From: an uncultured Candidatus Saccharibacteria bacterium
GTDB lineage: Bacteria; Patescibacteriota; Saccharimonadia; Saccharimonadales; JBBQAJ01
Length of the DNA stretch: 64,000 nucleotides
Direction of reading: 5' to 3'
NCBI GenBank assembly: GCA_964593805.1
Contig: CAZQHP010000001.1
Location: forward strand, 453,283 to 517,282
The position numbers were made by a program, and so were the translations under genes. Below the pieces are notes generated by a model. It saw only the letters and a list, made by a program, of their open reading frames with translations. It did not search any database and was not told the origin of the DNA. Below are positions 1 through 64,000 of the stretch, in pieces (position 1 is the first letter of the stretch; every line of letters begins with the position of its first letter).

Positions 1-57
1 CCCAACCTTTGAAATCACCAACTTCCTAACCGACCTCTAACAGAGGGGGTAATGTGT

Positions 58-2712
58 TTATTGGTTTTTGAAGAAGGTTTTTACTTCTTTGAGGTCGCGC
101 TTTTTCCAGTCTGTTTGCCACTGGAGCATTTCCAGGCCTTGTTTGTAGGAACGATCCAGGGCCAGCGACATTCTTGGCGTAAAGAATTTTTTATACTCTT
201 GCACAAATTCCGGTTCGCTAAAAACCCGCGCCGCATATATGGGCATGCGGTAAAAAGCGAGGTCCGTGCCCAAGTTTTCCTGGAGCCAGCTCCATTTGGA
301 CTGGAGCCATTTCCAGGTCTGGTACTTGGCGTGGCGGTTCAGAAAACTATAGGCAATCCAGTATGAAACATCTTGCAAGCGCACTACGTCCGAGTCAATC
401 AGCTGCAGCGCCTTGGCAATCAGTTTTGGTTGCTGAAACCCAGTCAGGGCGGCAGCTATGGTGGTGCGCTCTTCGCTGAGCGTAGACGCGTTGTGCAGTG
501 CCAGTAGTTTATCGAATTCTTTTGCTCCGCCCAGGCGGGCAACCGTGCCGAACACGGTGCCGCGGAGATCAGGGTCAATATCCATGCCGCGTTTTATCTT
601 GGTTCCGTTGGTGGTGGCGCGCAAATCAGGCGCCACATCATCTACAGCTTCAATGCTGTCAAAAAGCTGCTGGCAATGTTTTACGATTTCCGGTTCGTCA
701 GCGCTGGCCGCCAGGCCTAAGATTATAGGCCGCAGCAGCAGGTCAAAGTGGCTATCGTCTTTTTTTCGATCCCACCCCAGGCGCTCAAGCTCTGGTTTTA
801 TAAGCTTGCGGATGTACGGCTTCATATCTTCGCGCAAGCTTTCATCGTCCATGACTAGTCGCAGGCTGCCAATTGCCGAGGCAATAGAATCCCAAACCGC
901 ATAATCAGTTTCGTGAGTGAAGTGGCCAAGAAAGTACAGCGCGTCGGCCGTATCGGAGTGGCCCGCTTTGGCTGTTTCAAACAGATCGGTCAAGATGCCA
1001 AGGCGGTCCAAAGGCTCAAGGTGCCCTTTGTTGATTAGTTCGCCCAACCGCTGGACATGCGTGGCGTTGTAGGCCACGCGGTAAAAACCGCTTTGGCCCC
1101 GATTGAACTTTAGCTCTTGATGGTTCAGGGTTTCTAGCTTAGTTGTTTGTTCGGTGAGCGTACTAGGCTCCACAGAGCCGCCGAGTAGCGGCACTGGCCA
1201 AAGAGTTTTTGGTACTTTGCCGTGCTTTGGGCTGGCAAAGAAACGGGACTGCTTGATTTGTACGCCGGTTTCGTCCACGTTTACTTCCAGCAGTGGGAAA
1301 CCAGGCTGGCTGGTCCAGTCATGCATAAACTCACGCACCGGCTTGCCAGATATGTCTTCCAGGCTGGCCCACAAATCAACCGTGTCGGTATTGTTGTATT
1401 TATGGGTTGACAAGTAATGCCGCAAGCCGCCCTGAAAAGCATCATGGCCCAGGTAGTCGTGGAGCATATGGATTACGCTGGCACCTTTGCTGTAACTGAT
1501 AGCATCAAAAATGGTGCGGATTTCGTCCGGGTGGTGTACCGGCACTTCAACCGGGTGGGTGTGTTCTAGCGCGTCAAGTTTGAGCGCTTGCTGTTGTTCG
1601 TCTACGGCGAACTGTGTCCACAGCTTCCACTCCGGGAAAAGGTGGTCTATGGCCAAATACTCCATCCAGCTGGCAAAACCTTCGTTTAGCCATAAGTCAG
1701 TCCACCAGCGCATGGTAACTAGGTTGCCAAACCACTGATGCGTCAACTCGTGGGCAACAACTAGCGCAACGTACTGTTTAGTCGCCAGGGTTGAGTTTTT
1801 TGGATCAATTAGCATAGCTTGTTCGCGAAAGGTTATGCAGCCCCAGTTTTCCATGGCGCCGCTGGCAAAATCTGGCAGGGCAATCAGGTCGCATTTGGCC
1901 AGCGGGTAGTCGATACCAAAATAGTCGTTATAAAATTCCAGGCATTTTACGGCAATACCCAGTGCGAATTCCGTCAGCTCTACATTGTCCGGCGTGGCAT
2001 AAGTGCGAACCACTATGCCGTCATGTGTTTTGGCTTCTTTGTACCCCAGCTCTCCAAAAACAAACGCCAAGAGGTACGTGGACATGTGCGGCGTAGGCTC
2101 AAAGTGAGTCCTGAGCTGAGAGCTGTGAGCTGAAAGCTTTTTGCTCCGGACTCCGGACTCTGAACTCTGGACTTTTTCCTGTTTTGCAACCGGGGTATTG
2201 GATAAAACGGTTTCGTTCGCAGGGTGGGTCAGGGATAGCTCAAACACTGCTTTGGCTTCTGGTTCGTCAATGCATGGGAAAACTTCGCGGGCGTGATGGC
2301 TTTCAAACTGCGTGGCAATCAGCTTTTTCTCTTTGCCGTCATGTTCAAAAAAGCACGGGTACACGCCGTTCATCTGCCGCGACACCACGCCTTCAAACTC
2401 TAGGCGGACGGTGTATAGTCCGGCGTGTAGCAGGTGTTTGGCGTGCAGGCGTACTTCGTCAAAGGTTTTATGATGGTTGATTCTGTCTATTTCAACCTCA
2501 TGGTCGCCTTTTTTGTCATGGCGAGTTACGTGGCAAGCCGTGACTTTGAGTCCATTCTGGTGAAACGTCAGGCGCTGGCTGGGCCGTCCTAACCGCTGTC
2601 CATTTATGATTACCATACCGCTAAAAACCATGTTTTCACGGTCAACGTCAATGTCTAAGACATATTTCTTAGGCTGAAACTGCGCAAACAGCCGTTTTAC
2701 ATTTCTAGTCAT
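58..2712 (-). CDS. pepN: Aminopeptidase N, M1 zinc metallopeptidase
   Basis: ORF 58..2763. Carries GAMENWG, HELTHQWFGNLVT (HExxH) and WLNEGFA. I prefer the ATG at 2712 (MTRNVKRLF) over the TTG at 2763 because a TGtTAAACT extended -10 lies 7 nt upstream of it. Confidence 0.9.
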   Translation of the reverse strand: MTRNVKRLFAQFQPKKYVLDIDVDRENMVFSGMVIINGQRLGRPSQRLTFHQNGLKVTACHVTRHDKKGDHEVEIDRINHHKTFDEVRLHAKHLLHAGLYTVRLEFEGVVSRQMNGVYPCFFEHDGKEKKLIATQFESHHAREVFPCIDEPEAKAVFELSLTHPANETVLSNTPVAKQEKVQSSESGVRSKKLSAHSSQLRTHFEPTPHMSTYLLAFVFGELGYKEAKTHDGIVVRTYATPDNVELTEFALGIAVKCLEFYNDYFGIDYPLAKCDLIALPDFASGAMENWGCITFREQAMLIDPKNSTLATKQYVALVVAHELTHQWFGNLVTMRWWTDLWLNEGFASWMEYLAIDHLFPEWKLWTQFAVDEQQQALKLDALEHTHPVEVPVHHPDEIRTIFDAISYSKGASVIHMLHDYLGHDAFQGGLRHYLSTHKYNNTDTVDLWASLEDISGKPVREFMHDWTSQPGFPLLEVNVDETGVQIKQSRFFASPKHGKVPKTLWPVPLLGGSVEPSTLTEQTTKLETLNHQELKFNRGQSGFYRVAYNATHVQRLGELINKGHLEPLDRLGILTDLFETAKAGHSDTADALYFLGHFTHETDYAVWDSIASAIGSLRLVMDDESLREDMKPYIRKLIKPELERLGWDRKKDDSHFDLLLRPIILGLAASADEPEIVKHCQQLFDSIEAVDDVAPDLRATTNGTKIKRGMDIDPDLRGTVFGTVARLGGAKEFDKLLALHNASTLSEERTTIAAALTGFQQPKLIAKALQLIDSDVVRLQDVSYWIAYSFLNRHAKYQTWKWLQSKWSWLQENLGTDLAFYRMPIYAARVFSEPEFVQEYKKFFTPRMSLALDRSYKQGLEMLQWQTDWKKRDLKEVKTFFKNQ
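2106..2182 (-). repeat. Heptanucleotide-periodic tract inside the pepN coding sequence (11 x 7 nt)
   Basis: Top strand reads GAGTCCT GAGCTGA GAGCTGT GAGCTGA AAGCTTT TTGCTCC GGACTCC GGACTCT GAACTCT GGACTTT TTCCTGT. The sense strand reads AGTCCAG AGTTCAG AGTCCGG AGTCCGG and encodes KVQSSESGVRSKKLSAHSSQLR. Confidence 0.7.
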
Positions 2713-2719
2713 TACTACT

Positions 2720-2728
2720 AGTTTAACA
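2720..2728 (-). promoter_or_regulatory. Extended -10 promoter of pepN (TGtTAAACT), 7 nt before the ATG
   Basis: The minus strand reads cTGtTAAACTagtagtaATG. No SD is present, so the transcript is likely leaderless. Confidence 0.5.
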
Positions 2729-2756
2729 GATATGTATCTGTTGGTTTGCCGTGTGA

Positions 2757-2785
2757 TTGACAACAGGCAGCCATTAGCCTACACT
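2757..2785 (+). promoter_or_regulatory. Sigma-70-type promoter of the nusA leader
   Basis: TTGACA (2757-2762), an exact 17-nt spacer, then TACACT (2780-2785). Confidence 0.6.
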
Positions 2786-2797
2786 AGTAGCTGTTCG

Positions 2798-2823
2798 ATC
2801 CGGCCACTATGGTCGGATTTTTT
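2798..2823 (+). terminator. Intrinsic terminator/attenuator hairpin in the nusA leader
   Basis: ATCCGGCC-actat-GGTCGGAT forms 8 bp including one G-U, followed by TTTTT. It lies just downstream of the 2757 promoter and 150 nt before the nusA start. Confidence 0.6.
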
Positions 2824-2840
2824 CATAGATATGGTACAAA

Positions 2841-2952
2841 ATGCTCAATGCTCAAGTGTCAATGATCAATGAATGTAAAAATGTTTAAAATCATTCAATG
2901 CATCAATACATTGACCATTCATTGAACAATGACCATTGATAATTGAACATTA
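2841..2952. repeat. Heptamer-periodic imperfect palindrome (16 x 7 nt) in the nusA leader
   Basis: The left arm is ATGCTCA ATGCTCA AGTGTCA ATGATCA. The right arm is TTCATTG AACAATG ACCATTG ATAATTG. TCAATGA and TCATTGA are complementary words kept in 7-nt register. Confidence 0.75.
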
Positions 2953-2974
2953 ATTTCGACGAAGGAGAAATGAA

Positions 2975-4153
2975 GTGGATTTAGACATAAAAAGCTTGGC
3001 ACTGGCCGTAAAAACCATTGCCGAAGAGAAAAATTTGCCAGAAGACGTTGTACAGGAAATTGTAGAGCAGGCGCTGGCGGCCGCTTATCGCCGTGATTAC
3101 GGCGAGCGAGAACAAGATGTGCGCGTCACCATGAACCTTAACAACGGCGAAGTGGATGCGTTCATAAGCAAAGAAGTCGTGGAAACGGTGGGCGATGACA
3201 GTTTTGAGATTAGCCTAAAAGACGCCCAAGTTATGAAGAAAAACGCCAAAGTGGGCGACACGATTGAGATTTTCCAAAAAGTTGAATCGTTTGGCCGCGT
3301 AGCGGCGCAAACTGCCAAACAGGTTATTTTGCAGCGCCTGCGCGAAGCCGAACGAGAAATTATAATGACCGAATACGAAGACAAAATCGGCACCGTCGTC
3401 AACGGCATTGTTGCCCGCGTAGAAGGCAATATTGTACGCGTGGACCTGGGCAAAGCCCAGGGCATTATGCCCCGCAGCGAACAAATCCAGGGCGAGCGCT
3501 ATTACCCGGGTCAACGCCTGAAAGTTTTTCTCAAAGACGTGGAGCGTGGTTTCCGCGGCCCCCAGCTGGTGGTGTCGCGTGGCAATAACCAGTTTATTGA
3601 GTGGCTGTTCCGCGGCGAAGTGCCAGAGATGGAAAATGGTGCCGTGGAAATCAAAAACATTGCCCGCGAAGCCGGCGTACGTAGCAAGATTGCCGTCGCC
3701 AGCAGCGTGCCTGGCGTTGACCCGGTCGGCACTTTTGTGGGCGGCCACGGCACGCGCGTAAATGCCGTTATGAGTGAAGTTGGCGAACAGGAAAAAATTG
3801 ACATTGTGGTTTTCAACGAAGACCCAGCCACGTACATTACAAACGCTCTGAGCCCCACCAAAGTTACAAAAGTCGTCCTGGATGAAGCCAACAAAAAAGG
3901 CAAAGTCATAGTCCCAGAAGACCAGCTGAGCATTGCTATAGGCAAAAGCGGCCAAAACGTCCGCCTGGCCAGCAAACTGACCGGCTATGAACTGGATATC
4001 AGTGCTGAACAAGAAGCAGACGATGAGCCGGAACCAACCGTGGAAACGTCCAAGCCGGTGGTGCAAAAACTCAAGAAAAAAGAACAACTAGAAAGCTCCC
4101 TCCTAGAAGCCATAGAAGAACACGGCACCGACGAAACCGAAGCCAAAAAATAG
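2975..4153 (+). CDS. nusA: Transcription termination/antitermination factor NusA
   Basis: GTG start 7 nt after AAGGAG. Has the NusA N-terminal domain, an S1 domain (GTVVNGIVARVEGNIVRVDLG) and KH domains (IGKSGQNVR), plus an acidic C-terminal tail. Confidence 0.9.
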   Translation: MDLDIKSLALAVKTIAEEKNLPEDVVQEIVEQALAAAYRRDYGEREQDVRVTMNLNNGEVDAFISKEVVETVGDDSFEISLKDAQVMKKNAKVGDTIEIFQKVESFGRVAAQTAKQVILQRLREAEREIIMTEYEDKIGTVVNGIVARVEGNIVRVDLGKAQGIMPRSEQIQGERYYPGQRLKVFLKDVERGFRGPQLVVSRGNNQFIEWLFRGEVPEMENGAVEIKNIAREAGVRSKIAVASSVPGVDPVGTFVGGHGTRVNAVMSEVGEQEKIDIVVFNEDPATYITNALSPTKVTKVVLDEANKKGKVIVPEDQLSIAIGKSGQNVRLASKLTGYELDISAEQEADDEPEPTVETSKPVVQKLKKKEQLESSLLEAIEEHGTDETEAKK

Positions 4154-4169
4154 GCAAATCGTCTCCGAG

Positions 4170-4206
4170 TTAGCACTCTTGACCTGCGAGTGCTAATTGG
4201 TATAAT
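4170..4206 (+). promoter_or_regulatory. CIRCE operator (HrcA site) overlapping the clpC promoter
   Basis: TTAGCACTC-ttgacctgc-GAGTGCTAA (4170-4196) matches the CIRCE consensus perfectly. The -35 TTGACC lies in the 9-nt spacer, and TATAAT at 4201-4206 follows TGg. Confidence 0.85.
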
Positions 4207-4237
4207 ACTTGTAAGCGATGATCAATCGCGATTAAGT

Positions 4238-4311
4238 AAGGGAAAAGAGCAGCCCGCCAAAATGTATTCCATTTTGCCGGCGCGATGAGAAAAACCGCAA
4301 GTTTGTCTCAT
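4238..4311 (+). repeat. Double-hairpin repeat element, copy A (clpC 5' UTR)
   Basis: aaGGGAAAAGAGCAGCCCG, hairpin 1 (CCAAAATG-tattc-CATTTTG), GGCGCG, hairpin 2 (ATGAGAaAAAC-cgcaa-GTTTgTCTCAT). Confidence 0.8.
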
Positions 4312-4335
4312 AACACTAAAGGATGGGTATAAATA

Positions 4336-6822
4336 ATGATGATGCCGCAATCACCAGATTTCCAAGAATTTTTGAATCATTTAACTGACAACGCATTGAG
4401 CAGTTTGAAGCACGCTGACGCTATTGCTCGCGGTTTTGGCGCCGCCTACGTGGGTACAGAGCACCTGCTGCTTGGCGTTTTGGCGCAAGACAGCAGCATG
4501 GGAGCCAAAATTTTGTCTGATGCTGGCGTTACGCTTGACCGAGCCCGCTTGGTACTAAACCTTACTCCAAAAACGCTTGTTATCAACCTAGGCGGCAAAG
4601 GCCTTAGCGAAACGGCCAAACTCACCCTCAAAATGGCGCAAGACGTGGCCCAGGAATTCAGCCAGGAATACACCGGCACGGAGCATATTTTATACAGTAT
4701 TTTAAGCCAAAAAAACGCCCGCGCTACCAAGCTCTTATCCGACATGAACGTAGACGTAGACGGTCTGAACAACGAACTGGAACAATTCCTAAACCGCCAG
4801 CAATACGAAGACGACACCCAGACGGGCACCGGAACCCGCAACAAACGCACTAAAAAACAACGCAAAACGGCGCTGGATTTTTTTGGCACCGATCTGACCA
4901 GCATGGCTCGGCAGGGCAAACTGGACCCGGTGGTGGGCCGCGAGCCGCAGATTAAACGGGTGATAACCATATTGAACCGCCGGACCAAAAATAACCCCGT
5001 GCTGATTGGCGAGCCTGGCGTTGGCAAAACAGCCATAGTCGAGGGGTTGGCCCAGCGCATTGTAGGCGAAGAAGTCCCGGATAGTTTGCTAGACAAGCGG
5101 ATTGTTATGCTAGACCTCGCCGGCATGATTGCCGGTACAAAGTACCGCGGCGAGTTTGAAGAACGGCTCAAAAAAGTCATGAGCGAACTAGAGCAAGACA
5201 AAAAAGTCATCGTGTTTATAGATGAACTTCACCTGATTGTGGGCGCCGGCGCCGCCGAAGGCGCAATGGATGCCGGAAATATTTTGAAACCGGCCCTGGC
5301 CCGCGGCAAAATCCAACTGGTTGGCGCCACCACCACAGCCGAATACACCAAGCACGTTGAAAAAGATGCCGCCCTGGAGCGGCGTTTCCAGCCCATCCAA
5401 GTACCAGAAGCCACCACCACCGAAACATTAGCCATTCTAAAAGGCTTGCGCAAGCACTACGAAGCGTTCCACGGCGTCAAAGTCAGCGACGAAGTCCTGG
5501 AAGACACCGTAACTCTGGCCAAACGCTACATAAACGACCGGTTTATGCCAGATAAAGCCATTGATTTGCTAGACGAAACCGCCGCCCACTTGCGGGTAGA
5601 CAAAGGCGTTACTCCGCCAGAAGTCCGCAAACTGCAAAAGGAGCTGAAGCTAGTGAATTCCCGCCGTGAAACCGCCGCCGACAACGAAGATTACGAAAGC
5701 GCCGCCAAGCACAAACAGAGGGCCAGCCAAATTAGCGAAGAACTCAAAAAACTAGAAGCCAGCGGCAAAGCCGTCAAACGGCTCACCATGAGTTCCGAGG
5801 ATGTGGCCGATGTGGTGGCTCGGATGACCGGCGTGCCGGTGAGCAAAGTTATCCGCTCCGAGGCAAAATACTTGCTAAATCTGGAAAAAAACCTGAGCAA
5901 GTTCGTGGTTGGCCAGGACGAAGCGGTTGCGGCCGTGGCCAAAGCCGTTCGGCGCAACCGTTCCGGCGTGGGTGCCGAAGGCCGTCCGATCGGGTCTTTT
6001 ATCTTTCTGGGGCCCACAGGCGTTGGCAAGACCGAATTGGCCCGCGTACTGGCCCGCGAATTCTTTGGGTCAGAAGACTCGCTGGTCAAAATTGACATGA
6101 GCGAATTCAACGAACATCACAACGTTTCACGGCTGGTAGGTGCTCCTGCCGGCTATGTCGGCTATGATGACGGCGGACAGCTAACGGACAAAATTCGCCG
6201 CCAGCCATACAGTCTGGTTCTGTTTGATGAAATCGAAAAAGCCCATCCGGACGTCTTCAACATGCTGCTCCAAGTTCTGGAAGACGGCGCCTTAACGGAC
6301 GCCAAAGGCCGCAAGATTGATTTCAGCAATACCATAATCATCATGACCAGCAACATCGGCGCCGATCGCCTGCAAAAAGAAGCCGCGCTGGGGTTTCAAG
6401 TTGGCGACAACGCGGATATGAACGACCTAGACAGTTTGCACCAAGCCAACAAAGACAAAGTCCAGGACGCGCTGAAAAAAATGATGCGACCGGAGCTAAT
6501 GAACCGCATAGATAAAACAATCGTATTCAGGGCGTTGACCAAGAAAGACATCCTGAGCATCCTGGATCTGCAGCTCGGCGAATTGCGCCAGCGGCTGGTA
6601 AAGCACGGCCTGGGCCTGCAGTTGACCAGCAGTGCCAAAGACTATCTGTTGGCAAACGGCTATGATGCCAAAAACGGTGTGCGCCCCATGCGCCGTTTGC
6701 TGCAAGATACGCTGGAAGACCACATGGCCATGGATTTGCTGGATAGCAAGTACCAAAAGGGCGACATCGTAAAAGTTACCGCCAAAAAAGACGATCTGCT
6801 CTACACTATAACTTCGGAGTAG
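4336..6822 (+). CDS. clpC: ATP-dependent Clp protease ATP-binding subunit ClpC
   Basis: 828 aa. Has two Clp_N repeats, two AAA+ modules (GEPGVGKT and GPTGVGKT) and a short coiled-coil linker. Confidence 0.9.
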
Positions 6823-6836
6823 GCTAAACTTACGAT

Positions 6837-7808
6837 ATGGGTCCTAATACAAAACGTTTCGGCAGGCTGGCCGCGATGGGGCTGGTTGTTGCCGCGCCGC
6901 TGGTTATCTGGACGCAGCGTTGGAACATATATGACACGTTGCGGTTGCGCGGCTACCAGCCGCCAGCCCAAATAGCCCAGCTGGCAACAGATACTTCGCT
7001 GAACGACGGTTCCCGCCGTTTGTTTTACGTATATCATCCCGAACTGGAGCAAAAGCAGGCTTTTAACGATAACTGCAAGTCTGCTGAAAAAACCATCGTG
7101 CTGGGCTGCTATGTTTCGGGCCGGGGGATTTACCTGTACAGCGTTACGGATGAGCGGCTTAATGGCGTGGTGCAGGTTACGGCTGCCCACGAAACGCTGC
7201 ACGCGGCTTATGAACGTTTGGATGGCCGGGAAAAACAGCGCGTCAAGGGGCTGATTGATGATGCTTATGCCAAGCTAACCGACCAGCGCATCAAAGATAC
7301 CATAGAAGATTACCGCCAGAACGGCGCCGACATAACCAATGAACTGCATTCTATACTTGGCACGGAAGTCCGCAGTTTGCCTGCCGAGCTGGAACAGTAC
7401 TATTCCCGCTACTTTACGAACAGATTGAAAATAGTCGAGTACTCCGAAAAGTACGAACAGGCATTCACGGAACGTAAAAACAGAATAGCCGATGCTGACC
7501 GGCAGTTAGAGGCTCTGAAACAACAGATAAATGCCGGAGAAGCCAGCCTAGGCGCGCTGTCGCAAGAACTTAAAAATGAACGAGCTCGCCTGGACAAGCT
7601 GCTAGCTAGCAAAGACTATGCCGCCTACAATGCGGCCGTGCCGGGTTTTAATTCGCGTGTCAATGCTTACAACGCCCAGGTTGGGCAGGTAAGGCGTTTG
7701 ATAGACCAGTTTAACGCGCTGGTAGCCGAGCGAAATTCGATTGCCGCCGAAGAAAACGATCTATACAAAGCCATAGACAGCCGCCCCGACACTTTGAAAA
7801 CGCAGTAG
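6837..7808 (+). CDS. Hypothetical membrane-anchored protein with an HExxH motif and a C-terminal coiled coil
   Basis: 323 aa. Has an N-terminal TM segment (LAAMGLVVAAPLVIW), AAHETLHAAYE, and a heptad-like Q/A/E/L-rich C-terminal third. Confidence 0.55.
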   Translation: MGPNTKRFGRLAAMGLVVAAPLVIWTQRWNIYDTLRLRGYQPPAQIAQLATDTSLNDGSRRLFYVYHPELEQKQAFNDNCKSAEKTIVLGCYVSGRGIYLYSVTDERLNGVVQVTAAHETLHAAYERLDGREKQRVKGLIDDAYAKLTDQRIKDTIEDYRQNGADITNELHSILGTEVRSLPAELEQYYSRYFTNRLKIVEYSEKYEQAFTERKNRIADADRQLEALKQQINAGEASLGALSQELKNERARLDKLLASKDYAAYNAAVPGFNSRVNAYNAQVGQVRRLIDQFNALVAERNSIAAEENDLYKAIDSRPDTLKTQ

Positions 7809-7825
7809 TCTGGTAAACTTGAGGC

Positions 7826-9172
7826 ATGGCAAAAAAAGATTCGGTGCGGTACGTTTGCGGCAGCTGCGGGGCGGTTAGCCCCGCCTGGAGCGGTCGCTGT
7901 TACAGTTGCGGCGAATGGAATACCCTGCAGGAACAGCTGAGCGTCAGTATTGGCCAAGTCAAAAGCGGTGGCAAAAACCTGCAAACCCAAACTGTCTCTG
8001 GGTCTTTGGCAAAAGACCACAAACGCTTGCTCAGTGGTATTAGCGAAGTAGATACGGTGTTTGGCGGCGGTATTGTAACTGGCAGCGTGAATTTGCTGGC
8101 TGGGCAGCCCGGCATAGGCAAAAGTACATTGCTGTTGCAGTTGGCGCACGAAATGGCAAAAAAGTACAAGGTTTTATACGTTAGCGGCGAAGAGTCTGCC
8201 CACCAGATTGGTCTGCGCGCCGACCGTTTGGGCGCGACGGGGAAAAACCTGCAACTGGCTACCAGTAACAGCGCAGATGACGTAGCTAGCACTATCGCCA
8301 GCGGTAAATTTCAGCTGGTTGTAGTGGATTCTATCCAGACCATGAGCGTGGGAGCGATTGCTTCAGCGGCTGGGAACGTCAGCCAGATTACAAACAGTAC
8401 AGCTCTACTAACTGTAGCGGCCAAACAAGCAGACACGGCGCTACTGCTGGTGGGCCATGTTACCAAAGAAGGCTCTATAGCCGGCCCTAAAGTGTTAGAG
8501 CACGTGGTAGATGTAGTCTTGCAGCTGGAAGGCGATCGCTACGGCGGTTTCAAAATACTCCGAGCTATCAAAAACCGCTACGGGTCAACCAATGAAGCCG
8601 GTATATTTGAAATGGCAGACAGCGGCCTCCGGCCGGTAGAAAACCCCTCCGCGGCGCTTTTGGCCGAACGCCAGGCCAGCGACGGCTCGGTAGTGCTGGC
8701 CACCATGGAAGGCAGCCGGCCGCTGCTGGTTGAAGTCCAGGCGCTGGTGAACCGCACCAGCTACGGTTACCCCAAACGCACCGCCAGCGGGATTGACCTA
8801 AACCGCGTCAATTTGCTAGTGGCCATGCTAGAAAAACGCACCAAACTGAACCTGGCCGACCAAGACATCTACATAAACATCGTGGGCGGTATCAAACTCA
8901 CCGAACCGGCAGCCGACCTAGCCGTCTGCATGGCCATAGCCAGCGCCTCCAAGGGCATGCAACTTAAAAAGAACGCCGTGGTTTTTGGCGAGGTTGGCCT
9001 AAGCGGCGAAGTCCGCCACGTACCATTTTTGGATAAACGGATTGCCGAGGCTAAAAAGCTAGGTTTTGACAGCGTAATTGGCCCGGTTATTAAGAGTGGG
9101 AAAAAACAAGCAAACTACTTTGGGATGACCGACGTTCGTAGCGCTCTCAATACCTTCCTAGAAGGTAAGTAG
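7826..9172 (+). CDS. radA: DNA repair protein RadA/Sms
   Basis: CxxC-x10-CxxC zinc finger (CGSCG...CYSCG), Walker A GQPGIGKST, KNRYG motif and a Lon-like C-terminal domain. Confidence 0.92.
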   Translation: MAKKDSVRYVCGSCGAVSPAWSGRCYSCGEWNTLQEQLSVSIGQVKSGGKNLQTQTVSGSLAKDHKRLLSGISEVDTVFGGGIVTGSVNLLAGQPGIGKSTLLLQLAHEMAKKYKVLYVSGEESAHQIGLRADRLGATGKNLQLATSNSADDVASTIASGKFQLVVVDSIQTMSVGAIASAAGNVSQITNSTALLTVAAKQADTALLLVGHVTKEGSIAGPKVLEHVVDVVLQLEGDRYGGFKILRAIKNRYGSTNEAGIFEMADSGLRPVENPSAALLAERQASDGSVVLATMEGSRPLLVEVQALVNRTSYGYPKRTASGIDLNRVNLLVAMLEKRTKLNLADQDIYINIVGGIKLTEPAADLAVCMAIASASKGMQLKKNAVVFGEVGLSGEVRHVPFLDKRIAEAKKLGFDSVIGPVIKSGKKQANYFGMTDVRSALNTFLEGK

Positions 9173-9177
9173 CTATG

Positions 9178-12100
9178 CTAGAGTGCAAGAATTGTAAAAT
9201 TGAATGTACTGCTATCTGACCCGCTAGAGGATTCTACCCTCCAAGTACAAGCTCCGGGCGAGGTAGCTATTTCTCCGTCCGGAGGATTGTACGAGGTATC
9301 GCTTCCAACGTCTTTTGATTTGTCTTTCCCCGGACATGTCCAGAATACTGTGTAATTTCCACTGCTTCCATTCCAGGCGAAATTAAGCGCAGATCTAGTT
9401 GGAACCACCGCGCCGTTGCCCGGGCTTGCCAGAGTTAAAGGGCTGCCACCCCCAGGGACAGTTACGCTCCCAGAGGAGCCATCGTACAGGACGCTGTCAA
9501 TTACCTGGGCGGTTACCACGGTGTCGCTGGTAAAGTTTGGCGTGTAGGTGGCTGGGTTGGAATTTGACGCGTTGACAATTTGGCCGTCCACTAGGAAGTT
9601 TATGGTCATGGGGAATTTGTCGCTGGAAAGCGGGTGGGTACCGGGTGATGCCGAGGCGGTAAGTGTACCGCCGGCGTATGACAGCGAGATTGTCGGTTTG
9701 GCGTCTTCGCACTTGTGCACGTCGTCTTTTTCGCCGGTATCGGCACCGCCAGTACCGGTAACGAATTTATCAACAGAGAAAGTGTTGCTGTCGGCGCCGG
9801 TAGAGTCTTTGACGGCACGCACTGGCGTACATTCGGTGGCCAGTTTGTTGCTAACCTGGTCAATTTTTTGATTGGCGGTGGATTTGGCTGGCTGTTTGTA
9901 CCAGGAGGGGAACAAGTCCGTGCCGGGGCTTGGCTCAATAGACCCCACTCCTACGTGAGTTCGCACTACAAATGCCGGCAGTGTCTGGATGCCGTTTGGC
10001 TTGGCTCTTTCTTCCGGTTTGAGATTGGCGTGCATGGTTGTCATCCAGCCGTTCACAATCGGCGACGTCATGGTTTCCATGAATCCGCTCATGACTTTTT
10101 GCCGGTTATGGTATCCAACCCATGTGCCGACGGCGTACTGCGTGGAAAACATCATCATCAGCCCGTCTTTGGAGTCGTTGGTGGTGCCGGTTTTTAGGCC
10201 AAACTTCCAGCCTTTGTAGCGGTGAATTTTACTGGGGAAATAGCTGGCGTTTGGATCGCTCAGCATGTCTGTCACTATATAAGCCGTTTCCGGATTGATT
10301 GCTTGCGTGCCTTTGCTTGGTTTCCATTCATCCACGGTCTTGCCGGCCGCGTCAGAAATTTTCATGATGTACGTTTGCGGGATATTCAGGCCGTTTCTGG
10401 ATAGCGTGGAGTAGCCGTGAACGTGCTCGTCTAGCCGCAGGTAGGCGCCATCGCCGATGGCGGACGAAGCATAGCAAGGTGCCTGCTGAGTGTTTTGTTC
10501 GTCGTAGTAGCATCGGTAATTGCCAATTGTGGGGTCGGGTTTTCCGTCCGGCCCGTAGTTGGTCATGAGTTTGTGGGCTACGTCAATTGTCTGGTCCACG
10601 CCGACAATTAGCATTGATTTGATGGCGGGGATATTACGGGAACCGCCCAGTGCGTAGCGCAGCGTTAGCGGTCCCGGAAAGCGTAAATCATAGTCAATCA
10701 GACAATTCCCCGTGCGTGTTGGGGCAGTGGTGCATGGATATCCCGGCACGACGCCTTTCGTGTCATACAGCACAGACCCGGCTCCCACGTTTTTCTGCGT
10801 ATCAATCAGAGCGGTGTAGTCGTATGGTTTAAAAGACGAGCCTGGCGGCAGTTCCAGGTCGTGCGCGTAGTTGTTTTGGCCAAAATCAGGGTTGTTGAAA
10901 TCGGTGCCGCCTACGAGAGCCACGACTTGCCCGGTTTTGACGTCTTCGGCTACGAACGCGGCGGTGTCGCCGCCCTGCCGACGTACCTGTGTCAGGCCTT
11001 TTTGTACTTGTTCTTCAGCCACTTTTTGGGCATTCAAATCAAGCGTGGTTATGACCTTCCAGCCGCCGCGTTTAACTGACGTGGCGCCAAACCGGCGCTC
11101 CAGCTCTGATTTGGCGGTCAGCACAAACCAAGGTGATTTGATGTTTTCGTAGTGCTGGGGGCGCGGTTGGACTTGCGCCAGCACATCAACTTTTTTGGCT
11201 TCGTCGCGCTGTTTTGAGGTTATCATGTGCTGTTGTTCCATCAGGTCCAATATGTAATGTTGCCGTCCAATCAGCGCGTCGCGGTCAAAATCCGTCTTGT
11301 TGTAGGGGGAGTAGTAGCTTGGCGACTTAGGTATGGCGGCTAGCATAGCTGCCTGCTCAAGAGTCAGGTCTTTGGCGGATTTGTGAAAATAGTTCTGAGC
11401 CGCCGCTTCAATGCCGTTTTCGATACCTCCGTATGGAGCGGTGTTCAAATAGCCGGTTAGGATTTCCTGCTTGGTGTATTCACGTTCTAGTTCAACCGAC
11501 AAAATAATTTCTTTGACTTTACGCGTGTAGGTTCTTTCCGAACCGACGTTGGACTGTGTCAAGCGCACCAGCTGCTGGCTGATGGTCGAACCGCCCTGGG
11601 TGGTTCCGCTGCGTCCAAATATATTATTTATACCGGCGCGCAATATGCCGCGCAGGTCAAAACCGCCGTGTTGGAAAAAGTCTTTGTCTTCAATAGCAAT
11701 TGTCGCTTGCTTTACGAAAGTAGAGATTGCTTCGTCTTTGACCGGTATGCGCTTGGAACCATCAACGTCTTCAAACAGCAATGTTTGGCCGCTGCGGTCG
11801 TAATACAAAATACTGCCGCCTATGTTACTGCCGGAAATGTCACGGATGTTCGGCAGGTCTTTGCGGAAATAGGCAAAAACGCCAACCAGCAGTAGAAAAG
11901 TCGCCAGCGAGCTAATCCCAAAAAGTTTAAGCGCCATGATACCGCCTTCGCGGCTAAACCAGTATTTGTACAGGCGCTTGGGCTGCATACGGTAGAAAAA
12001 CCGATTAATACGGCCTTTGGGCATGCCAGCCAGCCGTTGCGCCCGGTTTTGGGCGTAGCTGGCCCTTTTGGCGCGGATTTTATCGCCTATGGAACGATTG

Positions 12101-12198
12101 ATTTTGATTGTCTGACCGCTTTTGGTCACAAAACTGCTTTTGCTATGGCGGCCAGTATTCCCACCCCGTCGCTTACCGCTTGATTTATTCGATGTCAT
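9178..12198 (-). CDS. Bifunctional penicillin-binding protein 1A (transglycosylase/transpeptidase) with a long C-terminal extension
   Basis: The GT51 motifs are IEDKDFFQHGG and GGSTISQQL. The transpeptidase motifs are SSFKP, SRN and KTGTT. It also has a K/R-rich N-terminal tail with a TM segment, and about 250 extra S/T/G-rich C-terminal residues. Confidence 0.9.
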   Translation of the reverse strand: MTSNKSSGKRRGGNTGRHSKSSFVTKSGQTIKINRSIGDKIRAKRASYAQNRAQRLAGMPKGRINRFFYRMQPKRLYKYWFSREGGIMALKLFGISSLATFLLLVGVFAYFRKDLPNIRDISGSNIGGSILYYDRSGQTLLFEDVDGSKRIPVKDEAISTFVKQATIAIEDKDFFQHGGFDLRGILRAGINNIFGRSGTTQGGSTISQQLVRLTQSNVGSERTYTRKVKEIILSVELEREYTKQEILTGYLNTAPYGGIENGIEAAAQNYFHKSAKDLTLEQAAMLAAIPKSPSYYSPYNKTDFDRDALIGRQHYILDLMEQQHMITSKQRDEAKKVDVLAQVQPRPQHYENIKSPWFVLTAKSELERRFGATSVKRGGWKVITTLDLNAQKVAEEQVQKGLTQVRRQGGDTAAFVAEDVKTGQVVALVGGTDFNNPDFGQNNYAHDLELPPGSSFKPYDYTALIDTQKNVGAGSVLYDTKGVVPGYPCTTAPTRTGNCLIDYDLRFPGPLTLRYALGGSRNIPAIKSMLIVGVDQTIDVAHKLMTNYGPDGKPDPTIGNYRCYYDEQNTQQAPCYASSAIGDGAYLRLDEHVHGYSTLSRNGLNIPQTYIMKISDAAGKTVDEWKPSKGTQAINPETAYIVTDMLSDPNASYFPSKIHRYKGWKFGLKTGTTNDSKDGLMMMFSTQYAVGTWVGYHNRQKVMSGFMETMTSPIVNGWMTTMHANLKPEERAKPNGIQTLPAFVVRTHVGVGSIEPSPGTDLFPSWYKQPAKSTANQKIDQVSNKLATECTPVRAVKDSTGADSNTFSVDKFVTGTGGADTGEKDDVHKCEDAKPTISLSYAGGTLTASASPGTHPLSSDKFPMTINFLVDGQIVNASNSNPATYTPNFTSDTVVTAQVIDSVLYDGSSGSVTVPGGGSPLTLASPGNGAVVPTRSALNFAWNGSSGNYTVFWTCPGKDKSKDVGSDTSYNPPDGEIATSPGACTWRVESSSGSDSSTFNFTILAL

Positions 12199-12230
12199 GT
12201 GGCTACTATGTACTCCCTAGTAATCCCCCT

Positions 12231-12239
12231 AGTATAGCA
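12231..12239 (-). promoter_or_regulatory. Extended -10 promoter of the PBP1A gene (TGcTATACT)
   Basis: The minus strand reads ttTGcTATACTaggggg, about 32 nt upstream of the ATG at 12198. Confidence 0.45.
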
Positions 12240-12285
12240 AATTTATATGCTTTCAACCCGGGATATTAGCCGGAGTAACCAGAGA

Positions 12286-12294
12286 TGTTATACT
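12286..12294 (+). promoter_or_regulatory. Extended -10 promoter of tyrS (TGtTATACT), 7 nt before the ATG
   Basis: gaTGtTATACTggttcctATG. No SD is present. Confidence 0.5.
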
Positions 12295-12301
12295 GGTTCC
12301 T

Positions 12302-13534
12302 ATGAGTGATATGTCCTTATCGGATGAACTTCAGTGGCGCGGTTTGATCAAAGATAAAACCTTCGCTAGCGAGGACTGGCTGAACAAACCCGGCATTTTC
12401 TATTTGGGTATAGACGCTTCAGCCGACAGTTTGACGGTGGGAAATTTAGCTATCCTCATGCTTGCCAGGCGGCTAGTGGCTGCTGGCTGGAAAGCTTTTT
12501 TTGTCATGGGTGGCGGCACTTCACTGGTTGGCGATCCTGGCGGCAAAAATGAAGAACGCGCTTTGATGAGCCGTAAAACAGTGGAAAACAACATAGAAGG
12601 CGTGAGAGCTCAAGTAACTAAGCTATTCAAAGGAAACGACTACAATTTGGTTGACAACTACGAGTGGCTATCCAAGCTCAAATACGTTGACTTCCTGCGA
12701 GAAGTGGGCAAACATTTTTCCATGACAGAACTCATGCAGCGTGATTTTGTGGTGGAACGGATGGGCCAAGGAGGCATGGGGATAAGTTACGCGGAATTTA
12801 GTTATTCCTTGGTTCAGGGTTACGATTTCTGGCATTTGTTTAACAAACATAAAGTAGTTATGCAGATAGGCGGTTCGGACCAATGGGGCAACTTGCTTTC
12901 AGGCGTTTCTCTAATCCGCAAAAAAGAAGCCAAAGAAGCTCACGCTTTAAGCATGCCTTTGATTGTCAACAAGGCTACTGGCCAGAAATTCGGCAAAACC
13001 GAAGGCGGCGCGGTGTGGCTTGATGCCAAAAAAACCAGCCCCTATAAGTTTTATCAGTTTTGGCTCAATGTTGATGACGAATCTGTCAAAGAATATCTAA
13101 AATACTTCACATTATTAAGTATCCCTGACACTGAAGCATTATTCCAAAAGTTTGACAAAGACCGCTCCTCGCGCTTGGCGCAAAAAACCCTAGCCTACGA
13201 AGTTACGCAACTGGTTCATGGCCAAGAACGCGCAGACACTGTCCAAAAAGCCAGCGAAGTTTTGTTCGGCCAAGGCAATTTCTTAGACCTAGGCGACAAA
13301 GAAACGGAAGTCTTGGCAGCCGAATTGCCCACAGTAGCTACCGCTAACGACTTCTACGACACTGTAGTTCTGGCGGGCCTGGCGGGGTCTAAGAGCGAAG
13401 CCCGAAACTTTCACGCTTCTGGAGCGATTTCGGTTAACGGCGAAAAGCTTGCGCCAGGCCAGGAAATTATTTTCCGAAATGGTACAAATCTACTAAAACG
13501 CGGCAAAAACAGTTTTGCGATTGTTAAAAAGTAA
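12302..13534 (+). CDS. tyrS: Tyrosyl-tRNA synthetase
   Basis: 410 aa. Class I fold with KFGKT (KMSKS-like), the GGSDQWGN motif and a C-terminal S4-like domain. Confidence 0.92.
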   Translation: MSDMSLSDELQWRGLIKDKTFASEDWLNKPGIFYLGIDASADSLTVGNLAILMLARRLVAAGWKAFFVMGGGTSLVGDPGGKNEERALMSRKTVENNIEGVRAQVTKLFKGNDYNLVDNYEWLSKLKYVDFLREVGKHFSMTELMQRDFVVERMGQGGMGISYAEFSYSLVQGYDFWHLFNKHKVVMQIGGSDQWGNLLSGVSLIRKKEAKEAHALSMPLIVNKATGQKFGKTEGGAVWLDAKKTSPYKFYQFWLNVDDESVKEYLKYFTLLSIPDTEALFQKFDKDRSSRLAQKTLAYEVTQLVHGQERADTVQKASEVLFGQGNFLDLGDKETEVLAAELPTVATANDFYDTVVLAGLAGSKSEARNFHASGAISVNGEKLAPGQEIIFRNGTNLLKRGKNSFAIVKK

Positions 13535-13557
13535 ATAGTGTATACTTTATTCTCGTT

Positions 13558-14418
13558 ATGCCAAAAACAACCAAAAAAAATGCAGCTAGGGGAGAGCAGC
13601 CCGAGAGGCGGATTCATTCCGCCCCCGGCGCGTTGAGAGGGGATGTTCCCCTCTCAAAAGCGAAGCGCAAAAAAGCAGATCAGTACGACGAAGGCGGGTA
13701 CAATTACCTCCGTTATTGGGATGGGCGCGATTACGAACACGCGTCTGAAGAAATGGCCATAAAGCGGTTGCTCAAAGGCAAGCACTTTAAAACCGCCGTG
13801 GATATTGGCGGCGGCTACGGCCGACTCTGCGTTTTTTTGGAAAACTTCGCGGACAAAGTTACTCTGGCGGAGCCGTCTAAACAGCAGCTGGAAATTGCCA
13901 AAGATTTTCTAAAAGGCCACCCGGAAATTGACCAAGTGCTCACCCAGGCAGACGATATTAAACTGGCTGATAAGTCGCAAGAACTAATCACGATGATCCG
14001 CGTGATGCACCATTTGCCCAGCCCGCGCGAAGAATTCAAAGAACTGCACCGTGTGTTAAGTGACGACGGCTACCTACTGCTAGAAGTTGCCAACTACGGC
14101 CATGCTAGGAATCGCATAAAACACATTGTTCGCTTCAAGAGCCTGCCTAGCGAACCGGTAGACATCCGCTCACCTGAAAATAGAAACGACGCCGAAATAT
14201 CTTTTGTAAACCACAACCCCCGCACGGTGGTAAAGCAGCTGGCTCATGCCGGCTTCAAAGTAGAAAGGGTCTTGTCCGTATCAAACCTGCGTAGCCCCAG
14301 CCTCAAAAAAATTCTCCCTCGTGGAATAATGCTCAGCCTGGAAAAGATCATGCAGCCAACCCTGGCCAAAACCTACTTTGGCCCCAGTATTTTCTTCCTG
14401 ATTCGCAAAGCGAAGTAG
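13558..14418 (+). CDS. Class I SAM-dependent methyltransferase (start uncertain)
   Basis: VDIGGGYGR is the motif I glycine loop. The first ~37 codons read through repeat copy D. There is no alternative in-frame ATG before the conserved YDEGGYNYLRYW region; an in-frame TTG lies at 13633. Confidence 0.7.
   Translation: MPKTTKKNAARGEQPERRIHSAPGALRGDVPLSKAKRKKADQYDEGGYNYLRYWDGRDYEHASEEMAIKRLLKGKHFKTAVDIGGGYGRLCVFLENFADKVTLAEPSKQQLEIAKDFLKGHPEIDQVLTQADDIKLADKSQELITMIRVMHHLPSPREEFKELHRVLSDDGYLLLEVANYGHARNRIKHIVRFKSLPSEPVDIRSPENRNDAEISFVNHNPRTVVKQLAHAGFKVERVLSVSNLRSPSLKKILPRGIMLSLEKIMQPTLAKTYFGPSIFFLIRKAK
13588..13668 (+). repeat. Double-hairpin repeat element, copy D (inside the 5' end of the methyltransferase ORF)
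   Basis: AGGGGAGAGCAGCCCG, aga, hairpin 1 (GGCGG-attcatt-CCGCC), GGCGCG, hairpin 2 (TTGAGAGGGGA-tgt-TCCCCTCTCAA), AAGCGAAGCGC. Confidence 0.8.
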
Positions 14419-14427
14419 TGCTATAAT
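14419..14427 (+). promoter_or_regulatory. Extended -10 promoter (TGcTATAAT), 6 nt before the ATG at 14434
   Basis: agTGcTATAATtgtttcATG. Confidence 0.5.
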
Positions 14428-14433
14428 TGTTTC

Positions 14434-14670
14434 ATGAACAAGCGGGATGACGATTACGCTGGATTAATTCTTGAGGAATTAAGAGACCAGAACAAGGCGA
14501 TTTTAGAAATACTTTCCCCTATGAAACAAATGTCAGTAGATGTGTCTGAGCTAAAAGAGGACATGCGAGAAGTCAAATCAGATATAAAGGCCATTAAAGC
14601 TGTTGTCAAAAAGCACAACACTGAACTTACAGACCACCAACAACGAATCACCGTTCTGGAAACAGCCTAG
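14434..14670 (+). CDS. Hypothetical small coiled-coil protein
   Basis: 78 aa, charged and heptad-like. It has its own extended -10 promoter. It uses rare codons (AGA, TTA, ATA) more than its neighbours do. Confidence 0.45.
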   Translation: MNKRDDDYAGLILEELRDQNKAILEILSPMKQMSVDVSELKEDMREVKSDIKAIKAVVKKHNTELTDHQQRITVLETA

Positions 14671-14685
14671 TCTATACTGTTGGGT

Positions 14686-16722
14686 ATGACGTTGGATAGC
14701 CCGGCTACGGAGATTAAAGGTGTGGGGGGTGAAGTTGCCAAGAAATTGGCCGTTTTGGGCGTGAAAACGGTTTCTGAACTTATTGATTACTACCCGCGGA
14801 GGTACGACGATTATTCAGACGTATTAGCAATCAACCAAATCAAACCAGGGCCAGTTACTATAAAAGCTACAGTCAAATCTTCTGCCAGGCGGTACGCGCG
14901 CAGGGGATTGCACATAACTGAAGCGGTTGCCAGTGACGCAACCGGCAGCGTGCGGCTGGTTTGGTTCAATCAGCCGTATCGGGCGGCTTCGCTCAAGGCC
15001 GATCAGGAATACTACATTTCCGGCGAGTTTGGTTTGAATTATCAGCGGTTGAGTATCCAAAATCCGTCCATAGAACTTGTCAGCAATTTTCCGATTAATA
15101 CGGCGCGGATTGTGCCTGTTTACCGCGAAACCAAAGGACTCAAATCGGCACAGATTCGGCGGGCAATCCGTGAAACGCTGCCGGTTTTGCGCCAACTCTC
15201 AGAAACGTTGCCCCCGTGGCTGGTAAACGAAGAACGGCTGATGGCTCGAGCTGAAGCCGTGGAGCAGATTCATTTTCCATCCAGCCCAGACGACTTATTG
15301 GCGGCCAAGCGCCGGTTGGGGTTTGAGGAAGTGTTTGAGCTCACGTTGGCGGCGCTACTAAATAAATACGAGCTTATGCAAGAGGTTGCAGTAGCAATCC
15401 CTTTTGAAGAAAAACTGGCGCGGAGCTTTGTAAAACATCTGCCATTTCACCTGACAGACGACCAAAAACGGGTGATTTGGCAAATTTACCAGGACATGCA
15501 GAAAACCCAGCCTATGAACCGGCTGGTTGAGGGCGACGTAGGTTCCGGGAAAACCGTTGTGGCCGCCATGGCCGCGGTCATGGCTATGGAGCACGGCTTT
15601 CAGGCCGCGCTGATGGCGCCTACCGAACTGCTGTCTCGCCAGCACGCCGAGACAATTTATAAATTGCTTGAACCGCTTGGTTTGCACGAACAGGTCGGCT
15701 TGCTGGTCGGAGGGCTCAAGCCAGCTCAAAAAATTGCCGCTCAAAAACGCATCGCCGCTGGTGACATACGATTCATGATTGGCACCAACGCGCTCATCCA
15801 GGAAAAAGTAGACATGCACAAACTTGGCCTGGTAGTGATAGACGAACAGCACCGTTTTGGGGTGGAACAGCGCAAAAAGCTGCAAGCCAAAGCCGGACAC
15901 ATGCCGCATGTGCTAAGCATGACGGCCACACCTATCCCGCGCAGCCTGGCGCTGACGCTGTACGGCGAACTTGACGTATCGGTAATCAGTACCAAGCCAG
16001 CCAATCGCAAGCCAATTCAAACGGACCTAGTACCATTGGTCGGCCGCCAAAAGGTGTATGCGGAGGTTGATAAAGAGCTGGCAGCCGGCCGCCAGGTATT
16101 TGTGGTCTGTCCGCTTATCAGCGAATCAGACCTCATGCCCGCTAAATCTGCCGAACAAGTATATAAAGAACTAACAAGCGGCCCATTCAAACACCGCCGC
16201 GTAGGCTTGCTGCACGGCAAAATGAAACCGGCCGAAAAAGACGCTGTCATGCAATCGTTTGTCCAGCACAACCTGGACCTGCTTGTTTCCACTACTGTTA
16301 TAGAGGTTGGCGTGGATGTGCCTAACGCCACGGTTATGATTATAGAAAACGCTGAGCGGTTTGGCTTGGCACAAATTCATCAACTGCGCGGCCGGGTTGG
16401 ACGGAGCCATCACAAAGGCTACTGCTACCTGTTGCTGAGCGATAACCAAGCTCCCACTCGCCGGCTGCGAGCCCTGGAACAATCTTCGGACGGCTTCAAG
16501 CTGGCCGAATATGACCTGGAACTGCGCGGCCCGGGCGCTATCTACGGCACCGTGCAGCATGGCCAGCTGGATTTGCGCGTAGCTAAACTAACGGACACCA
16601 AACTTATAGCCGCCGCCCGCAAACGGGCTCAAGAATTTATAGATAAGCGCGAAAATTTGCTAGAATATAAACAGCTATGCGAACGAGTGAAAGCTAATCG
16701 TTCGGTCACAAATTTAAATTGA
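14686..16722 (+). CDS. recG: ATP-dependent DNA helicase RecG
   Basis: Has a wedge/OB N-terminal domain, Walker A GDVGSGKT and DEQHRFG. The ORF track starts at TTG 14680, and the first ATG is at 14686. Confidence 0.92.
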   Translation: MTLDSPATEIKGVGGEVAKKLAVLGVKTVSELIDYYPRRYDDYSDVLAINQIKPGPVTIKATVKSSARRYARRGLHITEAVASDATGSVRLVWFNQPYRAASLKADQEYYISGEFGLNYQRLSIQNPSIELVSNFPINTARIVPVYRETKGLKSAQIRRAIRETLPVLRQLSETLPPWLVNEERLMARAEAVEQIHFPSSPDDLLAAKRRLGFEEVFELTLAALLNKYELMQEVAVAIPFEEKLARSFVKHLPFHLTDDQKRVIWQIYQDMQKTQPMNRLVEGDVGSGKTVVAAMAAVMAMEHGFQAALMAPTELLSRQHAETIYKLLEPLGLHEQVGLLVGGLKPAQKIAAQKRIAAGDIRFMIGTNALIQEKVDMHKLGLVVIDEQHRFGVEQRKKLQAKAGHMPHVLSMTATPIPRSLALTLYGELDVSVISTKPANRKPIQTDLVPLVGRQKVYAEVDKELAAGRQVFVVCPLISESDLMPAKSAEQVYKELTSGPFKHRRVGLLHGKMKPAEKDAVMQSFVQHNLDLLVSTTVIEVGVDVPNATVMIIENAERFGLAQIHQLRGRVGRSHHKGYCYLLLSDNQAPTRRLRALEQSSDGFKLAEYDLELRGPGAIYGTVQHGQLDLRVAKLTDTKLIAAARKRAQEFIDKRENLLEYKQLCERVKANRSVTNLN

Positions 16723-16726
16723 ATAG

Positions 16727-16803
16727 TGAAAAATGAAAAGTGAATAACACAAATCTAAAATCGCAAACATTCTCTTTTCACATTTCTCTTTTCACATTTC
16801 GGG
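16727..16803. repeat. Heptamer-periodic hairpin tract (11 x 7 nt) downstream of recG
   Basis: GTGAAAA ATGAAAA GTGAATA ACACAAA TCTAAAA TCGCAAA CATTCTC TTTTCAC ATTTCTC TTTTCAC ATTTCGG. The arms GTGAAAA and TTTTCAC are complementary. Confidence 0.75.
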
Positions 16804-16816
16804 AGCGAAGCGACTA

Positions 16817-17638
16817 ATGTACTCAGGGCTAACGATTTTCTCTAAACATTCCGGTATTTTGCTTGGGGCGCATCAGAAAATTGACCGGGTGTCCCGCAAA
16901 CAGCTTCAGCGGCTGGCGGGAGAGGCTGGCGAATTCCCGCCCATCAAAGACATACTGCATTTTGAAGGCGTAAATGGGCCGGATGGGATTAAGCGCAAAA
17001 GCCCGTCTCATGACGAACCCTGGCACTTTTTTGACCCCTTCGACCCAGACGACACCCAGCTTCTAGAGCTTATTACCGATCACTATAAAAAGCTGGTAAC
17101 AGAGTTAAAAGCCAACAACCAAGAACGCGCGGCGTTTGAAGCCGCTTGGCTGGCCCACGCGCTGGTAGATGGCTTAACGCCCGCTCACCACTACCCGTAT
17201 GAAGAAGAACTAAGCCAAATCCGAGAAGGCGAAGGCCTGGAAACTCGCAATAGTTTTAAAAAAAAATTGATCATGCCTGGTAAAACACGGCGCGCCAAAG
17301 TGCGAAACAACTGGAAAATGTGGGGCGGCGGCGGACTTTATACCACGCATGCCTCGTTCGAAATGGGCGTGGCAACGCTCATAGCCCCGCTGACGTTCAA
17401 AGAAACGCTGCCCGTACCATCTGAGCTTGCCCGCGCCAAAGAGTTGGGCGTGGTGCAGTTGTTTTGCCAAGCAGCTCGAGAAATAGCCGTTTTGGATATG
17501 TATCATAACTATCGCAAAAAGGGCTGGACGCCCAAACTGGCCTGGCAGGTTCGCCACCGGCTGGGTCCAGTTATTGTCCAAACGGTCACGATAACGTGGT
17601 ACCTGGCCATGCAAGAAGCCAGCCGAAATAAAACATGA
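16817..17638 (+). CDS. Hypothetical protein (His/Asp-rich, possibly a metal-dependent hydrolase fold)
   Basis: 273 aa. The ATGA overlap with rsmD suggests translational coupling. I see no confident family signature. Confidence 0.5.
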   Translation: MYSGLTIFSKHSGILLGAHQKIDRVSRKQLQRLAGEAGEFPPIKDILHFEGVNGPDGIKRKSPSHDEPWHFFDPFDPDDTQLLELITDHYKKLVTELKANNQERAAFEAAWLAHALVDGLTPAHHYPYEEELSQIREGEGLETRNSFKKKLIMPGKTRRAKVRNNWKMWGGGGLYTTHASFEMGVATLIAPLTFKETLPVPSELARAKELGVVQLFCQAAREIAVLDMYHNYRKKGWTPKLAWQVRHRLGPVIVQTVTITWYLAMQEASRNKT

Positions 17639-18174
17639 GGATTATATCTGGCGAGCTAGGCGGCAGGCAATTTGAGGCTCCAAAAGGCCACAAAACCCAC
17701 CCCATGGGAGACAAGCAGCGCGGCGCTCTGTTCAACACCCTCGGAGACATAACTGGCCTGACGGTGCTTGATCTGTACGCCGGCAGCGGCGCCTTGAGTT
17801 TTGAGGCAATTAGCCGGGGAGCATCCAGTGCCACCGCAGTGGAATTGGACAAAACAGCCCAGGACGCAATCATGAACAACATCCACGCGCTGGGCCTGCA
17901 AGACAAAGTGGCACTCGCATCCAGCCGAGTTGCCAGCTGGTCCAAAAAGCACATTACCGACTGGTACGACGTGGTGCTATGCGATCCGCCTTACGACCGT
18001 GTATTAGAGGGTTCTGTCCAAAAACTCACCACGCACGTAGCCCGTGGCGGCGTGTTTGTGCTGTCCTGGCCAGAAAAACTAGAAATACCAGAGTTCAAAG
18101 GCTTGGAACTTCTCAAGTCCAAAGTCTATGCCAACGCCCGCCTTATCTTCTACAAAAAACCAATTCCAACCTAA
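17635..18174 (+). CDS. rsmD: 16S rRNA (guanine966-N2)-methyltransferase RsmD
   Basis: 179 aa. Has VLDLYAGSGALSFEAISRG (SAM motif I) and DPPY. Confidence 0.85.
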   Translation: MRIISGELGGRQFEAPKGHKTHPMGDKQRGALFNTLGDITGLTVLDLYAGSGALSFEAISRGASSATAVELDKTAQDAIMNNIHALGLQDKVALASSRVASWSKKHITDWYDVVLCDPPYDRVLEGSVQKLTTHVARGGVFVLSWPEKLEIPEFKGLELLKSKVYANARLIFYKKPIPT

Positions 18175-18219
18175 GCACTTCTGGACGGATTACTGATTCT
18201 CTCGTAAAATAACCAGGAT

Positions 18220-18304
18220 GCGGATGTGGTGGAATTGGTAGACACGCCAGTTTTAGGAACTGGTGCCGTAAGGCGTGAAGGTTCAAGTCCTTTCATCCGC
18301 ACCA
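18220..18304 (+). tRNA. tRNA-Leu (anticodon TAG), CCA encoded
   Basis: The acceptor stem is GCGGATG/CATCCGC. The anticodon stem is CCAGT/ACTGG with loop ttTAGga. It has a long variable arm and a GTTCAAGTC T-loop. Confidence 0.9.
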
Positions 18305-18342
18305 AAACAACCAAGCGACCTTTATGGTCGTTTTGTTGTTTT
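18304..18342 (+). terminator. Long A/T-rich hairpin after tRNA-Leu
   Basis: AAAACAACCAAGCGACC-tttat-GGTCGTTTTGTTGTTTT forms 17 pairs with one mismatch and one G-U. Confidence 0.4.
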
Positions 18343-18445
18343 GTCGGAAAACGACTTGAACCGTAGGCATGAATAGCCTATGGCTGTTCATGTTTTCCTT
18401 GCTTGGCCGTTTCTGGAGGACTTGTCCGAAGAAACGCATATATGG

Positions 18446-18466
18446 CAAGTCCTTTCATCCGCACCA
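18446..18466 (+). repeat. 21-bp direct repeat of the tRNA-Leu 3' end (att-like)
   Basis: CAAGTCCTTTCATCCGCACCA is identical to 18284-18304. Confidence 0.85.
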
Positions 18467-18473
18467 CTAATTA

Positions 18474-18502
18474 TTGCCCAGTATTGACATAAGTGGTATA
18501 AT
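18474..18502 (+). promoter_or_regulatory. Promoter with extended -10 (TTGCCC-17-TGgTATAAT)
   Basis: -35 at 18474-18479, TG at 18494-18495, TATAAT at 18497-18502. Confidence 0.55.
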
Positions 18503-18508
18503 GTATCC

Positions 18509-18617
18509 TATGTTTGTAAGAACTAACCAGTCGCACGTACATATCCTGCCCCTACGAGCCGGTTAGTTTGCTATTTCTCTGAAATCCATTCGCCCCGGCA
18601 CGCCAGGGGCGTTTTTT
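18509..18617 (+). ncRNA. Candidate ~110-nt structured leader or small RNA ending in an intrinsic terminator
   Basis: It lies between the 18497 promoter and the terminator. An 8-bp stem (AACTAACC 18521-18528 / GGTTAGTT 18561-18568) encloses a C-rich loop. I recognise no known family. Confidence 0.4.
18591..18617 (+). terminator. Intrinsic terminator
   Basis: CGCCCCGG-cacg-CCaGGGGCG followed by TTTTTT. Confidence 0.7.
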
Positions 18618-18645
18618 GTAATTGGCAGTAATTTAAGGAGAATTT

Positions 18646-18888
18646 ATGGAAAATTTACCAAGTGATGAGTTTTTAAGTTGGGCGTCATTGTTTGCCGATC
18701 CGGACATAATCGGACCAGTTTTTGTGTTGCGTGACCAGCAGTGGCGCGTAGATATGCGCTCCAGAGTTGTTTTGAACGCCTTTAAAACTAGTCGATTAGG
18801 CTCCGTAGGCGTGCTAAAGCAGATAGAGGTTCCGTCTGTTATTGTGGCGGCAATGCAACTGGATTGCACTAAGTTAATTGAGCCATGA
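18646..18888 (+). CDS. Hypothetical small protein
   Basis: 80 aa. A strong SD (TAAGGAG) lies 8 nt upstream. It directly follows the terminator-containing leader. Confidence 0.45.
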   Translation: MENLPSDEFLSWASLFADPDIIGPVFVLRDQQWRVDMRSRVVLNAFKTSRLGSVGVLKQIEVPSVIVAAMQLDCTKLIEP

Positions 18889-18938
18889 ACTAGCAGTAAC
18901 AACGCTATTAAATAAGTAAGCTATAATGGAGAAAAGCT

Positions 18939-20180
18939 ATGGCACTTAGTACACAACCAGTTAAAGGGGCGCGGGATTTTTACCCGGAGGACATGCGGCT
19001 GCAGAAATACCTGCTTGGAGTTATGCGGTCTGTTTGCGAACGCTTTGGCTACGAAGAATACGATGCGCCCATACTGGAACCGACCGAACTGTACCTGAGC
19101 AAAGGCAACGAAGAAATCATCCAAAACCAAACCTACACGTTCAAAGACCGCGGCGACCGCAGCGTAACTTTGCGAACCGAAATGACGCCTTCCGTTAGCC
19201 GCATGGTGGCCGCCCGGCGCCAGGAAGCACCATACCCGTTGCGCTGGTACTCAATCCCGCAGTGTTGGCGCTATGAACGCATGCAGCGCGGCCGGGGCCG
19301 GGAATTTTACCAGTTAAACGTGGACGTTTTTGGTGTAACGGGTATTGAGGCGGACTTTGAAATGATCCAGGTGGCCGACGCTATCCTCAAGGCTTTTGGC
19401 GCCACGCCAGATATGTATGAAATACGTGTTAATTCTCGCAAAGAGCTAAATAAGCGCATTGATGCGGCTGGCGTGGAAACGTCGCAGGCGGAAGTAGTCC
19501 GGCTAATAGACAAATTTGAAAAGTTAGAACGAAATGAGTTCAGAAACATGCTGGAGGCTCAAGTAAAGGAGCCGGATAAGCTATTTGATTTCCTCCAGAG
19601 TGATGGCGCCAGTGCGGAACTAAAAGACCTGATGAAGTACGCCAAAAATGCCGGCATACGGGTAAAATATGTGCCAACAATTGCGCGGGGGTTTGATTAC
19701 TACACCGACATTGTTTTTGAAGTGTTTGATACTAACCCCCAGAACAGCCGCAGCATGTTTGGCGGCGGCCGCTACGACGGGCTGGTTAGTTTGTTTGGCG
19801 CGGAATCGCTTCCAGCCGCAGGCTTTGCCATGGGCGACATAACTCTCCAAAACTTTTTAGAAACACATGGCTTACTGCCGGAGCTGCGCACTGAAACCGA
19901 CTTGTACGCGATACTTATGGGCAACGTGTTTGAGGCGGCCCAAAAACCCATAGCTCAACTGAGGGAAATGGGTCTGCGAGTGGCGGTGGATACCACGGGT
20001 AGAAAAGCCGACAAACAGATCAAATCCGCGGTCAAAAAAGGCATCCGCTACGCCCTGTTCATAGGGGAAAAGGAACTCGCAGGAACACAATTTACGCTCA
20101 AAGATTTGCAGTCAGGTACCGAAGAAACACAAGGGCTGGAACGAATCGCCAGCGTTGTCAAAGATTATCGCAAAAAATGA
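18939..20180 (+). CDS. hisS: Histidyl-tRNA synthetase
   Basis: 413 aa. Has class II motifs (RYERMQRGRGREFYQ, GGGRYDGL) and a C-terminal anticodon-binding domain. Confidence 0.92.
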   Translation: MALSTQPVKGARDFYPEDMRLQKYLLGVMRSVCERFGYEEYDAPILEPTELYLSKGNEEIIQNQTYTFKDRGDRSVTLRTEMTPSVSRMVAARRQEAPYPLRWYSIPQCWRYERMQRGRGREFYQLNVDVFGVTGIEADFEMIQVADAILKAFGATPDMYEIRVNSRKELNKRIDAAGVETSQAEVVRLIDKFEKLERNEFRNMLEAQVKEPDKLFDFLQSDGASAELKDLMKYAKNAGIRVKYVPTIARGFDYYTDIVFEVFDTNPQNSRSMFGGGRYDGLVSLFGAESLPAAGFAMGDITLQNFLETHGLLPELRTETDLYAILMGNVFEAAQKPIAQLREMGLRVAVDTTGRKADKQIKSAVKKGIRYALFIGEKELAGTQFTLKDLQSGTEETQGLERIASVVKDYRKK

Positions 20181-20626
20181 CAGCAACTAATCACGCGCTT
20201 ACCGGAGCTGTGATTGGGCTCGTGGTCGGGCAGCCCCTAACAGCCGTACCAGCCGCCTTCTTGTCTCATTTTGTACTGGATGCCCTGCCGCACTTTGGCG
20301 ATGATAACCTGAAATTCACATCGAAAAAGTTCACCATCATTTTGGCAAGCGACATATTGTTGTGCGCATTGCTGGCGGCTGTGCTGGCACTAAAAGGTCC
20401 CGAGCATTATTACTTGGCTGCTTGGTGCGCGTTTTTTGCCACATCGCCAGACTTTATGTGGCTGCCTGATTTTATCCGGGCCAGAAAACATCACAAAAAA
20501 CTGGAAGCAAGAGGTTTTTTAGTTAGTTTTCATGGGCGCATACAATGGTTTCAGCGGCCAATTGGGGGCGTTGTAGAAGCCGCTTGGGCCGTCGGCATGG
20601 TGACCATACTGGCAAAACTCATTTGA
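20177..20626 (+). CDS. Hypothetical integral membrane protein
   Basis: 149 aa with 3-4 hydrophobic segments. It shows an HxxxD...H pattern (SHFVLDALPHFGD). ATGA overlap with hisS. Confidence 0.55.
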   Translation: MTATNHALTGAVIGLVVGQPLTAVPAAFLSHFVLDALPHFGDDNLKFTSKKFTIILASDILLCALLAAVLALKGPEHYYLAAWCAFFATSPDFMWLPDFIRARKHHKKLEARGFLVSFHGRIQWFQRPIGGVVEAAWAVGMVTILAKLI

Positions 20627-20646
20627 ATCTGTTAAAGTAGCTGCTT

Positions 20647-21927
20647 ATGCAAGTAAAAGTATCGCATCCTTCCACTACTGAAGCTATCATAACCATTGTC
20701 CCCAGCGATGATGAACTCAAGAACATCAAAGAACACGTATTGGGGCATTTTCAGGGCAGCGTCAAAGTTCCCGGGTTTCGCGAAGGCAAAATCCCGCTCA
20801 ATATTCTGGAAAAGAACATTGACCCGAGTAGTTTGCAAACCAAATTCTTAGAAGAAGCTATTGAGCAGCTGTATACCCAAGCCTTACAAGCGCAAAAACT
20901 GCGCCCGGTTAACCGGCCGGAAATAGCTGTCAAAAAGTTTGTGCCGTACGCAACGCTGGAATTTGAAGCCACCGTGCCGGTGGTGGGCGAAATCAAGCTG
21001 GCCGATTATAAAAAAGTCAAAAAGCCCAGGCCCAAAGTCACTCTGACCGCCAAAGACGTAGACGAAGTTATTGCTTCGCTGCGTACCCGTGCGGCCGAAA
21101 AAGCAGACGTGGACCGGGCAGCCGTAAACGGCGACCAAGTTTACATAGACTTCAAAGGAGTTGATGCCAAAGGCAAGCCGGTAAACGGCGCTGACGGCAA
21201 AGATTACCCGCTTCTGCTCGGCAGCAAGGCGTTTATACCCGGTTTTGAAGAAAACCTGGTGGGGCTCAAGGCAAACGATGAAAAAACCTTTACTCTGAAA
21301 TTCCCCAAAGATTACGGAGTGAAAGCACTGGCCGGCAAAAACGTAACTTTTACAGTCAGCGTTACAAAAGTCCAGGAGGTCAAAGAGCCCAAAGTTGACG
21401 ACGAATTCGCTGCCAAAGTCGGCCCTTTCAAAACAGTCGCAGAGCTAAAGGCCGACATCAAAAAACAACTGGCGGTGGAGCGCCAGCAGCAAGCCGACCG
21501 AGCCTATGAAAACGAACTAATCCAGGAAATCAGCAGTAAAAGCACCGTAGACGTGCCTAAAGTCCTGGTAGATGATCAGATTGAGCGCATGGAGCAAGAA
21601 GAGCGCCAAAACCTAACCTATCGCGGCCAAACTTGGCAGGAACATCTGGCTGAAGAGGGCGTGGACGAAAAACAGCACAAAGAGCAAAAGCGGCCTCAAG
21701 CCGAGGAGCGCATCAAAGCTAGCCTAGTGATGGCCGAGATTGCCGAACAGGAAGGCTTGGAGGTTACGCCAGAGGAACTGGACATACGTATGCAGCTGCT
21801 AAGGGGGCAATACCAAGACGCCGTCATGCAGGCCGAACTGGACAAACCGGAAGCCCGCCGCGACATTGCCGGCCGCATCCTGACTGAAAAGACGTTGGAA
21901 AAAGTAGTCGGATACGCTTCAAAATAG
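20647..21927 (+). CDS. tig: Trigger factor
   Basis: 426 aa. Has a ribosome-binding N-terminal domain (GFREGKIP), an FKBP-type middle domain and a C-terminal arm. Confidence 0.9.
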   Translation: MQVKVSHPSTTEAIITIVPSDDELKNIKEHVLGHFQGSVKVPGFREGKIPLNILEKNIDPSSLQTKFLEEAIEQLYTQALQAQKLRPVNRPEIAVKKFVPYATLEFEATVPVVGEIKLADYKKVKKPRPKVTLTAKDVDEVIASLRTRAAEKADVDRAAVNGDQVYIDFKGVDAKGKPVNGADGKDYPLLLGSKAFIPGFEENLVGLKANDEKTFTLKFPKDYGVKALAGKNVTFTVSVTKVQEVKEPKVDDEFAAKVGPFKTVAELKADIKKQLAVERQQQADRAYENELIQEISSKSTVDVPKVLVDDQIERMEQEERQNLTYRGQTWQEHLAEEGVDEKQHKEQKRPQAEERIKASLVMAEIAEQEGLEVTPEELDIRMQLLRGQYQDAVMQAELDKPEARRDIAGRILTEKTLEKVVGYASK

Positions 21928-22245
21928 ATGCCAGGCATTGAATCCGGTCATGAGGGCGGAAAGGTTTATAGTTTGTTCCCGCCGGAACAAAACACTGGCT
22001 CTGCGATGGACGACATTATTGACCAAGAGCAGGCCCTGGGCAGCGTAAGAAAATTGCACGCCGAAAAGCCGAAACTCGGTTCACTGCTGGCGCTTATTTT
22101 GGCAAGCGACATGTCAAACGACGCAGTAACTGAGCTGGTTGAAGATGTTGCCAACGACGTGGTAAGCACGCGCGAACTCAGGCAAGAATTGTTGGGCAAA
22201 ATGCGCCAAAAGCCCAAACGAAGCACCTCGGACCCAATCGGGTAA
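21928..22245 (+). CDS. Hypothetical protein (start uncertain)
   Basis: 105-aa ORF abutting the tig stop. I see no motif. The internal MDDIIDQ is an alternative start. Confidence 0.3.
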   Translation: MPGIESGHEGGKVYSLFPPEQNTGSAMDDIIDQEQALGSVRKLHAEKPKLGSLLALILASDMSNDAVTELVEDVANDVVSTRELRQELLGKMRQKPKRSTSDPIG

Positions 22246-22260
22246 CTTTGAACCGGTAAG

Positions 22261-22289
22261 TTTACAAAAGTTACCAAGTATGTTAATAT
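22261..22289 (+). promoter_or_regulatory. Promoter TTTACA-17-TGtTAATAT, 8 nt before the ATG at 22298
   Basis: -35 at 22261-22266 and -10 at 22284-22289. No SD is present. Confidence 0.5.
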
Positions 22290-22297
22290 AAATTTAT

Positions 22298-22525
22298 ATG
22301 AGAATTAGACCAGAGAACCCCGTTGAAGTTTCTAGGGATAAAAAATTGCTGCTGGCATTAGGTGCGGTGGGAGTAGGTACTATTGGGGCGGAACTAGCCG
22401 TGATCGGACTAGCCGGTGCAAATCTCGCGCCTGTTGCCCTGGGCATAGGAGCGGGGGTGCTGGTGGTTAGCGGTATTATTGTTGATAGAATTCATCAGAA
22501 TTTCCAAAACACAGAGAATAATTAG
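22298..22525 (+). CDS. Hypothetical small membrane protein
   Basis: 75 aa. Has two G/A/V-rich hydrophobic segments (LLLALGAVGVGTIGAELAVIGLAG, ALGIGAGVLVVSGIIV). Confidence 0.5.
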   Translation: MRIRPENPVEVSRDKKLLLALGAVGVGTIGAELAVIGLAGANLAPVALGIGAGVLVVSGIIVDRIHQNFQNTENN

Positions 22526-22559
22526 CACTCTTGACTTGCGAGTGCTAATTTTTTATACT
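22522..22559 (+). promoter_or_regulatory. CIRCE operator (HrcA site) overlapping the clpP promoter
   Basis: TTAGCACTC-ttgacttgc-GAGTGCTAA (22522-22548) is a perfect consensus match. TTGACT lies in the spacer, and TATACT at 22554-22559 follows a 17-nt spacing. Confidence 0.85.
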
Positions 22560-22585
22560 GAGTTTGCGTAAACAAAGGGTTATGT

Positions 22586-23179
22586 ATGCCGCTTATTCCA
22601 ACAGTTATTGAAAGTGAAGGCCGCTACGAGCGAGCTTATGACATATATTCACGTTTGCTAAAAGACCGGATTATATTTTTGGGCGAACAAGTAGACCAAC
22701 ACACTGCTAACCTCATTGTTGCCCAGCTTTTGTTCTTGCAATCTGAAGACGCCAAAAAAGACATATATCTGTACATCAATAGCCCCGGCGGCAGCGTCTA
22801 CGATGCCCTGGCAATTTATGACACCATGCAGTACGTCAAAAACGACATCCAAACCGTAGGCATTGGCGTGCAAGCATCAGCCGCCGCTTTTCTTCTCAGT
22901 TCTGGTACCAAAGGCAAGCGTTTCATACTGCCAAATGCCACTGTCATGATTCACCAGCCATCATCCGGAACTCGCGGTAAAGTAACCGACCAAGAAATTG
23001 ATTTACGCGAATCTTTACGATTAAAGAAACTGCTAGAAGCAATCATGGCCAAAAACACCGGCCAAAAGGCTGCCAGAATTCATGAAGACATGGAGCGTGA
23101 CCGCTGGATGGACGCCGCCGAGGCCCAAAAATACGGCCTGATAGACAAAGTTATCAGCAGCTTGCCCAAAAGTGCTTGA
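22586..23179 (+). CDS. clpP: ATP-dependent Clp protease proteolytic subunit
   Basis: 197 aa. Has the ClpP fold with catalytic Ser in [11 protein letters not shown] and His in MIHQP. Confidence 0.93.
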
Positions 23180-23309
23180 CATATAAAAAAGAATCCCTCA
23201 CACTATCACCTAAGAAGTAGTGTTTGACGGGCAGTGCTGTATTTACCAAAATACACACCCAAAATATCCCGAATAGTTATCTTCGCGCGAAAATTACAAC
23301 AATATGAGT

Positions 23310-23354
23310 GACGGCTTATTATCTAATTGTCCCGCAGATGCGGGACTAGCCGTC
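23310..23354 (+). promoter_or_regulatory. Structured element in the rpoB leader
   Basis: The outer stem is GACGGCT/AGCCGTC. The inner stem is a perfect GTCCCGC-agat-GCGGGAC. It ends 40 nt before the rpoB ATG. Confidence 0.4.
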
Positions 23355-23393
23355 CATCCTCACCAGTAATCTAACCAAGGAGCAGAACACTAT

Positions 23394-26300
23394 ATGGCAA
23401 AAGCCACCACCGCCCCTCACAAGACCAAACAAACACGTACGTATTTTACAAAAAACGATGATGCCCTTGACCTGCCAAACCTGGTAGACCACCAAAACCG
23501 TTCTTTCCAATGGTTCGTAGAAGAAGGCCTGGGAGAGTTATTGGCAGAAATCAGCCCTATAGACGACTATACGGGCACCAAATTATCACTTAGTTTCAAA
23601 GATTACCGTTTTGAAGCTCCCAAAATGAGCGAAGCCGACGCTCGTGAAAACAACGTCAGTTTTGAAGCGCCCTTGAAGGCTACCGTGGAACTGACCAATA
23701 AAATTACCGGAGAAATCAAAGACCAGGAAATTTACCTGGGCGACTACCCTTGGATGACTACCAGGGGTACTTTTGTAATAAACGGCGCCGAACGCGTGGT
23801 GGTTTCTCAGTTGATTCGTTCTGCCGGCGTGTTTTTTACAGCCGATGCGCACGGAACTCACAGCAATTACGGCGCCAAAGTTATCCCTGGGCGCGGTGCC
23901 TGGCTGGAATTTGAAACCGCCGCCAGCGGCGCTTTGTATGTCAAAATTGATCGCAAGCGCAAAATTGCCGTCACTACTCTGTTGCGCGCGCTGGGCATGA
24001 ACGAAGCCAGCATGAAAGACGCTTTCAAGCACGTCGATCAAGGCAAAACCAACTATCTGGACATAACACTAGAAAAAGACCCTACCAAAGGCAACAACGA
24101 AGCTTTGATTGAAGTTTATCGCCGTCTTCGCCCCGGAGACCTGGCAACGGTGGACAACGCCCGCGGCTTGATAGAAAACATGTTTTACAATTTCAAACGC
24201 TTTGACTTTTCCCGCGTGGGCCGCTACAAAATCAACAAGCGCCTCAACTTGGACATAGCCAACACTGCCGAAAACCGGATCATGCGTTTGGAAGATTTGA
24301 TTGCTATCGTGGCGGAGATTATTCGGCTAAACAACACCCAAGATCCAATTGACGACATCGACAGCCTGGCCAACCGCCGCGTCAAATTAGTTGGCGAACT
24401 GGTCCAGCGCCAGTTCCGGATTGGCCTGCTGCGCATGGAGCGCAACACCAAAGACCGCATGAGCATGAGCGAAATAGAAACCGTTACCCCGGCGCAGCTT
24501 ATCAATGCCCGCCCAGTCGTGGCGGCTGTCCGCGAGTTTTTTGCCAGCAGCCAGCTGTCACAGTTTATGGACCAGATTAACCCGCTTTCAGAATTAGCGC
24601 ACAAACGCCGCTTGAGCTCTATGGGCCCAGGCGGCCTTTCAAGAGAAAGGGCTGGTTTTGAAGTCCGCGACGCCCATGCCACGCACTACGGGCGCATCTG
24701 CGCCGTGGAAACCCCCGAAGGCGCCAATATCGGCCTGGTTCTAAATCTTGCCTCCTACGCCAGAATCAATGACTACGGTTTTATTGAAACTCCCTACCGC
24801 AAGGTAATTAACGCTGTCACAGCCAAACAGGCTGTCGGCCACATTGCCAGCGTTAATTTAGAAAATGAAAAAGGCACGGTTATTGTCAAGGCAGGAGCCA
24901 AAATCACAGCTGCCGCTGCCAAAAAACTAGCAGCCGTAAAAAACCAAGTTACCTGGCCGGTCAAAGCCATTGTGACCACAGAAGTTATATATCTTGACGC
25001 CAGCGAAGAAAGCAGTGCGGTTATTGCCAGTGCCGGAGAAGAAACTACCGCCGACGGCTTTTTTGTGAACGAACGCGTTAGCGCCCGCTCAAACTTGATG
25101 GCTGGCGAAGTAGATGCCAATGACGTCACTCACATGGATGCTTCACGCAAGCAAATTATTGGTTCCAGCGCCGGCCTGATTCCGTTTATTGAAAAGAACT
25201 ACGTTTACCGCTCGCTGATGGGCAGCAACCAGCAGCGCCAGGCCGTGCCGTTAGTGCGCCCCCAGGCGCCTATAATTGGTACCGGCATGGAAGCGCCAGC
25301 CGCCCGTAACACTGGCCAGCTGACAGTGGCTGAAGCCGACGGTCAGGTTATCAAAGCCACGGCCGACGAAGTCGTTGTGAAATACAAAACTAGCACCATA
25401 ACCTACAACCCGCTGCATTTTATTCGCAGCAACGAAGGTACCAGCATCAACCAAAAAGTCGTAGTGAGTTCCGGCGACAAAGTCAAAGCCGGCGACCCGT
25501 TGGTAGAGGGCATGTCTATTGCCGGCGGCGAACTAGCGCTTGGCAAAGATTTGATAGTGGCGTTTATGCCATGGAGCGGCTACAACTTTGAAGACGCTAT
25601 CATAATCAGCCGCAAGCTGGTGGAAGATGACACCCTAACCTCAATTCACATTGTTGATTACATGGTTGAAGTCCGCGAAACCAAACTGGGCCCGGAAATC
25701 GTAACCCGCGACATCCCGAATGTGTCAGAAGAAGCCCTGCGCCATCTGGACGACGACGGAATTGTGCGCATTGGCGCCGAAGTCCACCCCGGCGACATAT
25801 TGGTTGGAAAAATCACGCCTAAAGGCGAACAAGAACTTTCCAGTGAAGAGCGGCTTTTGCGCGCCATCTTTGGCGAAAAAGCCAAAGAAGTCCGCGACAC
25901 GTCCCAACGCATGAGCAACGGCAAACACGGCAAAGTGGTTGGCGTGAAAGTGTTTTCACGCGCCAACGGCCACGAACTGAAAGCCGGCGTACTGATGCAA
26001 ATTCAGGTTTTTGTAGCCCAAATGCGCAAAATCAGCGTGGGCGACAAACTGGGCGGCCGGCACGGCAACAAGGGCGTGATAGCCCGGATTTTGCCAATTG
26101 AAGACATGCCGTTTATGGCTGACGGCACGCCTGTAGACATTATTTTGAACCCATTGGGCGTCCCATCACGTATGAACATTGGCCAGCTTTTTGAAACCCA
26201 CCTGGGCATGGCGGCCAGAGCCCTTGGCTTGACTATTGCCAGCCCGGCTTTTGACGGCGTCAGCCCAACCAAAATCCGCGAACTGCTTAAACAGGCTGGT

Positions 26301-26978
26301 TTCCCGGAAGACGGCAAACAGCAGCTGTTTGACGGCCGCACCGGCGAATCTTTCAAAGAACTTACCACCGTGGGCTCTATGTACATGATCAAGCTGAACC
26401 ACATGATTGCCGACAAAATCCACGCCCGCTCCACCGGCCCTTACACCATGGTTACCCAACAGCCGCTGGGCGGCAAAGCCCAAAACGGCGGCCAGCGCTT
26501 TGGCGAAATGGAAGTCTGGGCGCTAGAAGCCTATGGCGCCTCCAACACCCTGCAGGAAATGCTGACCATCAAATCAGACGATGTCTATGGCCGTTCCAAG
26601 GCATACGAAGCCATCATAAAAGGCACCGAGATTGTTGGGCCAAAAGTCCCAGAAAGTTTCAACGTGCTGGTAAAAGAATTGCAAGGTTTGGGTCTCAAAA
26701 TTGACTTGGTGGCTCAAAGCAAACTGGTTGACGCCGAAGAAGTACTGGCCGAAAACATCAAAGACGAAGCCGCTCATTTGCCTGAAATTGACGTTCCCGA
26801 ACCAAGCATTTCCGACGTCGATGTTTCTGAAGATGCCGCTACGCTGGATGAATTCGTGGTCATGGAATTAGATGACGATATTCCGGCCACTACCGTGATT
26901 ACCGACGACGTTACTTTGGCTGATGATGACAACACTACGGCGCCCGTTATCGCCGATGACCAAGAGGAGGAGGCGTAA
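23394..26978 (+). CDS. rpoB: DNA-directed RNA polymerase subunit beta
   Basis: 1194 aa with conserved beta-subunit blocks (GPGGLSRERA, NMQRQAVP-like SNQQRQAVP, GEMEVWALEAYGA). Confidence 0.97.
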   Translation: MAKATTAPHKTKQTRTYFTKNDDALDLPNLVDHQNRSFQWFVEEGLGELLAEISPIDDYTGTKLSLSFKDYRFEAPKMSEADARENNVSFEAPLKATVELTNKITGEIKDQEIYLGDYPWMTTRGTFVINGAERVVVSQLIRSAGVFFTADAHGTHSNYGAKVIPGRGAWLEFETAASGALYVKIDRKRKIAVTTLLRALGMNEASMKDAFKHVDQGKTNYLDITLEKDPTKGNNEALIEVYRRLRPGDLATVDNARGLIENMFYNFKRFDFSRVGRYKINKRLNLDIANTAENRIMRLEDLIAIVAEIIRLNNTQDPIDDIDSLANRRVKLVGELVQRQFRIGLLRMERNTKDRMSMSEIETVTPAQLINARPVVAAVREFFASSQLSQFMDQINPLSELAHKRRLSSMGPGGLSRERAGFEVRDAHATHYGRICAVETPEGANIGLVLNLASYARINDYGFIETPYRKVINAVTAKQAVGHIASVNLENEKGTVIVKAGAKITAAAAKKLAAVKNQVTWPVKAIVTTEVIYLDASEESSAVIASAGEETTADGFFVNERVSARSNLMAGEVDANDVTHMDASRKQIIGSSAGLIPFIEKNYVYRSLMGSNQQRQAVPLVRPQAPIIGTGMEAPAARNTGQLTVAEADGQVIKATADEVVVKYKTSTITYNPLHFIRSNEGTSINQKVVVSSGDKVKAGDPLVEGMSIAGGELALGKDLIVAFMPWSGYNFEDAIIISRKLVEDDTLTSIHIVDYMVEVRETKLGPEIVTRDIPNVSEEALRHLDDDGIVRIGAEVHPGDILVGKITPKGEQELSSEERLLRAIFGEKAKEVRDTSQRMSNGKHGKVVGVKVFSRANGHELKAGVLMQIQVFVAQMRKISVGDKLGGRHGNKGVIARILPIEDMPFMADGTPVDIILNPLGVPSRMNIGQLFETHLGMAARALGLTIASPAFDGVSPTKIRELLKQAGFPEDGKQQLFDGRTGESFKELTTVGSMYMIKLNHMIADKIHARSTGPYTMVTQQPLGGKAQNGGQRFGEMEVWALEAYGASNTLQEMLTIKSDDVYGRSKAYEAIIKGTEIVGPKVPESFNVLVKELQGLGLKIDLVAQSKLVDAEEVLAENIKDEAAHLPEIDVPEPSISDVDVSEDAATLDEFVVMELDDDIPATTVITDDVTLADDDNTTAPVIADDQEEEA

Positions 26979-29900
26979 TGAAGCGTTACAATTACGGAAC
27001 GGATATAGCGGATTTTGACGCGGTACGGCTAGCTGTAGCCAGCGCCGACGACATTTTGGACTGGAGTTACGGCGAAGTAACCAAGCCGGAAACCATCAAC
27101 TACCGAACCCAAAAACCAGAACGCGACGGTTTGTTTTGCGAAAGAATTTTCGGGCCGGTCAAAGACATCAACCCGCACGACGCTAAGTACAAAGGCGTCC
27201 GGTCGCGAGAAGCGGCCGTTGATAAAAACGGCGAAATTGTTACCAAGTCCATTGTACGGCGCGAACGCATGGCTCATATCAACTTGGCCAGCCCGGTCGC
27301 GCACATCTGGTTCCTGCGCGGAACCCCAAGCGCGATTGGTCTGCTACTTGGAATGACTGTCAAGAACCTGGAACGCGTGGCGTATTTTGCCAGCTACATC
27401 ATCAAAAAAGTAGACGTAGAAAAACGCGACCAGCTGCTGGCGGATAAAGAAGCGGAATTCGCCGCCGCCAAAGAAGCCATAAAAGCTCGCTATGAAAAAG
27501 AAGCCGCCGCCGAAGGCGCGAACGTGAAAGCGCTGGCCGAACTACAGACCAAAGAACTCGAAGACGTTCAGGTTGAGTTTGAGGAATACAAGACCCAAAT
27601 CACCGCTTTGGCCAAGCTGAACCTAATCAGCGAAACCGACTACCGCATGCTGCCAGACGGCCTGGCTGACCTCATAGAAGTTGGCATGGGCGGCTCTTCG
27701 CTCAAAGATTTGCTGGTGGAAGTAAACTTAGAAGATTTGATTGCCGAACTAACCAAAGAGGCCGAAGAAGCCAAAGGCCAGCGCAAAAAGAAACTCATGA
27801 AGCGCCTTCGCCTGTTGGAAAGCATGCACCGGGCAGGCATAAAACCCAGCAGCATGTGCGTGACAGTACTGCCGGTAATTCCTCCAGATCTGCGCCCTAT
27901 GGTTCAGTTGACTGGCGGCCGATTTGCCACCAGTGACCTAAATGATTTGTACCGCCGGGTCATCAACCGCAACAATCGCCTGAAAAAACTGATTGAACTG
28001 AACGCGCCGGAAGTTATCCGCCGCAACGAACAGCGCATGTTGCAAGAAGCCGTAGACGCGCTGATTGACAACAACAACGCCCGCAGCGGCCGGGCTGTGG
28101 CGGCCACCGGCCAGCGCCGCCGATTGAAGAGCCTGAGCGACATGCTCAAAGGTAAACAGGGCCGTTTTCGCCAGAATTTGCTGGGCAAGCGAGTTGATTA
28201 TTCCGGTCGCTCCGTGATTGTGTCTGGTCCCGAACTCAAGATGTTCCAATGCGGACTGCCCAAAATGATGGCGCTAGAACTCTTTAAGCCTTTTGTAATT
28301 GGCTGGCTGATCAGAGGCGAGCACGCTCACAACATTCGCAGTGCGACCCGGATGATAGAAACTGGCGAAACGGCCGTTTGGGACGCTTTGGACGAAGTGA
28401 TCAAGGGCAAATACGTACTGCTCAACCGCGCGCCGTCACTGCACCGCCTGTCCATCCAAGCTTTCCAGCCCGTCCTGATTGAAGGCCGAGCCATCCAGCT
28501 GCATCCACTAGTCTGCAAAGGCTTCAACGCCGACTTTGACGGCGACCAAATGGCTGTGCACCTGCCGCTGTCTGACGCCGCTCAAAACGAAGCACGCGAC
28601 ATCATGGCCAGCAACAAAAACTTGCTTAAACCAGCCGACGGTTCGCCAATCCTGCACATCGAGCAAGATATTGTGCTGGGTTGTTACTACCTAACCTACG
28701 AGCGAGCAACAAACAGCCGTGACAAAGTCCGCACTTTCACCGGTTTGGAAGAAGCTGTCATGGCCAAAGACGCCGGCGTAATCGGCATCCAGTCGCACGT
28801 TCGCGTGCCTTTCCGCGGCGAAGTCCGCCAAACCACGTTTGGGCGCCTGCTGTTCAACGAAATTTTTCCAGAAGACTTTGCTTTCCAGGACGAACCAATG
28901 ACCAAGAAAAAACTCACCAGCGTTATGGCGCAGGTATATCAAAAATACGGCCAAGACAAAACGGCCGAGATTGCCGACGACCTAAAAGACATCGGTTTTG
29001 ACTGGGCTACGCGTTCAGGACTCAGCATGGGCATGGGCGACTTTGCCGAGATCAAGGGCATGGACAAAGTGATGGAGGGCGGCGAAGCCCGCGCTATAGC
29101 TATCAGCCACGAATACGAACAAGGCTTCATCACCGAAGACGAACGCTACCGCTTGACCGTAGAGACCTGGACCAAGATTGAAAACCAGGTTCAGGACATG
29201 CTGGCCAAACAAATGGAAGACTTTGAGTCGTCCATGGCAATCGCGATTACCTCTGGTGCTCGCGGCAACATATCTCAGATGAAAATGTCCGTTGGTATGC
29301 TAGGCGTTTTGTCTGATGCGACCGGCCGTGCCATTGAATTGCCTATCAAATCAGGCTACGTGAAAGGGCTCACTCCGCTGGAGTACTTCACCGGTACCCG
29401 CGGTACTCGAAAAGCGCTGATTGACATTGCGCTTAAAACAGCCGACGCCGGATATTTGACTCGCCGTTTGGTAGATGTTGGCCAAGACGTCTTTACGATT
29501 GACGACGACGACACCGACCCGGGCTTTGCTATGCTTCGTGCCGATGCCGAGGCGATTGGCGTCAGCTACGCTTCACGCCTGGAGGGACGCTTTGTGGCCG
29601 CCACTCTAAAGGGTTATTTGAAGGCTGGCGAACAAATAAGCAAAGAAATGGCCGCCAAAATGGAAGCAGATGACAGCCTTGACGGCCTGCGCATCATGAG
29701 CGCTCTGTCATGCACGTCCGTCCGCGGTGTGCCGCAAAAATCCTACGGCGTTGACCCGGCAACCGGCAACCTAGTAGCGGCGCACCACCCCATTGGCGTT
29801 ATTGCCGCCCAAAGCATTGGCGAACCTGGCACCCAGCTGAGCCTGGACTCCAAACACCGTTCCGGAGCCGTTCTGGCCGATGATGCCGCCCAAGGTTTGT

Positions 29901-30790
29901 CTCGTGTTGAGGAACTGTTCGAAGTTCGCACGCCAAAAGGCCAAGCCTACTTGTCTGACATTGCCGGTACATGTGTAGTCTCTGAAGAGGGCGACCACTA
30001 CGTAGTGCAAGTTACGGCCGACGACCAAGCCAAAGTTGAATTGTCATTGGCAGGTCGCAAGCCTCAGGTGGCCAACGGCACCGAAGTTGCCATTGGCGAC
30101 GTGCTGGCCGCCGAAGAAGACAATAGCAAGCCGCTGATTTCTCCAATGGCCGGCAAAGTAGAAATTACTGATAAGAAAATTGTGATTGTGCCTAGCGCCA
30201 AAAGCTTGATTCGTTACGAAATCCCTGGCTTTAAGCAGTTGTTTGTCAAAGACGGCGACAAAGTTGTAGCCGGCCAGCGCTTGACCGGCGGTTCCATAAA
30301 TCTGCATGACCTGATGAGTTTGCAGGGGGTCGAAGCCACCCAGCGCTACATAATGAACGAAATCCTGCGTATTTTTGCCGGCCAAGGCCAAAACATTGCC
30401 GACAAGCATCTGGAAATCATCGTCCGCCAAATGTTCAGCCGAGTTCAGATAGAAGAAGCTGGCGACAGCGAGTTTGTAACCGGGGACATTGTCAGCAAGC
30501 TGGCGGTAGTAGAGGCCAACGAACGCTTGGTCGCCGACAAAAAACAGCCAGCCAAAGTAACCCGGCTACTGCTCGGCATCACTAAAGCTTCCCTGAGTAC
30601 AGATTCTTTCCTGAGCGCCGCGTCGTTCCAAGACACTACCCGCGTGCTGATTGCCGCGGCTACCAGCGGCAAGATAGACAAATTGTACGGCCTGAAGGAA
30701 AACGTCATCTTAGGCCGGCGCATCCCAGTGGGGACCGGCTACAACCCAACCCATGACCTCGACCAGATGATCGTAGTTGACGGCGAATAA
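26978..30790 (+). CDS. rpoC: DNA-directed RNA polymerase subunit beta'
   Basis: 1270 aa. Carries the NADFDGDQM catalytic motif. TAATG overlap with rpoB. Confidence 0.97.
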
Positions 30791-30795
30791 GGGTT

Positions 30796-30842
30796 GTTAA
30801 AAGTTACGACATCTGTTAAAGTTAACAAGTTAAAAGTTTCGC
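30796..30842. repeat. GTTAAAA-word low-complexity tract downstream of rpoC
   Basis: GTTAAAA-like words begin at 30796, 30803, 30815, 30821, 30829 and 30836. The spacings are 7, 12, 6, 8 and 7, so the periodicity is looser than in the other tracts. Confidence 0.4.
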
Positions 30843-30861
30843 TAATTTTTCTCTGAAGCTC

Positions 30862-30930
30862 AGGGGAGAGTAGCCAGCCAAAATGTATTCCATTTTGCCT
30901 GCGCGATGAGAGGGGATGTTCCCCTCTCAT
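30862..30930 (+). repeat. Double-hairpin repeat element, copy B (upstream of rpsL)
   Basis: AGGGGAGAGtAGCCaG, hairpin 1 (CCAAAATG-tattc-CATTTTG), ccTGCGCG, hairpin 2 (ATGAGAGGGGA-tgt-TCCCCTCTCAT). Confidence 0.8.
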
Positions 30931-31005
30931 GAGTGTTACATAAGCAGTCTGAGCCGAGCGTATGGCATTCGCTCGCCGCGGTAGATTGCAAATCAAAGGA
31001 GTAAA

Positions 31006-31419
31006 ATGCCAACAATCAATCAGTTAGTGCACAAACCCCGCACCAGCAAGGGCAAGAAGTCCGGTGCGCCTCATTTGCAGCGCGTTACCAACAACCTAAA
31101 AACCCGCAACTACGACAAACCAGCACCGTTTAAGCGTGGCGTCTGCATAAAAGTTACGACCAAAACACCAAAGAAACCAAACTCGGCACTCCGTAAGGTT
31201 GCCCGTGTGCGCCTGACCAACGGCTACGAAGTTTGGGCATACATTGGCGGTGAAGGCCACAACCTGCAGGAGCACGCCGTGGTGATGATTCGCGGCGGTC
31301 GGGTCAAAGACCTCCCAGGCGTGCGCTACCACATTGTCCGCGGCAGTTTAGACCTGCAGGGCGTGACTGACCGCAAAAACGGCCGCAGCAAATACGGCAC
31401 CAAGAAAGGCGGCAAATAA
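31006..31419 (+). CDS. rpsL: 30S ribosomal protein S12
   Basis: 137 aa. Has [11 protein letters not shown], and an SD (AAAGGAG) lies upstream. Confidence 0.97.
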
Positions 31420-31898
31420 TGCCGCGTAAAGTCACCAAATCACTTGTTCGAGACATCAAACCTGATCGTTTGTACAACAGCGTCATGATTCAACGGCTCA
31501 TAAATCGAGTAATGATTCATGGCAAAAAGCAGCTGGCTGAGCGTTTGGTTTACGGCGGTTTACAAAAAGCCGCTGACAAGCTGGAAGTTCAGAACCCGCT
31601 GGAAGTATTTGAACAGGCCATGAAAAACGCCCGCCCGCACATGGAAACCCGTTCCCGTCGAGTTGGCGGTGCCAACTACCAGATTCCGTTTGAAGTATCC
31701 GGCCAGCGCCAAAACCACCTGACCATGATGTGGTTTGTAGCCGCCGCCCGGTCTCGCAAGGGCATGAGCATGGAAGACCGCTTGGCCCTGGAGTTCATAG
31801 ACGCCTACAACAACACCGGTACAGCCGTGAAGAAAAAAGAAGACATCCACAAAATGGCAGAAGCTAACCGGGCATTCGCCCATTTTGCAAGGTATTAG
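31419..31898 (+). CDS. rpsG: 30S ribosomal protein S7
   Basis: 159 aa. TAATG coupling to rpsL. Has the S7 signature (RVGGANYQIP). Confidence 0.97.
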   Translation: MPRKVTKSLVRDIKPDRLYNSVMIQRLINRVMIHGKKQLAERLVYGGLQKAADKLEVQNPLEVFEQAMKNARPHMETRSRRVGGANYQIPFEVSGQRQNHLTMMWFVAAARSRKGMSMEDRLALEFIDAYNNTGTAVKKKEDIHKMAEANRAFAHFARY

Positions 31899-31901
31899 GC
31901 G

Positions 31902-32165
31902 ATGGGTATCCGTGAAAGAATAACATCTCATGCGCACGAATACGCCGATGCGGCCATCAAAGCAAGCGACGTTTTTAATCAGGGCTTAGCGAACGAAGCA
32001 CAAGCCGGTTATCCTAATTTTGCGACCAACGTTGCAAGAGGCGGCATTTTACGCATGCGCGAATTGATTGCGCTCAGAATTGAAGAGCTCGTAACACCAG
32101 AAGCCGAACTGCCACGACTATATGCAAATCGCGACCAAGGCAGCGCAGAAAGAACTGCCCGGTAA
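31902..32165 (+). CDS. Hypothetical protein inserted between rpsG and fusA
   Basis: 87 aa. It starts 3 nt after the rpsG stop, and its stop overlaps the fusA ATG (TAATG). It uses four AGA codons, which are rare in the flanking genes. Confidence 0.5.
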   Translation: MGIRERITSHAHEYADAAIKASDVFNQGLANEAQAGYPNFATNVARGGILRMRELIALRIEELVTPEAELPRLYANRDQGSAERTAR

Positions 32166-34252
32166 TGGCAGCTAAAAAATACGCGCTGGATAAAATTCGG
32201 AACCTGGGGATTATTGCCCATATTGACGCTGGCAAAACTACTACCACCGAAGGCATTTTGTACCGCACCGGGCTGAATTACAAAATTGGCGCTGTACATG
32301 AAGGCGAAACCACCACTGACTGGATGGCACAGGAACGCGAGCGCGGCATCACTATTGTAGCCGCCAGTGTGACGTGTTTCTGGAAAGACCATCAGGTAAA
32401 CATCATAGACACCCCAGGGCACATTGATTTCACCGTGGAAGTAGAACGCTCTTTGCGCGTGCTAGACGGCGCGTGCGTGGTGTTTGACGGCAAAATGGGC
32501 GTGGAATCACAGTCTGAAACCGTGTGGCGCCAGGCCGACAAATACAAAGTGCCTCGTATCTGTTTTATCAACAAAATCAACCAAACCGGCGGCGACTTTT
32601 ACAAATCCTTGGACACCATTCACGCACGTCTCAGCAAACGAGCTTTCCCAGTGCATTTGCCGATAGGATTTGAGCAGTCCATAAACGGCATCGTAGACCT
32701 GGTAGATATGAAAGCCTACACCTACAAAGACTTTACGGACAAAGCGCTGGTAGAAGCCGAAATTCCAGCCGACATGATGGACCAGGTCAAAAAAGCCCGC
32801 AGCTTGCTGATAGAAAACGCTGTGGCTGAAGATGAAGCCATACTAGAAAAATACTTTGAAGTTGGAGAAGAAGGTCTGACTGAATTAGACGTAAAGCAAG
32901 CAATACGTACGGCCGTGCTGTCTGGCAAGTTCTTTGCCGTGACTGGTGGTGATGGCCGCGGCGTGATTGTAGAAAAAGTTCTGGACATGGTAAACGATTA
33001 TCTGCCTAGTCCTGAAGATCGCGGCAGTACCTGGGGCACCCATCCTAAAACCGGCGACGAAATTGAGCGCAAGCCGTCAGAAGCAGAACCATTTTCTTCA
33101 CTGGCATTCAAAATTACCACCGACCCATTTGTGGGCAAACTGGCGTATTTCCGCGTTTATTCTGGCAAACTAGTTGCCGGTTCCTACGTTTTGAACAGCT
33201 CTACCGGCGAAAAAGAGCGAATTGGACGGATTGTGCGCCTGCAAGCAGACAAGCGAACCGATGTAACTGAGGTTGGCGCTGGCGACATCGCCGCCATAGT
33301 GGGGCTCAAAGGCACTACCACCGGCAACACATTGTGCGACCTGAACAATCCCATTGTGCTAGAAAGCATTACCTTCCCAGAACCTCCTGTGTCTATTGCC
33401 ATTGAACCCAAAACCAAAGCCGACCAAGAGAAAATGTCCATTGCCATGCAGCGTTTGGCAGAAGAAGACCCTACTTTCCGTATCCGGGTAGACGATGAAA
33501 CAGCCCAGACCATCATATCTGGCATGGGTGAGCTGCACCTAGAAATCATTGTGGACCGCATGAAGCGCGAATTTGGCGTGGAAGCAAACATTGGCGCCCC
33601 ACAGGTGGCTTACCGAGAAACCATTCGCAAAGATGGCGTGGAAGCCCAGGGCAAGTTCATCCGCCAGTCCGGCGGACGTGGCCAATACGGCGACGTCTGG
33701 CTGCGCCTGAGCCAAAACGAACAAGGCAAAGGCTTTGAATTCATCAACTCCATTAAAGGCGGCGTAGTTCCCAGCGAATACATCAAGCCGGTAGAACAAG
33801 GCATCATAGAGGCGCTCAACAACGGCGTGCTCGCCGGCTACCCAGTGGTAGACGTCAAAGCTGAACTGTACGATGGCAGTTATCACGATGTTGACAGTAG
33901 CGAAATGGCCTTCAAAATCGCCGGCTCTATGGCCGTTCAGGCCGGTGTGAAACTGGCAAAACCAGTAATACTTGAACCAATCATGAAAGTAGTGGTTGTC
34001 ACGCCAGAAGATTTCATGGGTGAAGTCATAGGCGATTTGAACGCCAAACGCGGCCGGATTGAGTCTATGGAAGACCTGAGCGCGGGCATCAAAGAAATCA
34101 CGGCATTTGTGCCACTTGGCGAAATGTTTGGTTACACCACCAACTTACGCAGCAGCACCCAGGGCCGAGCCAGCTCCAGCATGGAACTAGACCACTACCA
34201 GGACGTCCCCACTAACGTAGCCGAAGCCATAATCGCCAAAAACGCCAAATAA
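32165..34252 (+). CDS. fusA: Elongation factor G
   Basis: 695 aa. Has AHIDAGKTT, DTPGHIDF and NKINQ-type (NKxD-like) motifs, plus domains II-V. Confidence 0.97.
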   Translation: MAAKKYALDKIRNLGIIAHIDAGKTTTTEGILYRTGLNYKIGAVHEGETTTDWMAQERERGITIVAASVTCFWKDHQVNIIDTPGHIDFTVEVERSLRVLDGACVVFDGKMGVESQSETVWRQADKYKVPRICFINKINQTGGDFYKSLDTIHARLSKRAFPVHLPIGFEQSINGIVDLVDMKAYTYKDFTDKALVEAEIPADMMDQVKKARSLLIENAVAEDEAILEKYFEVGEEGLTELDVKQAIRTAVLSGKFFAVTGGDGRGVIVEKVLDMVNDYLPSPEDRGSTWGTHPKTGDEIERKPSEAEPFSSLAFKITTDPFVGKLAYFRVYSGKLVAGSYVLNSSTGEKERIGRIVRLQADKRTDVTEVGAGDIAAIVGLKGTTTGNTLCDLNNPIVLESITFPEPPVSIAIEPKTKADQEKMSIAMQRLAEEDPTFRIRVDDETAQTIISGMGELHLEIIVDRMKREFGVEANIGAPQVAYRETIRKDGVEAQGKFIRQSGGRGQYGDVWLRLSQNEQGKGFEFINSIKGGVVPSEYIKPVEQGIIEALNNGVLAGYPVVDVKAELYDGSYHDVDSSEMAFKIAGSMAVQAGVKLAKPVILEPIMKVVVVTPEDFMGEVIGDLNAKRGRIESMEDLSAGIKEITAFVPLGEMFGYTTNLRSSTQGRASSSMELDHYQDVPTNVAEAIIAKNAK

Positions 34253-34275
34253 TTCATAGGGTGGGCGGAGGTTTT

Positions 34276-34851
34276 ATGTCCACCCCAGCAGCGAATGTAG
34301 CCGAAACCCTCAAATACCTTGCTAGCGTAGTTCAGTCCCCAGAGGCTATTGATAACGCAGCGCATAAAGGCTACATAGATGATCATAATCTTGTTATGAC
34401 CTCTATGGGTAATCAACACAGGGCCATGTTCACTCCCTACTATAGCGGTATCCCATTCGAGCCTGCTCTTGCTTATCGACTGGAAATGGCTCGGGCTCAT
34501 AGACGTCCTTTCGCAGAGGCTATTCTCAGCCATTCTAGAAGGAGACAAATGGCAGCAGTGACACTTCGGCTGGCGCTCAATCCTGAAGTTACGGATGTGC
34601 TAGAAACGGCCTGGATTTACTCATTAGAGGAGTCAACTAAGCTTACCGAAACTACTTGGGATGTTGTTGACCGCGTAAACGAGTGTGCGCAGACAGGCTC
34701 TGCAATTGAAGCAAGGAGCGGACTTGTTGTAATTACGCCTGATCGTGCCAAAGCTCATAACTGGGCTCTCTCTGAATCTATCGGTTCAGCAGAAGCTGTA
34801 TGTATTATCCAACAAAAAATAACCGGTGAGCTTCCATTTGAAATACTTTAG
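34276..34851 (+). CDS. Hypothetical protein inserted between fusA and tuf
   Basis: 191 aa from ATG 34276, with SD GGAGG at 34268-34272; the ORF track starts at GTG 34261. It uses atypical codons (AGA, AGG, CTA, TCT). Confidence 0.5.
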   Translation: MSTPAANVAETLKYLASVVQSPEAIDNAAHKGYIDDHNLVMTSMGNQHRAMFTPYYSGIPFEPALAYRLEMARAHRRPFAEAILSHSRRRQMAAVTLRLALNPEVTDVLETAWIYSLEESTKLTETTWDVVDRVNECAQTGSAIEARSGLVVITPDRAKAHNWALSESIGSAEAVCIIQQKITGELPFEIL

Positions 34852-34957
34852 TCTACCTCTTTACAAACCTCTTAAGATAAGCTAATATATTTTGGTAACT
34901 CGTGTGGGTTTATTCAACTCATGCAAAATTATTACTAAAGTTATAGGAGTAATCTCA

Positions 34958-36139
34958 ATGGCAGATTTTGACAGAAGCAAGCCGCACGTAAACGTTGGTA
35001 CTATGGGACACGTTGACCACGGCAAAACCACGCTAACCGCAGCTATTACGGCAGTACTTGCCAAAAAGCTTCCCAGCGACGTGAACAAAGCTATCAAATA
35101 CGATGAAATTGACAACGCGCCAGAAGAAAAAGCCCGTGGTATTACCATCGCGACTTCCCACCAGGAATACGAATCAGAAAAGCGCCACTACGCTCACGTG
35201 GACATGCCAGGACACGCTGACTATGTAAAGAACATGATTACCGGCGCCGCTCAGATTGACGGTGCTATTTTGGTAGTAGGCGCCAATGACGGCCCACTGC
35301 CACAGACTCGTGAACACGTGCTACTTGCCAAACAAGTGGGCGTGCCAAAGATTTTGGTTTTCATGAACAAAATGGACCTAGCGGACCCAGAACTGATTGA
35401 ACTAGTAGAAATGGACATTCGTGAGCTGTTGGCCAAAAACGGCTATGACGAAGACGCACCAATTGTCAAAGGCTCGGCTACCAAAGCTCTCGCCGGCGAC
35501 GCAGCCAGCGAGGACGCTATCATGGAGCTGGTTAAGGCCATGGATGATTTCATCCCAGAGCCAAAGCGCGAACTAGACAAACCATTCCTGATGCCTATAG
35601 AAGACGTGTTCTCTATCAAAGGCCGCGGCACAGTAGCTACCGGCCGTGTGGAAACCGGAATTGTGAAAGTCAATGAAGAAGTCGAAATTGTCGGCATCCG
35701 TCCTACTAAAAAAGTCGTGGTAACCGGCGTAGAAATGTTCAAAAAGAACCTTGACCAAGGCCAAGCTGGCGACAATGTAGGCGTGCTACTTCGCGGTATT
35801 GAGCGCGATGACATTGAGCGCGGCCAGGTGCTTTGCAAACCAGGCAGCATCACACCTCATACCGAATTTGACGCTGAAGTTTACATCCTCACCAAAGAAG
35901 AAGGCGGCCGTCACACACCGTTTTTCAAAGGTTACAAACCACAGTTTTACTTCCGTACCACGGACGTAACCGGTGAAGTTGAACTCCCAGCCGACAAAGA
36001 AATGGTCATGCCAGGCGACACCGTAACTTTCAAAGTTAAACTGCTGGCTCCAATTGCCATGGAACAAGGCCTCCGCTTCGCTATCCGCGAAGGCGGCCGA
36101 ACCGTCGGCGCTGGTGTTGTTACCAAAATCAACAAATAA
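34958..36139 (+). CDS. tuf: Elongation factor Tu
   Basis: 393 aa from ATG 34958, with SD AGGAG. Has [17 protein letters not shown] and NKMD. Confidence 0.97.
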
Positions 36140-36160
36140 TTCGAACTTCGAATTAGTTAA

Positions 36161-36193
36161 AGAGCTCCGAGAAACCGGAGCTCTTTTATATTT
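36161..36193 (+). terminator. Intrinsic terminator after tuf
   Basis: AGAGCTCCG-agaaac-CGGAGCTCT followed by TTTaTaTTT. Confidence 0.75.
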
Positions 36194-36204
36194 ATAGTCT
36201 CTAC

Positions 36205-36213
36205 TGTTAGAAT
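36205..36213 (+). promoter_or_regulatory. Extended -10 promoter (TGtTAGAAT), 7 nt before the ATG at 36221
   Basis: acTGtTAGAATtatcagcATG. This is the same 9-mer as the rpmG promoter at 58864. Confidence 0.5.
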
Positions 36214-36220
36214 TATCAGC

Positions 36221-36415
36221 ATGGACGAAGTTGACCCAGCCTTTATGTTGAGAAGAATAGACGATATGCCCAACGAATTCGTTCTAGAACTCTTTACGAA
36301 TTGGGTGAGAGGCAAGCTTGATCTAACGGCTGCCCAGGCAGACGTAGTAACGGTTGAAGTTGATCTGCGCTTCGATCAAGCAATAAACGTTACGGCTAGT
36401 CCTGACCCAGCTTGA
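36221..36415 (+). CDS. Hypothetical small acidic protein between tuf and rpsJ
   Basis: 64 aa. It has its own extended -10 promoter and no SD. Confidence 0.4.
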   Translation: MDEVDPAFMLRRIDDMPNEFVLELFTNWVRGKLDLTAAQADVVTVEVDLRFDQAINVTASPDPA

Positions 36416-36551
36416 TGTTCTTGCAGTCGTCAAACTTCCCAAATTACGAATAATGTTGTAGAATCAATCAGTAAAATAATGGTGATGACTAAAAGTCACT
36501 GCGAGCGCTCTATATAGCGCCACAGGGATGTTACATCACAAGGAGACATAT

Positions 36552-37058
36552 ATGGCGGAGGCCAAGAAGAAGGTAGAAAGTAGCAAGCAGAAAGTAGCAA
36601 GCAAAGCTACAAAAACCAACCCAAAGAAGCCAAAGGCAGAAAAGCCGGTTCAAGCACCAGCAGAGGCTGTAGCAGAGCCAGTGGCGGAAACCAAACCTAC
36701 GGTTATGGTCGCAAAACCCGCTAAGCAAACTCACGGTAAAACAGAGCCAGCAGCCAAACAGCGCATCCGGATTCGTCTGAAGGCTTATGACCACAAAGTT
36801 ATAGACCAGTCTACCAAACAGATTGTAGACGTAGCACTGCGTACCGGCGCCACAATTGCCGGGCCAATCCCGCTGCCAACCAAAAAGACTACTTACACCG
36901 TGGTCAAAAGCCCTCATGTGTTCAAAAAGGGCCGTGAGCAGTTTGAAATGCGCGTCCACAAACGCCTAATAGATGTTTTCGACCCAACCCCCAAGACAAT
37001 TGACTCACTAATGAACCTCTCACTACCAGCAGGTTGTGATGCAGAGATTAAAATGTAA
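36552..37058 (+). CDS. rpsJ: 30S ribosomal protein S10 with a ~65-aa K/A/P-rich N-terminal extension
   Basis: ATG at 36552 follows AGGAG at 36541. The S10 core begins at [13 protein letters not shown]. The extension contains a 14-nt tandem duplication. Confidence 0.9.
36576..36603 (+). repeat. 14-nt tandem duplication inside the S10 N-terminal extension
   Basis: GAAAGTAGCAAGCA occurs twice. That is 2 x 14 nt, not a multiple of 3. Confidence 0.8.
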
Positions 37059-37147
37059 CAGGCTGCGATCCTCCTACGCCGAGGCTTCGGAGGACAGGCG
37101 CCGAAATCAAAATGTAGCAATTAACGTGGTGGGCAACAGGAGCTATT

Positions 37148-37564
37148 ATGGCAAACGCTTTTCCCGAAGGAACACCAACTGACACAGAGTTCACGGAAGA
37201 AGTTTTGGCGGGTGTGGGCGAAGCTGATTCTTTCCTATTTACCGAATTGCTTGCAATTGCGCTCGAAAGTCAACAAGACGAACAAACCGACGATGATCTG
37301 ACAGAAGCCCAGCGTGAGCAAGAGGCTTGGGCTGAACTGGTTGAGATAGCCGAAATGCCAGAACGCGAACAAAGAATGCATGTTTTGAAAAAACAACTCG
37401 TGGCCGGCATTGAATTTGATACAACCATGTTTGGCGTACCCGTACTCGTAACCCCAATCGATGACATACCACCACCAATGCCACCATTTGAGCCTGACAG
37501 TGAACCACTCCAGCCCATACCAACACCTCCTAGTTTGCAACCCCACGTAGATGCGAGCATATGA
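37148..37564 (+). CDS. Hypothetical acidic, Pro-rich protein
   Basis: 138 aa with SD AGGAG upstream. ATGA overlap with the next gene. Confidence 0.5.
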   Translation: MANAFPEGTPTDTEFTEEVLAGVGEADSFLFTELLAIALESQQDEQTDDDLTEAQREQEAWAELVEIAEMPEREQRMHVLKKQLVAGIEFDTTMFGVPVLVTPIDDIPPPMPPFEPDSEPLQPIPTPPSLQPHVDASI

Positions 37565-38031
37565 AACGGTTTGTTATTCGGCATGGGCATACTGGGGTTA
37601 CGCGAGATGGACGGGCTGCGTTTGGCGCGGCTGGGCCGCCACTGAGTAAGTTGGGGCAAAAGCAGGCTGCCGAGCTCAAACAAGCTTTGCTGAAGCTGGG
37701 AGTAAACTTTGACACAGAGCCGGTGGCTGTGTCTGAGTTTTTGCGGACCAAGCAAACCGCTCAGCTAGCAGGCTTTCAGAACTTGCACGTAAGTCCAGTG
37801 CTGAACGAAATTTTTACCGGCATGCCGGGCGCGGAACTCAAAGCCTTGCTTGAGCTCAGGCAGCTTCCACCAATAGTTATACAAAAGGCGCGGGCAATTC
37901 TGGACAATCCGCCCAAAGAACGGGTTTGGATAACGCACGGTTTGGTGATTATGGGGCTGCGTGAAGTATTGGGCGTAAAAAGCGATCCGTTTGATCCTTT
38001 GCACTGCAGTATTCTTGAGGTAGATGGCTAG
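37561..38031 (+). CDS. Histidine phosphatase family protein (SixA/PGAM-like)
   Basis: 156 aa. Has the N-terminal RHG motif (FVIRHGHTG) and a distal H (ITHGLV). Confidence 0.7.
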   Translation: MKRFVIRHGHTGVTRDGRAAFGAAGPPLSKLGQKQAAELKQALLKLGVNFDTEPVAVSEFLRTKQTAQLAGFQNLHVSPVLNEIFTGMPGAELKALLELRQLPPIVIQKARAILDNPPKERVWITHGLVIMGLREVLGVKSDPFDPLHCSILEVDG

Positions 38032-38058
38032 CAACTCCTTGCATAAAGTGGCGAAAAG

Positions 38059-38067
38059 TGGTATATT
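38059..38067 (+). promoter_or_regulatory. Extended -10 promoter (TGgTATATT), 10 nt before the ATG at 38078
   Basis: aagTGgTATATTttactaaattATG. No SD is present. Confidence 0.5.
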
Positions 38068-38077
38068 TTACTAAATT

Positions 38078-38518
38078 ATGTCGGATTTTGAGCGCAAAGT
38101 GTCTAATAATCCAGTTGAATATGCCCGGGGTGTTATTTTTTCTGCCCAGAATGAAGTTTTGCTGTTAGAACGAGCCGGCGAACATAGCACTGGCTTGTGG
38201 GAGTGTCCCGGTGACGTACTAGATCTTGGAGAATCATTTGAAATGGCACGCTACCGCGCAATCTACGAAAAAACCGGTTTAGAAGTAATCCGTTTCCCAT
38301 CGCCTCAACCCGACTTTGTAATTGAGTACGGTCAGCGCCGGACAGAGTTCAGCCTTGTGCGAGTGTTTGGCGGAGAGCTTAGGCTGAACCCCCAAGAAAA
38401 CTCCGGATACATTTATGCCGATCCCCGAACAGTTCTGGATCGTGATTTAGCACCAGATACTCAAGCGGCGCTTAAATACTACGCCCCATCATTTCAGCAG
38501 CTAAAACCTCTCGAATAA
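38078..38518 (+). CDS. NUDIX-family hydrolase with a degenerate Nudix box
   Basis: 146 aa. GDVLDLGESFEMARYRAIYEKTGL aligns to Gx5Ex7REUxEExGU, but RE is replaced by RA and EE by EK. Confidence 0.7.
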   Translation: MSDFERKVSNNPVEYARGVIFSAQNEVLLLERAGEHSTGLWECPGDVLDLGESFEMARYRAIYEKTGLEVIRFPSPQPDFVIEYGQRRTEFSLVRVFGGELRLNPQENSGYIYADPRTVLDRDLAPDTQAALKYYAPSFQQLKPLE

Positions 38519-38600
38519 TTACCTAAAAATAAGTTGCTACCAAATTGGTTATACTTGCGCTACAATCAACTTGTATAGTTAATGAGGCTTATAAAAACAC

Positions 38601-38999
38601 ATGACAGAAATTGCACGGGTGCCTGCTGAGCGGATGTCCGTTTGCGAGCTGCGTGAATTGTTTGCACATGTGCAGGGCGAAGGTGCGCAGCCGTTTGGCG
38701 ATGAGCTTGCTCTGGAGCTGGGCCGCCCCGAAGCGGTGGCTTGCACAACCCAAGAGCCAGGCTATCCGTGGTATGGTAATTTTTTGCTTCAGCTTTGCAG
38801 CGACTCCGAAGTAGTTAAATTTACTCGCCTCAAGCCCGACCGGCGACAAGGTTTTTTGATTGATAGGTTTCAGCAAGAGCCAGGGCGTGTGGGCGGGGAC
38901 GTCTTGCGAATAGGTAGCCGGGCGCTGATTTTGTGCCCGCAGACGCTGGACGCAACAATCAATAGAACATTGCCAGTCACAAGCATCCGCTACATATGA
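38601..38999 (+). CDS. Hypothetical protein
   Basis: 132-aa ORF. I recognise no motif. Confidence 0.4.
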   Translation: MTEIARVPAERMSVCELRELFAHVQGEGAQPFGDELALELGRPEAVACTTQEPGYPWYGNFLLQLCSDSEVVKFTRLKPDRRQGFLIDRFQQEPGRVGGDVLRIGSRALILCPQTLDATINRTLPVTSIRYI

Positions 39000-39045
39000 G
39001 ATTGGTTAGTTTGCATAAGCGGAATGAATCCTGTTCAATGTAGCC

Positions 39046-39318
39046 ATGGCCAAACAAAAAACCCCAGCGCAGGAACTTGACGGCGTGTACATACTCAAAA
39101 TTGTTTTGTATCTGATAATTGGCGCGCAGTGGGTCAGGCTGGTAGATCCCGCCCTGACCAAACAGATACCTTTGCCGCTAGGCCTGGTTGTAGGAGCTAT
39201 GTTTGCCATGCATGAACATTTCCAAATTGACCGCAAGATTGAATTCGCTATCCTGCTCATAGCCTGCTTTGTAGGCTTCTGGTCGCAAACCGGGCTGCTT
39301 ATAGCAATCCTCAATTAG
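39046..39318 (+). CDS. Hypothetical small membrane protein
   Basis: 90 aa with three hydrophobic segments. Confidence 0.45.
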   Translation: MAKQKTPAQELDGVYILKIVLYLIIGAQWVRLVDPALTKQIPLPLGLVVGAMFAMHEHFQIDRKIEFAILLIACFVGFWSQTGLLIAILN

Positions 39319-39345
39319 GTAACTGATTGTAGTATTTGCAACACC

Positions 39346-39375
39346 TTGACAGAGAAGCCGGCCACATGGTAATCT
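39346..39375 (+). promoter_or_regulatory. Promoter for the rplC-led ribosomal operon
   Basis: TTGACA (39346-39351), 18-nt spacer, TGgTAATCT. Confidence 0.5.
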
Positions 39376-39404
39376 GTTATGGTCTCCAAATTGATTTCTT
39401 GGTC

Positions 39405-39474
39405 TATTGGCAAGGTTCGCTACCAATAACAGGGGCGAAAACCAGCAGTGACCAAGCATTTTTATGTTTCGCCC
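39405..39474 (+). promoter_or_regulatory. Structured leader upstream of rplC (two hairpins)
   Basis: The stems are TATTGG/CCAATA (39405-39428) and GGGCGAAA/TTTCGCCC (39433-39474). Confidence 0.45.
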
Positions 39475-39526
39475 TCATTAGGTAGGTGCGAAAAGAGTTA
39501 ATAAACGGTAAAGGTTTTAGTTACAA

Positions 39527-40141
39527 GTGAAAGCATTTATTACCAGAAAAGTCGGTATGACCAGCGCCATCGCGGAAGATGGTGTTATGCAGGCTGTGAC
39601 TTTGCTTTCCGCTTCGCCAAACACAGTGACGCAGATAAAGAATGATGAAACAGACGGTTATGTGGCAATCCAAATGGGCATGGGAACCGCAAAAAAGATG
39701 GGCAAGTCGCTGGCAGGGCATTTCAAACTCTCAAAGGCTCAGCCCAAGGTCTCTCGTGAATTCCGCATTACAGAAGCCCCCGAAGACCTAAGCGTCGGCT
39801 CGCAACTCGCAGCCGACGTTTTTAGTGTGGGCGATGTTGTGCACATAACCGCAACCAGCAAGGGCAAGGGCTGGGCCGGAACAATAAAGCGCCACAACTT
39901 TAACACCGGGCGCAAAACGCATGGTGGCGGTTCCTACCGGCGCCCCGGTTCTATTGGTTCCATGTATCCCCAGAAGATTTTCAAAGGTAAAAAGATGGCC
40001 GGGCAAATGGGCGACGAACAAGTTACCGTACGCAATCTCAAAGTTGCATTAGTAGATATGGAACTCGGAGTGATTGGCGTGACCGGTGCCGTGCCGGGAC
40101 CACGAAAAGGTATTGTCTTGGTCAGAGGAGCTAAACCATGA
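39527..40141 (+). CDS. rplC: 50S ribosomal protein L3
   Basis: 204 aa with a GTG start. Has KVGMT..., and GKGWAGTIKRHNF is the L3 signature. Confidence 0.95.
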   Translation: MKAFITRKVGMTSAIAEDGVMQAVTLLSASPNTVTQIKNDETDGYVAIQMGMGTAKKMGKSLAGHFKLSKAQPKVSREFRITEAPEDLSVGSQLAADVFSVGDVVHITATSKGKGWAGTIKRHNFNTGRKTHGGGSYRRPGSIGSMYPQKIFKGKKMAGQMGDEQVTVRNLKVALVDMELGVIGVTGAVPGPRKGIVLVRGAKP

Positions 40142-40788
40142 GCATAGCTACTTACACCAAAACAGGAACAAAAGCCACAACACCGGCCAAGCTGGATAAA
40201 TCAGTATTTGGCGTAGTGCCCGAAAGTCACGAACTGCTTAAATCAGCCTATGTTGCCTACTTAGCCAATGGACGTACAAGTGCCGGCAACACAAAAACTC
40301 GTGGTTTAGTCCGCGGCGGCGGCCGCAAGCCCTGGAAGCAAAAAGGCACCGGACGGGCTCGTTTTGGTTCATCCAGAAACCCTATCTGGCGTGGTGGAGG
40401 AATTGTATTTGGCCCAACCGGCGAAGAAAACTATAGCCACAAAATGCACACCAACGCTAAACGCCAGGCTACCCGCCAAGCACTAAGCGTGGCATCAGCA
40501 GAAAACAAACTGATTATTATTGAAACATTTGAATGCAAAGACGGCAAAGTTGCTCCAACTATCAAGTTGCTGGACAAAATCGGAGCTAAGGGCAATGTTT
40601 TGCTGGCCGTTAGCTTGAAGGACGAACTAGTTGAACGCGCAACGCGCAATTTGCCTAATATCAAGGTTGTTCAGGCGAAATACTTGAACGTTTATGACCT
40701 TATGAATGCTGACAGTGTTGTTATGAGCAAGAAAGCCTTAGATATCGTTACTGAGTGGTTAGCTCCTGTTAAAAAGGAGACAAAGTAA
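40138..40788 (+). CDS. rplD: 50S ribosomal protein L4
   Basis: 216 aa. Has GGGRKPWKQKGTGRAR. ATGA overlap with rplC. Confidence 0.95.
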   Translation: MSIATYTKTGTKATTPAKLDKSVFGVVPESHELLKSAYVAYLANGRTSAGNTKTRGLVRGGGRKPWKQKGTGRARFGSSRNPIWRGGGIVFGPTGEENYSHKMHTNAKRQATRQALSVASAENKLIIIETFECKDGKVAPTIKLLDKIGAKGNVLLAVSLKDELVERATRNLPNIKVVQAKYLNVYDLMNADSVVMSKKALDIVTEWLAPVKKETK

Positions 40789-41126
40789 TGGATAAGTCTA
40801 TGGTTTTGAAACCGCGTATAAGTGAAAAAGCCTACGCACTTAGCCAATCCATGAATGTCTACGTTATGCAGGTTCCTGCCGACGCCAACCGCTTGAGCGT
40901 GGCTGGTGCTGTTACCGCGCAATTCGGCGTGACTGTAACAAAAGTCAACATTGCCAACGCCAAGGGCAAGCTAAAGCGCACCGTCCGCAAAGGCGGTCGC
41001 CAGACGTTTGGCAAGCGTCCTGATACCAAGAAGGCTTACGTGACTCTAAAGGCCGGCGATAGCATCGCTGTTTTTGCCAACGAAGAAGACACCAAAAAAG
41101 AGATCGCCAAGGGGAAGAAAAAATGA
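40788..41126 (+). CDS. rplW: 50S ribosomal protein L23
   Basis: 112 aa. Called by position and the KPRISEKA N-terminus. Confidence 0.9.
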   Translation: MDKSMVLKPRISEKAYALSQSMNVYVMQVPADANRLSVAGAVTAQFGVTVTKVNIANAKGKLKRTVRKGGRQTFGKRPDTKKAYVTLKAGDSIAVFANEEDTKKEIAKGKKK

Positions 41127-41959
41127 GCATAAAACTTTACAAGCCGACTACTCCCGGACGCCGCGGCATGACCAGCCAAGATCTTGACCAGGTTACCACC
41201 AAAAAGCCTCTAAAGTCTTTGACCGTCATCAAGAAAAAGCATTCTGGCCGCAACAATATGGGGCGTATTACCACCCGGCACCGCGGCGGAGGCGTGCGCA
41301 AGTTTTACCGAATCATGAATTACAAGCTTGCCCCTGGCACTGAAGCACTCGTGGAACACATAGAATACGACCCAAACCGCAGCGCTCGCATAGCTCGTAT
41401 AAAAGACAGTACCAACACTTACCACTACATCCTAGCGGCTCAAGGCATGAAAATTGGAGACAAAATCCATAGCGGCGAAGAAGCGGCCATAGAAACCGGC
41501 AATCGTTTGCCGCTAAAGAGTATTCCTGTAGGTAGTTTGGTGCACGCTGTTGAGCTAACGCCTGGACGCGGTGCGCAAATGGTTCGTTCTGCTGGCGCCA
41601 GCGCCCAGCTGGTTGCCCGTGAAGGCGAATACGCTCAGGTCAAACTGCCCAGCGGCGAAGTGCGACTCGTTCACATAGAATGCACGGCTAGCGTTGGCGT
41701 GATTGGCAACGAACAGCACCAGAACATCAAATGGGGCAAGGCCGGACGTATGCGCCACAAAGGCTTCCGTCCATCTGTTCGGGGCGTAGTTATGAACGCC
41801 GCAGACCACCCGCACGGCGGTGGTGACGGTGGCCGACACGGTATAGGTAAAGACCCGCGCACGCCATGGGGTCAGAAAACTCTGGGCTACAAGACTCGAA
41901 GCCGTAAAGCAGACAACAAGTTTATCTTAAAATCCCGCCACGTAGGAAAGAGGAAATAA
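41123..41959 (+). CDS. rplB: 50S ribosomal protein L2
   Basis: 278 aa. Has RGVVMNAADHPHGGG. Confidence 0.97.
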   Translation: MSIKLYKPTTPGRRGMTSQDLDQVTTKKPLKSLTVIKKKHSGRNNMGRITTRHRGGGVRKFYRIMNYKLAPGTEALVEHIEYDPNRSARIARIKDSTNTYHYILAAQGMKIGDKIHSGEEAAIETGNRLPLKSIPVGSLVHAVELTPGRGAQMVRSAGASAQLVAREGEYAQVKLPSGEVRLVHIECTASVGVIGNEQHQNIKWGKAGRMRHKGFRPSVRGVVMNAADHPHGGGDGGRHGIGKDPRTPWGQKTLGYKTRSRKADNKFILKSRHVGKRK

Positions 41960-41962
41960 ATC

Positions 41963-42238
41963 ATGTCCAGATCACTGAAAAAAGGACCATTTATTGACCC
42001 CAAGCTTGCCAAGAAAGTTGCTGCGCTGGGGAACGAAGACCGCACCATCATAAAGACATGGGCGCGGGCTAGTACTATCAGTCCTGAATTCGTGGGCAAG
42101 ACAATTGCTGTGCACAACGGCAAGGTTCATGTGCCGGTTTTTATAACTGAAAACATGGTTGGCCACAAACTTGGTGAATTCAGCCCTACCCGCAAATTCC
42201 GTAGCCACGGCGGCAAACTAGCCAAGGGAGGCAAATAA
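41963..42238 (+). CDS. rpsS: 30S ribosomal protein S19
   Basis: 91 aa. Starts [10 protein letters not shown] and has HNGK. Confidence 0.97.
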
Positions 42239-42639
42239 TGAGCGTGCAAGCTTCTGCCAAAGGCGTCCGTATGAGTCCGCGCAAAGTCGCAGTTGTGGCT
42301 GATCTAGTTCGAGGCCGTTCTGTGGAAGACGCCATTACTATTTTGAGCCACACGCCGCGCCGTTCGGCCATGGCTGTTCGCAAAGTTATAGAATCAGCTC
42401 GTGCAAATGCCAACCACAACCATAACTACAAACCAGATACACTACAGATTACCGAAATCCGCGTAAGTACCGGTCCAAGCATCAAGCGCTACCGCCCCGC
42501 TTCTCATGGACGCGCCTTGCCTTTCCTGCGCCGAAGCTCACACATATATGTAGAAGTCGATGGCGAAATCCGAGTAGCCAAAAAACCCGCAACTGCCAAA
42601 AACACTTCGACTAAGCTCAGTACAGGGGAGGCCAAATAA
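42238..42639 (+). CDS. rplV: 50S ribosomal protein L22
   Basis: 133 aa. Has the L22 core plus a short basic C-terminal tail. Confidence 0.93.
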   Translation: MSVQASAKGVRMSPRKVAVVADLVRGRSVEDAITILSHTPRRSAMAVRKVIESARANANHNHNYKPDTLQITEIRVSTGPSIKRYRPASHGRALPFLRRSSHIYVEVDGEIRVAKKPATAKNTSTKLSTGEAK

Positions 42640-42640
42640 C

Positions 42641-43273
42641 ATGGGCCAAAAAGTAAATCCAATTTCTATGCGCCTGCAGGTCAACAAAGACTGGCGCAGC
42701 AAATGGTTCGCAAGTAAACAAGACTATGCGAAGTTTTTGACGCAAGACTTAGAAGTCCGCCGCTTGATCCAGAACAAGGTTGGCAGCCGCGGCGGAATAA
42801 ACAAAGTTGATATTGAGCGCTCGCCAAACCTGGTGTCCGTCACAATTAGTACGGCGAAAGCTGGTGTGGTGATTGGTCGTGGGGGTTCAGGCGCGCAGGA
42901 ACTAAAAGCCGCAATTGAGAAGATTTATGCCACGCCAACCCGCGTCAACATAGAAGAAATCAAGAAGCCTGAACTTTACGCCAAGCTGGTTGCCGAAAAC
43001 ATTGCCCATCAGCTAGAACGCCGTATCGCCTTTCGTCGCGCGGTTAAGTCTTCTGCGGCAGCCACTATGCGCGCCGGCGCAAAAGGCATAAGAATTGAGA
43101 TTTCCGGCCGTTTGGGCGGCGCAGATATGTCCCGCCGTGAGAAAACCGTGGAAGGCAGCGTACCTCTGCACACACTGCGGGCTGACATTGATTACCACCA
43201 AGCAACGGCCGCTTATCCTGGTTCGGGACTAATCGGTATTAAAGTTTGGATATATAAGGGAGAGGTTGCCTAG
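42641..43273 (+). CDS. rpsC: 30S ribosomal protein S3
   Basis: 210 aa. Starts MGQKVNP and has a KH domain (GRGGSG). Confidence 0.96.
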
Positions 43274-43274
43274 C

Positions 43275-43688
43275 ATGTTAATGCCAAAGCGACAAAAACA
43301 CCGCAAGGTGTTCAAAGGCAAAATCCGTGGCGTTGCTACTGTGGGCAACGAGATTGCTTTTGGCCAGTACGCGTTGCAGGCACAAGGCCATGACCGCGTG
43401 ACCTCTCGCCAGATTGAATCTGCCCGCCAAGCCATGACCCGGTATGTCAAACGCGGCGGCAAAATCTGGATTCGTATTTTCCCGCACACACCGGTAAGCC
43501 GCAAACCTCAAGACGTCAAAATGGGCAGCGGCAAGGGCAACCCGGAGTTTTTTGTGGCCAAAGTGCGTCCGGGAACCATCTTGTTTGAAATGCAGGGCGT
43601 GCCAGAAGAAATAGCCCGTGAAGCCATGCGCCTAGCGGCGCATAAATTATCCGTAAAAACCAAGTTTTTGGTCAAGGACGAGGTCTAA
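43275..43688 (+). CDS. rplP: 50S ribosomal protein L16
   Basis: Canonical [11 protein letters not shown] start at ATG 43275. The ORF track begins at TTG 43266. Confidence 0.95.
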
Positions 43689-43692
43689 TGTT

Positions 43693-43893
43693 ATGAAAAT
43701 TGCTGAAATCCGCAAAATTAAGACCGGCGAGCTGGCAACCGAAAGTACTAAACTGCGCGAAGAAATTGCCGAAATCCGCCGCCGTGTACACATGGGTGAA
43801 ACCACCAATGTCCGGCAATTGCGCACCAAGCGTAAAGATTTAGCCCGTATGTTAACAGTATTATCTGAACAACTAATTAAGGAAGCCTCATGA
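43693..43893 (+). CDS. rpmC: 50S ribosomal protein L29
   Basis: 66 aa. Called by position and its coiled-coil L29 pattern. Confidence 0.9.
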   Translation: MKIAEIRKIKTGELATESTKLREEIAEIRRRVHMGETTNVRQLRTKRKDLARMLTVLSEQLIKEAS

Positions 43894-43906
43894 GTATTTG
43901 CAGCCT

Positions 43907-43980
43907 AAGGGAAAAGAGAGCCCGAGACTTGAGCTTTGCTCAAGCACGGCGCGATGAGAAAAACCGTAGGTTTGTCTCAT
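43907..43980 (+). repeat. Double-hairpin repeat element, copy C (between rpmC and rpsQ)
   Basis: aaGGGAAAAGAGAGCCCG, aga, hairpin 1 (CTTGAGC-ttt-GCTCAAG), caCGGCGCG, hairpin 2 (ATGAGAaAAACC-gta-GGTTTgTCTCAT). Confidence 0.8.
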
Positions 43981-44002
43981 GGGCAATTAAGGAGAGCATG
44001 TA

Positions 44003-44419
44003 ATGGCTAAGACACTCACCGGTGTTGTATCAAGCGACCGCGCCGACAAAACAATTGTCGTTACAGTGCGGACCCGTAAAACACACCCTATTTACAAGAA
44101 ACAATATACCGTCAGCACAAAATTCATGGCACACGACGAGCAGAATGAAGCCAAGCTGGGCGACCAAGTCATAATCAGCGAAACTCGTCCTATATCTGCC
44201 CGCAAGCGCTTCATGCTGGAAAAAGTGCTTGAGCGCGCCGTAATCCGCCATGAAGAACCCGAAGAGACCGAAAAGCCTAAAGATACAAAGAAAAAGACTG
44301 AAGTGAATACCTCAGAGTCGCCAGTCGAAAGTCCAAAGTCAAAAGTAAAAGAATCTGGGACAAAACTAAAGACTAGCGACAAGAAACTAAAGACTGCGAA
44401 GCCGGAGGCGGAGTTATGA
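44003..44419 (+). CDS. rpsQ: 30S ribosomal protein S17 with a ~55-aa K/E/S-rich C-terminal extension
   Basis: 138 aa. The S17 core ends near LERAVIRH. The tail is encoded by a heptamer-periodic tract. Confidence 0.93.
44316..44399 (+). repeat. Heptamer-periodic tract encoding the S17 C-terminal tail
   Basis: AGTCGCC AGTCGAA AGTCCAA AGTCAAA AGTAAAA GAATCTG GGACAAA ACTAAAG ACTAGCG ACAAGAA ACTAAAG ACTGCGA. Confidence 0.75.
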
Positions 44420-44784
44420 TTCAGCAAGAATCACGTTTAGTCGTTTGTGATAATAGTGGCGCAAAAGAGATTTTGTGTATTCGGGTGCTGGGAGGCACGC
44501 GCCGCCGTTATGCTCGTGTGGGCGACACAATTGTTGCCACTGTCAAACAAGCCAACCCAACTGGCGGGGTCAAGAAAAAATCAGTTGTGCGGGCTGTGGT
44601 AGTGCGCACGCGTGACGCGATTCAGCGCAAAGACGGTTCGTCTATCCGCTTTGATGACAACGCGGCAGTAATAATCGGCGATGATAAGCTACCAAAGGCT
44701 ACCCGTATTTTTGGCCCAGTTCCCCGTGAACTGCGCGACCAAGGCTACGCCAAAATCATCAGCCTCGCACCGGAGGTACTATGA
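44416..44784 (+). CDS. rplN: 50S ribosomal protein L14
   Basis: 122 aa. Starts [17 protein letters not shown]. Confidence 0.97.
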
Positions 44785-45116
44785 TAGGTCCAAAAGTTTG
44801 GAAAATCCGTTTGAACAAAGGCGACACCGTGGTGGTGCTGGCCGGCAAGTACAAGGGCAAAACTGGCAAAATTACGGCTACGCATCCCAAAGAAAATAAA
44901 GTAACGGTTGAAGGCATCAACATCGTCAAAAAGCACCAGAAGCCTAACCGTGAACACCCCCAGGGCGGCATAATAGAACTCACCAAGCCAATTTGGGTTA
45001 GCAAAGTTGGTGCATATGAACCAACGGCCAAAAAGGCCTCGCGCATTGGCTACAAAGTTGATAAAGACGGCAAAAAGACCCGGATGTATAAGACGAGTGG
45101 AAAGGAGATGAAGTAA
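44781..45116 (+). CDS. rplX: 50S ribosomal protein L24
   Basis: 111 aa. Has the KOW motif ([18 protein letters not shown]). Confidence 0.95.
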
Positions 45117-45754
45117 TGGCTACAGCTGAAAAAGTCCAAAGTCCAAAGTCCACCCGTGCGGCAAGCTCAGGGTCTTCGAAAGTCCAAAGTACTACGCCTA
45201 TTTCATCTGCCCGACTAAAGGCTCTATACCAGTCGCAGTACTCAGCCGAGCTTCTGAAAGAACTCGGTTTGAAAAACGTCAACCAATTGCCTCTCCTGGA
45301 AAAAATCGTTCTAAATGTCGGGCTGGGTAAGGCTAAAGATGACAAAAAAGTCATTGCCACCGCCGAAAACACCCTGGCCAAGATTACCGGCCAGAAGCCG
45401 ATTGAAACCACCGCCAAACTATCTATTGCCGGATTCAAGCTCCGTGAAGGCAACAAAATTGGCTCAAAGGTCACACTCCGCGGCGACCGCATGTACGAGT
45501 TTATGGACCGGCTCATTAACATCGTATTGCCCAGGCTGCGCGATTTCCACGGGGTAAAGCTAAAGGCATTTGATAAATCAGGCAATTTCAGCATTGGCAT
45601 CAATGACCAGTCCGTTTTTCCGGAGCTGACTTTTGAAGAAACAACTACGGTTCATGGCTTACAAGCAGTGTTTGTAATCCGCTGCCACGAACCTTTGCAC
45701 GCTAAAGCATTGCTGGAAAAATTCGGCATGCCCTTCGAAAAAGGAGATAAATAA
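45116..45754 (+). CDS. rplE: 50S ribosomal protein L5 with a ~30-aa N-terminal extension
   Basis: 212 aa. The L5 core begins at RLKALYQ. The extension is encoded by AGTCCAA repeats. Confidence 0.94.
45133..45194 (+). repeat. AGTCCAA heptamer repeats encoding the L5 N-terminal tail
   Basis: AGTCCAA AGTCCAA AGTCCAc at 45133-45153, and AGTCCAA AGTACTA at 45181-45194. Confidence 0.8.
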
Positions 45755-46023
45755 TGGCCAAGAAATCAATTATTGCCCGCGATCTAAAGCGCAAGCGCAT
45801 GATCACGCAATACGCCGCTAAACGCGCTGAGCTAAAAGAACTCGGCGACCGTGAAGGTTTGCACAAGCTGCCCAGAAACTCGTCCCCAACTCGTTTCAAA
45901 AACCGTTGCAGCGAAACCGGGCGTCCACGCGCCTACATGCGCCAATTCGGCTTGTCCCGTCTGTCATTCCGCGAACACGCATCCAAGGGTGAAATACCTG
46001 GCGTAACTAAGGCCAGCTGGTAA
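45754..46023 (+). CDS. rpsN: 30S ribosomal protein S14 (long, Cys-free form)
   Basis: 89 aa. Has no CxxC pairs. Ends in the canonical KASW. Confidence 0.94.
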
Positions 46024-46040
46024 GGAAAGGAGCAAAACAT

Positions 46041-46442
46041 ATGAGTACAGTAACAACAGATCCAATTGCAGATATGCTTTCGCGAATCAGGAACGCCTTG
46101 GCCGTCAACAAAACGGAGATTAGTCTGCCGCACTCCAACACAAAGGAGGCCGTGGCGCGACTAATTAAGTCAAGCCGCTATATTGACGAAGTAAAAGTCG
46201 TGGATGCCAGCATTGGCAAAACCCTGACGCTGAACCTGCATACGACTGACAGTAATTCACGTATTACCGAAATTGTGCGCTTAAGCAAGCCGGGCCGCCG
46301 TTTGTACACTTCCGCTGACAAAATGCCCTCTATCAAGCAAGGCCGGGGTATTGTGATTGTTAGCACCAGCAAAGGCATGATGACCGGGCGTGAAGCCAAA
46401 AAGCAGCGCTTAGGCGGTGAACTAATTTGTAGGATTTACTAA
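46041..46442 (+). CDS. rpsH: 30S ribosomal protein S8
   Basis: 133 aa. Has DPIADMLSRIRNA. Confidence 0.96.
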   Translation: MSTVTTDPIADMLSRIRNALAVNKTEISLPHSNTKEAVARLIKSSRYIDEVKVVDASIGKTLTLNLHTTDSNSRITEIVRLSKPGRRLYTSADKMPSIKQGRGIVIVSTSKGMMTGREAKKQRLGGELICRIY

Positions 46443-46461
46443 GGAATAATAAGGAAATATT

Positions 46462-47001
46462 ATGAGTCGCATAGGAAAACAGCCCATAGACATACCGTCT
46501 GGCGTGACAATCACTGTCGACCCTGAAACTATTACAGTAAGTGGTAGCAAGGGCACGCTCAGCCAATTCACAATGCCCGGCATCACTGTCAAGCAAGAAG
46601 AAAATCAAGTAATCGTCACTCGCGTAGACGACGAAGCGTCAAACAGGTCAAAACATGGTCTGATGCGTTCACTCGTGAACAACATGATTGTTGGTGTTTC
46701 AACAGGCTTCAGCAAACAACTAGAGCTAAATGGTGTTGGTTACCGTGTGGCGTTGGCGGGCAATGGCCTGAAACTAAATTTGGGTTTTTCTCACGAAGTT
46801 AATTATACGTTACCCCAGGGCGTGACCGCGGCAGTTGAGCAGAATATCATCACCATCAGTGGTATTAGCAAGCAGCAAGTAGGACAGGCCGCAGCAGAAA
46901 TTCGAGCACTCAAGAAGCCAGAACCATACAAAGGCAAAGGCCTCAAATATGTTGGCGAACGCATTATTCGCAAAAGCGGTAAATCAGGTAAGGACAAATA
47001 G
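46462..47001 (+). CDS. rplF: 50S ribosomal protein L6
   Basis: 179 aa. Starts MSRIGKQPI. Confidence 0.96.
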   Translation: MSRIGKQPIDIPSGVTITVDPETITVSGSKGTLSQFTMPGITVKQEENQVIVTRVDDEASNRSKHGLMRSLVNNMIVGVSTGFSKQLELNGVGYRVALAGNGLKLNLGFSHEVNYTLPQGVTAAVEQNIITISGISKQQVGQAAAEIRALKKPEPYKGKGLKYVGERIIRKSGKSGKDK

Positions 47002-47004
47002 ATT

Positions 47005-47361
47005 ATGGAACGATTACAGAAAAAAGTGCAAAATCTGGCACGTAGACGCCACCGCGTTCGTACTAAAGTTACAGGGACTTCTGCACGCCCGCGTTTGACG
47101 GTTTTTATTAGTAACCTGAATGTGACAGCTCAAATTGTTGACGACACAAAGCACGCCACATTGGTATACGTAACGAGTGTTGGCAATAAGTCCGCAACCG
47201 GGACTATGACTGAGCGTGCTGTGCTGATTGGTAAGGAGATTGCTGAAAAAGCAAAAGCAGCCAAGATTAAACAAGTAGTATTTGACCGCAACGGCCGCCT
47301 GTATCACGGTCGCATTAAAGCTCTTGCAGACGCTGCTCGGGCAGGAGGATTGGAGTTCTAA
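47005..47361 (+). CDS. rplR: 50S ribosomal protein L18
   Basis: 118 aa. Has RPRLTVF and YHGR. Confidence 0.95.
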
Positions 47362-47362
47362 T

Positions 47363-47986
47363 ATGGCTGAATTTGGACAAGACCGAGGCAACCGCCCCAA
47401 CCGCGATAATCGCCGCGACGGTATGCAAGAAGAAAAACAATTTGACGAACGAGTCGTTCACATTGACCGCGTAGCCCGCGTAGTTAAGGGCGGCCGCCGC
47501 TTCCGCTTCCGAGCGCTAGTGGTGGTAGGCGACCACAAGGGCAAAGTGGGCATTGGCATTGCTAAAGGCGCGGACGTAACTTCTGCTGTCACAAAGGCGG
47601 TGGACGTTGCCAAAAAGCATTTTGTGACCATTCATATAGTCAACGGTACTGTTCCGCACGAATCAGAGGTCAAAGTGGGCGGTGCGCGGATTTTAATTAA
47701 ACCAGCCGTACTTGGTACCGGTTTGATAGCCGGAGGAGTTGTTCGCACGGTTCTGGAAGTAACCGGTATCAGCAACGCGTTGTCCAAATCACTCGGCTCT
47801 AGTAATAAAATCAACACCGCTTACGCCACTCTCGCCGCGCTTCAAGCTATAGAGCATCCGGACAAATGGATTACCAAGCAAGGCAAAAAAGCTAACAGCA
47901 AACAGTTGACAGCTGACAGCAAAGAAACTAAAAAACTGGCGACCAGTGGCAAGTCACTGGCTACCGCTCCCAAGGAGTCCACATGA
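47363..47986 (+). CDS. rpsE: 30S ribosomal protein S5 with basic N- and C-terminal tails
   Basis: ATG at 47363 (MAEFGQDRG) follows SD GGAGG. Has VVKGGRRFRF. The ORF-track start at 47282 overlaps rplR. Confidence 0.94.
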   Translation: MAEFGQDRGNRPNRDNRRDGMQEEKQFDERVVHIDRVARVVKGGRRFRFRALVVVGDHKGKVGIGIAKGADVTSAVTKAVDVAKKHFVTIHIVNGTVPHESEVKVGGARILIKPAVLGTGLIAGGVVRTVLEVTGISNALSKSLGSSNKINTAYATLAALQAIEHPDKWITKQGKKANSKQLTADSKETKKLATSGKSLATAPKEST

Positions 47987-48453
47987 AATTTCATGAGCTA
48001 AACGTCACATCAAACAGCGCCTCTCGGCGCGTTGGGCGCGGTATAGCTGCTGGCCAAGGTAAAACGGCTGGCAGGGGTACAAAGGGACAAAAGTCCCGTG
48101 CCGGCAGCGGCCGCCGTCCTGGCTTTGAAGGCGGCCAAAACCCCCTGATGCAACGCCTGCCAAAATTGCGCGGGTTTCGCAGCAACCGTGTGGCCATGGA
48201 AACTGTATACACGGGCCAATTAGACAACTTGGGGGCAACAATAGACAACTTTACGCTCGCAGACGCCGGGCTTATCACCAGCCCCTATGTGCGCGTTAAA
48301 TTAGTGGTAAAGGGCGATGTTGCAAAAAAAGTGACTGTTAAGTTGCAGGCAGCCAGCGTTTCTGCCGTAGAGGCTTTGCAAAAGCATGGCGGCAGCTTCC
48401 AGGCAACACCGCAAGTAGCCCGCCAAAAACAAGAAAAACCAGAAAAGAAGTAA
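47983..48453 (+). CDS. rplO: 50S ribosomal protein L15
   Basis: 156 aa. Has GRGIAAGQGKTAGRGTKGQ. It follows rpsE directly, with no L30 gene between them. Confidence 0.95.
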   Translation: MKFHELNVTSNSASRRVGRGIAAGQGKTAGRGTKGQKSRAGSGRRPGFEGGQNPLMQRLPKLRGFRSNRVAMETVYTGQLDNLGATIDNFTLADAGLITSPYVRVKLVVKGDVAKKVTVKLQAASVSAVEALQKHGGSFQATPQVARQKQEKPEKK

Positions 48454-48536
48454 GTTTTATATAGGCTCAGTCTTGGTGAAGTTCTGGTGTTAAGCTATAC
48501 TTTAGTAGATTTATAAAGAGACAAAGAGGGTAGTTA

Positions 48537-50036
48537 ATGAGTTGGAAAGTTATCTGGACATCACTCAAAAGCAGCGATATGCGCAAGCGGATTCTGGCTG
48601 TTTTGGGCATGCTTCTGATTTTCCGCATCTTAGCCCACATACCTATTCCGCTTAGCAATCCGGAAACTCTCAAACAGGTCCTGGAAAACCTATTTACCAG
48701 CTCTCAAACACCTACTTTGCTTAGTTTTATAGACGTACTTTCTGGCGGAGCATTGGCTAACTTTTCAATCATGCTCGTTGGGCTGGGCCCATACATTAAC
48801 GCGTCCATTATTATTCAACTCCTTACAAAAGCCATCCCCCAGCTAGAGAATCTGAATAAAGAGGGCGAATTCGGGCGCAAAAAAATCAACCAGTACACCC
48901 GTATGCTGACTTTCCCGCTGGCTATTATCCAGTCTGTCGGGGCAATTTATCTGGTTCGGCAGTCCGCGCAGCAGATTGGCGGCATAGGCGATATAACCGC
49001 AAACACATCCATGATGCAATGGGTATTGATGGTCGCGGCACTAACGGGCGGAGCCATGATTTTGATGTGGCTTGGCGAACTCATAACCGAACAGAGCGTA
49101 GGAAATGGTATTTCGCTGTTAATTACAGTCGGAATCGTCAGCAAACTGCCCGGCACTATTGCGTCCATACTCGGTTCAATTGTGGATAAAGGTAGCCAGT
49201 TTGTGGTGTTTGGCAAAACCTTGCCAATCAACAAAGCATCTCTGATATACGGGTTGCTAATACTGTTGATAGTCGTTGTGGTGACAGTGCTTATCGTGAG
49301 GCTCAATGAAGCTGCTCGCCAGATTACTGTGCACTACGCAAAGCGAGTTCAGGGAAATCGAGCGTATGGAGGTGTTACGACAATTTTACCCGTCAAACTA
49401 ATTACTGCTGGGGTGATCCCAATCATTTTTGCTGTCGCTTTTTTGAGCGTACCAAGTTTTGCCGGACAGCTGATGACAACATCTCACAGCGCCCATCTTC
49501 AAGAAATAGGGTCAAAACTAGTGCTATGGTTCCAGACGCCAACCGCGCAGACGCTCCGAAGTCCTGGACTTATACCTTACATCTACCCGGCCGTGTATTT
49601 CTTTTTAGTGTTTGTGTTTACGTTTTTCTATACCAGTATCACTTTTAACGCCAAGGAAATAGCTGAAAACTTACAAAAACAGGGTGGCTTCATAGCCGAT
49701 GTACGGTCTGGGACGCAAACTGAAAAGTATTTGGGGCGGCTGGTAAACCGGCTTACATTGTTTGGCGCGCTTAGTTTAGGTATGTTGGCGCTACTGCCTA
49801 TTATTGGCCAAAGGTTCTTGCAGACGAACATCGCCATTGGCGGCACCAGTATCTTGATCTTGGTGTCTGTTGCTCTGGAAACTTTGCGCTCCATAGAATC
49901 ACGCGCCCTGATGGTGACCTACGACCAATATGAACAACCCGATTTCTTCTACGACAGCGACCAGCCAGCTCAAGCGGCTACTGGTGGCAGGATACTAAGA
50001 TTTATACCACGGCCAAAGCGAAAAAAACAACAATAA
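48537..50036 (+). CDS. secY: Preprotein translocase subunit SecY
   Basis: 499 aa with 10 TM segments. Has a basic C-terminal tail. Confidence 0.95.
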   Translation: MSWKVIWTSLKSSDMRKRILAVLGMLLIFRILAHIPIPLSNPETLKQVLENLFTSSQTPTLLSFIDVLSGGALANFSIMLVGLGPYINASIIIQLLTKAIPQLENLNKEGEFGRKKINQYTRMLTFPLAIIQSVGAIYLVRQSAQQIGGIGDITANTSMMQWVLMVAALTGGAMILMWLGELITEQSVGNGISLLITVGIVSKLPGTIASILGSIVDKGSQFVVFGKTLPINKASLIYGLLILLIVVVVTVLIVRLNEAARQITVHYAKRVQGNRAYGGVTTILPVKLITAGVIPIIFAVAFLSVPSFAGQLMTTSHSAHLQEIGSKLVLWFQTPTAQTLRSPGLIPYIYPAVYFFLVFVFTFFYTSITFNAKEIAENLQKQGGFIADVRSGTQTEKYLGRLVNRLTLFGALSLGMLALLPIIGQRFLQTNIAIGGTSILILVSVALETLRSIESRALMVTYDQYEQPDFFYDSDQPAQAATGGRILRFIPRPKRKKQQ

Positions 50037-50171
50037 TTCTTATCTGGGAAACTTCTTTGCAAAGTATTGACAAGTCTGATATACTTGAGCCTTGTTATAC
50101 GAGCAGCACGCAGGAAAGCAGGAGTTTACTCATTCTTTCCGAGTGCTACGTCGTAAACGAAGTTATAATCT

Positions 50172-50390
50172 ATGGCGAACAAAGAGGTTATCGAACTAGC
50201 AGGAACAGTAGTAGAGGCCTTACCAGGTACTCAGTTCCGTGTTGAACTCGAGAACGGTCACAAGATTATAGCTCACGTCGCCGGTAAGATGCGGAAACAC
50301 TACATTCGCCTCGTGCCGGGGGACAGCGTTACGGTCGAGTTGACCCCTTATGATCTTACTAAGGGCAGAATCACCTATCGCAAGTCATAA
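50172..50390 (+). CDS. infA: Translation initiation factor IF-1
   Basis: 72 aa. Has an S1-like fold ([20 protein letters not shown]). Confidence 0.96.
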
Positions 50391-50438
50391 CAATATAAGC
50401 AGTGTGTCATTCACTACAGAAAAAGGAGAATGATCCGC

Positions 50439-50555
50439 ATGAAAGTGCGTGCAAGTGTCAAAAAAATCAGCCCCGACGACAAAATTGTGCGTCGTAAGGG
50501 CCGTGTTTATGTTATCAATAAGCTGAAACCTAAGCACAAGCAGAGGCAAGGCTAA
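50439..50555 (+). CDS. rpmJ: 50S ribosomal protein L36 (Cys-free form)
   Basis: 38 aa: [38 protein letters not shown]. It is below the ORF-track size cut-off. SD GGAG lies upstream. TAATG overlap with rpsM. Confidence 0.9.
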
Positions 50556-50941
50556 TGGCGCGTATCTCAGGTGTGACAATTCCGGATGGCAAGCAAGTGC
50601 ACGTAGCTCTTACTTACGTATACGGGATCGGCCCAAAAACGAGTGCGGTAATTCTGGCTGCTGCTGGCGTAGATGCAACAACTCGGGTAAAAAACTTGAC
50701 CGACGCGGAAATTGGTAAAATTCAGGACGTTATAAATGACCAGCACATGGTTGAAGGTGAACTACAGCGTGTGGTAGCTACGAATATCAAGCGACTCAAA
50801 GACATTAAATCTTATCGGGGCGAACGGCATAGCAAAGGCTTGCCAAGCCGTGGTCAACGTACTCGTACCAATGCTCGCACCCGGCGCGGTAAGAAAACTG
50901 CTGTAGGCGGTTCACAGCCTAAATCAGCGAGCAAGACATAA
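50555..50941 (+). CDS. rpsM: 30S ribosomal protein S13
   Basis: 128 aa. Starts MARISGV. Confidence 0.96.
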   Translation: MARISGVTIPDGKQVHVALTYVYGIGPKTSAVILAAAGVDATTRVKNLTDAEIGKIQDVINDQHMVEGELQRVVATNIKRLKDIKSYRGERHSKGLPSRGQRTRTNARTRRGKKTAVGGSQPKSASKT

Positions 50942-50947
50942 GGAATC

Positions 50948-51424
50948 ATGATGGCAGACCCTAAAACACCACCAGTTACAGATGAAAAACCAGAAACTAG
51001 CGAGCAGGTAGCTGCTACAGATGCAACGGCAGTAGTTGCTCCAAAAACGCCAAAGAAAAAGAAAGCCAAACGCTCAGTTCCGGCCGGACAATTGCATATC
51101 CTGGCAACTTTCAACAACACCATTGTGACTTTTACGGACAATGCCGGCGGTGTGCTGGCGACATCTAGCGCCGGCGCTTGCGGTTTTCGTGGTTCAAAAA
51201 AAGGCACCGCCTACGCGGCCCAAGTGGCAGCCGAAAAAGCCGGTCAATTAGTTAGGCAATTCTATGGATTAAGCCGGGTTGACGTCTACGTTAAGGGTAT
51301 TGGCTTGGGACGGGAGGCCGCCATCCGAAGCTTACAAAACATGGATATTCACGTTGAAAGCATCCGCGACGTAACTACGATCGCCCATGGTGGCGTCCGT
51401 CCGCGAAAGGCACGAAGGGTTTAA
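50948..51424 (+). CDS. rpsK: 30S ribosomal protein S11 with a ~35-aa N-terminal extension
   Basis: 158 aa. The S11 core begins at GQLHILATFNNTIVT. Confidence 0.94.
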   Translation: MMADPKTPPVTDEKPETSEQVAATDATAVVAPKTPKKKKAKRSVPAGQLHILATFNNTIVTFTDNAGGVLATSSAGACGFRGSKKGTAYAAQVAAEKAGQLVRQFYGLSRVDVYVKGIGLGREAAIRSLQNMDIHVESIRDVTTIAHGGVRPRKARRV

Positions 51425-51428
51425 TCGT

Positions 51429-52049
51429 ATGGCTAGAGATACCGGATCAATTGTAAAAATGAGCCGCCGCGAAGGCTATGCTCTTCATCCCAAAGCCCAC
51501 AAGGCTCTGGTTAAACGCACGGCTACGCCAGGCCAGCAAAATACTGGCCGCGGCTACCGCGCCAAAACTAGCCAGTACTCGCTGCAGCTGCGTGAAAAGC
51601 AGAAAGTGAAGCGTTTGTATGGATTGCTGGAAAAACAATTCAGCAACCTCATGAAAGAAGCTGCCCGGCGTGAGGGCCAGTCTGGCGAAATGCTTTTGCA
51701 GTTGCTCGAACAGCGTGCCGACAACGCCGTCTACCGTGCCGGGCTGGCAACTTCTCGCCGTGCCGCTCGCCAGCTTGTTACCCACGGCCACTTTATGATT
51801 AACGGCCGCCGTTTTGACATCCCGTCTCTCCGCTTAAAAGCGGGCGATGAACTAGTGGTGCGGGACCACGGCAAACAAACCGAGTACTTCAAGCGATTAG
51901 AAGATGTAAGTCCAGCTCCTGCCAGCCTTCCCGGCTGGTTGAAAGCTGACCGGAAGAAGCTGACCGTCAGCGTTACCGGTTTACCTACGCGCGAAGAAGC
52001 TGAGCCGGATATTAATGAACAACTAATCGTCGAGTACTACTCACGCTAA
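51429..52049 (+). CDS. rpsD: 30S ribosomal protein S4
   Basis: ATG at 51429 (MARDTGSIVKMSRREG). Has an S4 RNA-binding domain. The ORF-track start at 51387 overlaps rpsK. Confidence 0.95.
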   Translation: MARDTGSIVKMSRREGYALHPKAHKALVKRTATPGQQNTGRGYRAKTSQYSLQLREKQKVKRLYGLLEKQFSNLMKEAARREGQSGEMLLQLLEQRADNAVYRAGLATSRRAARQLVTHGHFMINGRRFDIPSLRLKAGDELVVRDHGKQTEYFKRLEDVSPAPASLPGWLKADRKKLTVSVTGLPTREEAEPDINEQLIVEYYSR

Positions 52050-52067
52050 GCCAAGGAGGCAAAACTT

Positions 52068-53009
52068 ATGTCAAAAATAATTCACACACCAGGAGTCGTA
52101 CGCGTTGATGAACACAGCGCCTTGAGCGCAACCTTCACAGTAGAGCCTTTGCACACCGGCTACGGTATGACGCTGGGCAATTCTTTGCGCCGAGTGCTGC
52201 TTTCTTCAATCGCGGGAGCGGCTGTCACTTCGTTCAAAATCGAAGGCGTTACGCACGAGTTTACTACGGTGAAAGGCGTCAAAGAAGACGCCGTAGACAT
52301 CATGATGAACCTCAAATCCATCCGCTTCCGCGTGTTTAGCGATGAGCCGCAAAACCTGCGTATTGTCCATCAGGGCAAGGGCGTTGTAACAGCCAAAGAT
52401 ATTCAGACAAACGCCGAAGTGGAAGTAGTCAATCCAAAGCAAATCATCGCCACTATAGACGAAGACAAGACAAAGTTTGTAATTGATCTGGTGGTGGAAA
52501 CGGGCCGCGGCTACCGAACCATAGAAGAAGGCGCTGCCAAAAAGGCTAGCGACCACGTTGCGCTAGATGCTATTTTCACTCCTGTTTTGCGCGTACGTTA
52601 CAAGGTTGGAAACACTCGGGTTGGTCAAATGACCGACCTGGACAAACTGTTGCTGAGCGTAGACACCGACGGGTCAATTACGCCCGCGGACGCGTTTGAA
52701 GAAGCGGCGGCAATTCTGGTAAACCAATACACGGCACTGGCCGGTCAGACACGCGTGGAAGCGTCTGCTCCGTTGTCTATGGGCGGCGAGGCTTCTGATT
52801 CCAAAGATTCTGATGAGCCCGCGGAACTGATGACTCCAATTGAAGACCTGAATCTTTCGGCCCGCACCACTAACGCGCTTATCAATAACGACATCCACAC
52901 CCTGAAAGACCTATTCGCACTGAGCGACACGGAACTCCGTGAGCTCAAGGGCTTTGGCAGCAAGGCCTTAGACGAAGTCAAGGAAAAGATGGCGGAGATG
53001 GAGCTCTAA
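52068..53009 (+). CDS. rpoA: DNA-directed RNA polymerase subunit alpha
   Basis: 313 aa with the N-terminal dimerisation domain and the C-terminal HhH domain. Confidence 0.96.
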   Translation: MSKIIHTPGVVRVDEHSALSATFTVEPLHTGYGMTLGNSLRRVLLSSIAGAAVTSFKIEGVTHEFTTVKGVKEDAVDIMMNLKSIRFRVFSDEPQNLRIVHQGKGVVTAKDIQTNAEVEVVNPKQIIATIDEDKTKFVIDLVVETGRGYRTIEEGAAKKASDHVALDAIFTPVLRVRYKVGNTRVGQMTDLDKLLLSVDTDGSITPADAFEEAAAILVNQYTALAGQTRVEASAPLSMGGEASDSKDSDEPAELMTPIEDLNLSARTTNALINNDIHTLKDLFALSDTELRELKGFGSKALDEVKEKMAEMEL

Positions 53010-53010
53010 G

Positions 53011-53475
53011 ATGCATCGCCACGGCTACAAAGGACGTAAATTTCATAGAGAGCGCGACCAGCGCGAAGCCCTGCTGCAGAGCCTGGCCGAGTCCTTGATT
53101 AAGCACGAGTCTATTGAAACCACTTTGCCAAAAGCCAAAGAAATCGTGCCCTACGTCGAAAAGCTTATAACCAAAGCCAAAAAGGGCGATTTACATAATC
53201 GCCGCCAGATTATCAGCGACTTGCAGACGATTGGAACCGCCCACAAGCTGGTAGATGAAATCGCTCCTAAGTTGACAGGACGCGACAGCGGACATTTGCG
53301 GGTGGTGCGAACACGCCTGCGCCGTGGAGACAATGCCCAGCTGGCCCGAGTAAGCTTTGTAGATGATTTAAAGGAAGCACCGGTTGCCAAACCGACCGCA
53401 GCACCCAAAAAGGTTGCCACCCCGGCCAAGAACCCCGTTGCTAAAAAGGCCCCAGCCAAGAAAGCGGCAAAATAA
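53011..53475 (+). CDS. rplQ: 50S ribosomal protein L17 with an A/K/P-rich C-terminal tail
   Basis: 154 aa. The L17 core is followed by a KPTAAPKKVATPAKNPVAKKAPAKKAAK tail. Confidence 0.94.
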   Translation: MHRHGYKGRKFHRERDQREALLQSLAESLIKHESIETTLPKAKEIVPYVEKLITKAKKGDLHNRRQIISDLQTIGTAHKLVDEIAPKLTGRDSGHLRVVRTRLRRGDNAQLARVSFVDDLKEAPVAKPTAAPKKVATPAKNPVAKKAPAKKAAK

Positions 53476-53915
53476 TGAAAACTTATAGCGCTAAACCAAC
53501 AGATGTAACCCGCAAATGGTATGTAATTGACGCTTCAGAAGCGCCCCTGGGCCGCATGGCTACTGTTGTGGCAACTCTTTTGACCGGCAAAGGCAAGCCT
53601 CAGTTTACGCACCACATTGACTGCGGCGATTTTGTAGTTATCATCAATGCCCAAAATCTAGTAGTTACTGGAAACAAGATGGAAGACAAGAAATATTATC
53701 GTTATAGCGGCTACCCAAGCGGTCTTACTACCACGGCCCTGCAGGACTTGATGGCCAAAGATGCCACCCAGCCAATTTACAAAGCCGTTCGCGGCATGTT
53801 GCCGGTAAACAAGTTGCGCGCCGAACGGCTTAAACGACTAAAGATTTACGCGGGCGCAGAGCACGAACATGCCGCCCAGAAACCAGAAAAATTATCAGTG
53901 AAAGCAGGCAAATAA
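53475..53915 (+). CDS. rplM: 50S ribosomal protein L13
   Basis: 146 aa. Has KWYVIDA. Confidence 0.96.
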   Translation: MKTYSAKPTDVTRKWYVIDASEAPLGRMATVVATLLTGKGKPQFTHHIDCGDFVVIINAQNLVVTGNKMEDKKYYRYSGYPSGLTTTALQDLMAKDATQPIYKAVRGMLPVNKLRAERLKRLKIYAGAEHEHAAQKPEKLSVKAGK

Positions 53916-53916
53916 T

Positions 53917-54321
53917 ATGGCAGACAAAGCAAAACACTATTTCTACGCGCTTGGCCGGCGCAAAAGCTCTACTGCCCGCGTTCGCCTAATGAACGGCAAA
54001 GGAACTATTACTATCAACGGCAAATCAGCTGCCGAATACCTAGCAGATAGCAAATCACTGCTGCACGAACTAGAACGTCCCTTTATAGCCCTTGAGATTC
54101 AGAATAAGTACGACGTCAGCGCCGTTGTTTCCGGTGGCGGGCACAGCAGCCAGATAGACGCTATCCGCCTAGGAATCGCCAAAGCCCTAGCTGTCATGAA
54201 CGAAGACCTCCGCAGCACACTCAAACGAGCTGACATGCTTGGCCGCGACCCTAGAGAAAAAGAACGCAAAAAGTTCGGCCTCAAAGGCGCTCGCAAACAA
54301 CGCCAGTTCACGAAGCGCTAG
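53917..54321 (+). CDS. rpsI: 30S ribosomal protein S9
   Basis: 134 aa. Has GGGHSSQ and a C-terminal KR. Confidence 0.96.
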   Translation: MADKAKHYFYALGRRKSSTARVRLMNGKGTITINGKSAAEYLADSKSLLHELERPFIALEIQNKYDVSAVVSGGGHSSQIDAIRLGIAKALAVMNEDLRSTLKRADMLGRDPREKERKKFGLKGARKQRQFTKR

Positions 54322-54403
54322 CGGCTTCGCCTTATGAGAGGGGAATATCCCCTCTCATCGCGCCGGCAAAATGGAATACATTTTGGCGGGCTGCTCACCC
54401 CTA
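54321..54403 (-). repeat. Double-hairpin repeat element, copy E (inverted orientation, abutting the rpsI stop)
   Basis: The reverse complement reads AGGGGtGAGCAGCCCG, hairpin 1 (CCAAAATG-tattc-CATTTTG), ccGGCGCG, hairpin 2 (ATGAGAGGGGA-tat-TCCCCTCTCAT), AAGGCGAAGCCGC. Confidence 0.8.
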
Positions 54404-54416
54404 AGACATAAAAAGG

Positions 54417-54444
54417 TTGACAGTATTGACAATGGTGGTATATT
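54417..54444 (+). promoter_or_regulatory. Promoter TTGACA-16-TGgTATATT
   Basis: -35 at 54417-54422 and -10 at 54439-54444. Confidence 0.6.
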
Positions 54445-54450
54445 AGACTC

Positions 54451-54561
54451 TATGTCAATAGACAACCATAGCACAACTTATTGGTTTACCGACTTTAACG
54501 AGGCGGTTATTTAAGTTTAGCTTTTTGCAAAACAACTCAACCGCCGAAACGGCGGTTTTTT
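54451..54561 (+). ncRNA. Candidate ~110-nt leader with alternative antiterminator and terminator pairings
   Basis: GGCGGTT (54502-54508) can pair with AACCGCC (54539-54545). That segment is otherwise the 5' arm of the terminator. Confidence 0.45.
54539..54561 (+). terminator. Intrinsic terminator
   Basis: AACCGCCG-aaa-CGGCGGTT followed by TTTT. Confidence 0.8.
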
Positions 54562-54579
54562 AATATCTGAGGAGGAAAT

Positions 54580-54834
54580 ATGACGGAAGGCAAACCGAAA
54601 CCGATAGAAATTATAGATGGCATCCCCCACGAAGTAACAATATTCATAGGTGATGGCAAGCTATACGATGCTGGGCACAAGGAAGGTGAGCCAATAAGGC
54701 AAGGTAGTAGACTTCTAAGACGCATAATCGATGTCGACCCAGCTCTGGGTGGTGTAGAAGAACCTCGGGTGACCATCACATCAGATATACCACCAATACC
54801 CGATGATCCGAACAAGCCTTGGTCCACTTGTTGA
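54580..54834 (+). CDS. Hypothetical small protein
   Basis: 84 aa. A strong SD (GAGGAGG) lies 7 nt upstream. It uses atypical codons (ATA, AGG, AGA). Confidence 0.45.
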   Translation: MTEGKPKPIEIIDGIPHEVTIFIGDGKLYDAGHKEGEPIRQGSRLLRRIIDVDPALGGVEEPRVTITSDIPPIPDDPNKPWSTC

Positions 54835-54958
54835 GTATAGGCAAGCCTACAGTAATTAAAATCAAAGAATAAGTCTTAGGATAGTAGATGACGCTGATTT
54901 GCGATAAGATAGGTATTAGTGGCGGAGCAAGTGGATATGACAATATTGGTACTTTGTA

Positions 54959-55147
54959 ATGTGTGAAGAATTGCCTTCAGAAACAGCGGCGTTAGAAGAC
55001 TCTTGCGTAGAGTCGACCGATGAAGGGGCTGTTTTTAGTGCTGAAGACATTGCCTTCGTGGCTCATGCTCATAAAATTGCCGCAGAAATTAACAGTATGC
55101 AAAGTGGAAATAAGGAAAGATTTGTGCCGTGGGGTAGATTGGATTGA
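54959..55147 (+). CDS. Hypothetical small acidic protein
   Basis: 62-aa ORF ending 3 nt before trpS. Confidence 0.3.
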   Translation: MCEELPSETAALEDSCVESTDEGAVFSAEDIAFVAHAHKIAAEINSMQSGNKERFVPWGRLD

Positions 55148-55150
55148 TTT

Positions 55151-56167
55151 ATGAGTAAAGAAGTAATTTTGACGGGGCTTCGGGCCAACAACGACCTGCA
55201 TATAGGCAACTATTTGGGGGCGCTTTTGCCTATGGTTGATATGGCAAACAAAAAGGCTGGCGAATACCAGATAAACTTGTTCGTGCCAGACCTGCATAGC
55301 TTTACGACGCCAGTTGACCACGGGTATCTACAGACGGGGATTATGCAAACCCTAAGCTTTTTCGTGGCCGCCGGACTGGATTTGGATAATTCAAGCATCA
55401 ATCTATATCGTCAAAGTTACGTTCCAGCACACAGCGAGCTGGCAATTATATTAAACGGCTTTACCGGCATGGGCGAAATGTCCCGCATGACACAGTTCAA
55501 GGATAAAGCCGCCAAGCAGGGCCAAGACCGGCTTAGTATTGGTTTATTTGATTATCCGGTACTCATGGCAGCTGACATACTGCTTTACGGCGCAAGGTAC
55601 GTTCCGGTTGGCGATGATCAAAGCCAGCACGTCGAGTTCGCGCGCGATATTGCACAGAGGATGAACGCAAAGTTTGGTGAGCTGTTTGTGGTGCCTGAAC
55701 CAGTCAAGAAACAACACGAGTTCTTTGGTAAAGACCAAGGGCTACGCATCCGCGACTTATTAGACCCGACCAAAAAGATGAGCAAGTCGGATGAAACTGG
55801 CAAGGGCGTCATATTCCTGACGGATACGCCGGCAGAGGCCAAGGCGAAAATTATGGTTGCGGCGACCGATTCATTTGGCGACGTTCAATATGACTACGTA
55901 GAACGTCCGGGAGTAAGTAATTTATTGGATATTTTAAAGCTACTTGGTGGCAGTCCGGATAAGTTCATTGGCCAAAAACAATACGGCGCACTTAAAACTG
56001 CCGCGTCTGATGTTGTGGCCGACTTTTTGACAGATTTTCAAGCGAAACTTGCCAAAGTGGACGAAAAGGCAGTGCTCCAAAAACTAGAAACTAGCGAACT
56101 TGCCATGAACGAGCAGGCAAACAAGACACTTTTAAAAGTTCAAAAAGCCGTTGGCCTGCGGAAATGA
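55151..56167 (+). CDS. trpS: Tryptophanyl-tRNA synthetase
   Basis: 338 aa. Has an HIGH-like motif (LHIGNYLG) and KMSKS. Confidence 0.93.
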   Translation: MSKEVILTGLRANNDLHIGNYLGALLPMVDMANKKAGEYQINLFVPDLHSFTTPVDHGYLQTGIMQTLSFFVAAGLDLDNSSINLYRQSYVPAHSELAIILNGFTGMGEMSRMTQFKDKAAKQGQDRLSIGLFDYPVLMAADILLYGARYVPVGDDQSQHVEFARDIAQRMNAKFGELFVVPEPVKKQHEFFGKDQGLRIRDLLDPTKKMSKSDETGKGVIFLTDTPAEAKAKIMVAATDSFGDVQYDYVERPGVSNLLDILKLLGGSPDKFIGQKQYGALKTAASDVVADFLTDFQAKLAKVDEKAVLQKLETSELAMNEQANKTLLKVQKAVGLRK

Positions 56168-57021
56168 TTCGTTCAGAGGTTGTGCCCAAACAGCGGCTGG
56201 ACCACTATCTCGCCGAACGATACACAGACATTAGCCGCGCGTTTCTACAAAAGCTGTGCAATACCGACCAAGTACTGGTAAATGGCCAGCCGGAAAAATC
56301 AGGTTTTAAGTTGAAGCCAACAGACGAAGTCAGAGTATTGTACGACATGGCCGGGATTGAGAAAATTGAAGACACAGACCTGCCAATTCTATATCAAGAC
56401 GACGATGTGCTGGTTATAAACAAGCCGGCGGGCGTGATTAGCCATGCCCGGGGCAAGTTTTGGAACGAACCATCGGTAGCATCTTTTATCCGCCAACTTA
56501 CCGCACAGCCGGGCGACCGAGCGGGTATTGTCCACCGGCTAGACAGAGCTACCTCTGGTGTTATGATTTGTGCCAAAACTCAGGCATCCATGGCGTTTTT
56601 ACAAAAGCAGTTCGCGGACAGAAGCGTTGCAAAAACATACATGGCAATAGTAGCGGGCCACCTGGACCCCAAGCGCGCAATTATAGACATGCCGATTGAG
56701 CGCAACCCCAAAGCGCCGTCCACGTTCAGGGTTGGCCCAAACGGTAAAACCTCCCAGACGGCATACAAAGTCATAAAGTCATCTGAAAAGTATGACGAGG
56801 TGGAGCTGGAGCCCAAAACCGGCCGTACCCATCAGCTGCGAGTGCATCTGGCCAACCAAGGCCATGCTATCGTGGGCGACATACTGTATGGTGGCGAACC
56901 CGCAAAACGACTGCTTTTGCATGCTTACCAGCTAACTATCTCTCTGCCGAACGGAGAAGTGCAGACTTTTGACGCTCCGCTTCCATCCGAATTTGAAACA
57001 TATACCAATAAAACAGCATGA
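56164..57021 (+). CDS. RluA-family 23S rRNA pseudouridine synthase (RluD-like)
   Basis: 285 aa. Has an N-terminal S4 domain and the catalytic HRLDRATSGV. Confidence 0.85.
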   Translation: MIRSEVVPKQRLDHYLAERYTDISRAFLQKLCNTDQVLVNGQPEKSGFKLKPTDEVRVLYDMAGIEKIEDTDLPILYQDDDVLVINKPAGVISHARGKFWNEPSVASFIRQLTAQPGDRAGIVHRLDRATSGVMICAKTQASMAFLQKQFADRSVAKTYMAIVAGHLDPKRAIIDMPIERNPKAPSTFRVGPNGKTSQTAYKVIKSSEKYDEVELEPKTGRTHQLRVHLANQGHAIVGDILYGGEPAKRLLLHAYQLTISLPNGEVQTFDAPLPSEFETYTNKTA

Positions 57022-57881
57022 ATAACCTGCTGTTGCACCCAACTACCGAACACCAGCTCCAGGCACTTTTGCAGTCCCGGCCGCACGCCCTTTTGATATT
57101 TGGGCCACCCGGTACAGGCAAAGGTGCTCTGGCGGATCAGTTTGTAGAACGGACACTGGGCGCAAAATCGCCGGTCAATAACCCTTATTTCCTAGAAATC
57201 AGCCCCGCCCCAGCCAGCATAGGCATAGAAAGCGTGCGGGCTATCCGGGACTTTTTACGGCGCAAAACGACTGGAAAAACGGAGCTGAGGCGGATTATTC
57301 TGCTCAAAGAAGCTCAGACAATGACCGAAGAGGCTCAAAACGCCCTGCTCAAGACCCTTGAAGAGCCTCCCGCGGATACCATGGTTATTTTGACTGCTAG
57401 CGACCCCACGGCTCTAAAAGCTACCATTCGCTCCCGTTCGCAGCAGTTGCTGGTTCTGCCGGTGAGCCAGGAAGCTGCCGAAACATACTTCAAGGCCGCC
57501 GGTTACCAACAGCAGGCCATACAAACCGCCTACTACATGAGCGAAGGCCGGGTAGGGCTACTCAAAGCCCTTCTGGATGGAGCCAGCGACCACGAGCTTG
57601 TACGGGCCATTGTCCAAGCCAAAGAGCTTCTAAAAACTTCGTCTTATGATCGGTTGCTTCAGGTTGACAAACTTAGTAAAGAAAAACAGCAGCTCGCCTG
57701 GCTGTTACAGGGCCTGGAGCGAGTGGTCACCAGCGGCCTGGGTCAAGCAGCCGATAAAAACAAACCAGACGCGGTCAGAAAATTTTATGTTTTGAGCAAG
57801 CAGATTCAGCAAACTCAGGAAGCGCTGGCCAAAAATGCCAATACCAAAATTGTGTTGACCGAGTTATTTATGAACATTTAG
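57018..57881 (+). CDS. holB: DNA polymerase III subunit delta'
   Basis: 287 aa. Has an AAA+ clamp-loader fold (FGPPGTGKG) and the sensor motif TASDP...IRSR. Confidence 0.7.
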   Translation: MNNLLLHPTTEHQLQALLQSRPHALLIFGPPGTGKGALADQFVERTLGAKSPVNNPYFLEISPAPASIGIESVRAIRDFLRRKTTGKTELRRIILLKEAQTMTEEAQNALLKTLEEPPADTMVILTASDPTALKATIRSRSQQLLVLPVSQEAAETYFKAAGYQQQAIQTAYYMSEGRVGLLKALLDGASDHELVRAIVQAKELLKTSSYDRLLQVDKLSKEKQQLAWLLQGLERVVTSGLGQAADKNKPDAVRKFYVLSKQIQQTQEALAKNANTKIVLTELFMNI

Positions 57882-57900
57882 TATATAATGCAACTGAATC

Positions 57901-58554
57901 ATGTATGAATTAGCCCTGCTTTTGGGTTTCGGAATTTTGGCCTTGCGAGGTACAAGTCTTCGAGAAGAAGAATTGTCTCCTTTGCCGCGTAAAATCAGCG
58001 ACAAACTTGGCCGGCTATGGGACATTGCCCACCAGGGCATGCGCGAAAACCGCTTTTTGCGCGCCGAAAAAGCCCTGCTGACCATACTCAAGATTGACGA
58101 AAAAAACGCCGCCGCCTACAACCGGCTCGGCATCCTATACGCCAAGCAAAAAGAATACAAAGACGCGATTGACTGTTTTGAAATCGCCAGCTCCATAGAA
58201 CCGACCGCCTCGTCGCTCCACAACCTGGGACTTATCTACTACGAAACAGAAAACTATCCCAAAGCCTCAACTGCGTTTGAGCAAGCCATAAAACTAGAAG
58301 ACGAACTGGCCGCCCGCCACATAGCTTACGCCAAAGTCCAGGAAAAACTAGGCAATACCAAACTAATGATCCAAGAGCTAGAACGAGCCGTAGAACTAGA
58401 GCCAAACAAAGAAAGCTACACACTGCTCATGAATAGTTATCGTAACGGCGGCCAGGCAGAAGAAGCCGACGTGGTAGAGCAAAAACTCTCCAAACTCATC
58501 ATCCCCTCAGGCCAAGCCAAACGAATAGTCCGCCCCAAACGGGTTGTCATATAA
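57901..58554 (+). CDS. TPR repeat protein with an N-terminal membrane anchor
   Basis: 217 aa. Has three or four 34-aa TPR units (AAAYNRLGILYAKQKEYKDAIDCFEIA...). Confidence 0.7.
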   Translation: MYELALLLGFGILALRGTSLREEELSPLPRKISDKLGRLWDIAHQGMRENRFLRAEKALLTILKIDEKNAAAYNRLGILYAKQKEYKDAIDCFEIASSIEPTASSLHNLGLIYYETENYPKASTAFEQAIKLEDELAARHIAYAKVQEKLGNTKLMIQELERAVELEPNKESYTLLMNSYRNGGQAEEADVVEQKLSKLIIPSGQAKRIVRPKRVVI

Positions 58555-58587
58555 CCCCTGTTTTGTTACACTTCAGCGGTGCTGTAA

Positions 58588-58664
58588 GCCACCTTAGCTC
58601 AGCTGGTTAGAGCGACTGTTTTGTAAACAGTAGGTCGTCGGTTCGAATCCGACAGGTGGCTCCA
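58588..58664 (+). tRNA. tRNA-Thr (anticodon TGT), CCA encoded
   Basis: The acceptor stem is GCCACCT/AGGTGGC. The anticodon stem is ACTGT/ACAGT with loop ttTGTaa. Confidence 0.9.
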
Positions 58665-58665
58665 T

Positions 58666-58751
58666 GCAGGGTTAGTGAAGCGGTCAAACACGGCAGACTG
58701 TAAATCTGCTGGCTTATGCCTTCGTAGGTTCGAATCCTACACCCTGCACCA
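58666..58751 (+). tRNA. tRNA-Tyr (anticodon GTA), long variable arm, CCA encoded
   Basis: The acceptor stem is GCAGGGT/ACCCTGC. The anticodon stem is GCAGA/TCTGC with loop ctGTAaa. Confidence 0.9.
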
Positions 58752-58765
58752 TTTTTGTATTTTTT

Positions 58766-58840
58766 GCCGTCGTAGCTCAGTGGTAGAGCATCGCCATGGT
58801 AAGGCGGGGGTCAGGAGTTCAAATCTCCTCGACGGCTCCA
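58766..58840 (+). tRNA. tRNA-Thr (anticodon GGT), CCA encoded
   Basis: The acceptor stem is GCCGTCG/CGACGGC. The anticodon loop is atGGTaa. Confidence 0.88.
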
Positions 58841-58863
58841 GTATTGCAAACCTAGCTCACATC

Positions 58864-58872
58864 TGTTAGAAT
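58864..58872 (+). promoter_or_regulatory. Extended -10 promoter of rpmG (TGtTAGAAT), 10 nt before the ATG
   Basis: tcTGtTAGAATcaattctcatATG. No SD is present. Confidence 0.5.
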
Positions 58873-58882
58873 CAATTCTCAT

Positions 58883-59086
58883 ATGGCAAAAAAAGGCGGA
58901 AAACGTAAGATTGTAGGTTTGGTGTCCGAAGAAAGCGGCCACCGGCATTATTACACTCGCAAAAACGCGCAAAACACTCCTGACAAACTGGAACTGAAAA
59001 AATACGACCCGGTCCTACGCAAGCACGTTTTGTACGTGGAAACTAAAAAATCTCTGGGTCGCAACGAAGTTAAAAAGAAAAAATAA
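58883..59086 (+). CDS. rpmG: 50S ribosomal protein L33 (Cys-free form, basic C-terminal tail)
   Basis: 67 aa. Shows the [30 protein letters not shown]33 pattern without a CxxC. Confidence 0.9.
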
Positions 59087-59152
59087 CATCTCATCTCGGT
59101 GACAAAACAAAGTAAATCGGCTATGATTACTCCGTTAGTCGCATATTATTGA

Positions 59153-59229
59153 AGGGGCGTAGCTCAGCTGGTTAGAGCGTTGGTCTCCAAAACCAAAGGC
59201 CGCGGGTTCGAATCCCTCCGCCCCTGCCA
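59153..59229 (+). tRNA. tRNA-Trp (anticodon CCA), CCA encoded
   Basis: The acceptor stem is AGGGGCG/CGCCCCT. The anticodon stem is TTGGT/ACCAA with loop ctCCAaa. Confidence 0.9.
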
Positions 59230-59286
59230 TTCGACTCACTTTGTTCGACCATGGCCGCAGTCCGGTCTTTGCGCCAGCGATGTAAT

Positions 59287-59295
59287 TGTTATAAT
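59287..59295 (+). promoter_or_regulatory. Extended -10 promoter (TGtTATAAT), 10 nt before the ATG at 59306
   Basis: atTGtTATAATatagtacccgATG. Confidence 0.5.
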
Positions 59296-59305
59296 ATAGT
59301 ACCCG

Positions 59306-59968
59306 ATGGCAAAACTTCAGCTTTCTCAACCCACGCTGTTCCTGCTTTTTGGCTTCCCTGGAGCCGGCAAGACGTATTTTGCACGTCAATTGTGTGAAGA
59401 ACTTCAAACCGCCCATGTGCAGGGAGACAGAATCCGATTTGAGCTGTTTGAAAAACCACGCTACGACCGCCAAGAAAACGAAATTGTAACGCACATCATG
59501 GAATACATGGCCGAAGAGTTCCTGCAGGCCGGTATAAGCGTGGTTTTTGACGTAAACGCCTTGCGCGCCCGCCAGCGTCGCGAGCTGCGCGATATGGCGC
59601 GCCGGAACAAAGCCCAGAATGTACTGGTGTGGTTCCAAATTGACATAGAAAGCGCTTTTGAGCGGGTTGCCAAGCGCGACCGGCGTAAAATCGATGACAA
59701 ATACAGCATGCCGCTAGACCGTACTACCTTTGAGTCGCTTATTGCCGGCATGCAAAACCCCGCCATCACAGAAGATTATATGGTCGTAAGCGGCAAGCGG
59801 ACGTTCCAAACCCAAAGAAGCGCGGTTATAAAAAAACTATATGACATGGGTTTGCTGCAATCCGAGCAAACAACAGCTGGAATTGCCAAGCCAAATTTGG
59901 TAAATCTTGTCCCTAATTCCAGCGGCGGCAGGGTTGACCCCTCGCGCCGGAACATCACCATCCGCTAG
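59306..59968 (+). CDS. P-loop kinase-like ATP-binding protein (AAA_33/zeta-like)
   Basis: 220 aa. The Walker A motif GFPGAGKT lies near the N-terminus. Confidence 0.6.
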   Translation: MAKLQLSQPTLFLLFGFPGAGKTYFARQLCEELQTAHVQGDRIRFELFEKPRYDRQENEIVTHIMEYMAEEFLQAGISVVFDVNALRARQRRELRDMARRNKAQNVLVWFQIDIESAFERVAKRDRRKIDDKYSMPLDRTTFESLIAGMQNPAITEDYMVVSGKRTFQTQRSAVIKKLYDMGLLQSEQTTAGIAKPNLVNLVPNSSGGRVDPSRRNITIR

Positions 59969-60019
59969 TTAAAACTCCCGCAAACTACGTATTTTGCAGA
60001 AGTCCTATAGACTAGTAGG

Positions 60020-60730
60020 ATGGCGCAGAAACAAATACATTTGCCTGGCATAGGCCAGGTAAACCTGCAGAAACGCCGCGGCGCCCGCAGCATCCGCATA
60101 ACCGTGGGCCACGATGGCGCGATTCGCGTGAGTTTGCCCGCGTGGTCGCCCTACAAAGCCGGTGAAGCTTTTGTGCTGAGCAAGCGCGATTGGATTCAGC
60201 AGCAGCAAGCCGGCAAATCAAAACATGTATTTAAGCCCAATGAGCGGGTTGGCAAAGCCCATCGAGTTCGGTTTATATTCGAAAACCGTACGGCTATCAC
60301 TAGCCGGGTTACAAACACCGAATTGATAATCCGCTTACCCTTGGATATGGAACCGACTGACCCACGAGTGCAAATTGCGGTATACGCCGCCGCCGTGCGG
60401 GCTCTCAAGCAAGAAGCCAAAAACCTTTTGCCCAGGAGACTAAGCACGCTGGCCAATCAGCACGGGTTTAGCTACCGCTCCGTGTCTGTAAAACGACTCA
60501 AAAGCCGCTGGGGAAGCTGCAGCTCCCAAAAAGACATCGCGCTCAACTGTTTCCTGATGCAACTGCCATGGGAATTAATAGATTACGTGCTGCTCCATGA
60601 GTTGCTGCACACCAGAGTTATGGCACACGGCAAGGCTTTTTGGGCTGAACTTGACCGTTACGTAGCTGATTTGCCCAGGAAACGAAAAGCCATCAAAACT
60701 TACCAGCCGGCACTTGTAGCTCAAGATTAA
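60020..60730 (+). CDS. YgjP/DUF45-family metal-dependent hydrolase
   Basis: 236 aa. Has WGSCS and LLHELLHTRVMAHGKAFW (HExxH). Confidence 0.75.
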   Translation: MAQKQIHLPGIGQVNLQKRRGARSIRITVGHDGAIRVSLPAWSPYKAGEAFVLSKRDWIQQQQAGKSKHVFKPNERVGKAHRVRFIFENRTAITSRVTNTELIIRLPLDMEPTDPRVQIAVYAAAVRALKQEAKNLLPRRLSTLANQHGFSYRSVSVKRLKSRWGSCSSQKDIALNCFLMQLPWELIDYVLLHELLHTRVMAHGKAFWAELDRYVADLPRKRKAIKTYQPALVAQD

Positions 60731-60755
60731 TTGAGCATTAATAAGCCGTACTCTT

Positions 60756-60764
60756 TGCTACAAT
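60756..60764 (+). promoter_or_regulatory. Extended -10 promoter (TGcTACAAT) of the histidine kinase gene
   Basis: ttTGcTACAAT, then ATGCTTATG. The second ATG (60771) lies 6 nt after the -10. Confidence 0.45.
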
Positions 60765-60770
60765 ATGCTT

Positions 60771-61940
60771 ATGCAAAAACAAGTCAGAGAAACAGCTACG
60801 ACTAAAAATAAAGTCGTAGCCTCGGCCAAACTGCTCGCGCACGCTGTCAAAAGCAACATTACGCCAAACGTGGGGCTGGAACGCGAACGCTTAACCAGCC
60901 TGATAAACAGCATGGGGGACGGCGTACTGGCCATAGACGAAAAGTTCAAAATAGTAGTCAGCAACGGCGCCGCACTTAACATTTTGGATGTTAACACCAC
61001 TCTAACCGGCAAAAAGCTCAGCGACGTACTGCATATGTTGGATAAAAATAACCACGAGCTGGATCTCATAGAACTAATTTCTAAGACCCGGACATCCCAC
61101 GCTTCCCGAGAATGGCGTATAAAATATTCAGACGGCAGCACTGTGAACCTGTACGTTAGCATAGCGCCAGTCCGCTTAGGCTTCGGCCAACAAGGTATGA
61201 GAGGCTACGTAATCCTGCTACGTGATATTACGCGCGAAAAGTCGCTGGAAGAAGAACGAGACGAGTTTATCAGCGTGGTCAGCCATGAACTCCGCACGCC
61301 TATAGCTATAGCCGAAGGCAACATTGGCAACGCGGAATTTATTTTGGAAAAATCGGGACTTGCCAACAAAGAAATTCAAGGCGCGCTGCAACAAGCCCAT
61401 GATCAGGTGGATTTTTTGGCTGGTTTGATAAATGATTTGGCCACCCTGTCTCGAGCCGAACGCGGCAAACTGCAAGTGGACGTAGAGTCTATCAACGCCT
61501 ATGAGCTGCTCAAAGATTTATTGGCAAACTACACCCCGCAGGCCGAAGCAAAAAAACTCACAATATCATGCCAGCCTGACCCCAAACTTGAACTACTGCT
61601 GTCATCCAAACTGTACGTTCGAGAAATATTGCAAAACTTTATAACCAACGCCATCAAATACACCGAAAAAGGCGGCGTGAGCATAAGCGCCAGCTCCAAA
61701 CCAAATGGCATTGAATTCCGGGTCAGCGACACGGGGATTGGCATCAGCAAGCCCGACCAAGAAAAAGTGTTTGAGAAATTTTTCCGGTCCGAAGATTACC
61801 GCACTCGGCAAAATACCGGCACGGGACTGGGCCTGTACGTAACCATGAAACTAGCCAGTCTAATCCACGCGAAAATAAGCGTAGAAAGCGAACTCAACAA
61901 AGGCTCCACCTTCACAATCTTTATCCCTAACCTGCAGTAA
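60771..61940 (+). CDS. Sensor histidine kinase (PAS, HisKA, HATPase_c), apparently cytoplasmic
   Basis: Has the H-box SHELRTP, N-box and G-boxes (DTGIGI, GTGLGL). I see no TM segment. The ORF-track start is ATG 60765. Confidence 0.85.
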   Translation: MQKQVRETATTKNKVVASAKLLAHAVKSNITPNVGLERERLTSLINSMGDGVLAIDEKFKIVVSNGAALNILDVNTTLTGKKLSDVLHMLDKNNHELDLIELISKTRTSHASREWRIKYSDGSTVNLYVSIAPVRLGFGQQGMRGYVILLRDITREKSLEEERDEFISVVSHELRTPIAIAEGNIGNAEFILEKSGLANKEIQGALQQAHDQVDFLAGLINDLATLSRAERGKLQVDVESINAYELLKDLLANYTPQAEAKKLTISCQPDPKLELLLSSKLYVREILQNFITNAIKYTEKGGVSISASSKPNGIEFRVSDTGIGISKPDQEKVFEKFFRSEDYRTRQNTGTGLGLYVTMKLASLIHAKISVESELNKGSTFTIFIPNLQ

Positions 61941-62066
61941 AGCTCAAAATCCAAAATCCAAAGTTCAGATAAATACCAAGTCTCAAACGGGCTAGCTAGA
62001 ACTAGGTTTGGTATTTGAGATTTTGAAGTTTATTTGGAACTTGAAGTTTGAACTCTGGACTTTTCC
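61941..62066. repeat. Heptamer-periodic tract (18 x 7 nt) between convergent genes, running into the glycosyltransferase 3' end
   Basis: AGCTCAA AATCCAA AATCCAA AGTTCAG ... central CTAGCTAG ... AGGTTTG GTATTTG AGATTTT GAAGTTT ATTTGGA ACTTGAA GTTTGAA CTCTGGA CTTTTCC. Confidence 0.75.
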
Positions 62067-63544
62067 TCGTCTAGCGAAGGCAGACGAGGAATTACGTGCA
62101 TGACGGGGATGCAGATATTGCGGTCTTTCCAAGCCACGGTGAAAAACTCGTATTGGATCATGGAGGCGTAGCCAACCGCAAGTTCGCTAAAAGCAGCCAC
62201 GGGAAAGCTCAGTAATGCCAATAAACTGTTGGCCGGGTCAGTAATGTTCACTATTGAAACATGGGCAATCACTAGCAACAGGCAAGTGAGCCCCGCAACC
62301 AGCGGGTTGATTGAAGCTGCCCATATGCTGGCTGCCAAAAATACGAATGGCAATAACAAAAACAACACGTTTATAACGGTGATTATCAGCGCCCACTCCG
62401 GCCGCCGGCGAATCTGCGGGTAACGGTTACGAATCGCGGAAGCGTATTGCTGGTGAAAGTTTTTGGCGGTTTTTACTTCCAGCTCGCCGCTGCTGCGGAC
62501 AAAGCTGTATTTATCTGTTTTGACAAGTTCGCGCGCAAAGTATCCTTCTGGCAATATAGTATGGCTGACGGCCGCGAAACCGCCGTATCTTTTCAAATCG
62601 TCACGATCAATCATCCAGCAGGTACCAAGCACAGAAGGCTTGTTAAACAACCGTCGTGGCAAAGCCAGTTCCCACCAGTAGCGCATGGGCTGGAAAAACG
62701 CGTCCGCCAGCGAGCTTTGGCTTCTGACCGGGAGCACGCTCAACATGGTCTTTTTGCGGGCGGCGAGCAAATTTACCATGCTGCGGATAGCGTGCGGGCC
62801 AAACCGGGCGTCCGCGCCGCAAAAAAGCACTAAATCACCACTGGTCTCCCTGTAAAGCTGCTGGTAAGCCTGGTTTTTTGCCAGCCAGCGCTCGGCGGGT
62901 GGTTCGCCCTGTACAAACCGCACGCCATCTTGGGCAAAGCTTTTGATAATTTCGGCAGTTTTACCCTGTGAACAGTCGTCTAGCACTATAATTTCCAACT
63001 TTGGGTAATCATTGGCCAAAACGGTGCGTAAACACTCCTGTAGGTCGGTGCTCTCATTGCGGGCCGGTATGGCCACGGTTACGGTCGGCAGCTCGCGGTC
63101 TGGCAAAAACGTGTCGGGCGGTTTGTAACGGAGTTTATAAATATTACGCGTCACTATCGCTAAAATTGCTGCTGCAACCGCCAGCTGCAGCACCGCGAAG
63201 CCCTGCGTATATGAGCTACCCAACAAAGTAAAATACAGTATAAGCAAAACAACCGCCAGGGGATGCAGGAAAAACAACCGCAGGCTGGTGCGCCCCGTTG
63301 ACTGCTTTAAGTATTGTGCATGCATGCGATTTTTGACAATCCTGAGCATGTTGCCCCCGCGAAATACCGCCAAAAGCCCGAACGGTACGGCCAGAAACAG
63401 CCCCAATTGAACTACTAGCCAGCCAGATGTAACCAGTATCAAAACAGTAATCAGCGCCGCCAGAAACCGCCGCGCGCGCCAAAGCGGCCCAACCAAAAGC
63501 AGGCTGCCTTCTGCTATAAACGACATAAACCAAAGCTCAAGCAT
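62030..63544 (-). CDS. Family 2 glycosyltransferase, polytopic membrane protein
   Basis: 504 aa. Has N-terminal and C-terminal TM bundles. The GT2 core is VAIPARNE...IIVLDDCS. Confidence 0.8.
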   Translation of the reverse strand: MLELWFMSFIAEGSLLLVGPLWRARRFLAALITVLILVTSGWLVVQLGLFLAVPFGLLAVFRGGNMLRIVKNRMHAQYLKQSTGRTSLRLFFLHPLAVVLLILYFTLLGSSYTQGFAVLQLAVAAAILAIVTRNIYKLRYKPPDTFLPDRELPTVTVAIPARNESTDLQECLRTVLANDYPKLEIIVLDDCSQGKTAEIIKSFAQDGVRFVQGEPPAERWLAKNQAYQQLYRETSGDLVLFCGADARFGPHAIRSMVNLLAARKKTMLSVLPVRSQSSLADAFFQPMRYWWELALPRRLFNKPSVLGTCWMIDRDDLKRYGGFAAVSHTILPEGYFARELVKTDKYSFVRSSGELEVKTAKNFHQQYASAIRNRYPQIRRRPEWALIITVINVLFLLLPFVFLAASIWAASINPLVAGLTCLLLVIAHVSIVNITDPANSLLALLSFPVAAFSELAVGYASMIQYEFFTVAWKDRNICIPVMHVIPRLPSLDEEKSRVQTSSSK

Positions 63545-63564
63545 ACTCAGGCTCTATAATACCT

Positions 63565-63613
63565 CAGCTTTTAGCTTTTGTACTTTACACTTTTCACCTT
63601 ATGCGTTATATTG
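63565..63613. repeat. Heptamer-periodic tract (7 x 7 nt)
   Basis: CAGCTTT TAGCTTT TGTACTT TACACTT TTCACCT TATGCGT TATATTG. Confidence 0.6.
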
Positions 63614-63660
63614 ACAACTGGCGAACCTATAAATTAGGTTCTTTTTATTTGGAGAAACAC

Positions 63661-64000
63661 GTGGCAGACAACGACGAAGTCAAAAAACCCATTCCACAAG
63701 CTCAGGGTAAACGCCAGCTCAAAAAGCAGCCGACTGTCCGCGAGCGCGCCGAAAAAGCGGGCGGCGATAAAAAACAGCGCCGTATCAAACAGGCCGGCTC
63801 TACTATCGCCAAACCGTTCAAAGCCGCCGCTCGCACTGGCCGCAAGGAATACTATTTGCCCCTGCCAGACAACAAAGCCGGCCGTTTCCTGAACAAGCGC
63901 CGCAAAGTAGTACCTGGCTATTTCCGTGGCGCGTGGGGTGAAGTCAAGCAGGTCAAGTGGCCCGGCCGCAAAGAAACAGTCAAACTTACGTTCGCGGTAT
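63661..64000 (+). CDS. secE: Preprotein translocase subunit SecE (partial, runs off the window), with a long basic N-terminal extension
   Basis: GTG start 6 nt after GGAG. The frame stays open to the window end. WGEVKQVKWPGRKETVKLT matches the SecE signature that precedes the TM helix. Confidence 0.7.
   Translation, partial: MADNDEVKKPIPQAQGKRQLKKQPTVRERAEKAGGDKKQRRIKQAGSTIAKPFKAAARTGRKEYYLPLPDNKAGRFLNKRRKVVPGYFRGAWGEVKQVKWPGRKETVKLTFAV

Follow-up and report, generated by a model that had tools for sequence, protein, structure and literature searches.

The 64,000-nt stretch of Saccharimonadales DNA analysed here (the window) carries many short arrays of seven-nucleotide words. It appears probable that these tracts are heptanucleotide repeats akin to the STRRs of cyanobacteria, grown by slippage, belonging to a few dispersed word families and tolerated at permissive sites. 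The arrays exceed chance, are restricted to certain lineages, lie as insertions relative to orthologous sites of relatives and include recent perfect duplications. One of them forms a hairpin of which a second copy lies elsewhere in the same genome.

The period-7 signal

TRF reports 30 arrays in the window, 13 of them with period 7 and 4 with period 14. In a lag-identity scan, where a sliding 42-nt window with at least 60% identity counts as a tract, lag 7 yields nine tracts and lags 5, 6 and 8 yield none or one; the remaining lags not divisible by three are at chance. One hundred block-wise (local) dinucleotide shuffles gave 0.58±0.67 tracts at lag 7, with a maximum of 3. At a second threshold the count is 12-15 for lag 7 versus 0-3 for the other lags not multiples of three. 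Pooled intergenic DNA (5.3 kb) behaves likewise, with lag-7 identity at z=+3.0 and lags 4, 5, 6 and 8 between z -0.7 and +0.1. The initial annotation had proposed a period of seven and had named chance low-complexity sequence as what would refute it. Within the window the excess over dinucleotide-shuffled controls is real, and that refutation fails.

The features discussed below are as follows.

2097 to 2190, minus strand: about ten heptamer units in one register within the M1 aminopeptidase gene (Pfam M1 domains); the strongest lag-7 tract, 0.74
2797 to 2826, plus strand: conserved GC-rich leader hairpin (2797-2819 in the terminator scan) with T6, attenuator-like; not a heptamer tract
2839 to 2955, plus strand: hairpin element in the nusA 5' UTR (lag-7 tracts at 2828-2882 and 2908-2953; fold)
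16708 to 16806, plus strand: inverted arrays in the spacer between recG and the next gene (TRF, lag scan, fold)
30796 to 30842, plus strand: a looser example in the initial annotation (TRF period 8; fold z -0.7; no lag-7 flag)
36556 to 36612, plus strand: heptamer/14-mer tract (AGAAAGT AGCAAGC, twice) in ribosomal protein S10 (TRF, lag scan)
44304 to 44396, plus strand: heptamer tract, then a looser repeat, in the C-terminal tail of ribosomal protein S17 (lag scan)
45118 to 45152, plus strand: three perfect AAAGTCC units at the N-terminus of ribosomal protein L5 (TRF, 3.1 copies, 100%)
47877 to 47936, plus strand: heptamer tract in the C-terminal tail of ribosomal protein S5 (lag scan)
61935 to 62068, unstranded: inverted arrays in the gap between convergent histidine kinase (HK) and GT2 glycosyltransferase genes (TRF, lag scan, fold)
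63556 to 63611, unstranded: single-arm heptamer tract in the divergent GT2/secE region (lag scan; fold z -1.1)

Half of the tract loci (5 of 10) lie in the non-coding 8% or so of the window, which amounts to an enrichment; the other five are inside ORFs. The tracts had first been described as intergenic, and this holds for the five non-coding loci. It does not hold for the five tracts within ORFs, which the initial annotation had not listed, nor entirely for two of the hairpins, since the left arm of one starts in the 3' end of recG and part of another encodes the GT2 tail. The gene contexts given at the outset (nusA leader, after recG, between convergent genes) are correct. Arms complementary to each other had been reported for five regions and are present in three (2841-2952, 16727-16803 and 61941-62066). 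The fourth, 63565-63613, is periodic but has a single arm and a fold z of only -1.1, and the fifth, the looser example at 30796-30842, finds support neither as a heptamer tract nor as a hairpin. The three non-coding loci that have two arms are all inverted, and none is direct. When the sequences are laid out in rows of seven, each arm has about four to five periodic units and the hairpin centres are aperiodic, so that the earlier unit counts of 16, 11 and 18 were overstated.

The host genome and its relatives

The host is not a cyanobacterium. Its closest genomes are Candidatus Saccharimonadales (CPR) MAGs, one of which has a NusA 92% identical to that of the window, and almost all of the 80 best NusA genome matches carry Saccharibacteria/Saccharimonadales or Patescibacteria labels. 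The rpoC gene is unsplit (1270-aa ORF), and there is no L30 gene between those of S5 and L15.

The DNA of the window is 100% identical to Logan contigs of SRR8863434 and to part of ENA contig k139_508325 (ERZ27284378), which is 776,748 bp long and has the window at about 703,316-767,315. Exact-protein look-ups with NusA, L14, the M1 peptidase and the histidine kinase led only to contigs 100% identical to the window. They gave no strain-level relative, in which a differing number of units would be the hallmark of active slippage. Differences in gene length between two of the assemblies were considered as real variation and rejected: they stem from gene calling, and the DNA is identical.

About 82 kb of this genome (the window and its flank, from at least 777 kb) were examined. 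Loci carry L numbers, and two sets from relatives were scanned for tracts, the nusA loci of the 80 best relatives (1.5 Mb) and metagenome loci anchored on RadA (0.83 Mb). The RadA metagenome scan found no relative closer than 81% RadA identity.

The hairpin in the nusA leader and its copy upstream of rplJ

The attenuator-like hairpin of the nusA leader (2797-2826) lies just 3' of a promoter-like site (2757-2785). Its form, YCGGCC-loop-GGTCGR-T6, recurs behind a promoter upstream of nusA in every relative examined, down to 63% NusA identity. The heptamer hairpin is placed between this hairpin and the nusA RBS (AAGGAG, 2962-2967; GTG start at 2975), and makes up most of a spacer that measures about 145 nt here versus about 20 nt in L001, L004, L005 and L007. 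L003 and L113 have single-arm heptamer tracts of the AAWTG type at the equivalent position before nusA.

The arms of the hairpin span 2840-2875 (TCAATGN units) and 2916-2951 (NCATTGA units). Read across 2841-2952, ATGNTCA units make up the left half and NNCATTG units the right, and the halves are complementary to each other. The segment 2830-2960 is predicted to fold into one hairpin with about 29 outer pairs, in which helices of 4-5 bp alternate with regular small internal loops (-30.9 kcal/mol, z -2.8; 3 of 200 shuffles as good). Rfam 15 matches that reach the gathering score are limited to five tRNAs in the window, with no family match for the tracts. Across 2740-2990 it gives sub-threshold matches only, to miRNA-precursor-like hairpins.

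A second copy lies on the same contig, about 7 kb past the end of the window, in the rplJ leader (L174, 21029-21145). It is situated directly 5' of the RBS and directly 3' of an L10_leader match, which is full-length but sub-threshold (39.1 bits, E=0.0011) and ends in a hairpin and T-run. The homology between the two copies extends from AATG(C/A)TCAAT to GAACATTAA and covers both arms and much of the centre. Mean column identity is 81% over 169 columns including flanks, and about 85% over some 115 nt. A 7-nt indel between the copies was considered and rejected, since the central difference counts as 8+1 nt.

The differences between the copies fall on 6 of 77 paired versus 19 of 37 unpaired positions (Fisher P=4.6e-7). 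Those within the arms are nearly all at the variable positions of the units, which are the internal loops. Conservation of the paired positions points to constraint; stem pairing and heptamer core are indistinguishable as its object, since both coincide. No compensatory base-pair changes are found among the three homologous hairpin copies, the third being a related copy 5' of radA in L113 (nhmmer, E=8e-9). In L087, the closest metagenome relative, the region 5' of radA holds a 130-nt hairpin with heptamer arms of its own (AATTCCA/TGGAATT; -45.5 kcal/mol, z -3.7), versus a radA-upstream spacer of 17 nt in the window.

Two copies within 82 kb, at non-homologous sites and alignable over arms and centre, raise the question of mobility. 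The hairpins, or at least the TCAATGN family, could be mobile but non-autonomous, akin to MITE, REPIN or Correia elements, with arms recognised by a transposase whose gene lies elsewhere in the genome. The 7-nt period would then be a property of the arms, and the tracts within coding sequence a separate phenomenon. The copy at a third kind of site in L113, a genus-level relative, fits this proposal, as does the presence or absence of such elements at orthologous nusA-leader, radA-upstream and recG-spacer sites. Sparing of the stem is expected if the hairpin is needed for mobilisation, and the two strands fold about equally, as suits a palindrome acting at the DNA level. However, no direct repeat or target-site duplication flanks the nusA or the rplJ copy, and no transposase gene (RAYT or IS) lies within the 82 kb examined. 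The three hairpins of the window are built of unrelated words and hence are not one family, plain direct arrays of these word families are found within genes as well, and the known copies number only two or three. Seed matches to the element in viral contigs are at chance level, with no full-length copy. On balance, mobility of this kind seems unlikely.

Function at the RNA level is distinctly less probable. The leader hairpins might serve as cis-acting RNA, as RNase III sites, 5' stabilisers or arrays for single-strand RNA-binding proteins (cold-shock protein, S1, NusA KH), and so tune nusA and rplJ. The placement is the same in two autoregulated operons, running from attenuator-like hairpin and T-run through the element to the RBS. 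The stem or core is conserved between the copies, and the AAWTG-type tracts of L003 and L113 stand at the equivalent place. A precedent exists in CspB, which binds heptamer units with one protein per unit (PMC4679880). Against this, most relatives have no such element in the nusA leader, and compensatory changes and an Rfam match are both wanting. Furthermore, the hairpin of the recG spacer is not conserved although the periodic filler is, and the sense strand has no folding advantage. Antisense RNA folds of all hairpins in the window are as stable as, or more stable than, the sense folds. G-U strand asymmetry was examined as a sign of RNA-level selection and rejected on the same ground. The palindromes look DNA-level or strand-neutral rather than tuned as mRNA.

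A broader version, slightly more doubtful again, regards the TCAATG-core hairpin as a selected, clade-specific RNA/DNA module, a phased platform for binding or processing that would couple the expression of transcription and translation genes. Its sites, after the leader attenuators of nusA and rplJ and before radA in L113, and the constraint on stem or heptamer core would agree with this. Candidate partners would be RNase III, a cold-shock-type protein (one monomer per heptamer) and the KH domains of NusA. If so, the 7-nt period reflects the footprint of a protein and not polymerase slippage.

Other non-coding tracts

The tract downstream of recG starts in the final codons of that gene (stop at 16720-16722). 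Its left arm, (ARTGAAA)n at 16726-16744, pairs with 16777-16795 of the right arm, which is a 14-mer, TTCTCTTTTCACAT, in two perfect copies. The fold of 16700-16815 has a z of -1.9, that of the spacer alone -2.4. Many relatives have a gap of 2-10 nt between recG and the next start. In the closest ones (L087, L089, L094/L096, L112) this spacer is 90-125 nt long and holds period-7 filler, in different words each and with a hairpin fold in some only. A conserved recG-spacer hairpin was thus rejected, the periodic filler being kept in relatives and the hairpin not.

In the convergent gap, the left arm (AGCTCAA AATCCAA AATCCAA AGTTCAG) begins directly behind the stop codon of the histidine-kinase gene. 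The final 12 codons of the GT2 gene, with its stop at 62030-62032, fall within the right arm (antisense AGTCCAG AGTTCAA and so on). The fold of 61935-62075 is modest (z -1.8) and its ensemble diffuse and poorly defined. No further copies of this hairpin or of that downstream of recG were found. The single-arm tract of the GT2/secE region (63556-63611; antisense AAGGTGA AAAGTGT AAAGTAC AAAAGCT AAAAGCT) overlaps a promoter-like site at 63584-63612.

All three hairpins are extended stem-loops and two follow genes, recG and the HK/GT2 pair. The initial annotation had suggested, from their positions, that they may act as terminators. From their composition and position, terminator function is unlikely, and as a general account of the hairpins Rho-independent termination is highly improbable. 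The stems are AT-rich, and each holds too few G-C pairs for detection by a scan that does flag the conserved nusA-leader hairpin at 2797-2819 with its T6. No T-run comes after any stem, the following sequences being AATTTCGAC, TCGGGAGC and TTTTCCTCG. In the nusA and rplJ leaders, the element stands between an attenuator and the RBS of the downstream gene, and termination at the former site would silence nusA. The hairpin after recG separates two cistrons, and at this junction the genes of relatives abut, overlap or leave a gap of 2-10 nt. Only the HK/GT2 hairpin is at gene ends, and no terminator-like site was flagged in that gap. Finally, hairpins are absent from the orthologous sites in many relatives. 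In annotation, heptamer hairpins should not carry a terminator label.

Tracts within genes

The tract in the M1 aminopeptidase gene reads, on the sense strand, AGTCCAG AGTTCAG AGTCCGG AGTCCGG AGCAAAA AGCTTTC AGCTCAC AGCTCTC AGCTCAG. In the protein it forms a loop that exceeds the loop of most orthologues by 15 residues (6-15 across those examined; the loop of L027 is longer).

The remaining four coding tracts concern termini of ribosomal proteins. That of S10 encodes part of an N-terminal extension of about 72 residues, the S10 Pfam domain occupying ORF residues 81-175 only; the gene is called as 168 aa. In S5 the units are AGCTAAC AGCAAAC AGTTGAC AGCTGAC AGCAAAG. The three perfect units of L5 lie in a gene called as 212 aa. 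In S17 the units (AGTCGCC AGTCGAA AGTCCAA AGTCAAA AGTAAAA) encode part of a 65-residue C-terminal tail, and the end of the ORF overlaps the rplN start. Across the clade, S17 homologues measure 89 to 139 aa.

Two other species, L167 (AGTTGCC AGTCACC AGTCACC) and L168 (AGTCACC AGTTTCC AGTCAAC AGTCACC), carry an orthologous AGTCNNN tract in the S17 tail. The window and L167 each have five units; in each species, positions 5-7 of the units have changed in concert.

For the S10, S17 and S5 tracts, only the frame in use lacks stop codons. Three 7-nt units equal seven codons, so an array is read in three frames successively and gives peptides with a period of seven residues. Once translated, a period not divisible by three thus produces lysine/serine/proline-rich tails on S10, S17, L5 and S5. 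Translated heptamers are one concrete route by which extensions of ribosomal proteins could arise.

Word families and their distribution

In the 82 kb examined, words of the AAAGTCC type occur at five places (2155-2178, 44328-44346, 45131-45152, 61946-61964 and 62034-62061) and words of the TCAATGN type at two, the nusA and rplJ leaders. A 16-nt string of the M1 tract recurs exactly in the GT2 tail, and the S17 tail and the L5 N-terminus share 15 identical nt. The nusA-leader, recG and HK/GT2 hairpins consist of mutually unrelated words.

The density of nine lag-7 tracts in 64 kb compares with 17 tracts in the 1.5 Mb of nusA loci from the 80 best relatives, which is about the chance rate. In the RadA-anchored set (0.83 Mb) there are 37 lag-7 tracts versus 0-15 at lags 5, 8, 10, 11 and 13, concentrated in a few genomes (L089/L090, L113, L144, L094/L096, L115 and L152). 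The consensus heptamers of 67 tracts are almost all different. One heptamer shared between genomes, for instance as a binding site, was rejected because the words differ in nearly every case. Judging from these comparisons, it is the period and not a motif that is common across the clade, and the trait appears to be patchy.

The idea that the tracts are chance AT-rich low-complexity sequence or an assembly artefact is hardly credible: their short length, their imperfection and their modest fold z-scores (-1.8 to -2.8) speak for it, but nine lag-7 tracts stand against 0.58±0.67 in shuffled DNA with neighbouring lags at chance, the DNA is identical in three assemblies, and orthologous tracts exist in other species.

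Growth and spread of the tracts

The preferred reading, that of STRR-like repeats tolerated at permissive sites, attributes growth to replication slippage. Short arrays of 7-nt units would grow and turn over by gaining or losing 7 or 14 nt. Slippage is favoured because perfect 7-/14-nt tandem duplications are present (TRF: 16770-16800, 36575-36603, 45131-45152 and 61945-61962) and because the units of S17 have changed in concert. Slippage followed by decay had been put forward in the initial annotation. These two observations bear it out in part, but it is too simple for 2841-2952, given the dispersed copy at rplJ.

Several families would recur in the genome (AAAGTCC, TCAATGN, AGCTGAC and GTGAAAA types). 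Tracts would persist where extra sequence is tolerated, namely between the genes of operons, in 5' leaders, at gene ends, in a surface loop and at ribosomal-protein termini, in the last case being translated as low-complexity tails. Head-to-head arrays of one family would allow the DNA, or either transcript, to fold into a long, AT-rich, imperfect hairpin whose internal loops fall on the variable positions of the units. Pairing of such a periodic hairpin in shifted registers could itself promote slippage on both arms. The families presumably reach several loci by a copying process, through which the nusA-leader hairpin would have been copied to the rplJ leader. The tracts probably have no function for the host.

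However, it must be noted that four observations run counter to this account. The constraint on stem or core between the copies is not predicted for purely neutral filler. A second copy about 85% identical over 115 nt, aperiodic centre included, is not explained by simple slippage. The two-arm loci, all of them inverted, hint at selection or at a mechanism that favours palindromes. The number of S17 units is equal in the window and in L167.

The tracts bear on a question that dates from the description of STRRs, namely why units of 7 nt are favoured and how one family fills many loci. Saccharimonadales are a convenient test bed, with genomes of about 0.8-1 Mb, hundreds of MAGs, strong synteny, and heptamer-rich and heptamer-poor genomes side by side. 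It could be asked which gene content tracks the trait; mismatch repair, polymerase accessory factors and HUH transposases are candidates.

Comparison with known systems

The STRR (short tandemly repeated repetitive) heptanucleotide sequences of heterocystous cyanobacteria were described in Calothrix PCC 7601, with units CCCCAGT, TTGGTCA and CAACAGT. Two of these, rotated, read AGTCCCC and AGTCAAC, which we take to be the AGTCNNN form seen here and in L168. A few word families are found at several loci, in which the tracts resemble STRRs. That likeness, already drawn in the initial annotation, is strengthened by the specific over-representation of period 7. The two systems share the 7-nt unit, the few word families spread over many loci and the occasional pairing of arrays in inverted orientation, with the capacity to form stem-loops. 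In contrast, STRRs are mostly non-coding, whereas half of the loci here are inside ORFs, ribosomal-protein termini included. The host is a member of the CPR with a tiny genome and not a cyanobacterium, its imperfect arrays reach only 3-5 units, and the words differ between genomes.

Heptanucleotide repeats are over-represented in prokaryotes, and polymerase slippage has been proposed as the cause, with about 7 nt as the length of polymerase contact (Mrazek 2007, as cited in PMC4679880 and PMC4692102). Inverted pairs and length variation between species are reported for the Xanthomonas GGGAATC and Nostoc G-rich repeats, the latter of the form GGGGA(C/T)T (PMC4692102). The tracts agree with such prokaryotic heptamer SSRs in the period-7 excess, patchy phylogeny, intergenic enrichment and variation of length and sequence between species at one site. 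Unlike the Xanthomonas and Nostoc repeats, the units here are not G-rich and form no quadruplexes, and a hairpin of 115 nt is a dispersed repeat in its own right.

TAACTGA direct repeats are known from marine Beggiatoaceae, cyanobacteria and Bacteroidetes (PMC4679880). Like the tracts of the window, they form arrays 5' of start codons, in ribosomal-protein operons and occasionally at protein termini, and are sporadic across lineages. Indeed, a TAACTGA unit occurs within a 160-nt array of the relative L152. There, however, a single dominant word of fixed orientation overlaps the RBS, whereas here the words are many, the RBS is intact downstream and the arrays are often inverted.

Correia-type MITEs are hairpin-forming miniature repeats. 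So are REPINs (PMC3116915). Both resemble the hairpins described here in size (about 100-120 nt), in having two inverted arms and several copies, in their intergenic or leader location and in being co-transcribed with neighbouring genes. Unlike in those elements, no target-site duplication, REP core or cognate transposase was seen in the 82 kb, and REPIN and Correia arms are not known to have the 7-nt periodicity of the arms here.

In Borg elements, tandem repeats create disordered protein regions (PMC9879509). The likeness lies in fast-evolving nucleotide repeats that are translated to low-complexity protein segments, and the differences in host, repeat lengths and scale. The tracts here have a period not divisible by three, which is read in all three frames in succession to give 7-residue periodic peptides.

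A search of one literature library for heptanucleotide repeats or SSRs in Saccharibacteria or Patescibacteria returned no relevant paper, which is weak evidence of novelty. What appears to be new here is that heptamer repeats of a known kind occur in a Saccharimonadales (CPR) lineage, with a high translated share and in many words.

Leader hairpins of nusA, secE-nusG and rplJ

In the nusA leader a promoter-like site runs directly into a hairpin and a run of T residues. The relevant features of the window are:

2757-2826, nusA leader: promoter-like site, then directly the hairpin YCGGCC-loop-GGTCGR and T6
63623-63641, hairpin of the secE-nusG leader

The nusA layout occupies the same position in the relatives' loci L001-L016 and L087-L143, and the hairpin with its T6 is kept in relatives down to a NusA identity of 63%. 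Its appearance is that of an attenuator in the leader, and NusA autoregulation is a possible role. The same order of promoter, hairpin with T-run and ribosome-binding site is found upstream of secE-nusG (63584-63661) and of rplJ, the latter on the same contig past the window's end (L174 20869-21012). The rplJ leader gives a full-length L10_leader match of 39.1 bits, slightly below the gathering score of 44.

Dispersed GC-rich hairpins

Beside the heptamer-tract hairpins there is a second family, of GC-rich, dispersed, modular hairpins, copies of which are also carried by other genera:

Window: 4247-4311; 13588-13660; 30859-30933; 43947-43980; 54326-54405
Other loci: L172 22499-22544; L168 1688-1733; L120 6260-6313

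The modules are GGCAAAATG-TATTC-CATTTTGCC, TGAGAGGGG-ATG-TTCCCCTCTCA and ATGAGAAAAACCGCAAGTTTGTCTCAT, joined by the linker GGCGCGATGAGA. Intergenic copies occupy the gap between nusA and the gene for the Clp ATPase, the regions preceding rpsL and rpsQ, and the region that follows rpsI; the copy at 13588-13660 is inside a predicted ORF (13558-14418). No T-run follows the hairpins, and Rfam returned no match for them.

Ribosomal protein operon

In the window, rpsJ is separated from rplC by an insertion of five non-ribosomal genes (37148-39318), which encode a histidine phosphatase, a NUDIX hydrolase and three products without a Pfam match. Between rpsE and rplO (47282-48453) rpmD, the gene for L30, is absent, and the S5 ORF overlaps the start of L15. 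Loss of L30 has been reported for CPR bacteria, with which this absence is consistent.

In the ribosomal protein operon of a relative (L168 6511-15192 and L169), nine small ORFs of 38-117 aa, acidic for the most part, adjoin or overlap the neighbouring genes. They are not heptamer tracts, and none has a Pfam match. Their sites, by flanking ribosomal proteins, are:

L23/L2; L2/S19; L22/S3; L14/L24; L24/L5; L5/S14 (two ORFs); S8/L6; S5/L15

Heptamer tracts in relatives

In the short ENA contig L086, positions 1-246 have no match to the window while the remainder is 100% identical; the boundary is probably a chimeric assembly junction. The rpmC-rpsQ gap, which holds a GC-rich modular hairpin in the window, is instead occupied by an (AAATTGT)n tract in the closest S17 relative (L167 19-71). 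Downstream of radA, a distant relative carries a heptamer array that spans 160 nt (L152 11402-11561) and comprises about 20 units of the form NNNCTGA. One of these is an exact TAACTGA, the word of the Beggiatoaceae and cyanobacterial repeats (PMC4679880).

Follow-up and report, generated by a model that had tools for sequence, protein, structure and literature searches.

The five repeats in the window, by which we mean the whole 64,000-nucleotide stretch of DNA analysed here, are members of a large, undescribed, class-wide family of mobile repeats of about 80 bases (element about 75-100 nt) of Saccharibacteria. We think it probable that the element is non-autonomous, that its folded single strand is the feature under selection and that the copies we see are survivors at gene boundaries. 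The family census was a pattern scan of species-representative genomes and gave at least 120 loci, all of which, apart from the window, come from metagenome-assembled genomes. Among the matches listed, true copies occur at 118 of 120 loci, and the carriers are nearly all labelled Saccharibacteria, Saccharimonadales or Saccharimonadia. A preliminary description of the window had proposed a search of relatives for more copies; true copies exist at no fewer than 118 loci, and a covariance model adds divergent copies inside the same loci. The same description could match the element to no known RNA family, and a search of Rfam likewise gave no match; no description of the element was found in full-text literature searches.

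The five copies, A to E, lie where they were first placed, at 4238-4311, 13588-13668, 30862-30930, 43907-43980 and, inverted, 54321-54403, and Pfam upholds the gene names given to their surroundings (NusA/ClpC, TyrRS/methyltransferase, RpoC/S12, L29/S17 and S9). With a covariance model built from relatives they score 63-78 bits (E 1e-18 to 1e-22), and the window holds no sixth copy, the next full-length match to the same model reaching 9 bits. Matches in the window to GGCGCG(A/T)TGAGA (0-1 mismatch) and to GAGCAGCCCG (0-1 mismatch, 2 in copy C) are confined to copies A-E. The modules follow one another in a fixed order: an optional lead (TTTGCAGCTAA-like, with stop codons), a purine box, GAGCAGCC, hairpin 1, GCGCG and hairpin 2. 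A mini hairpin 3 of the GCGAAGC type often closes the element, as in copies B and E. The modules combine as a mosaic, as noted earlier. Terminal inverted repeats are lacking, and between core and flanking repeat lie anywhere from 0 to 22 nt at the 5' end and from 3 to 19 nt at the 3' end, which leaves the precise limits of the element undefined. The features in the window are as follows.

4240-4249, + strand: copy A purine box GGGAAAAGAG, with TAA directly before it (4237-4239)
4252-4283, + strand: copy A hairpin 1, GCCCG-C-CAAAATG / CATTTTG-C-CGG-c-GC (minimum-energy fold, family covariation)
4285-4311, + strand: copy A hairpin 2, ATGAGAAAAACC..GGTTTGTCTCAT, A.G mismatch inside (fold, family covariation)
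13576-13585, + strand: left remnant of the direct repeat flanking copy B, AAAAATGCAG
13589-13596, + strand: copy B purine box GGGGAGAG, exact mirror of hairpin 2 GAGAGGGG
13599-13631, + strand: copy B hairpin 1, core GGCGG / CCGCC (minimum-energy fold)
13633-13657, + strand: copy B hairpin 2, TTGAGAGGGGA..TCCCCTCTCAA, closing pair flipped to T-A
13660-13668, + strand: copy B mini hairpin 3, GCGAAGCGC
13669-13678, + strand: right remnant of the direct repeat flanking copy B, AAAAAAGCAG
30863-30870, + strand: copy C purine box GGGGAGAG (from sequence)
30873-30904, + strand: copy C hairpin 1, CAG/CTG replacing CCG/CGG (fold and family covariation)
30906-30930, + strand: copy C hairpin 2 (minimum-energy fold)
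43875-43883, + strand: duplicated Shine-Dalgarno region of copy D, left, AATTAAGGA, at the end of rpmC
43890-44003, + strand: 37-codon bridging ORF through copy D (read from sequence)
43909-43918, + strand: copy D purine box GGGAAAAGAG (from sequence)
43920-43952, + strand: copy D hairpin 1, core CTTGAGC / GCTCAAG (minimum-energy fold)
43954-43980, + strand: copy D hairpin 2 (minimum-energy fold)
43985-43993, + strand: duplicated region of copy D, right, AATTAAGGA, now the rpsQ Shine-Dalgarno sequence
54323-54331, - strand: copy E mini hairpin 3 GGCGAAGCC, one base off the rpsI stop (54319-54321, + strand)
54334-54358, - strand: copy E hairpin 2 (minimum-energy fold)
54360-54391, - strand: copy E hairpin 1 (minimum-energy fold)
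54394-54401, - strand: copy E purine box GGGGTGAG, with T opposite an A-T pair

The promoter at 4179-4206 (TTGACC-16-TATAAT) predicts a start site about 27 nt before the box of copy A, which puts this copy in the clpC 5' UTR. Copy C occupies part of the interval from the rpoC stop (30790) to the rpsL start (31006). The whole of copy B forms codons 11-37 of the methyltransferase ORF (13558-14418), in frame and upstream of the Pfam domain, which begins at residue 68; its ortholog at locus L015 has AAAAAAGCCG at both sides. The antisense placement of copy E after rpsI recurs at locus L045.

The fold of two hairpins and a purine tract is clearly kept by selection. The z-scores of copies A-E folded singly, relative to shuffled sequences, run from -2.1 to -3.6; in four of the five minimum-energy folds the purine box takes no part in pairing. 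Covariation is strong in both hairpins. Across the 124 copies among the matches listed, paired cells amount to 85% (67% in shuffles) and the covariation score to 0.41 (0.12 in shuffles); none of 500 shuffles reaches the observed covariation, bearing out the earlier proposal of a selected structure rather than a by-product of recent duplication. Two column pairs left free in the search pattern vary in a compensatory way among the matches listed (22/51: C-G 100, A-U 23; 57/88: A-U 111, U-A 12), and copies found by the model only carry G-C, A-U and U.G variants at otherwise constant bases. The constant segments are nearly invariant class-wide. Hairpin 1 is long, irregular and free in sequence; it is closed by CCG/CGG plus G-C and C-G pairs across a bulged C, and the CAG/CTG closure of copy C is a compensatory change. 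As first drawn, this hairpin was too short. Similarly, the reported flip of the pair closing hairpin 2 from A-T to T-A is real but belongs to copy B (TTGAGA..TCTCAA), not to copy D.

A further constraint ties the purine box to hairpin 2. In about 13 sequence classes the box mirrors the purine arm of this hairpin; in copy A it mirrors GAGAAAAACC under the family rule. The box had been left out of the search pattern. Among the matches listed, box and hairpin agree at a mean of 8.2 of 9 positions, a match unreached in 2000 shuffles (0/2000) of the 56 distinct box/hairpin-2 combinations, and, for n from 2 to 5, 99 of the 104 copies scored have matching A-run lengths (n-1 = k). The triads counted in the same matches are A*A-T (502), G*G-C (302) and T*A-T (10), the T variant of the copy E box being present in 7 of 124 copies. 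The antiparallel GA/GT triplex motif is made up of these triplets (PMC2532714). A mirror match of this kind is what one would expect of an intramolecular triple helix, which probably forms physically. Two features count against it: in A-rich classes the rule must skip one stem position, and box G's stand opposite C-G pairs, not a canonical triplet, in 207 cases among the matches listed. The mirror covariation had gone unnoticed in the preliminary description.

Evidence for mobility comes from the flanks. Among the matches listed, about one fifth of the copies lie between direct repeats of the neighbouring gene end, many of them 100% identical; repeats scoring at least 10 accompany 23 of 125 copies and none of the cross-paired control flanks. 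Two of the 27 repeat pairs in these matches (L079 and L012) are mere similarity of neighbouring tRNA genes. The others are mostly 21-60 nt long, include 53/53-like, 50/50, 48/48, 45/45 and 44/44 matches, and invariably contain a gene start or stop. They were probably made at insertion. At five ribosomal-operon junctions some species carry a copy and others none, and the Shine-Dalgarno/stop-start region has been duplicated. At the L29/S17 junction, the site of copy D, L021 lacks the element while L019 and L026 have it, the latter with a 21-nt repeat. Two different subtypes stand in tandem after one gene end at L032, and L064 carries a fossil copy. Counting against this reading, the differences in diverged repeat pairs are almost solely synonymous (61:16), a bias that simple neutral decay of a target duplication does not predict; recombination with functional alleles or selection on both copies must be invoked. 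The preliminary description had set its selected structure against an ordinary mobile repeat. The long flanking direct repeats do mark a mobile repeat, but one of no known REP or MITE family and not of the ordinary kind.

In the cycle that we consider probable, the element in single-stranded form would lay its box back against hairpin 2, antiparallel to the purine arm, to make the third strand of a triplex. Selection would keep this triplex fold and not the sequence of the stems; the fold would serve mobility as the substrate recognised by a putative copying machinery, which could be the reason for its conservation. Insertion would duplicate roughly 20-55 bp of target, and in these tightly packed genomes a copy would persist only if the duplicated segment took in a gene start or stop and thereby left both neighbouring genes intact. 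Orientation would come under selection after insertion, with sense copies alone persisting in operons and in the leaders of tRNA or rRNA. Translational coupling between two genes separated by a copy would be restored by a small read-through ORF, and copy B would simply be translated within the N-terminal tail of its protein. The loci examined, which cover the genomes in part, yielded no gene for a transposase, a reverse transcriptase or any other means of mobilisation.

Placement near highly expressed genes had suggested a cis-acting RNA. On this account, which we regard as unlikely, the element is a host module in the 5' leaders or UTRs of tRNA, rRNA, ribosomal-protein and clpC transcripts, where the box strand would, as RNA, stabilise or process transcripts or prevent premature termination, rare duplicates being kept as useful. 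In copy A and in tRNA-linked copies the box does follow a near-consensus promoter at a distance of 20-35 nt, and several copies stand just before 23S rRNA, after a boxA-like word. Among the matches listed, the sense orientation alone is seen inside operons and tRNA leaders: all 16 copies in ribosomal/EF operons are sense, and 25 copies share their strand with a tRNA whose 5' end follows 3-12 nt later, as against 2 with the tRNA on the other strand. Inner-stem wobbles in these matches favour the box strand (G.T 16, A.C 6). A host function would also agree with the segments that stay constant class-wide and with the consistent sense placement in leaders of stable RNAs. The whole family, however, does not conform. 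Orientation relative to local genes is near random (61:51 among the matches listed); many copies are antisense to both neighbours, either directly behind a stop codon or ahead of lepA, tpiA or msrA; one copy lies within an ORF; the five tRNAs of the window have none; and the same junction may be filled or empty depending on the species. Fresh copies with perfect 44-53-nt flanking repeats are insertions, not conserved regulatory sites. Either orientation, the copy within an ORF, variable occupancy and flanking repeats together argue against a fixed regulatory RNA. A small protein or leader peptide would account for the ATG at the base of hairpin 2 and for the read-through ORFs; two of three sense frames are stop-free in about 80% of copies among the matches listed, and a bridging ORF in one frame is present in all operon copies. 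Yet a coding role is highly improbable, contradicted by a reading frame that is not conserved: the hairpin 1 span modulo 3 falls in all residue classes (66/45/15 among the matches listed), with the same kind of variation in the length of hairpin 2. The changes in the stems are of the compensatory and not of the synonymous kind, the peptide is altogether different from one hairpin type to the next, and tRNA-leader and antisense copies have no such ORF.

Two further accounts concern the manner of movement. A bacterial SINE-like retroposon, a tentative possibility and one way in which a non-autonomous mobile element could work, would be transcribed on the box strand from a nearby promoter and reverse transcribed into a staggered target nick; in tRNA-linked master copies the RNase P cut at the tRNA would set the 3' end. 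The long, variable flanking repeats, the ragged 5' junctions, the short 3' tails (3-10 nt, or stopping directly behind hairpin 3), the lack of replication-direction bias and the RNA-style covariation of the fold all agree with this, as do the many copies in strongly transcribed pre-tRNA leaders, whose distance to the tRNA (3-12 nt) corresponds to the length of the 3' tails of fresh copies. Against it, no reverse transcriptase was identified in the loci examined, there is no A-tail or 3' repeat, 5'-truncated copies were not seen among the matches listed, and extra 5' and 3' bases are not common to sibling copies of one genome; moreover, a purine third strand is reportedly a poor triplex former as RNA (Semerad and Maher 1994). 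A REP/REPIN-like or IS200/IS605-like single-stranded DNA element, whose hairpins a tyrosine HUH transposase (RAYT/TnpA) would recognise on the lagging-strand template, is a good deal harder to credit. It draws support from the conserved hairpin mismatches (A.C in 80 and A.G in 93 of 124 copies among the matches listed), from the antiparallel G*G-C, A*A-T, T*A-T rule, a motif typical of DNA, and from guide-like single-stranded bases 5' of a hairpin. Those systems, however, are not known to make a target duplication, whereas the repeats here are long; they show a strong replication-direction bias, whereas orientation relative to GC skew is 58:54 here among the matches listed. There is also no GTAG-type tetranucleotide, and no inverted copy pair flanks a transposase gene in 930 kb of loci.

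Parallels with described systems are partial. Rickettsia palindromic elements (RPEs) are selfish repeats of a reduced genome, short, structured and present in many copies, intergenic or in frame in genes and then translated (PMC10969869). Copy B and L015 likewise lie in frame within a protein-coding gene, but RPEs belong to another phylum, measure about 100-150 bp and have a conserved peptide, whereas the frame is unconserved here. We know of no sequence relationship between the two, nor of any report of mirror/triplex covariation or 40-55-bp flanking duplications for RPEs. MITEs (Correia/NEMIS, Chunjie, ERIC and others) are small, non-autonomous and multi-copy, with direct repeats that flank young copies and become less distinct in older ones; as RNA they form stable stem-loops, and Chunjie sits in operons without breaking them (PMC10969869). 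The Saccharibacteria element is also small, non-autonomous and multi-copy, with direct repeats at young copies; it differs in having no known parent insertion sequence and no terminal inverted repeats (4-30 bp in MITEs), and in flanking repeats of 21-60 nt and variable length instead of short target duplications. REP/BIME/REPIN-RAYT sequences resemble it as interspersed imperfect hairpins at gene boundaries, long conserved and in either orientation. REPs are thought to move as folded single strands. They are 20-40 nt long and strictly extragenic, with a conserved tetranucleotide, no known target duplication and a tie to a RAYT gene, features of which our element shows none. Long, variable direct repeats (8-514 bp) are made on insertion by IS1634 and IS1549, by a mechanism not agreed upon (PMC2266710). 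These are the known bacterial elements with that property, but they are 1.5-2 kb long, have a DDE transposase and terminal inverted repeats, and come from another phylum, whereas the present element has about 80 nt and neither.

In intramolecular triplexes (H-DNA mirror repeats; the MALAT1/PAN ENE, telomerase and SAM-II RNAs) a third strand runs in the major groove along a purine strand, as predicted here, and the antiparallel GA/GT motif is classically recognised by a purine mirror-repeat tract. As in MALAT1, the predicted triples continue for 4-5 steps before an interruption. The natural RNA triplexes known to us use a pyrimidine (U/C+) third strand, and H-DNA arises within duplex mirror repeats; the strand predicted here is purine, joined to its target hairpin via another hairpin, within a mobile repeat. 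Finally, the bridging ORF of copy D begins with an ATG overlapping the rpmC stop (ATGA) and ends with a TAA overlapping the rpsQ ATG (TAATG), and ten operon copies in other species show the same arrangement and frame. MIRU (Supply et al. 1997) are said to be intercistronic repeats, sense in operons, whose small ORFs overlap the neighbours' stop and start and so keep translational coupling. Sense placement and a bridging ORF are shared with the present family, but MIRU are tandem minisatellite units without a conserved fold; in Saccharibacteria the bridging ORF seems to have been acquired secondarily, in adaptation to a structured element that had inserted.

The element considered here is a repeat of about 80 bases made up of a purine box, hairpin 1, GCGCG, hairpin 2 and often a mini hairpin 3; the strand bearing the box is called the box strand, and L-numbers denote loci from other genomes that carry the element. 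A covariance model built from relatives recovers the five copies in the window where the preliminary description had placed them, at 63-78 bits each, and finds no further full match above 9.4 bits in the 64 kb.

Copies of the element in the window (each at the place given in the preliminary description)
4237-4311, + strand: copy A, in the clpC 5' UTR
13589-13668, + strand: copy B, in the methyltransferase ORF
30863-30930, + strand: copy C, before rpsL
43909-43980, + strand: copy D, between rpmC and rpsQ
54401-54323, - strand: copy E, after rpsI

The neighbouring genes named in the preliminary description are backed by Pfam (NusA and ClpC, TyrRS and the methyltransferase, RpoC and S12, L29 and S17, and S9). 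The constant words GAGCAGCCCG and GGCGCG(A/T)TGAGA are confined to the five sites at 0-1 mismatch, except that copy C has GAGCAGCCCG with 2 mismatches, and the folds of all five copies beat their own shuffles (z = -2.1 to -3.6). Two details need amendment. The flipped closing pair of hairpin 2 that had been assigned to copy D belongs to copy B; and hairpin 1, although real, is longer than was claimed, being closed by CCG/CGG and, across a bulged C, by one G-C and one C-G pair more.

The family proposed from these copies is real and far larger than five members. When one genome per species was scanned for AGCCMG, CKGCGCGWTGAGA and TCTCA, all other positions of the pattern being free, at least 120 loci matched; 118 of the matches listed are true copies, and two of the listed loci, in Elusimicrobiota and Clostridium, are chance matches that lack the box. 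Among the matches listed, nearly all true-copy loci are labelled Saccharibacteria, Saccharimonadales or Saccharimonadia. Bona fide elements on contigs binned as Burkholderiaceae and Gemmatimonadaceae (L087 and L115) lie beside Saccharibacteria-like tRNA contexts and are probably binning errors. The covariance model added about 20 copies, some of them divergent, within the same loci. Altogether there are at least 145 copies in 118 loci, and 5 in 64 kb, of a non-coding element of ~75-100 nt. Viral contigs gave 0 matches to the strict pattern and 25 loci with a relaxed one; the model rejected all of these, the single weak match being coding sequence. The view that the element belongs to no known RNA family also stands, as Rfam 15 has no match to it at any threshold: only 5 tRNAs in the window pass the gathering threshold, and relaxing E to 10 yields no more than chance matches of 9-15 bits, at copies A and E. 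No description of it was found in the full-text literature on Saccharibacteria/TM7 repeats, hairpins and MITEs; the 224-motif paper contains only lysM-TM7.

That structure rather than sequence is conserved, as had been surmised from the five copies, is borne out by an alignment of 124 sequences. Standard pairs occupy 85% of its pair cells against 67% in shuffles, and the covariation score is 0.41 against 0.12, a value reached by none of 500 shuffles; in every slid register, pairing falls to 41-48%. Two column pairs that the search pattern had left free covary almost perfectly: 22/51 (C-G in 100 copies, A-U in 23) and 57/88 (A-U in 111, U-A in 12). Copies found by the model alone supply G-C, A-U and U.G variants where the bases are otherwise constant; in addition, their base helix can be perfect (GCAAGC/GCTTGC) and their hairpin 1 bifurcated. 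On the box strand, two positions are typically not Watson-Crick, one near the base of hairpin 1 (A.C in 80 of 124, C.C in 17) and the other at the fifth pair of hairpin 2 (A.G in 93 of 124).

A further regularity concerns the purine box, which was absent from the search pattern. Read backwards, the box is the purine arm of hairpin 2: GGGGAGAG occurs with GAGAGGGG, GGAGGAGAG with GAGAGGAGG, GGAGATGAG with GAGAAGAGG and GAGGGGAG with GAAGGGAG. Among the A-rich classes, a box of the form GG(G)-A(n)-GAG is matched by GAGA-X-A(n-1)-CC for n = 2 to 5, as seen in 99 of 104 scored copies. Scored with the third-strand base equal to the purine of the pair, the rule is obeyed at 8.2 of 9 positions on average, and among 56 distinct combinations of box and hairpin 2 the observed match is attained in none of 2000 shuffles. 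It persists even where hairpin 1 is expanded or bifurcated (L050 5586-5676 and L064 1451-1544), which marks hairpin 1 as a tolerant, variable domain. To our knowledge no copying process produces mirror repeats, and they are predicted if a third strand runs antiparallel to the purine strand of a duplex.

The arrangement is that of an antiparallel purine-motif (GA/GT) intramolecular triplex, in which the third strand mirrors the duplex's purine strand. The triplets implied (A*A-T 502, G*G-C 302, T*A-T 10) are those of this motif (PMC2532714). Chain topology is compatible as well: at the foot of hairpin 1, the box emerges with its 3' end and the purine arm with its 5' end. Some features are non-canonical: 106 of 124 copies skip one position of the stem, and the 5' G's of the box stand opposite C-G pairs in 207 cases. 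From these patterns in the sequences we infer that the box may fold onto hairpin 2 as an intramolecular triple helix. Were the box instead Watson-Crick paired to the 3' arm of hairpin 2, only 3-6 pairs would form and the matching lengths of the A-runs would go unexplained. On the opposite strand, the third strand would be of pyrimidines (C+*G-C, U*A-U) and topologically just as valid, so that topology alone cannot fix the strand. RNAfold favours this opposite strand as the functional RNA, yet the effect comes wholly from one conserved A.C position, which weakens that reading and does no more. Outside the special position, wobble pairs (16 G.T against 6 A.C) favour the box strand, and the A.G mismatch and those boxes that have a T variant also make us lean towards it. 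We know of no precedent for a covarying purine third strand in a mobile element. As comparative evidence for a triple helix whose third strand is purine, the three-way covariation of the box with the 5' and 3' arms of hairpin 2 is unusually clean, and it offers a small natural model for direct tests on oligonucleotides.

Signs of mobility of the element lie in the adjoining DNA. Direct repeats of this DNA flank about one fifth of the copies (23 of 125 score 10 or more, as against none of the cross-paired controls). Most of the 27 repeat pairs measure 21-60 nt, with matches such as 52/53, 50/50, 48/48, 49/50, 45/45 and 44/44; those of L079 and L012 reflect mere similarity of neighbouring tRNA genes. 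Every flanking repeat contains a gene start or stop, which is expected if, with spacer DNA almost absent, a long duplication is the sole way of leaving both neighbours intact. Variable spacers separate core and repeats (0-22 nt on the 5' side; 3-19 variable bases on the 3' side, either 3-10 nt or ending after hairpin 3), so the exact ends of the element are undefined. When the operon junctions L29-S17, S17-L14, L5-S14, L23-L2, L13-S9 and L17-L13 were compared, five proved to be filled or empty depending on the species, and at filled junctions the Shine-Dalgarno/stop-start region is duplicated. At L032 66-273, two different subtypes stand in tandem after one gene end, which is consequently present in three copies. 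A fossil insertion, at L064 2380-2500 (- strand), consists of the box and GAGTAGC alone between two diverged copies of a gene end. The window's own copies are old; just 9-10 nt of flanking repeat are left, at copies B and D. Exact protein matches to the window genes came from the same genome and from one contig broken at copy D, and showed no strain polymorphism. That contig (L122, a Logan short-read contig with an identical S17 gene) stops 50 nt upstream of S17, inside copy D (window 43950-44003), which indicates that the repeat breaks assemblies.

Where the two flanking repeats have diverged, they have done so almost exclusively at synonymous sites. Counted in the real gene frame, synonymous and other changes number 8:0, 9:0, 8:0, 3:0, 3:0 and 9:4 in individual pairs and 61:16 overall, the near-synonymous-only differences being those of L054 (8 of 8 codons), L059 (9 of 9), L050, L049, L048 and L064. 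A decaying remnant should not behave in this way. Selection on both repeat copies would account for the pattern; the most economical explanation, however, is that homologous recombination may have exchanged one side for another lineage's functional allele, or that this side may derive from such an allele. If such replacement did occur, insertion alleles travel between lineages, an exchange at which the synonymous-only divergence hints.

The genomic setting bears on whether the element is a cis-acting RNA of highly expressed genes, as the preliminary description implied. In favour, 16 of 16 copies within ribosomal-protein/EF operons are in sense orientation, and 25 copies lie 3-12 nt upstream of a same-strand tRNA, with 2 on the opposite strand. 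The tRNA-linked copies and copy A are found 20-35 nt downstream of near-consensus promoters, and in several cases the element comes between a boxA-like word and 23S rRNA. Against the proposal, there are antisense copies at the ends of transcription units, where they directly follow the stop codon (copy E and L045), and others upstream of lepA, tpiA or msrA; orientation over the family is near random with respect to local gene direction (61:51), and there is no replication-strand bias (58:54 relative to GC skew). Orientation is thus strongly filtered locally though near random overall, and a cis-acting role is at best part of the story. Copies A, C and E have no terminator-like site (a G+C-rich hairpin with a T/U run directly behind it) on either strand; at several loci a canonical terminator adjoins the element. 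A promoter within hairpin 2 (TTGAGA-N17-CATAAT) was discarded because the length of this hairpin varies from 24 to 29 nt and the real promoters lie upstream of the box. Many Saccharibacteria tRNA and operon promoters share a -10 hexamer followed, after ~3 nt, by CC(C/T)CTGTT, a conserved motif around the transcription start; such promoters were seen ~30-60 nt upstream of the element in L002, L009, L011, L037, L043, L055, L060, L085, L115 and L119.

Reading frames around the insertions show how the host accommodates them. In each of the 11 operon copies that were read, an ORF of 35-45 codons begins at the ATG left over in the upstream copy of the repeat, crosses the element in a single frame and ends on the downstream start codon or beside it (43890-44003 in the window). 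In copy B and its ortholog in L015, the element lies, and is translated, in frame in the N-terminal tail of the methyltransferase ORF. The lengths of hairpins 1 and 2 fall in all residue classes modulo 3, with no conserved frame or peptide, hence the element itself is not a gene. Its 5' lead often has TAA or TAG in two frames, and just after hairpin 2 in the operon copies of L074, L021, L008 and L007 the mini hairpin 3 is GCCGGAGGC, whose GGAGG is the downstream Shine-Dalgarno; the element therefore brings its own stop and ribosome-binding signals. Split Shine-Dalgarno arrangements are known, as in T4 gene 38. A version in which the box binds the ribosome and hairpin 1 brings it to an ATG in hairpin 2 was rejected, given that neither frame nor peptide is conserved and that many copies have no downstream gene. 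For annotation, the element produces false N-terminal extensions and small ORFs, as at copies B and D.

In its working the element resembles the small selfish repeats of other reduced genomes, the Rickettsia palindromic elements, as well as MITEs and REPs, and the preliminary description had left room for a known REP or MITE with target-site duplications. The flanking repeats are indeed present, but the element departs from either class in defining features. MITEs have terminal inverted repeats of about 4-30 bp and short target duplications (PMC10969869). Like them, the element is small, non-coding, multi-copy and non-autonomous; unlike them, its inverted repeats are internal hairpins only, its ends ((TTTGCAGCTAA)GGGAAAAGAG... 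and ...GGTTTGTCTCAT, plus the GCGAAGC hairpin) are not complementary, and its flanking repeats are 21-60 nt and variable rather than short and of fixed length. REPs are imperfect palindromes of 20-40 nt with a conserved 5' tetranucleotide, strictly extragenic; REP/REPIN-RAYT systems make no target duplication, and their orientation is tied to replication direction. The element differs in having two or three hairpins over ~80 nt, no GTAG-type word, members inside an ORF (copy B and L015), long flanking repeats and an even orientation relative to GC skew. Such systems also have a cognate RAYT (Y1 transposase) gene with copies on its flanks; none was noticed beside copies of the element. Rickettsia palindromic elements offer a parallel in behaviour, namely insertion in frame within an ORF; they encode a conserved peptide, whereas no peptide frame is conserved across this family. 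With MIRU it would share translational coupling across the element. SINE-like retroposons provide another likeness, in duplications of variable length (21-60 nt) and in ends that are defined on the 3' side and ragged (0-22 nt) on the 5' side; no partner reverse transcriptase was found, nor any A-tail or simple repeat at the 3' ends. Flanking duplications of 40-55 bp have few precedents and no accepted mechanism: IS1634 and IS1549, the only elements known to make long variable duplications, have no mechanistic model (PMC2266710).

The best-supported reading is that the element is a structured, putatively triplex-forming, non-autonomous mobile element of Saccharibacteria. It is possible, if on the unlikely side, that it is the substrate of an undescribed transposition pathway in which a single strand (DNA or RNA) would be recognised through a purine-motif triple helix clamped onto a hairpin and pasted with target duplications of ~50 bp. 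If true, this would be the first SINE-like retroposon known from bacteria, or else a single-strand integrase system of a new type; either would be at work today in the reduced Saccharibacteria genomes. It would also be the first natural element to have covariation in all its three strands in support of a triple helix. No split element that could be an autonomous version or a parent insertion sequence, with its 5' and 3' halves far apart and an ORF between, was found in 930 kb of loci, and in a donor-flank test the sibling copies of L021, L026 and L036 had no extra 5' or 3' bases in common. Saccharibacteria genomes are among the smallest and most streamlined of bacteria. A family still inserting, perhaps with tens of copies per genome, means that even these genomes carry selfish DNA, and it suggests a mobilising activity that nobody has described. 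On the practical side, short-read assemblies break at the element, and it could be used to mark strains.

Two other features of the window were noted in passing. A near-consensus promoter (TTGACA-16-TATATT, 54417-54444, + strand) is followed, ~95 nt further on, by a hairpin that resembles a terminator and has a T run (54539-54565, + strand) and then by GAGGAGG and the ATG of an 84-aa ORF without a Pfam hit; the stretch 54417-54580 (+ strand) might represent a small RNA or else a short leader of the attenuator type. Just upstream of nusA, the segment 2840-2951 is dense in TCAATG and CATTGA words, which form a 36-nt imperfect inverted repeat, and looks like a cluster of putative protein-binding sites.

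Follow-up and report, generated by a model that had tools for sequence, protein, structure and literature searches.

Analysis of a 64,000-nucleotide stretch of a Saccharibacteria genome (the window) indicated that the S10 operon is probably divided in these bacteria. According to this reading rpsJ is a separate unit, the rplC-led block has a promoter and a leader of its own, and the gap between them is a slot in which a mosaic of cargo genes has accreted. The order rpsJ-rplC is a textbook case of a frozen gene arrangement, yet an entire lineage of ultra-small epibiotic bacteria has departed from it.

The divided locus in the window and in relatives

The rpsJ gene, encoding S10, was located at positions 36552..37058 (+ strand; Pfam Ribosomal_S10, 4.8e-35; NCBIfam rpsJ, 8e-45) and the rplC gene, encoding L3 and beginning with GTG, at 39527..40141 (+ strand; NCBIfam L3_bact, 8e-65). 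The open reading frame with the S10 domain spans 36528-37058; its likely start is the ATG at 36552, which is preceded by AAGGAG, and a Lys/Ala/Pro-rich N-terminal extension lies ahead of the domain, which begins at approximately 36753. Gene callers gave a 168 amino acid rpsJ product on two loci (L081 and L082). The gap of 2,468 bp between rpsJ and rplC holds five + strand open reading frames, referred to here as genes A to E.

Upstream of rpsJ, a terminator-like hairpin and T-run follow tuf (36159..36186, + strand; an 11-bp stem with 6 GC pairs, then TATATTTATA); terminator-type sRNA models gave weak Rfam matches at this hairpin, which appears to part tuf from rpsJ. A consensus scan identified a promoter-like site for rpsJ, TTCCCA-17-TAGAAT, at 36436..36464 (+ strand), and the sole exact TGTAGAAT in the window sits within it. 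As a general promoter motif TGTAGAAT was rejected, since it was not over-represented (23 matches compared to 34.8 expected). In the cultured Saccharibacterium Nanosynbacter lyticus TM7x the rpsJ promoter is a strong stand-alone promoter (PMC10633639). Because a terminator scan of the locus found no terminator-like site 3' of rpsJ, and the first insert gene in two close relatives (L084 and L085) begins 8-9 nt past the rpsJ stop codon, the insert genes are probably co-expressed with rpsJ by read-through from the rpsJ promoter.

To place the split in context, relatives' loci were anchored on L3 (the best 80 of 514 matches), and the distance between rpsJ and rplC was surveyed in the 66 Saccharibacteria genomes in which both genes were found. 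This distance had a median of 1,224 bp, with extremes of 175 and 7,644 bp, and exceeded 300 bp in 61 of the 66 loci; the split is the general state in the Saccharibacteria surveyed and is not peculiar to this genome, a possibility that the earlier note on this DNA had considered. The junctions from rplC to rpmC were all tight, with medians between -13 and +26 bp. The gene calls of the earlier note were upheld, and identical sequence was carried by three other assemblies from the ENA and Logan pipelines, confirming that the split in the window is real. Over the whole of 36001-40200 (4,200 bp), a 776,748-bp ENA contig and an 8,770-bp Logan contig (run SRR8863434) both showed 100% identity to the window, and a 1,436-bp ENA contig did so over its entire length within that region. 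A misassembly or chimeric join found in this contig alone, for which the prior of normal rpsJ-rplC adjacency is the sole ground and no supporting evidence was found, can be given almost no weight in view of these three contigs and of the split in the relatives.

The content of the interval differed markedly between genomes. The gap open reading frames of 64 loci fell into 114 clusters, of which 94 were singletons, and relatives with approximately 90% L3 identity held A-C-D-E, B-C-E or zero of the five genes. The nearest relatives carried A-C-D-E (L084), B-C-E (L085) or B and E with a Nudix gene differing from C, located beside B (L003); two others (L001 and L002) had none of A-E in the gap. 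All five genes together were present in no other genome examined besides the assemblies of this strain. Pfam families among 104 gap open reading frames of the relatives included NUDIX (15), HAD (3), Maf (1) and Ham1 (1), and the cargo was housekeeping or metabolic (Nudix, HAD, IlvA, RidA, CTP synthase, Idi, GT2). Judged by these gene contents, the rpsJ-rplC interval is a fast-changing accessory-gene slot in every relative examined. As a separate observation, Nudix, HAD, Maf, Ham1 and histidine-phosphatase genes recur in the slot, so that its cargo may be non-arbitrary.

Genes of the interval

Gene A (37148..37564, + strand) encodes a 138 amino acid protein with an acidic N-terminus and a Pro-rich C-terminus, which belongs to no family and is probably disordered; its single homologue (P0123, 75% identity) is sited in L084. 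The start of gene B (37561..38031, + strand) overlaps the stop of gene A in ATGA. Gene B encodes a branch-1 histidine phosphatase of 156 amino acids (Pfam His_Phos_1, 3.2e-12; 46.9 bits, cut-off 21.7), with the match covering profile positions 3-83 of 194, the N-terminal half. Alignment revealed that the catalytic residues were present (R7-H8-G9, R62 in SEFLRTKQT and H136 in WITHG) and were kept in the L085 and L003 orthologues. The description of this protein in the earlier note as a SixA/PGAM-like phosphatase was borne out as regards histidine phosphatase branch 1 and the nearest solved structure, the Thermus thermophilus alpha-ribazole-phosphate phosphatase/PGM-like protein (2e-6), but the SixA equivalog cut-off was missed (NCBIfam TIGR00249, 21 bits compared to 74.5), so that SixA-like refers to size and fold only. 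Assignment as CobC was also rejected (28-30 bits, cut-offs 163-250).

Gene C (38078..38518, + strand) encodes a Nudix-fold protein of 146 amino acids (Pfam NUDIX, 3.1e-10; 40.6 bits, cut-off 21.1). The fold proposed earlier was thus confirmed, but the Nudix box is degenerate (G..E..RAIYEKTG). Compared to the consensus GX5EX7REUXEEXGU the protein has G-D-VLDLGE-SFEMARY-R-A-I-Y-E-K-T-G-L, in which a glycine is replaced by Asp, the Glu of RE by Ala and the second Glu of EE by Lys; two of the three box glutamates are therefore replaced (RAIYEK instead of REUXEE). These replacements are shared by the L085 orthologue (87% identity), and the L084 orthologue (51% identity) retains the canonical REIYEE. 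A putative promoter of gene C, TTGCAT-17-TGgTATATT, was read from the sequence at 38039..38067 (+ strand) and would give a leader of merely 3-5 nt or so; the near-leaderless promoter that had been proposed for this gene is present and plausible, but it was missed by the consensus scan.

Gene D (38601..38999, + strand) is an ORFan that encodes 132 amino acids and belongs to no family. A word-indexed search of 5.8 billion proteins returned D alone, and a phmmer search against 1.84 billion cluster representatives returned no cluster other than that of D; L084 holds a copy with 91% identity. The single-sequence AF2 model had a pLDDT of 42, too low to be informative. The dS of gene D was 0.33, compared to 1.06-2.05 for the rpsJ-side genes and E, and 0.48 for L3. 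In the same L084 pair gene C was only 51% identical, with a dS of 2.05, and this disparity between C and D points to a mosaic origin of the insert.

The dN/dS values were 0.14 for each of A, B and D, 0.13-0.17 for C, and 0.08-0.17 across A-E, indicating purifying selection on all five and supporting the earlier view that the inserted open reading frames are real genes.

Gene E (39046..39318, + strand) encodes a 90 amino acid membrane protein with approximately three hydrophobic helices, for which there is no Pfam model. Its 313 homologues form a Saccharimonadales-wide family, and the invariant alignment columns spell H-x-H-F-x-x-D-R-K-I-E. The AF2 model had a pLDDT of 82, and neither a sequence profile nor a Foldseek fold search gave a meaningful match in the PDB. 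Gene E was present in approximately 45 of the 80 L3-anchored loci (best 80 of 514), and rplC lay downstream in 60 of the 67 E-anchored metagenome loci with enough sequence. A Nudix hydrolase gene is often located just upstream of E, and this Nudix-plus-E pair recurs widely. E alone is a fixed resident of the rpsJ-rplC interval, where the E-anchored loci place it essentially always. The suggestion that the insert is an old insertion consequently holds in part: E and the adjacent Nudix gene appear to be long-standing residents, whereas A, B and D are, from their distribution, recent and variable arrivals, with A apparently strain-level cargo.

The rplC promoter and leader RNA

The rplC promoter, TTGACA-18-TGgTAATCT (39346..39375, + strand), consists of TTGACA at 39346-39351, an 18-nt spacer and an extended -10 element, TGgTAATCT, at 39367-39375, and was conserved in approximately 75 of the 80 loci (best 80 of 514). 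On its upstream side a conserved box, TGTAG(A/T)AT-N3-CAACA (39328..39343, + strand), adjoins the -35 hexamer; this box could bind a factor or serve as the -10 element of an additional promoter. The leader RNA extends from 39376 to 39526 (+ strand), and a covariance model matched it at 39376-39474 (80.4 bits, E = 1.8e-14). Each of the 83 sources gave exactly one match to this model, in every case directly upstream of rplC, and there was no other match in 1.08 Mb at E<=1. No Rfam family matched the leader (E<=10 on 34000-41000; gathering thresholds on the whole window); elsewhere the Rfam output comprised terminator-like noise after tuf and five tRNAs.

Pairing and covariation tests delineated a bulged hairpin and U-tract (39398..39465, + strand), in which the hairpin (39398-39456, approximately 60 nt) is followed by CA and then by the U-tract TTTTTAT (39459-39465). 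It comprises helices P1 (CTTGGTC/GACCAAG) and P2 (GGT/ACC), a 2-nt AA bulge, and P3 with an apical loop containing UAACAG. Compensatory changes were observed at six of the seven P1 pairs in a plain MAFFT alignment. RNAalifold on that alignment recovered P1 alone, the inner helices being misaligned, and an anchor-based pseudo-alignment was used instead. In this motif-anchored alignment, the register of which was chosen to maximise P3 pairing and so biases P3 upward, 12 of the 15 modelled pairs had changes on both sides, P1, P2 and P3 all covaried, and 90.2% of cells were paired, compared to 78.9% in shuffles (0/500 reached the observed value) and 27-46% in slid controls. The P1 result and the G-C/A-U switch in P2 are independent of the P3 register choice. 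At pair 8-29 there was GC in 50 sequences, AU in 17 and GU in one, with none unpaired. The G-G-U/A-C-C helix, the AA bulge, A64, A66 and C67 were invariant or nearly so, in genomes whose L3 proteins are merely 67-75% identical. An alternative pairing of GGGCGAAA (39433-39440) with TTTCGCCC (39467-39474) was dropped, as by eye it was unconserved in most relatives.

The leader thus has both the compensatory changes and the fixed position relative to the regulated gene that characterise a structured cis-regulatory RNA, in agreement with the proposal in the earlier note that rplC starts anew at a promoter of its own, with a structured leader behind it. By analogy, we infer that it is an attenuator-type ribosomal-protein leader, with the hairpin and U-tract acting as an intrinsic terminator. 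We know of no control of ribosomal-protein synthesis by a leader of this kind in the CPR/Patescibacteria; absent from Rfam, this one represents a concrete candidate.

Interpretation and comparison with known systems

In the arrangement that we favour, rpsJ would be set apart as its own unit by the terminator after tuf and by its own promoter, and the rplC-led block would have a strong promoter dedicated to it and, downstream of this, the conserved leader with its terminator-like hairpin and U-tract. Expression of rplC would then be independent of transcription arriving from rpsJ and, for that reason, the interval would tolerate gene gain, loss and swap without harm to ribosome synthesis. The stretch from the rpsJ stop codon to the rplC promoter would so have become a lineage-wide cargo slot, and A-E in this strain an accreted mosaic set transcribed by read-through from the rpsJ promoter, not a functional module inherited as a whole. 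Recombination between the homologous, highly conserved flanks may drive turnover in the slot, aided by natural competence; natural transformation of Saccharibacteria proceeds by homologous recombination (PMC10633639).

The earlier note had raised the idea that the five genes, including a phosphatase and a Nudix protein, form one nucleotide- or phosphate-signalling module that is co-regulated with translation. They are tightly spaced on the same strand, with the A/B overlap and no terminator-like site after rpsJ, all five are under purifying selection, the Nudix-plus-E pair is widespread, and the slot repeatedly holds families of nucleotide-cleaning enzymes and phosphatases, so that a weak echo of such a module persists in the NUDIX, HAD, Maf and Ham1 counts of the relatives. 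As a unit, however, the five genes did not survive comparison: they co-occur in this strain's assemblies only, B being absent from L084, A and D from L085, and all five from L001 and L002, while L003 pairs B with another Nudix gene. In addition, D is an ORFan, C retains only one of the three glutamates of the Nudix box, and the six-fold difference in dS between neighbouring genes argues against a single shared history. A five-gene module is accordingly improbable, and the cluster should not be propagated in annotation as an operon-level functional module. Variable content between conserved core genes is also the hallmark of an integration hotspot, and C weakly matches the PADLOC candidate PDC-S07, but integration of a mobile element or anti-phage defence islet between rpsJ and rplC is less probable still. 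The insert has no integrase or transposase, and transposases and integrases were absent from the 25 most frequent Pfam families of the relatives' cargo, which is housekeeping or metabolic; a repeat search for flanking direct or inverted repeats and insertion scars yielded short chance matches only, and the G+C content of the insert showed no shift relative to its surroundings. For A-E, orf196 and orf64, PADLOC gave nothing specific, the sole match being that of C to PDC-S07, a generic Nudix model (27 bits), and PHROGs gave only a generic Nudix family and one family of unknown function.

The hairpin and U-tract might instead be a plain terminator of the rpsJ/cargo unit, or an mRNA-stabilising 5' stem-loop, with no regulatory sensor. 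The hairpin does resemble an intrinsic terminator, and there is no other terminator-like site between rpsJ and rplC. This explanation is nevertheless unlikely: the hairpin lies downstream of the conserved rplC promoter and must therefore act on rplC transcripts too, its position is fixed in all 83 sources, and its primary-sequence features persist at L3 identities at which those of ordinary terminators would not. Autogenous attenuation, in which a protein of the operon would bind the leader, with L4 the candidate by analogy with Escherichia coli, is a tentative proposal, somewhat less likely than not. Somewhat more doubtful is a broader version, in which the leader is a new, Saccharibacteria-specific attenuator that senses a ribosomal protein and evolved apart from the gammaproteobacterial L4/S10 leader, its appearance released rpsJ, and the conserved Nudix-plus-E pair that subsequently settled in the gap has a functional link to translation, perhaps by sanitising the NTP pool or by a membrane-associated step whose expression scales with that of rpsJ. 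More speculatively, free S10/NusE with NusB on the UAACA-containing loop of the leader could couple rpsJ output to rplC read-through.

If the divided arrangement is correct, the slot would be a naturally permissive, highly expressed insertion site, of possible use as a neutral site in the engineering of these organisms. Gene E, with its invariant HxHF..DRKIE motif and strict synteny with ribosomal genes, is a priority for genetics, which is now feasible in cultured Saccharibacteria.

Among known protein families, C shares the fold signature of Nudix hydrolases such as MutT and RppH but is without two of their three box glutamates, and B has the His_Phos_1 signature and catalytic residues of the small histidine phosphatases (SixA, PhoE and CobC-like proteins) but matches no equivalog model. 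In the E. coli S10 leader, L4 and NusA cause termination at a hairpin and U-run (PMC3616713; PMC10931766), and this element is confined to the Gammaproteobacteria (PMC3616713), so the Saccharibacteria leader would be an independent invention. Both are structured 5' leaders with a hairpin and U-run that precede a large ribosomal-protein operon containing rplC and rplD, the latter being the second gene downstream in the window. In contrast to E. coli, the leader described here lies downstream of rpsJ, between E and rplC, is matched by no Rfam model, and forms one long bulged hairpin instead of five hairpins (HA-HG).

The interval resembles accessory-gene hotspots in that conserved flanks surround content that differs even among close relatives. 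Unlike these hotspots it is tiny (0.2-7.6 kb), lies inside a ribosomal super-operon, has no recombinase, repeats or compositional signature, and carries mostly housekeeping enzymes rather than defence or mobile genes. Cyanobacteria, plastids and archaea have rpsJ in a str-operon arrangement, with tuf and apart from rplC. The locus studied here is similar in that rpsJ comes after tuf and is not coupled to the block led by rplC, and the existence of both arrangements means that rpsJ-rplC adjacency is not universal. It differs in that a terminator-like hairpin (36159-36186) and a promoter-like site (36436-36464) separate tuf from rpsJ, which suggests that rpsJ is not simply the last gene of a str operon, and in that rplC remains nearby, across the variable cargo slot.

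The rpsJ-rplC interval and its five genes

The window is a chromosome segment from the Saccharibacteria (TM7, order Saccharimonadales); for its ribosomal protein L3, all 80 best of 514 genome matches were to Saccharibacteria or Saccharimonadales MAGs. An S10 domain ORF was located on the plus strand at 36528-37058 (likely start the ATG at 36552, with AAGGAG ahead of it), and rplC, which encodes L3 and has a GTG start, at 39527-40141 on the same strand. The intervening 2,468 bp were occupied by five plus strand ORFs: A (37148-37564, no family), B (37561-38031, His_Phos_1, 3.2e-12), C (38078-38518, NUDIX, 3.1e-10), D (38601-38999, no family) and E (39046-39318, a 90-aa membrane protein of no family). 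The claim of an earlier note that five genes split rpsJ from rplC was therefore correct as written. The misassembly that it had allowed for was excluded as far as sequence comparison reaches, since the exact D sequence was recovered on three other contigs, of 776,748 bp (ENA), 8,770 bp (Logan, run SRR8863434) and 1,436 bp (ENA), all of which were 100% identical to positions 36001-40200 throughout each overlap. The two longer contigs spanned all 4,200 bp and the shortest overlapped over its own length.

The S10 protein carries a Lys/Ala/Pro-rich N-terminal extension of approximately 67 aa (36552-36752) before the conserved domain. By tblastn this extension was seen in no relative but the nearest, L084, and there in part; since the tuf/rpsJ distance falls to a minimum of 68 bp in other loci, some relatives must lack it. 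Elsewhere in the window, tRNA genes were present as a cluster of four (58588-59226) and as one on its own (18220-18301). These tRNAs were the only Rfam gathering-level matches, and no rRNA genes were found in the 64 kb.

Selection was assessed by comparing the window ORFs with those of two close relatives, L084 (L3 93% identical) and L085 (L3 91% identical). The dN/dS values were 0.14 for A, B and D, 0.13-0.17 for C and 0.075-0.085 for E, compared to 0.085-0.094 for L3; all five genes are kept by selection. B has the RHG motif, second Arg and C-terminal His of branch-1 histidine phosphatases; it reached none of the equivalog models (SixA, 21 bits against a cut-off of 74.5), and its closest solved structure was a Thermus PGM-like/alpha-ribazole phosphatase (177 aa, 2e-6). 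The Nudix box of C is degenerate, with the canonical REUXEE replaced by RAIYEK and the box glycine by Asp, a state common to L085, whose C is 87% identical; the L084 orthologue (51% identical) retains REIYEE. A had a single homologue, in L084. D is a true ORFan: no homologues outside its own cluster were found in an index of 5.8 billion proteins or by phmmer against 1.84 billion cluster representatives, and its AF2 model (pLDDT 42) was uninformative.

The five genes do not travel as a set. When the 80 genome loci anchored on L3 were searched by tblastn, A, C and D were found in none, B in one (L003, 55% identity) and E in about 45. The L084 slot, that is, its rpsJ-rplC interval, holds A (75%), C (51%), D (91%) and E (84%) without B; that of L085 holds B (79%), C (87%) and E (90%) without A and D; and in L003 a different, canonical Nudix gene lies between B and E. 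All five genes are missing from L001 and L002 (L3 90-91% identical), where the slot measures 546 and 589 bp. Between the window and L084, dS was 0.33 for D, 0.48 for L3 and 1.06-2.05 for S10, A, C and E, and such unequal values within one genome pair indicate that the slot genes have differing histories. The suggestion that they form a small signalling module was not supported.

Two local observations were made in these slots. D (38601-38999) is 91% identical to its L084 counterpart (2254-2652) whereas the flanking C is 51% identical (dS 0.33 versus 2.05), which suggests that one gene cassette was recently exchanged within the slot. In L001 (7459-7800) and L002 (7415-7800), approximately 350 bp of apparently non-coding DNA, with ORFs of 61-68 aa only, separates rpsJ from the rplC promoter; this stretch may be a deletion scar.

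A variable slot with one fixed resident

Separation of rpsJ from rplC is the norm in this lineage. Both genes were found in 66 of the 80 loci; in these 66 the distance between them ranged from 175 to 7,644 bp (median 1,224) and exceeded 300 bp in 61; for the junctions from rplC through rpmC, the medians all lay between -13 and +26 bp. The fusA/tuf and tuf/rpsJ junctions were likewise loose (medians 508 and 574 bp), and in the window each contains a non-ribosomal ORF, of 196 aa (34261-34851) and 64 aa (36221-36415), respectively, neither of which had a match in Pfam, NCBIfam, PADLOC or PHROG. Since the lengths of both junctions vary among relatives, the behaviour of a cargo slot extends beyond rpsJ/rplC.

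The slot ORFs of 64 loci fell into 114 clusters, 94 of them singletons. Of the recurrent ORFs, the E family was counted in 35 loci from ORFs and in 45 by tblastn, and a canonical Nudix protein (148-174 aa) in 12, mostly immediately upstream of E; a type-1 IPP isomerase (215 bits, cut-off 127), HAD phosphatases, YtxH proteins and GT2 proteins each recurred in 3 loci. A Pfam census of 104 slot ORFs gave NUDIX 15, HAD 3, YtxH 3, GT2 3 and IlvA 2 with RidA 2, together with single cases of Maf, Ham1, CTP synthase, Pup ligase and others; transposases and integrases were absent from the 25 most frequent families. No repeats were found at the flanks of the window insert, nor any G+C shift or specific match to PADLOC or PHROG. 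In some relatives (L080 2811-6650, L061 4561-6457, L072 2497-4107 and L051 453-7815) the slot houses genes of core metabolism, frequently in minus-strand orientation; among them are those for threonine dehydratase with RidA and a TPP enzyme, CTP synthase, glutamate dehydrogenase, Maf and Ham1.

A metagenome search anchored on E instead of L3 yielded 67 loci in which the sequence ran on for 450 nt or more past E. In 60 of these rplC followed, within 400 nt in 42 and within 2 kb in all 60; S10 lay upstream in most loci with a contig that reached far enough, and a Nudix gene (of the 148-174-aa or the isomerase family) in roughly a quarter to a third. This synteny shows that E is locked to the rpsJ-rplC interval. 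L001 and L002 lack E through secondary loss.

The 313 homologues of E, 80-115 aa long, all lack a Pfam domain, and those few that are named come from Saccharimonadales or Patescibacteria. D12, K18, Y22, G26, W29, P42, P44, G46, G50 and F53 are invariant, as is the motif H56-x-H58-F59-x-x-D62-R63-K64-I65-E66. A confident AF2 model built from 60 sequences (pLDDT 82) has three helices and a short beta hairpin, and neither its fold nor the sequence profile matched any PDB entry. The two invariant histidines and the D-R-K-I-E run lie between the second and third helices (alignment A3), an arrangement suggestive of a site for metal binding or catalysis, which would be unusual in a 90-aa membrane protein.

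The promoter and leader of rplC

Within the 260 nt upstream of rplC, relatives shared an ordered series of blocks: TGTAGAAT-N3-CAACA; TTGACAG-18 nt-TGnTAATCT; GTTATGGTATATCAAA; a long hairpin; and CAT-TTTTATG. On the plus strand of the window, the -35 hexamer lies at 39346-39351, the extended -10 at 39367-39375, the hairpin at 39398-39456 and the U-tract at 39459-39465. Thus a conserved promoter is dedicated to rplC, followed by a conserved, structured leader of terminator-like geometry, and the proposal that the operon is split ahead of an independently promoted rplC with a structured leader was well supported.

Each of 70 leader sequences, folded singly, gave a common architecture: P1 (7 bp, CUUGGUN/NACCAAG), a variable P1b, P2 (RGU/ACY), a 2-nt bulge on the 3' strand (AA, rarely AU) and P3, whose apical loop mostly contains UAACAG. 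In a plain alignment, RNAalifold detected compensatory changes in six of the seven P1 pairs. For the inner helices, pairs were counted on an anchor-based pseudo-alignment, in which 90.2% of cells were paired, a value attained by 0 of 500 shuffles (78.9 +/- 0.6% paired); the P3 register was picked for maximal pairing, which biases P3 upward and leaves P1 and P2 unaffected. Pairing fell to 27-46% when partners were slid by 1-3 columns, and both-sided changes were seen in 12 of 15 leader pairs; the outer P2 pair was G-C in 50 sequences, A-U in 17, G-U in one and unpaired in none. A covariance model from the plain alignment, scanned against both strands of 1.08 Mb (E<=1), gave exactly one match in each of 83 sources, 13 of them outside the seed, always on the rplC strand and directly upstream of rplC. 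No family in Rfam 15 matched the leader.

Two further elements were noted. The TGTAG(A/T)AT-N3-CAACA box (39328-39343), which most relatives keep, adjoins the -35 hexamer. Across the 64 kb of the window an exact TGTAGAAT occurs just once, as the -10 region of a promoter-like site of rpsJ (36457-36464). Two roles are conceivable for the box: the -10 of an additional, tandem promoter, or a shared factor-binding site. Next to the bulge, the 3' arm of P3 contains GGGCGAAA (39433-39440), which is perfectly complementary to TTTCGCCC (39467-39474), just past the U-tract. Transcripts that read through could adopt an alternative fold by this pairing; judged by eye, most relatives have not conserved it.

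Transcription of the slot and comparison with known systems

A terminator-like hairpin follows tuf (36159-36186), and a scan found no such site after rpsJ. The rpsJ gene and the cargo downstream would form one transcription unit and the rplC block a separate, attenuator-gated one, with the slot as selectively free space bounded by two extremely conserved homology arms. In TM7x, the cultured Nanosynbacter lyticus, the rpsJ promoter by itself drives a resistance gene, and Saccharibacteria take up DNA and integrate it via homologous recombination (PMC10633639). Separate units and conserved homology arms would together explain the rapid, mosaic turnover of the slot.

The nearest mechanistic analogue of the rplC leader is the E. 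coli S10 leader, in which L4, acting with NusA, causes transcription to terminate at a hairpin and U-run (PMC3616713, PMC10931766). By this analogy the rplC leader may be an autogenous attenuator, a reading that we hold tentatively and at somewhat below even confidence; that its hairpin is a plain terminator or stabiliser seems unlikely. Unlike its E. coli counterpart, the rplC leader is placed after rpsJ and has another architecture; given these differences and the lack of an Rfam match, such an attenuator would have arisen independently.

Separation of rpsJ from rplC has precedents in cyanobacteria, plastids and archaea, in which S10 follows EF-Tu; hotspots of accessory genes are common between core genes, and leaders of the ribosomal-protein type form an established class. 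What appears to be new is the lineage-wide pairing of the rpsJ/rplC split with a cargo slot, a leader family missing from Rfam, and a conserved membrane-protein family, that of E, pinned between rpsJ and rplC.
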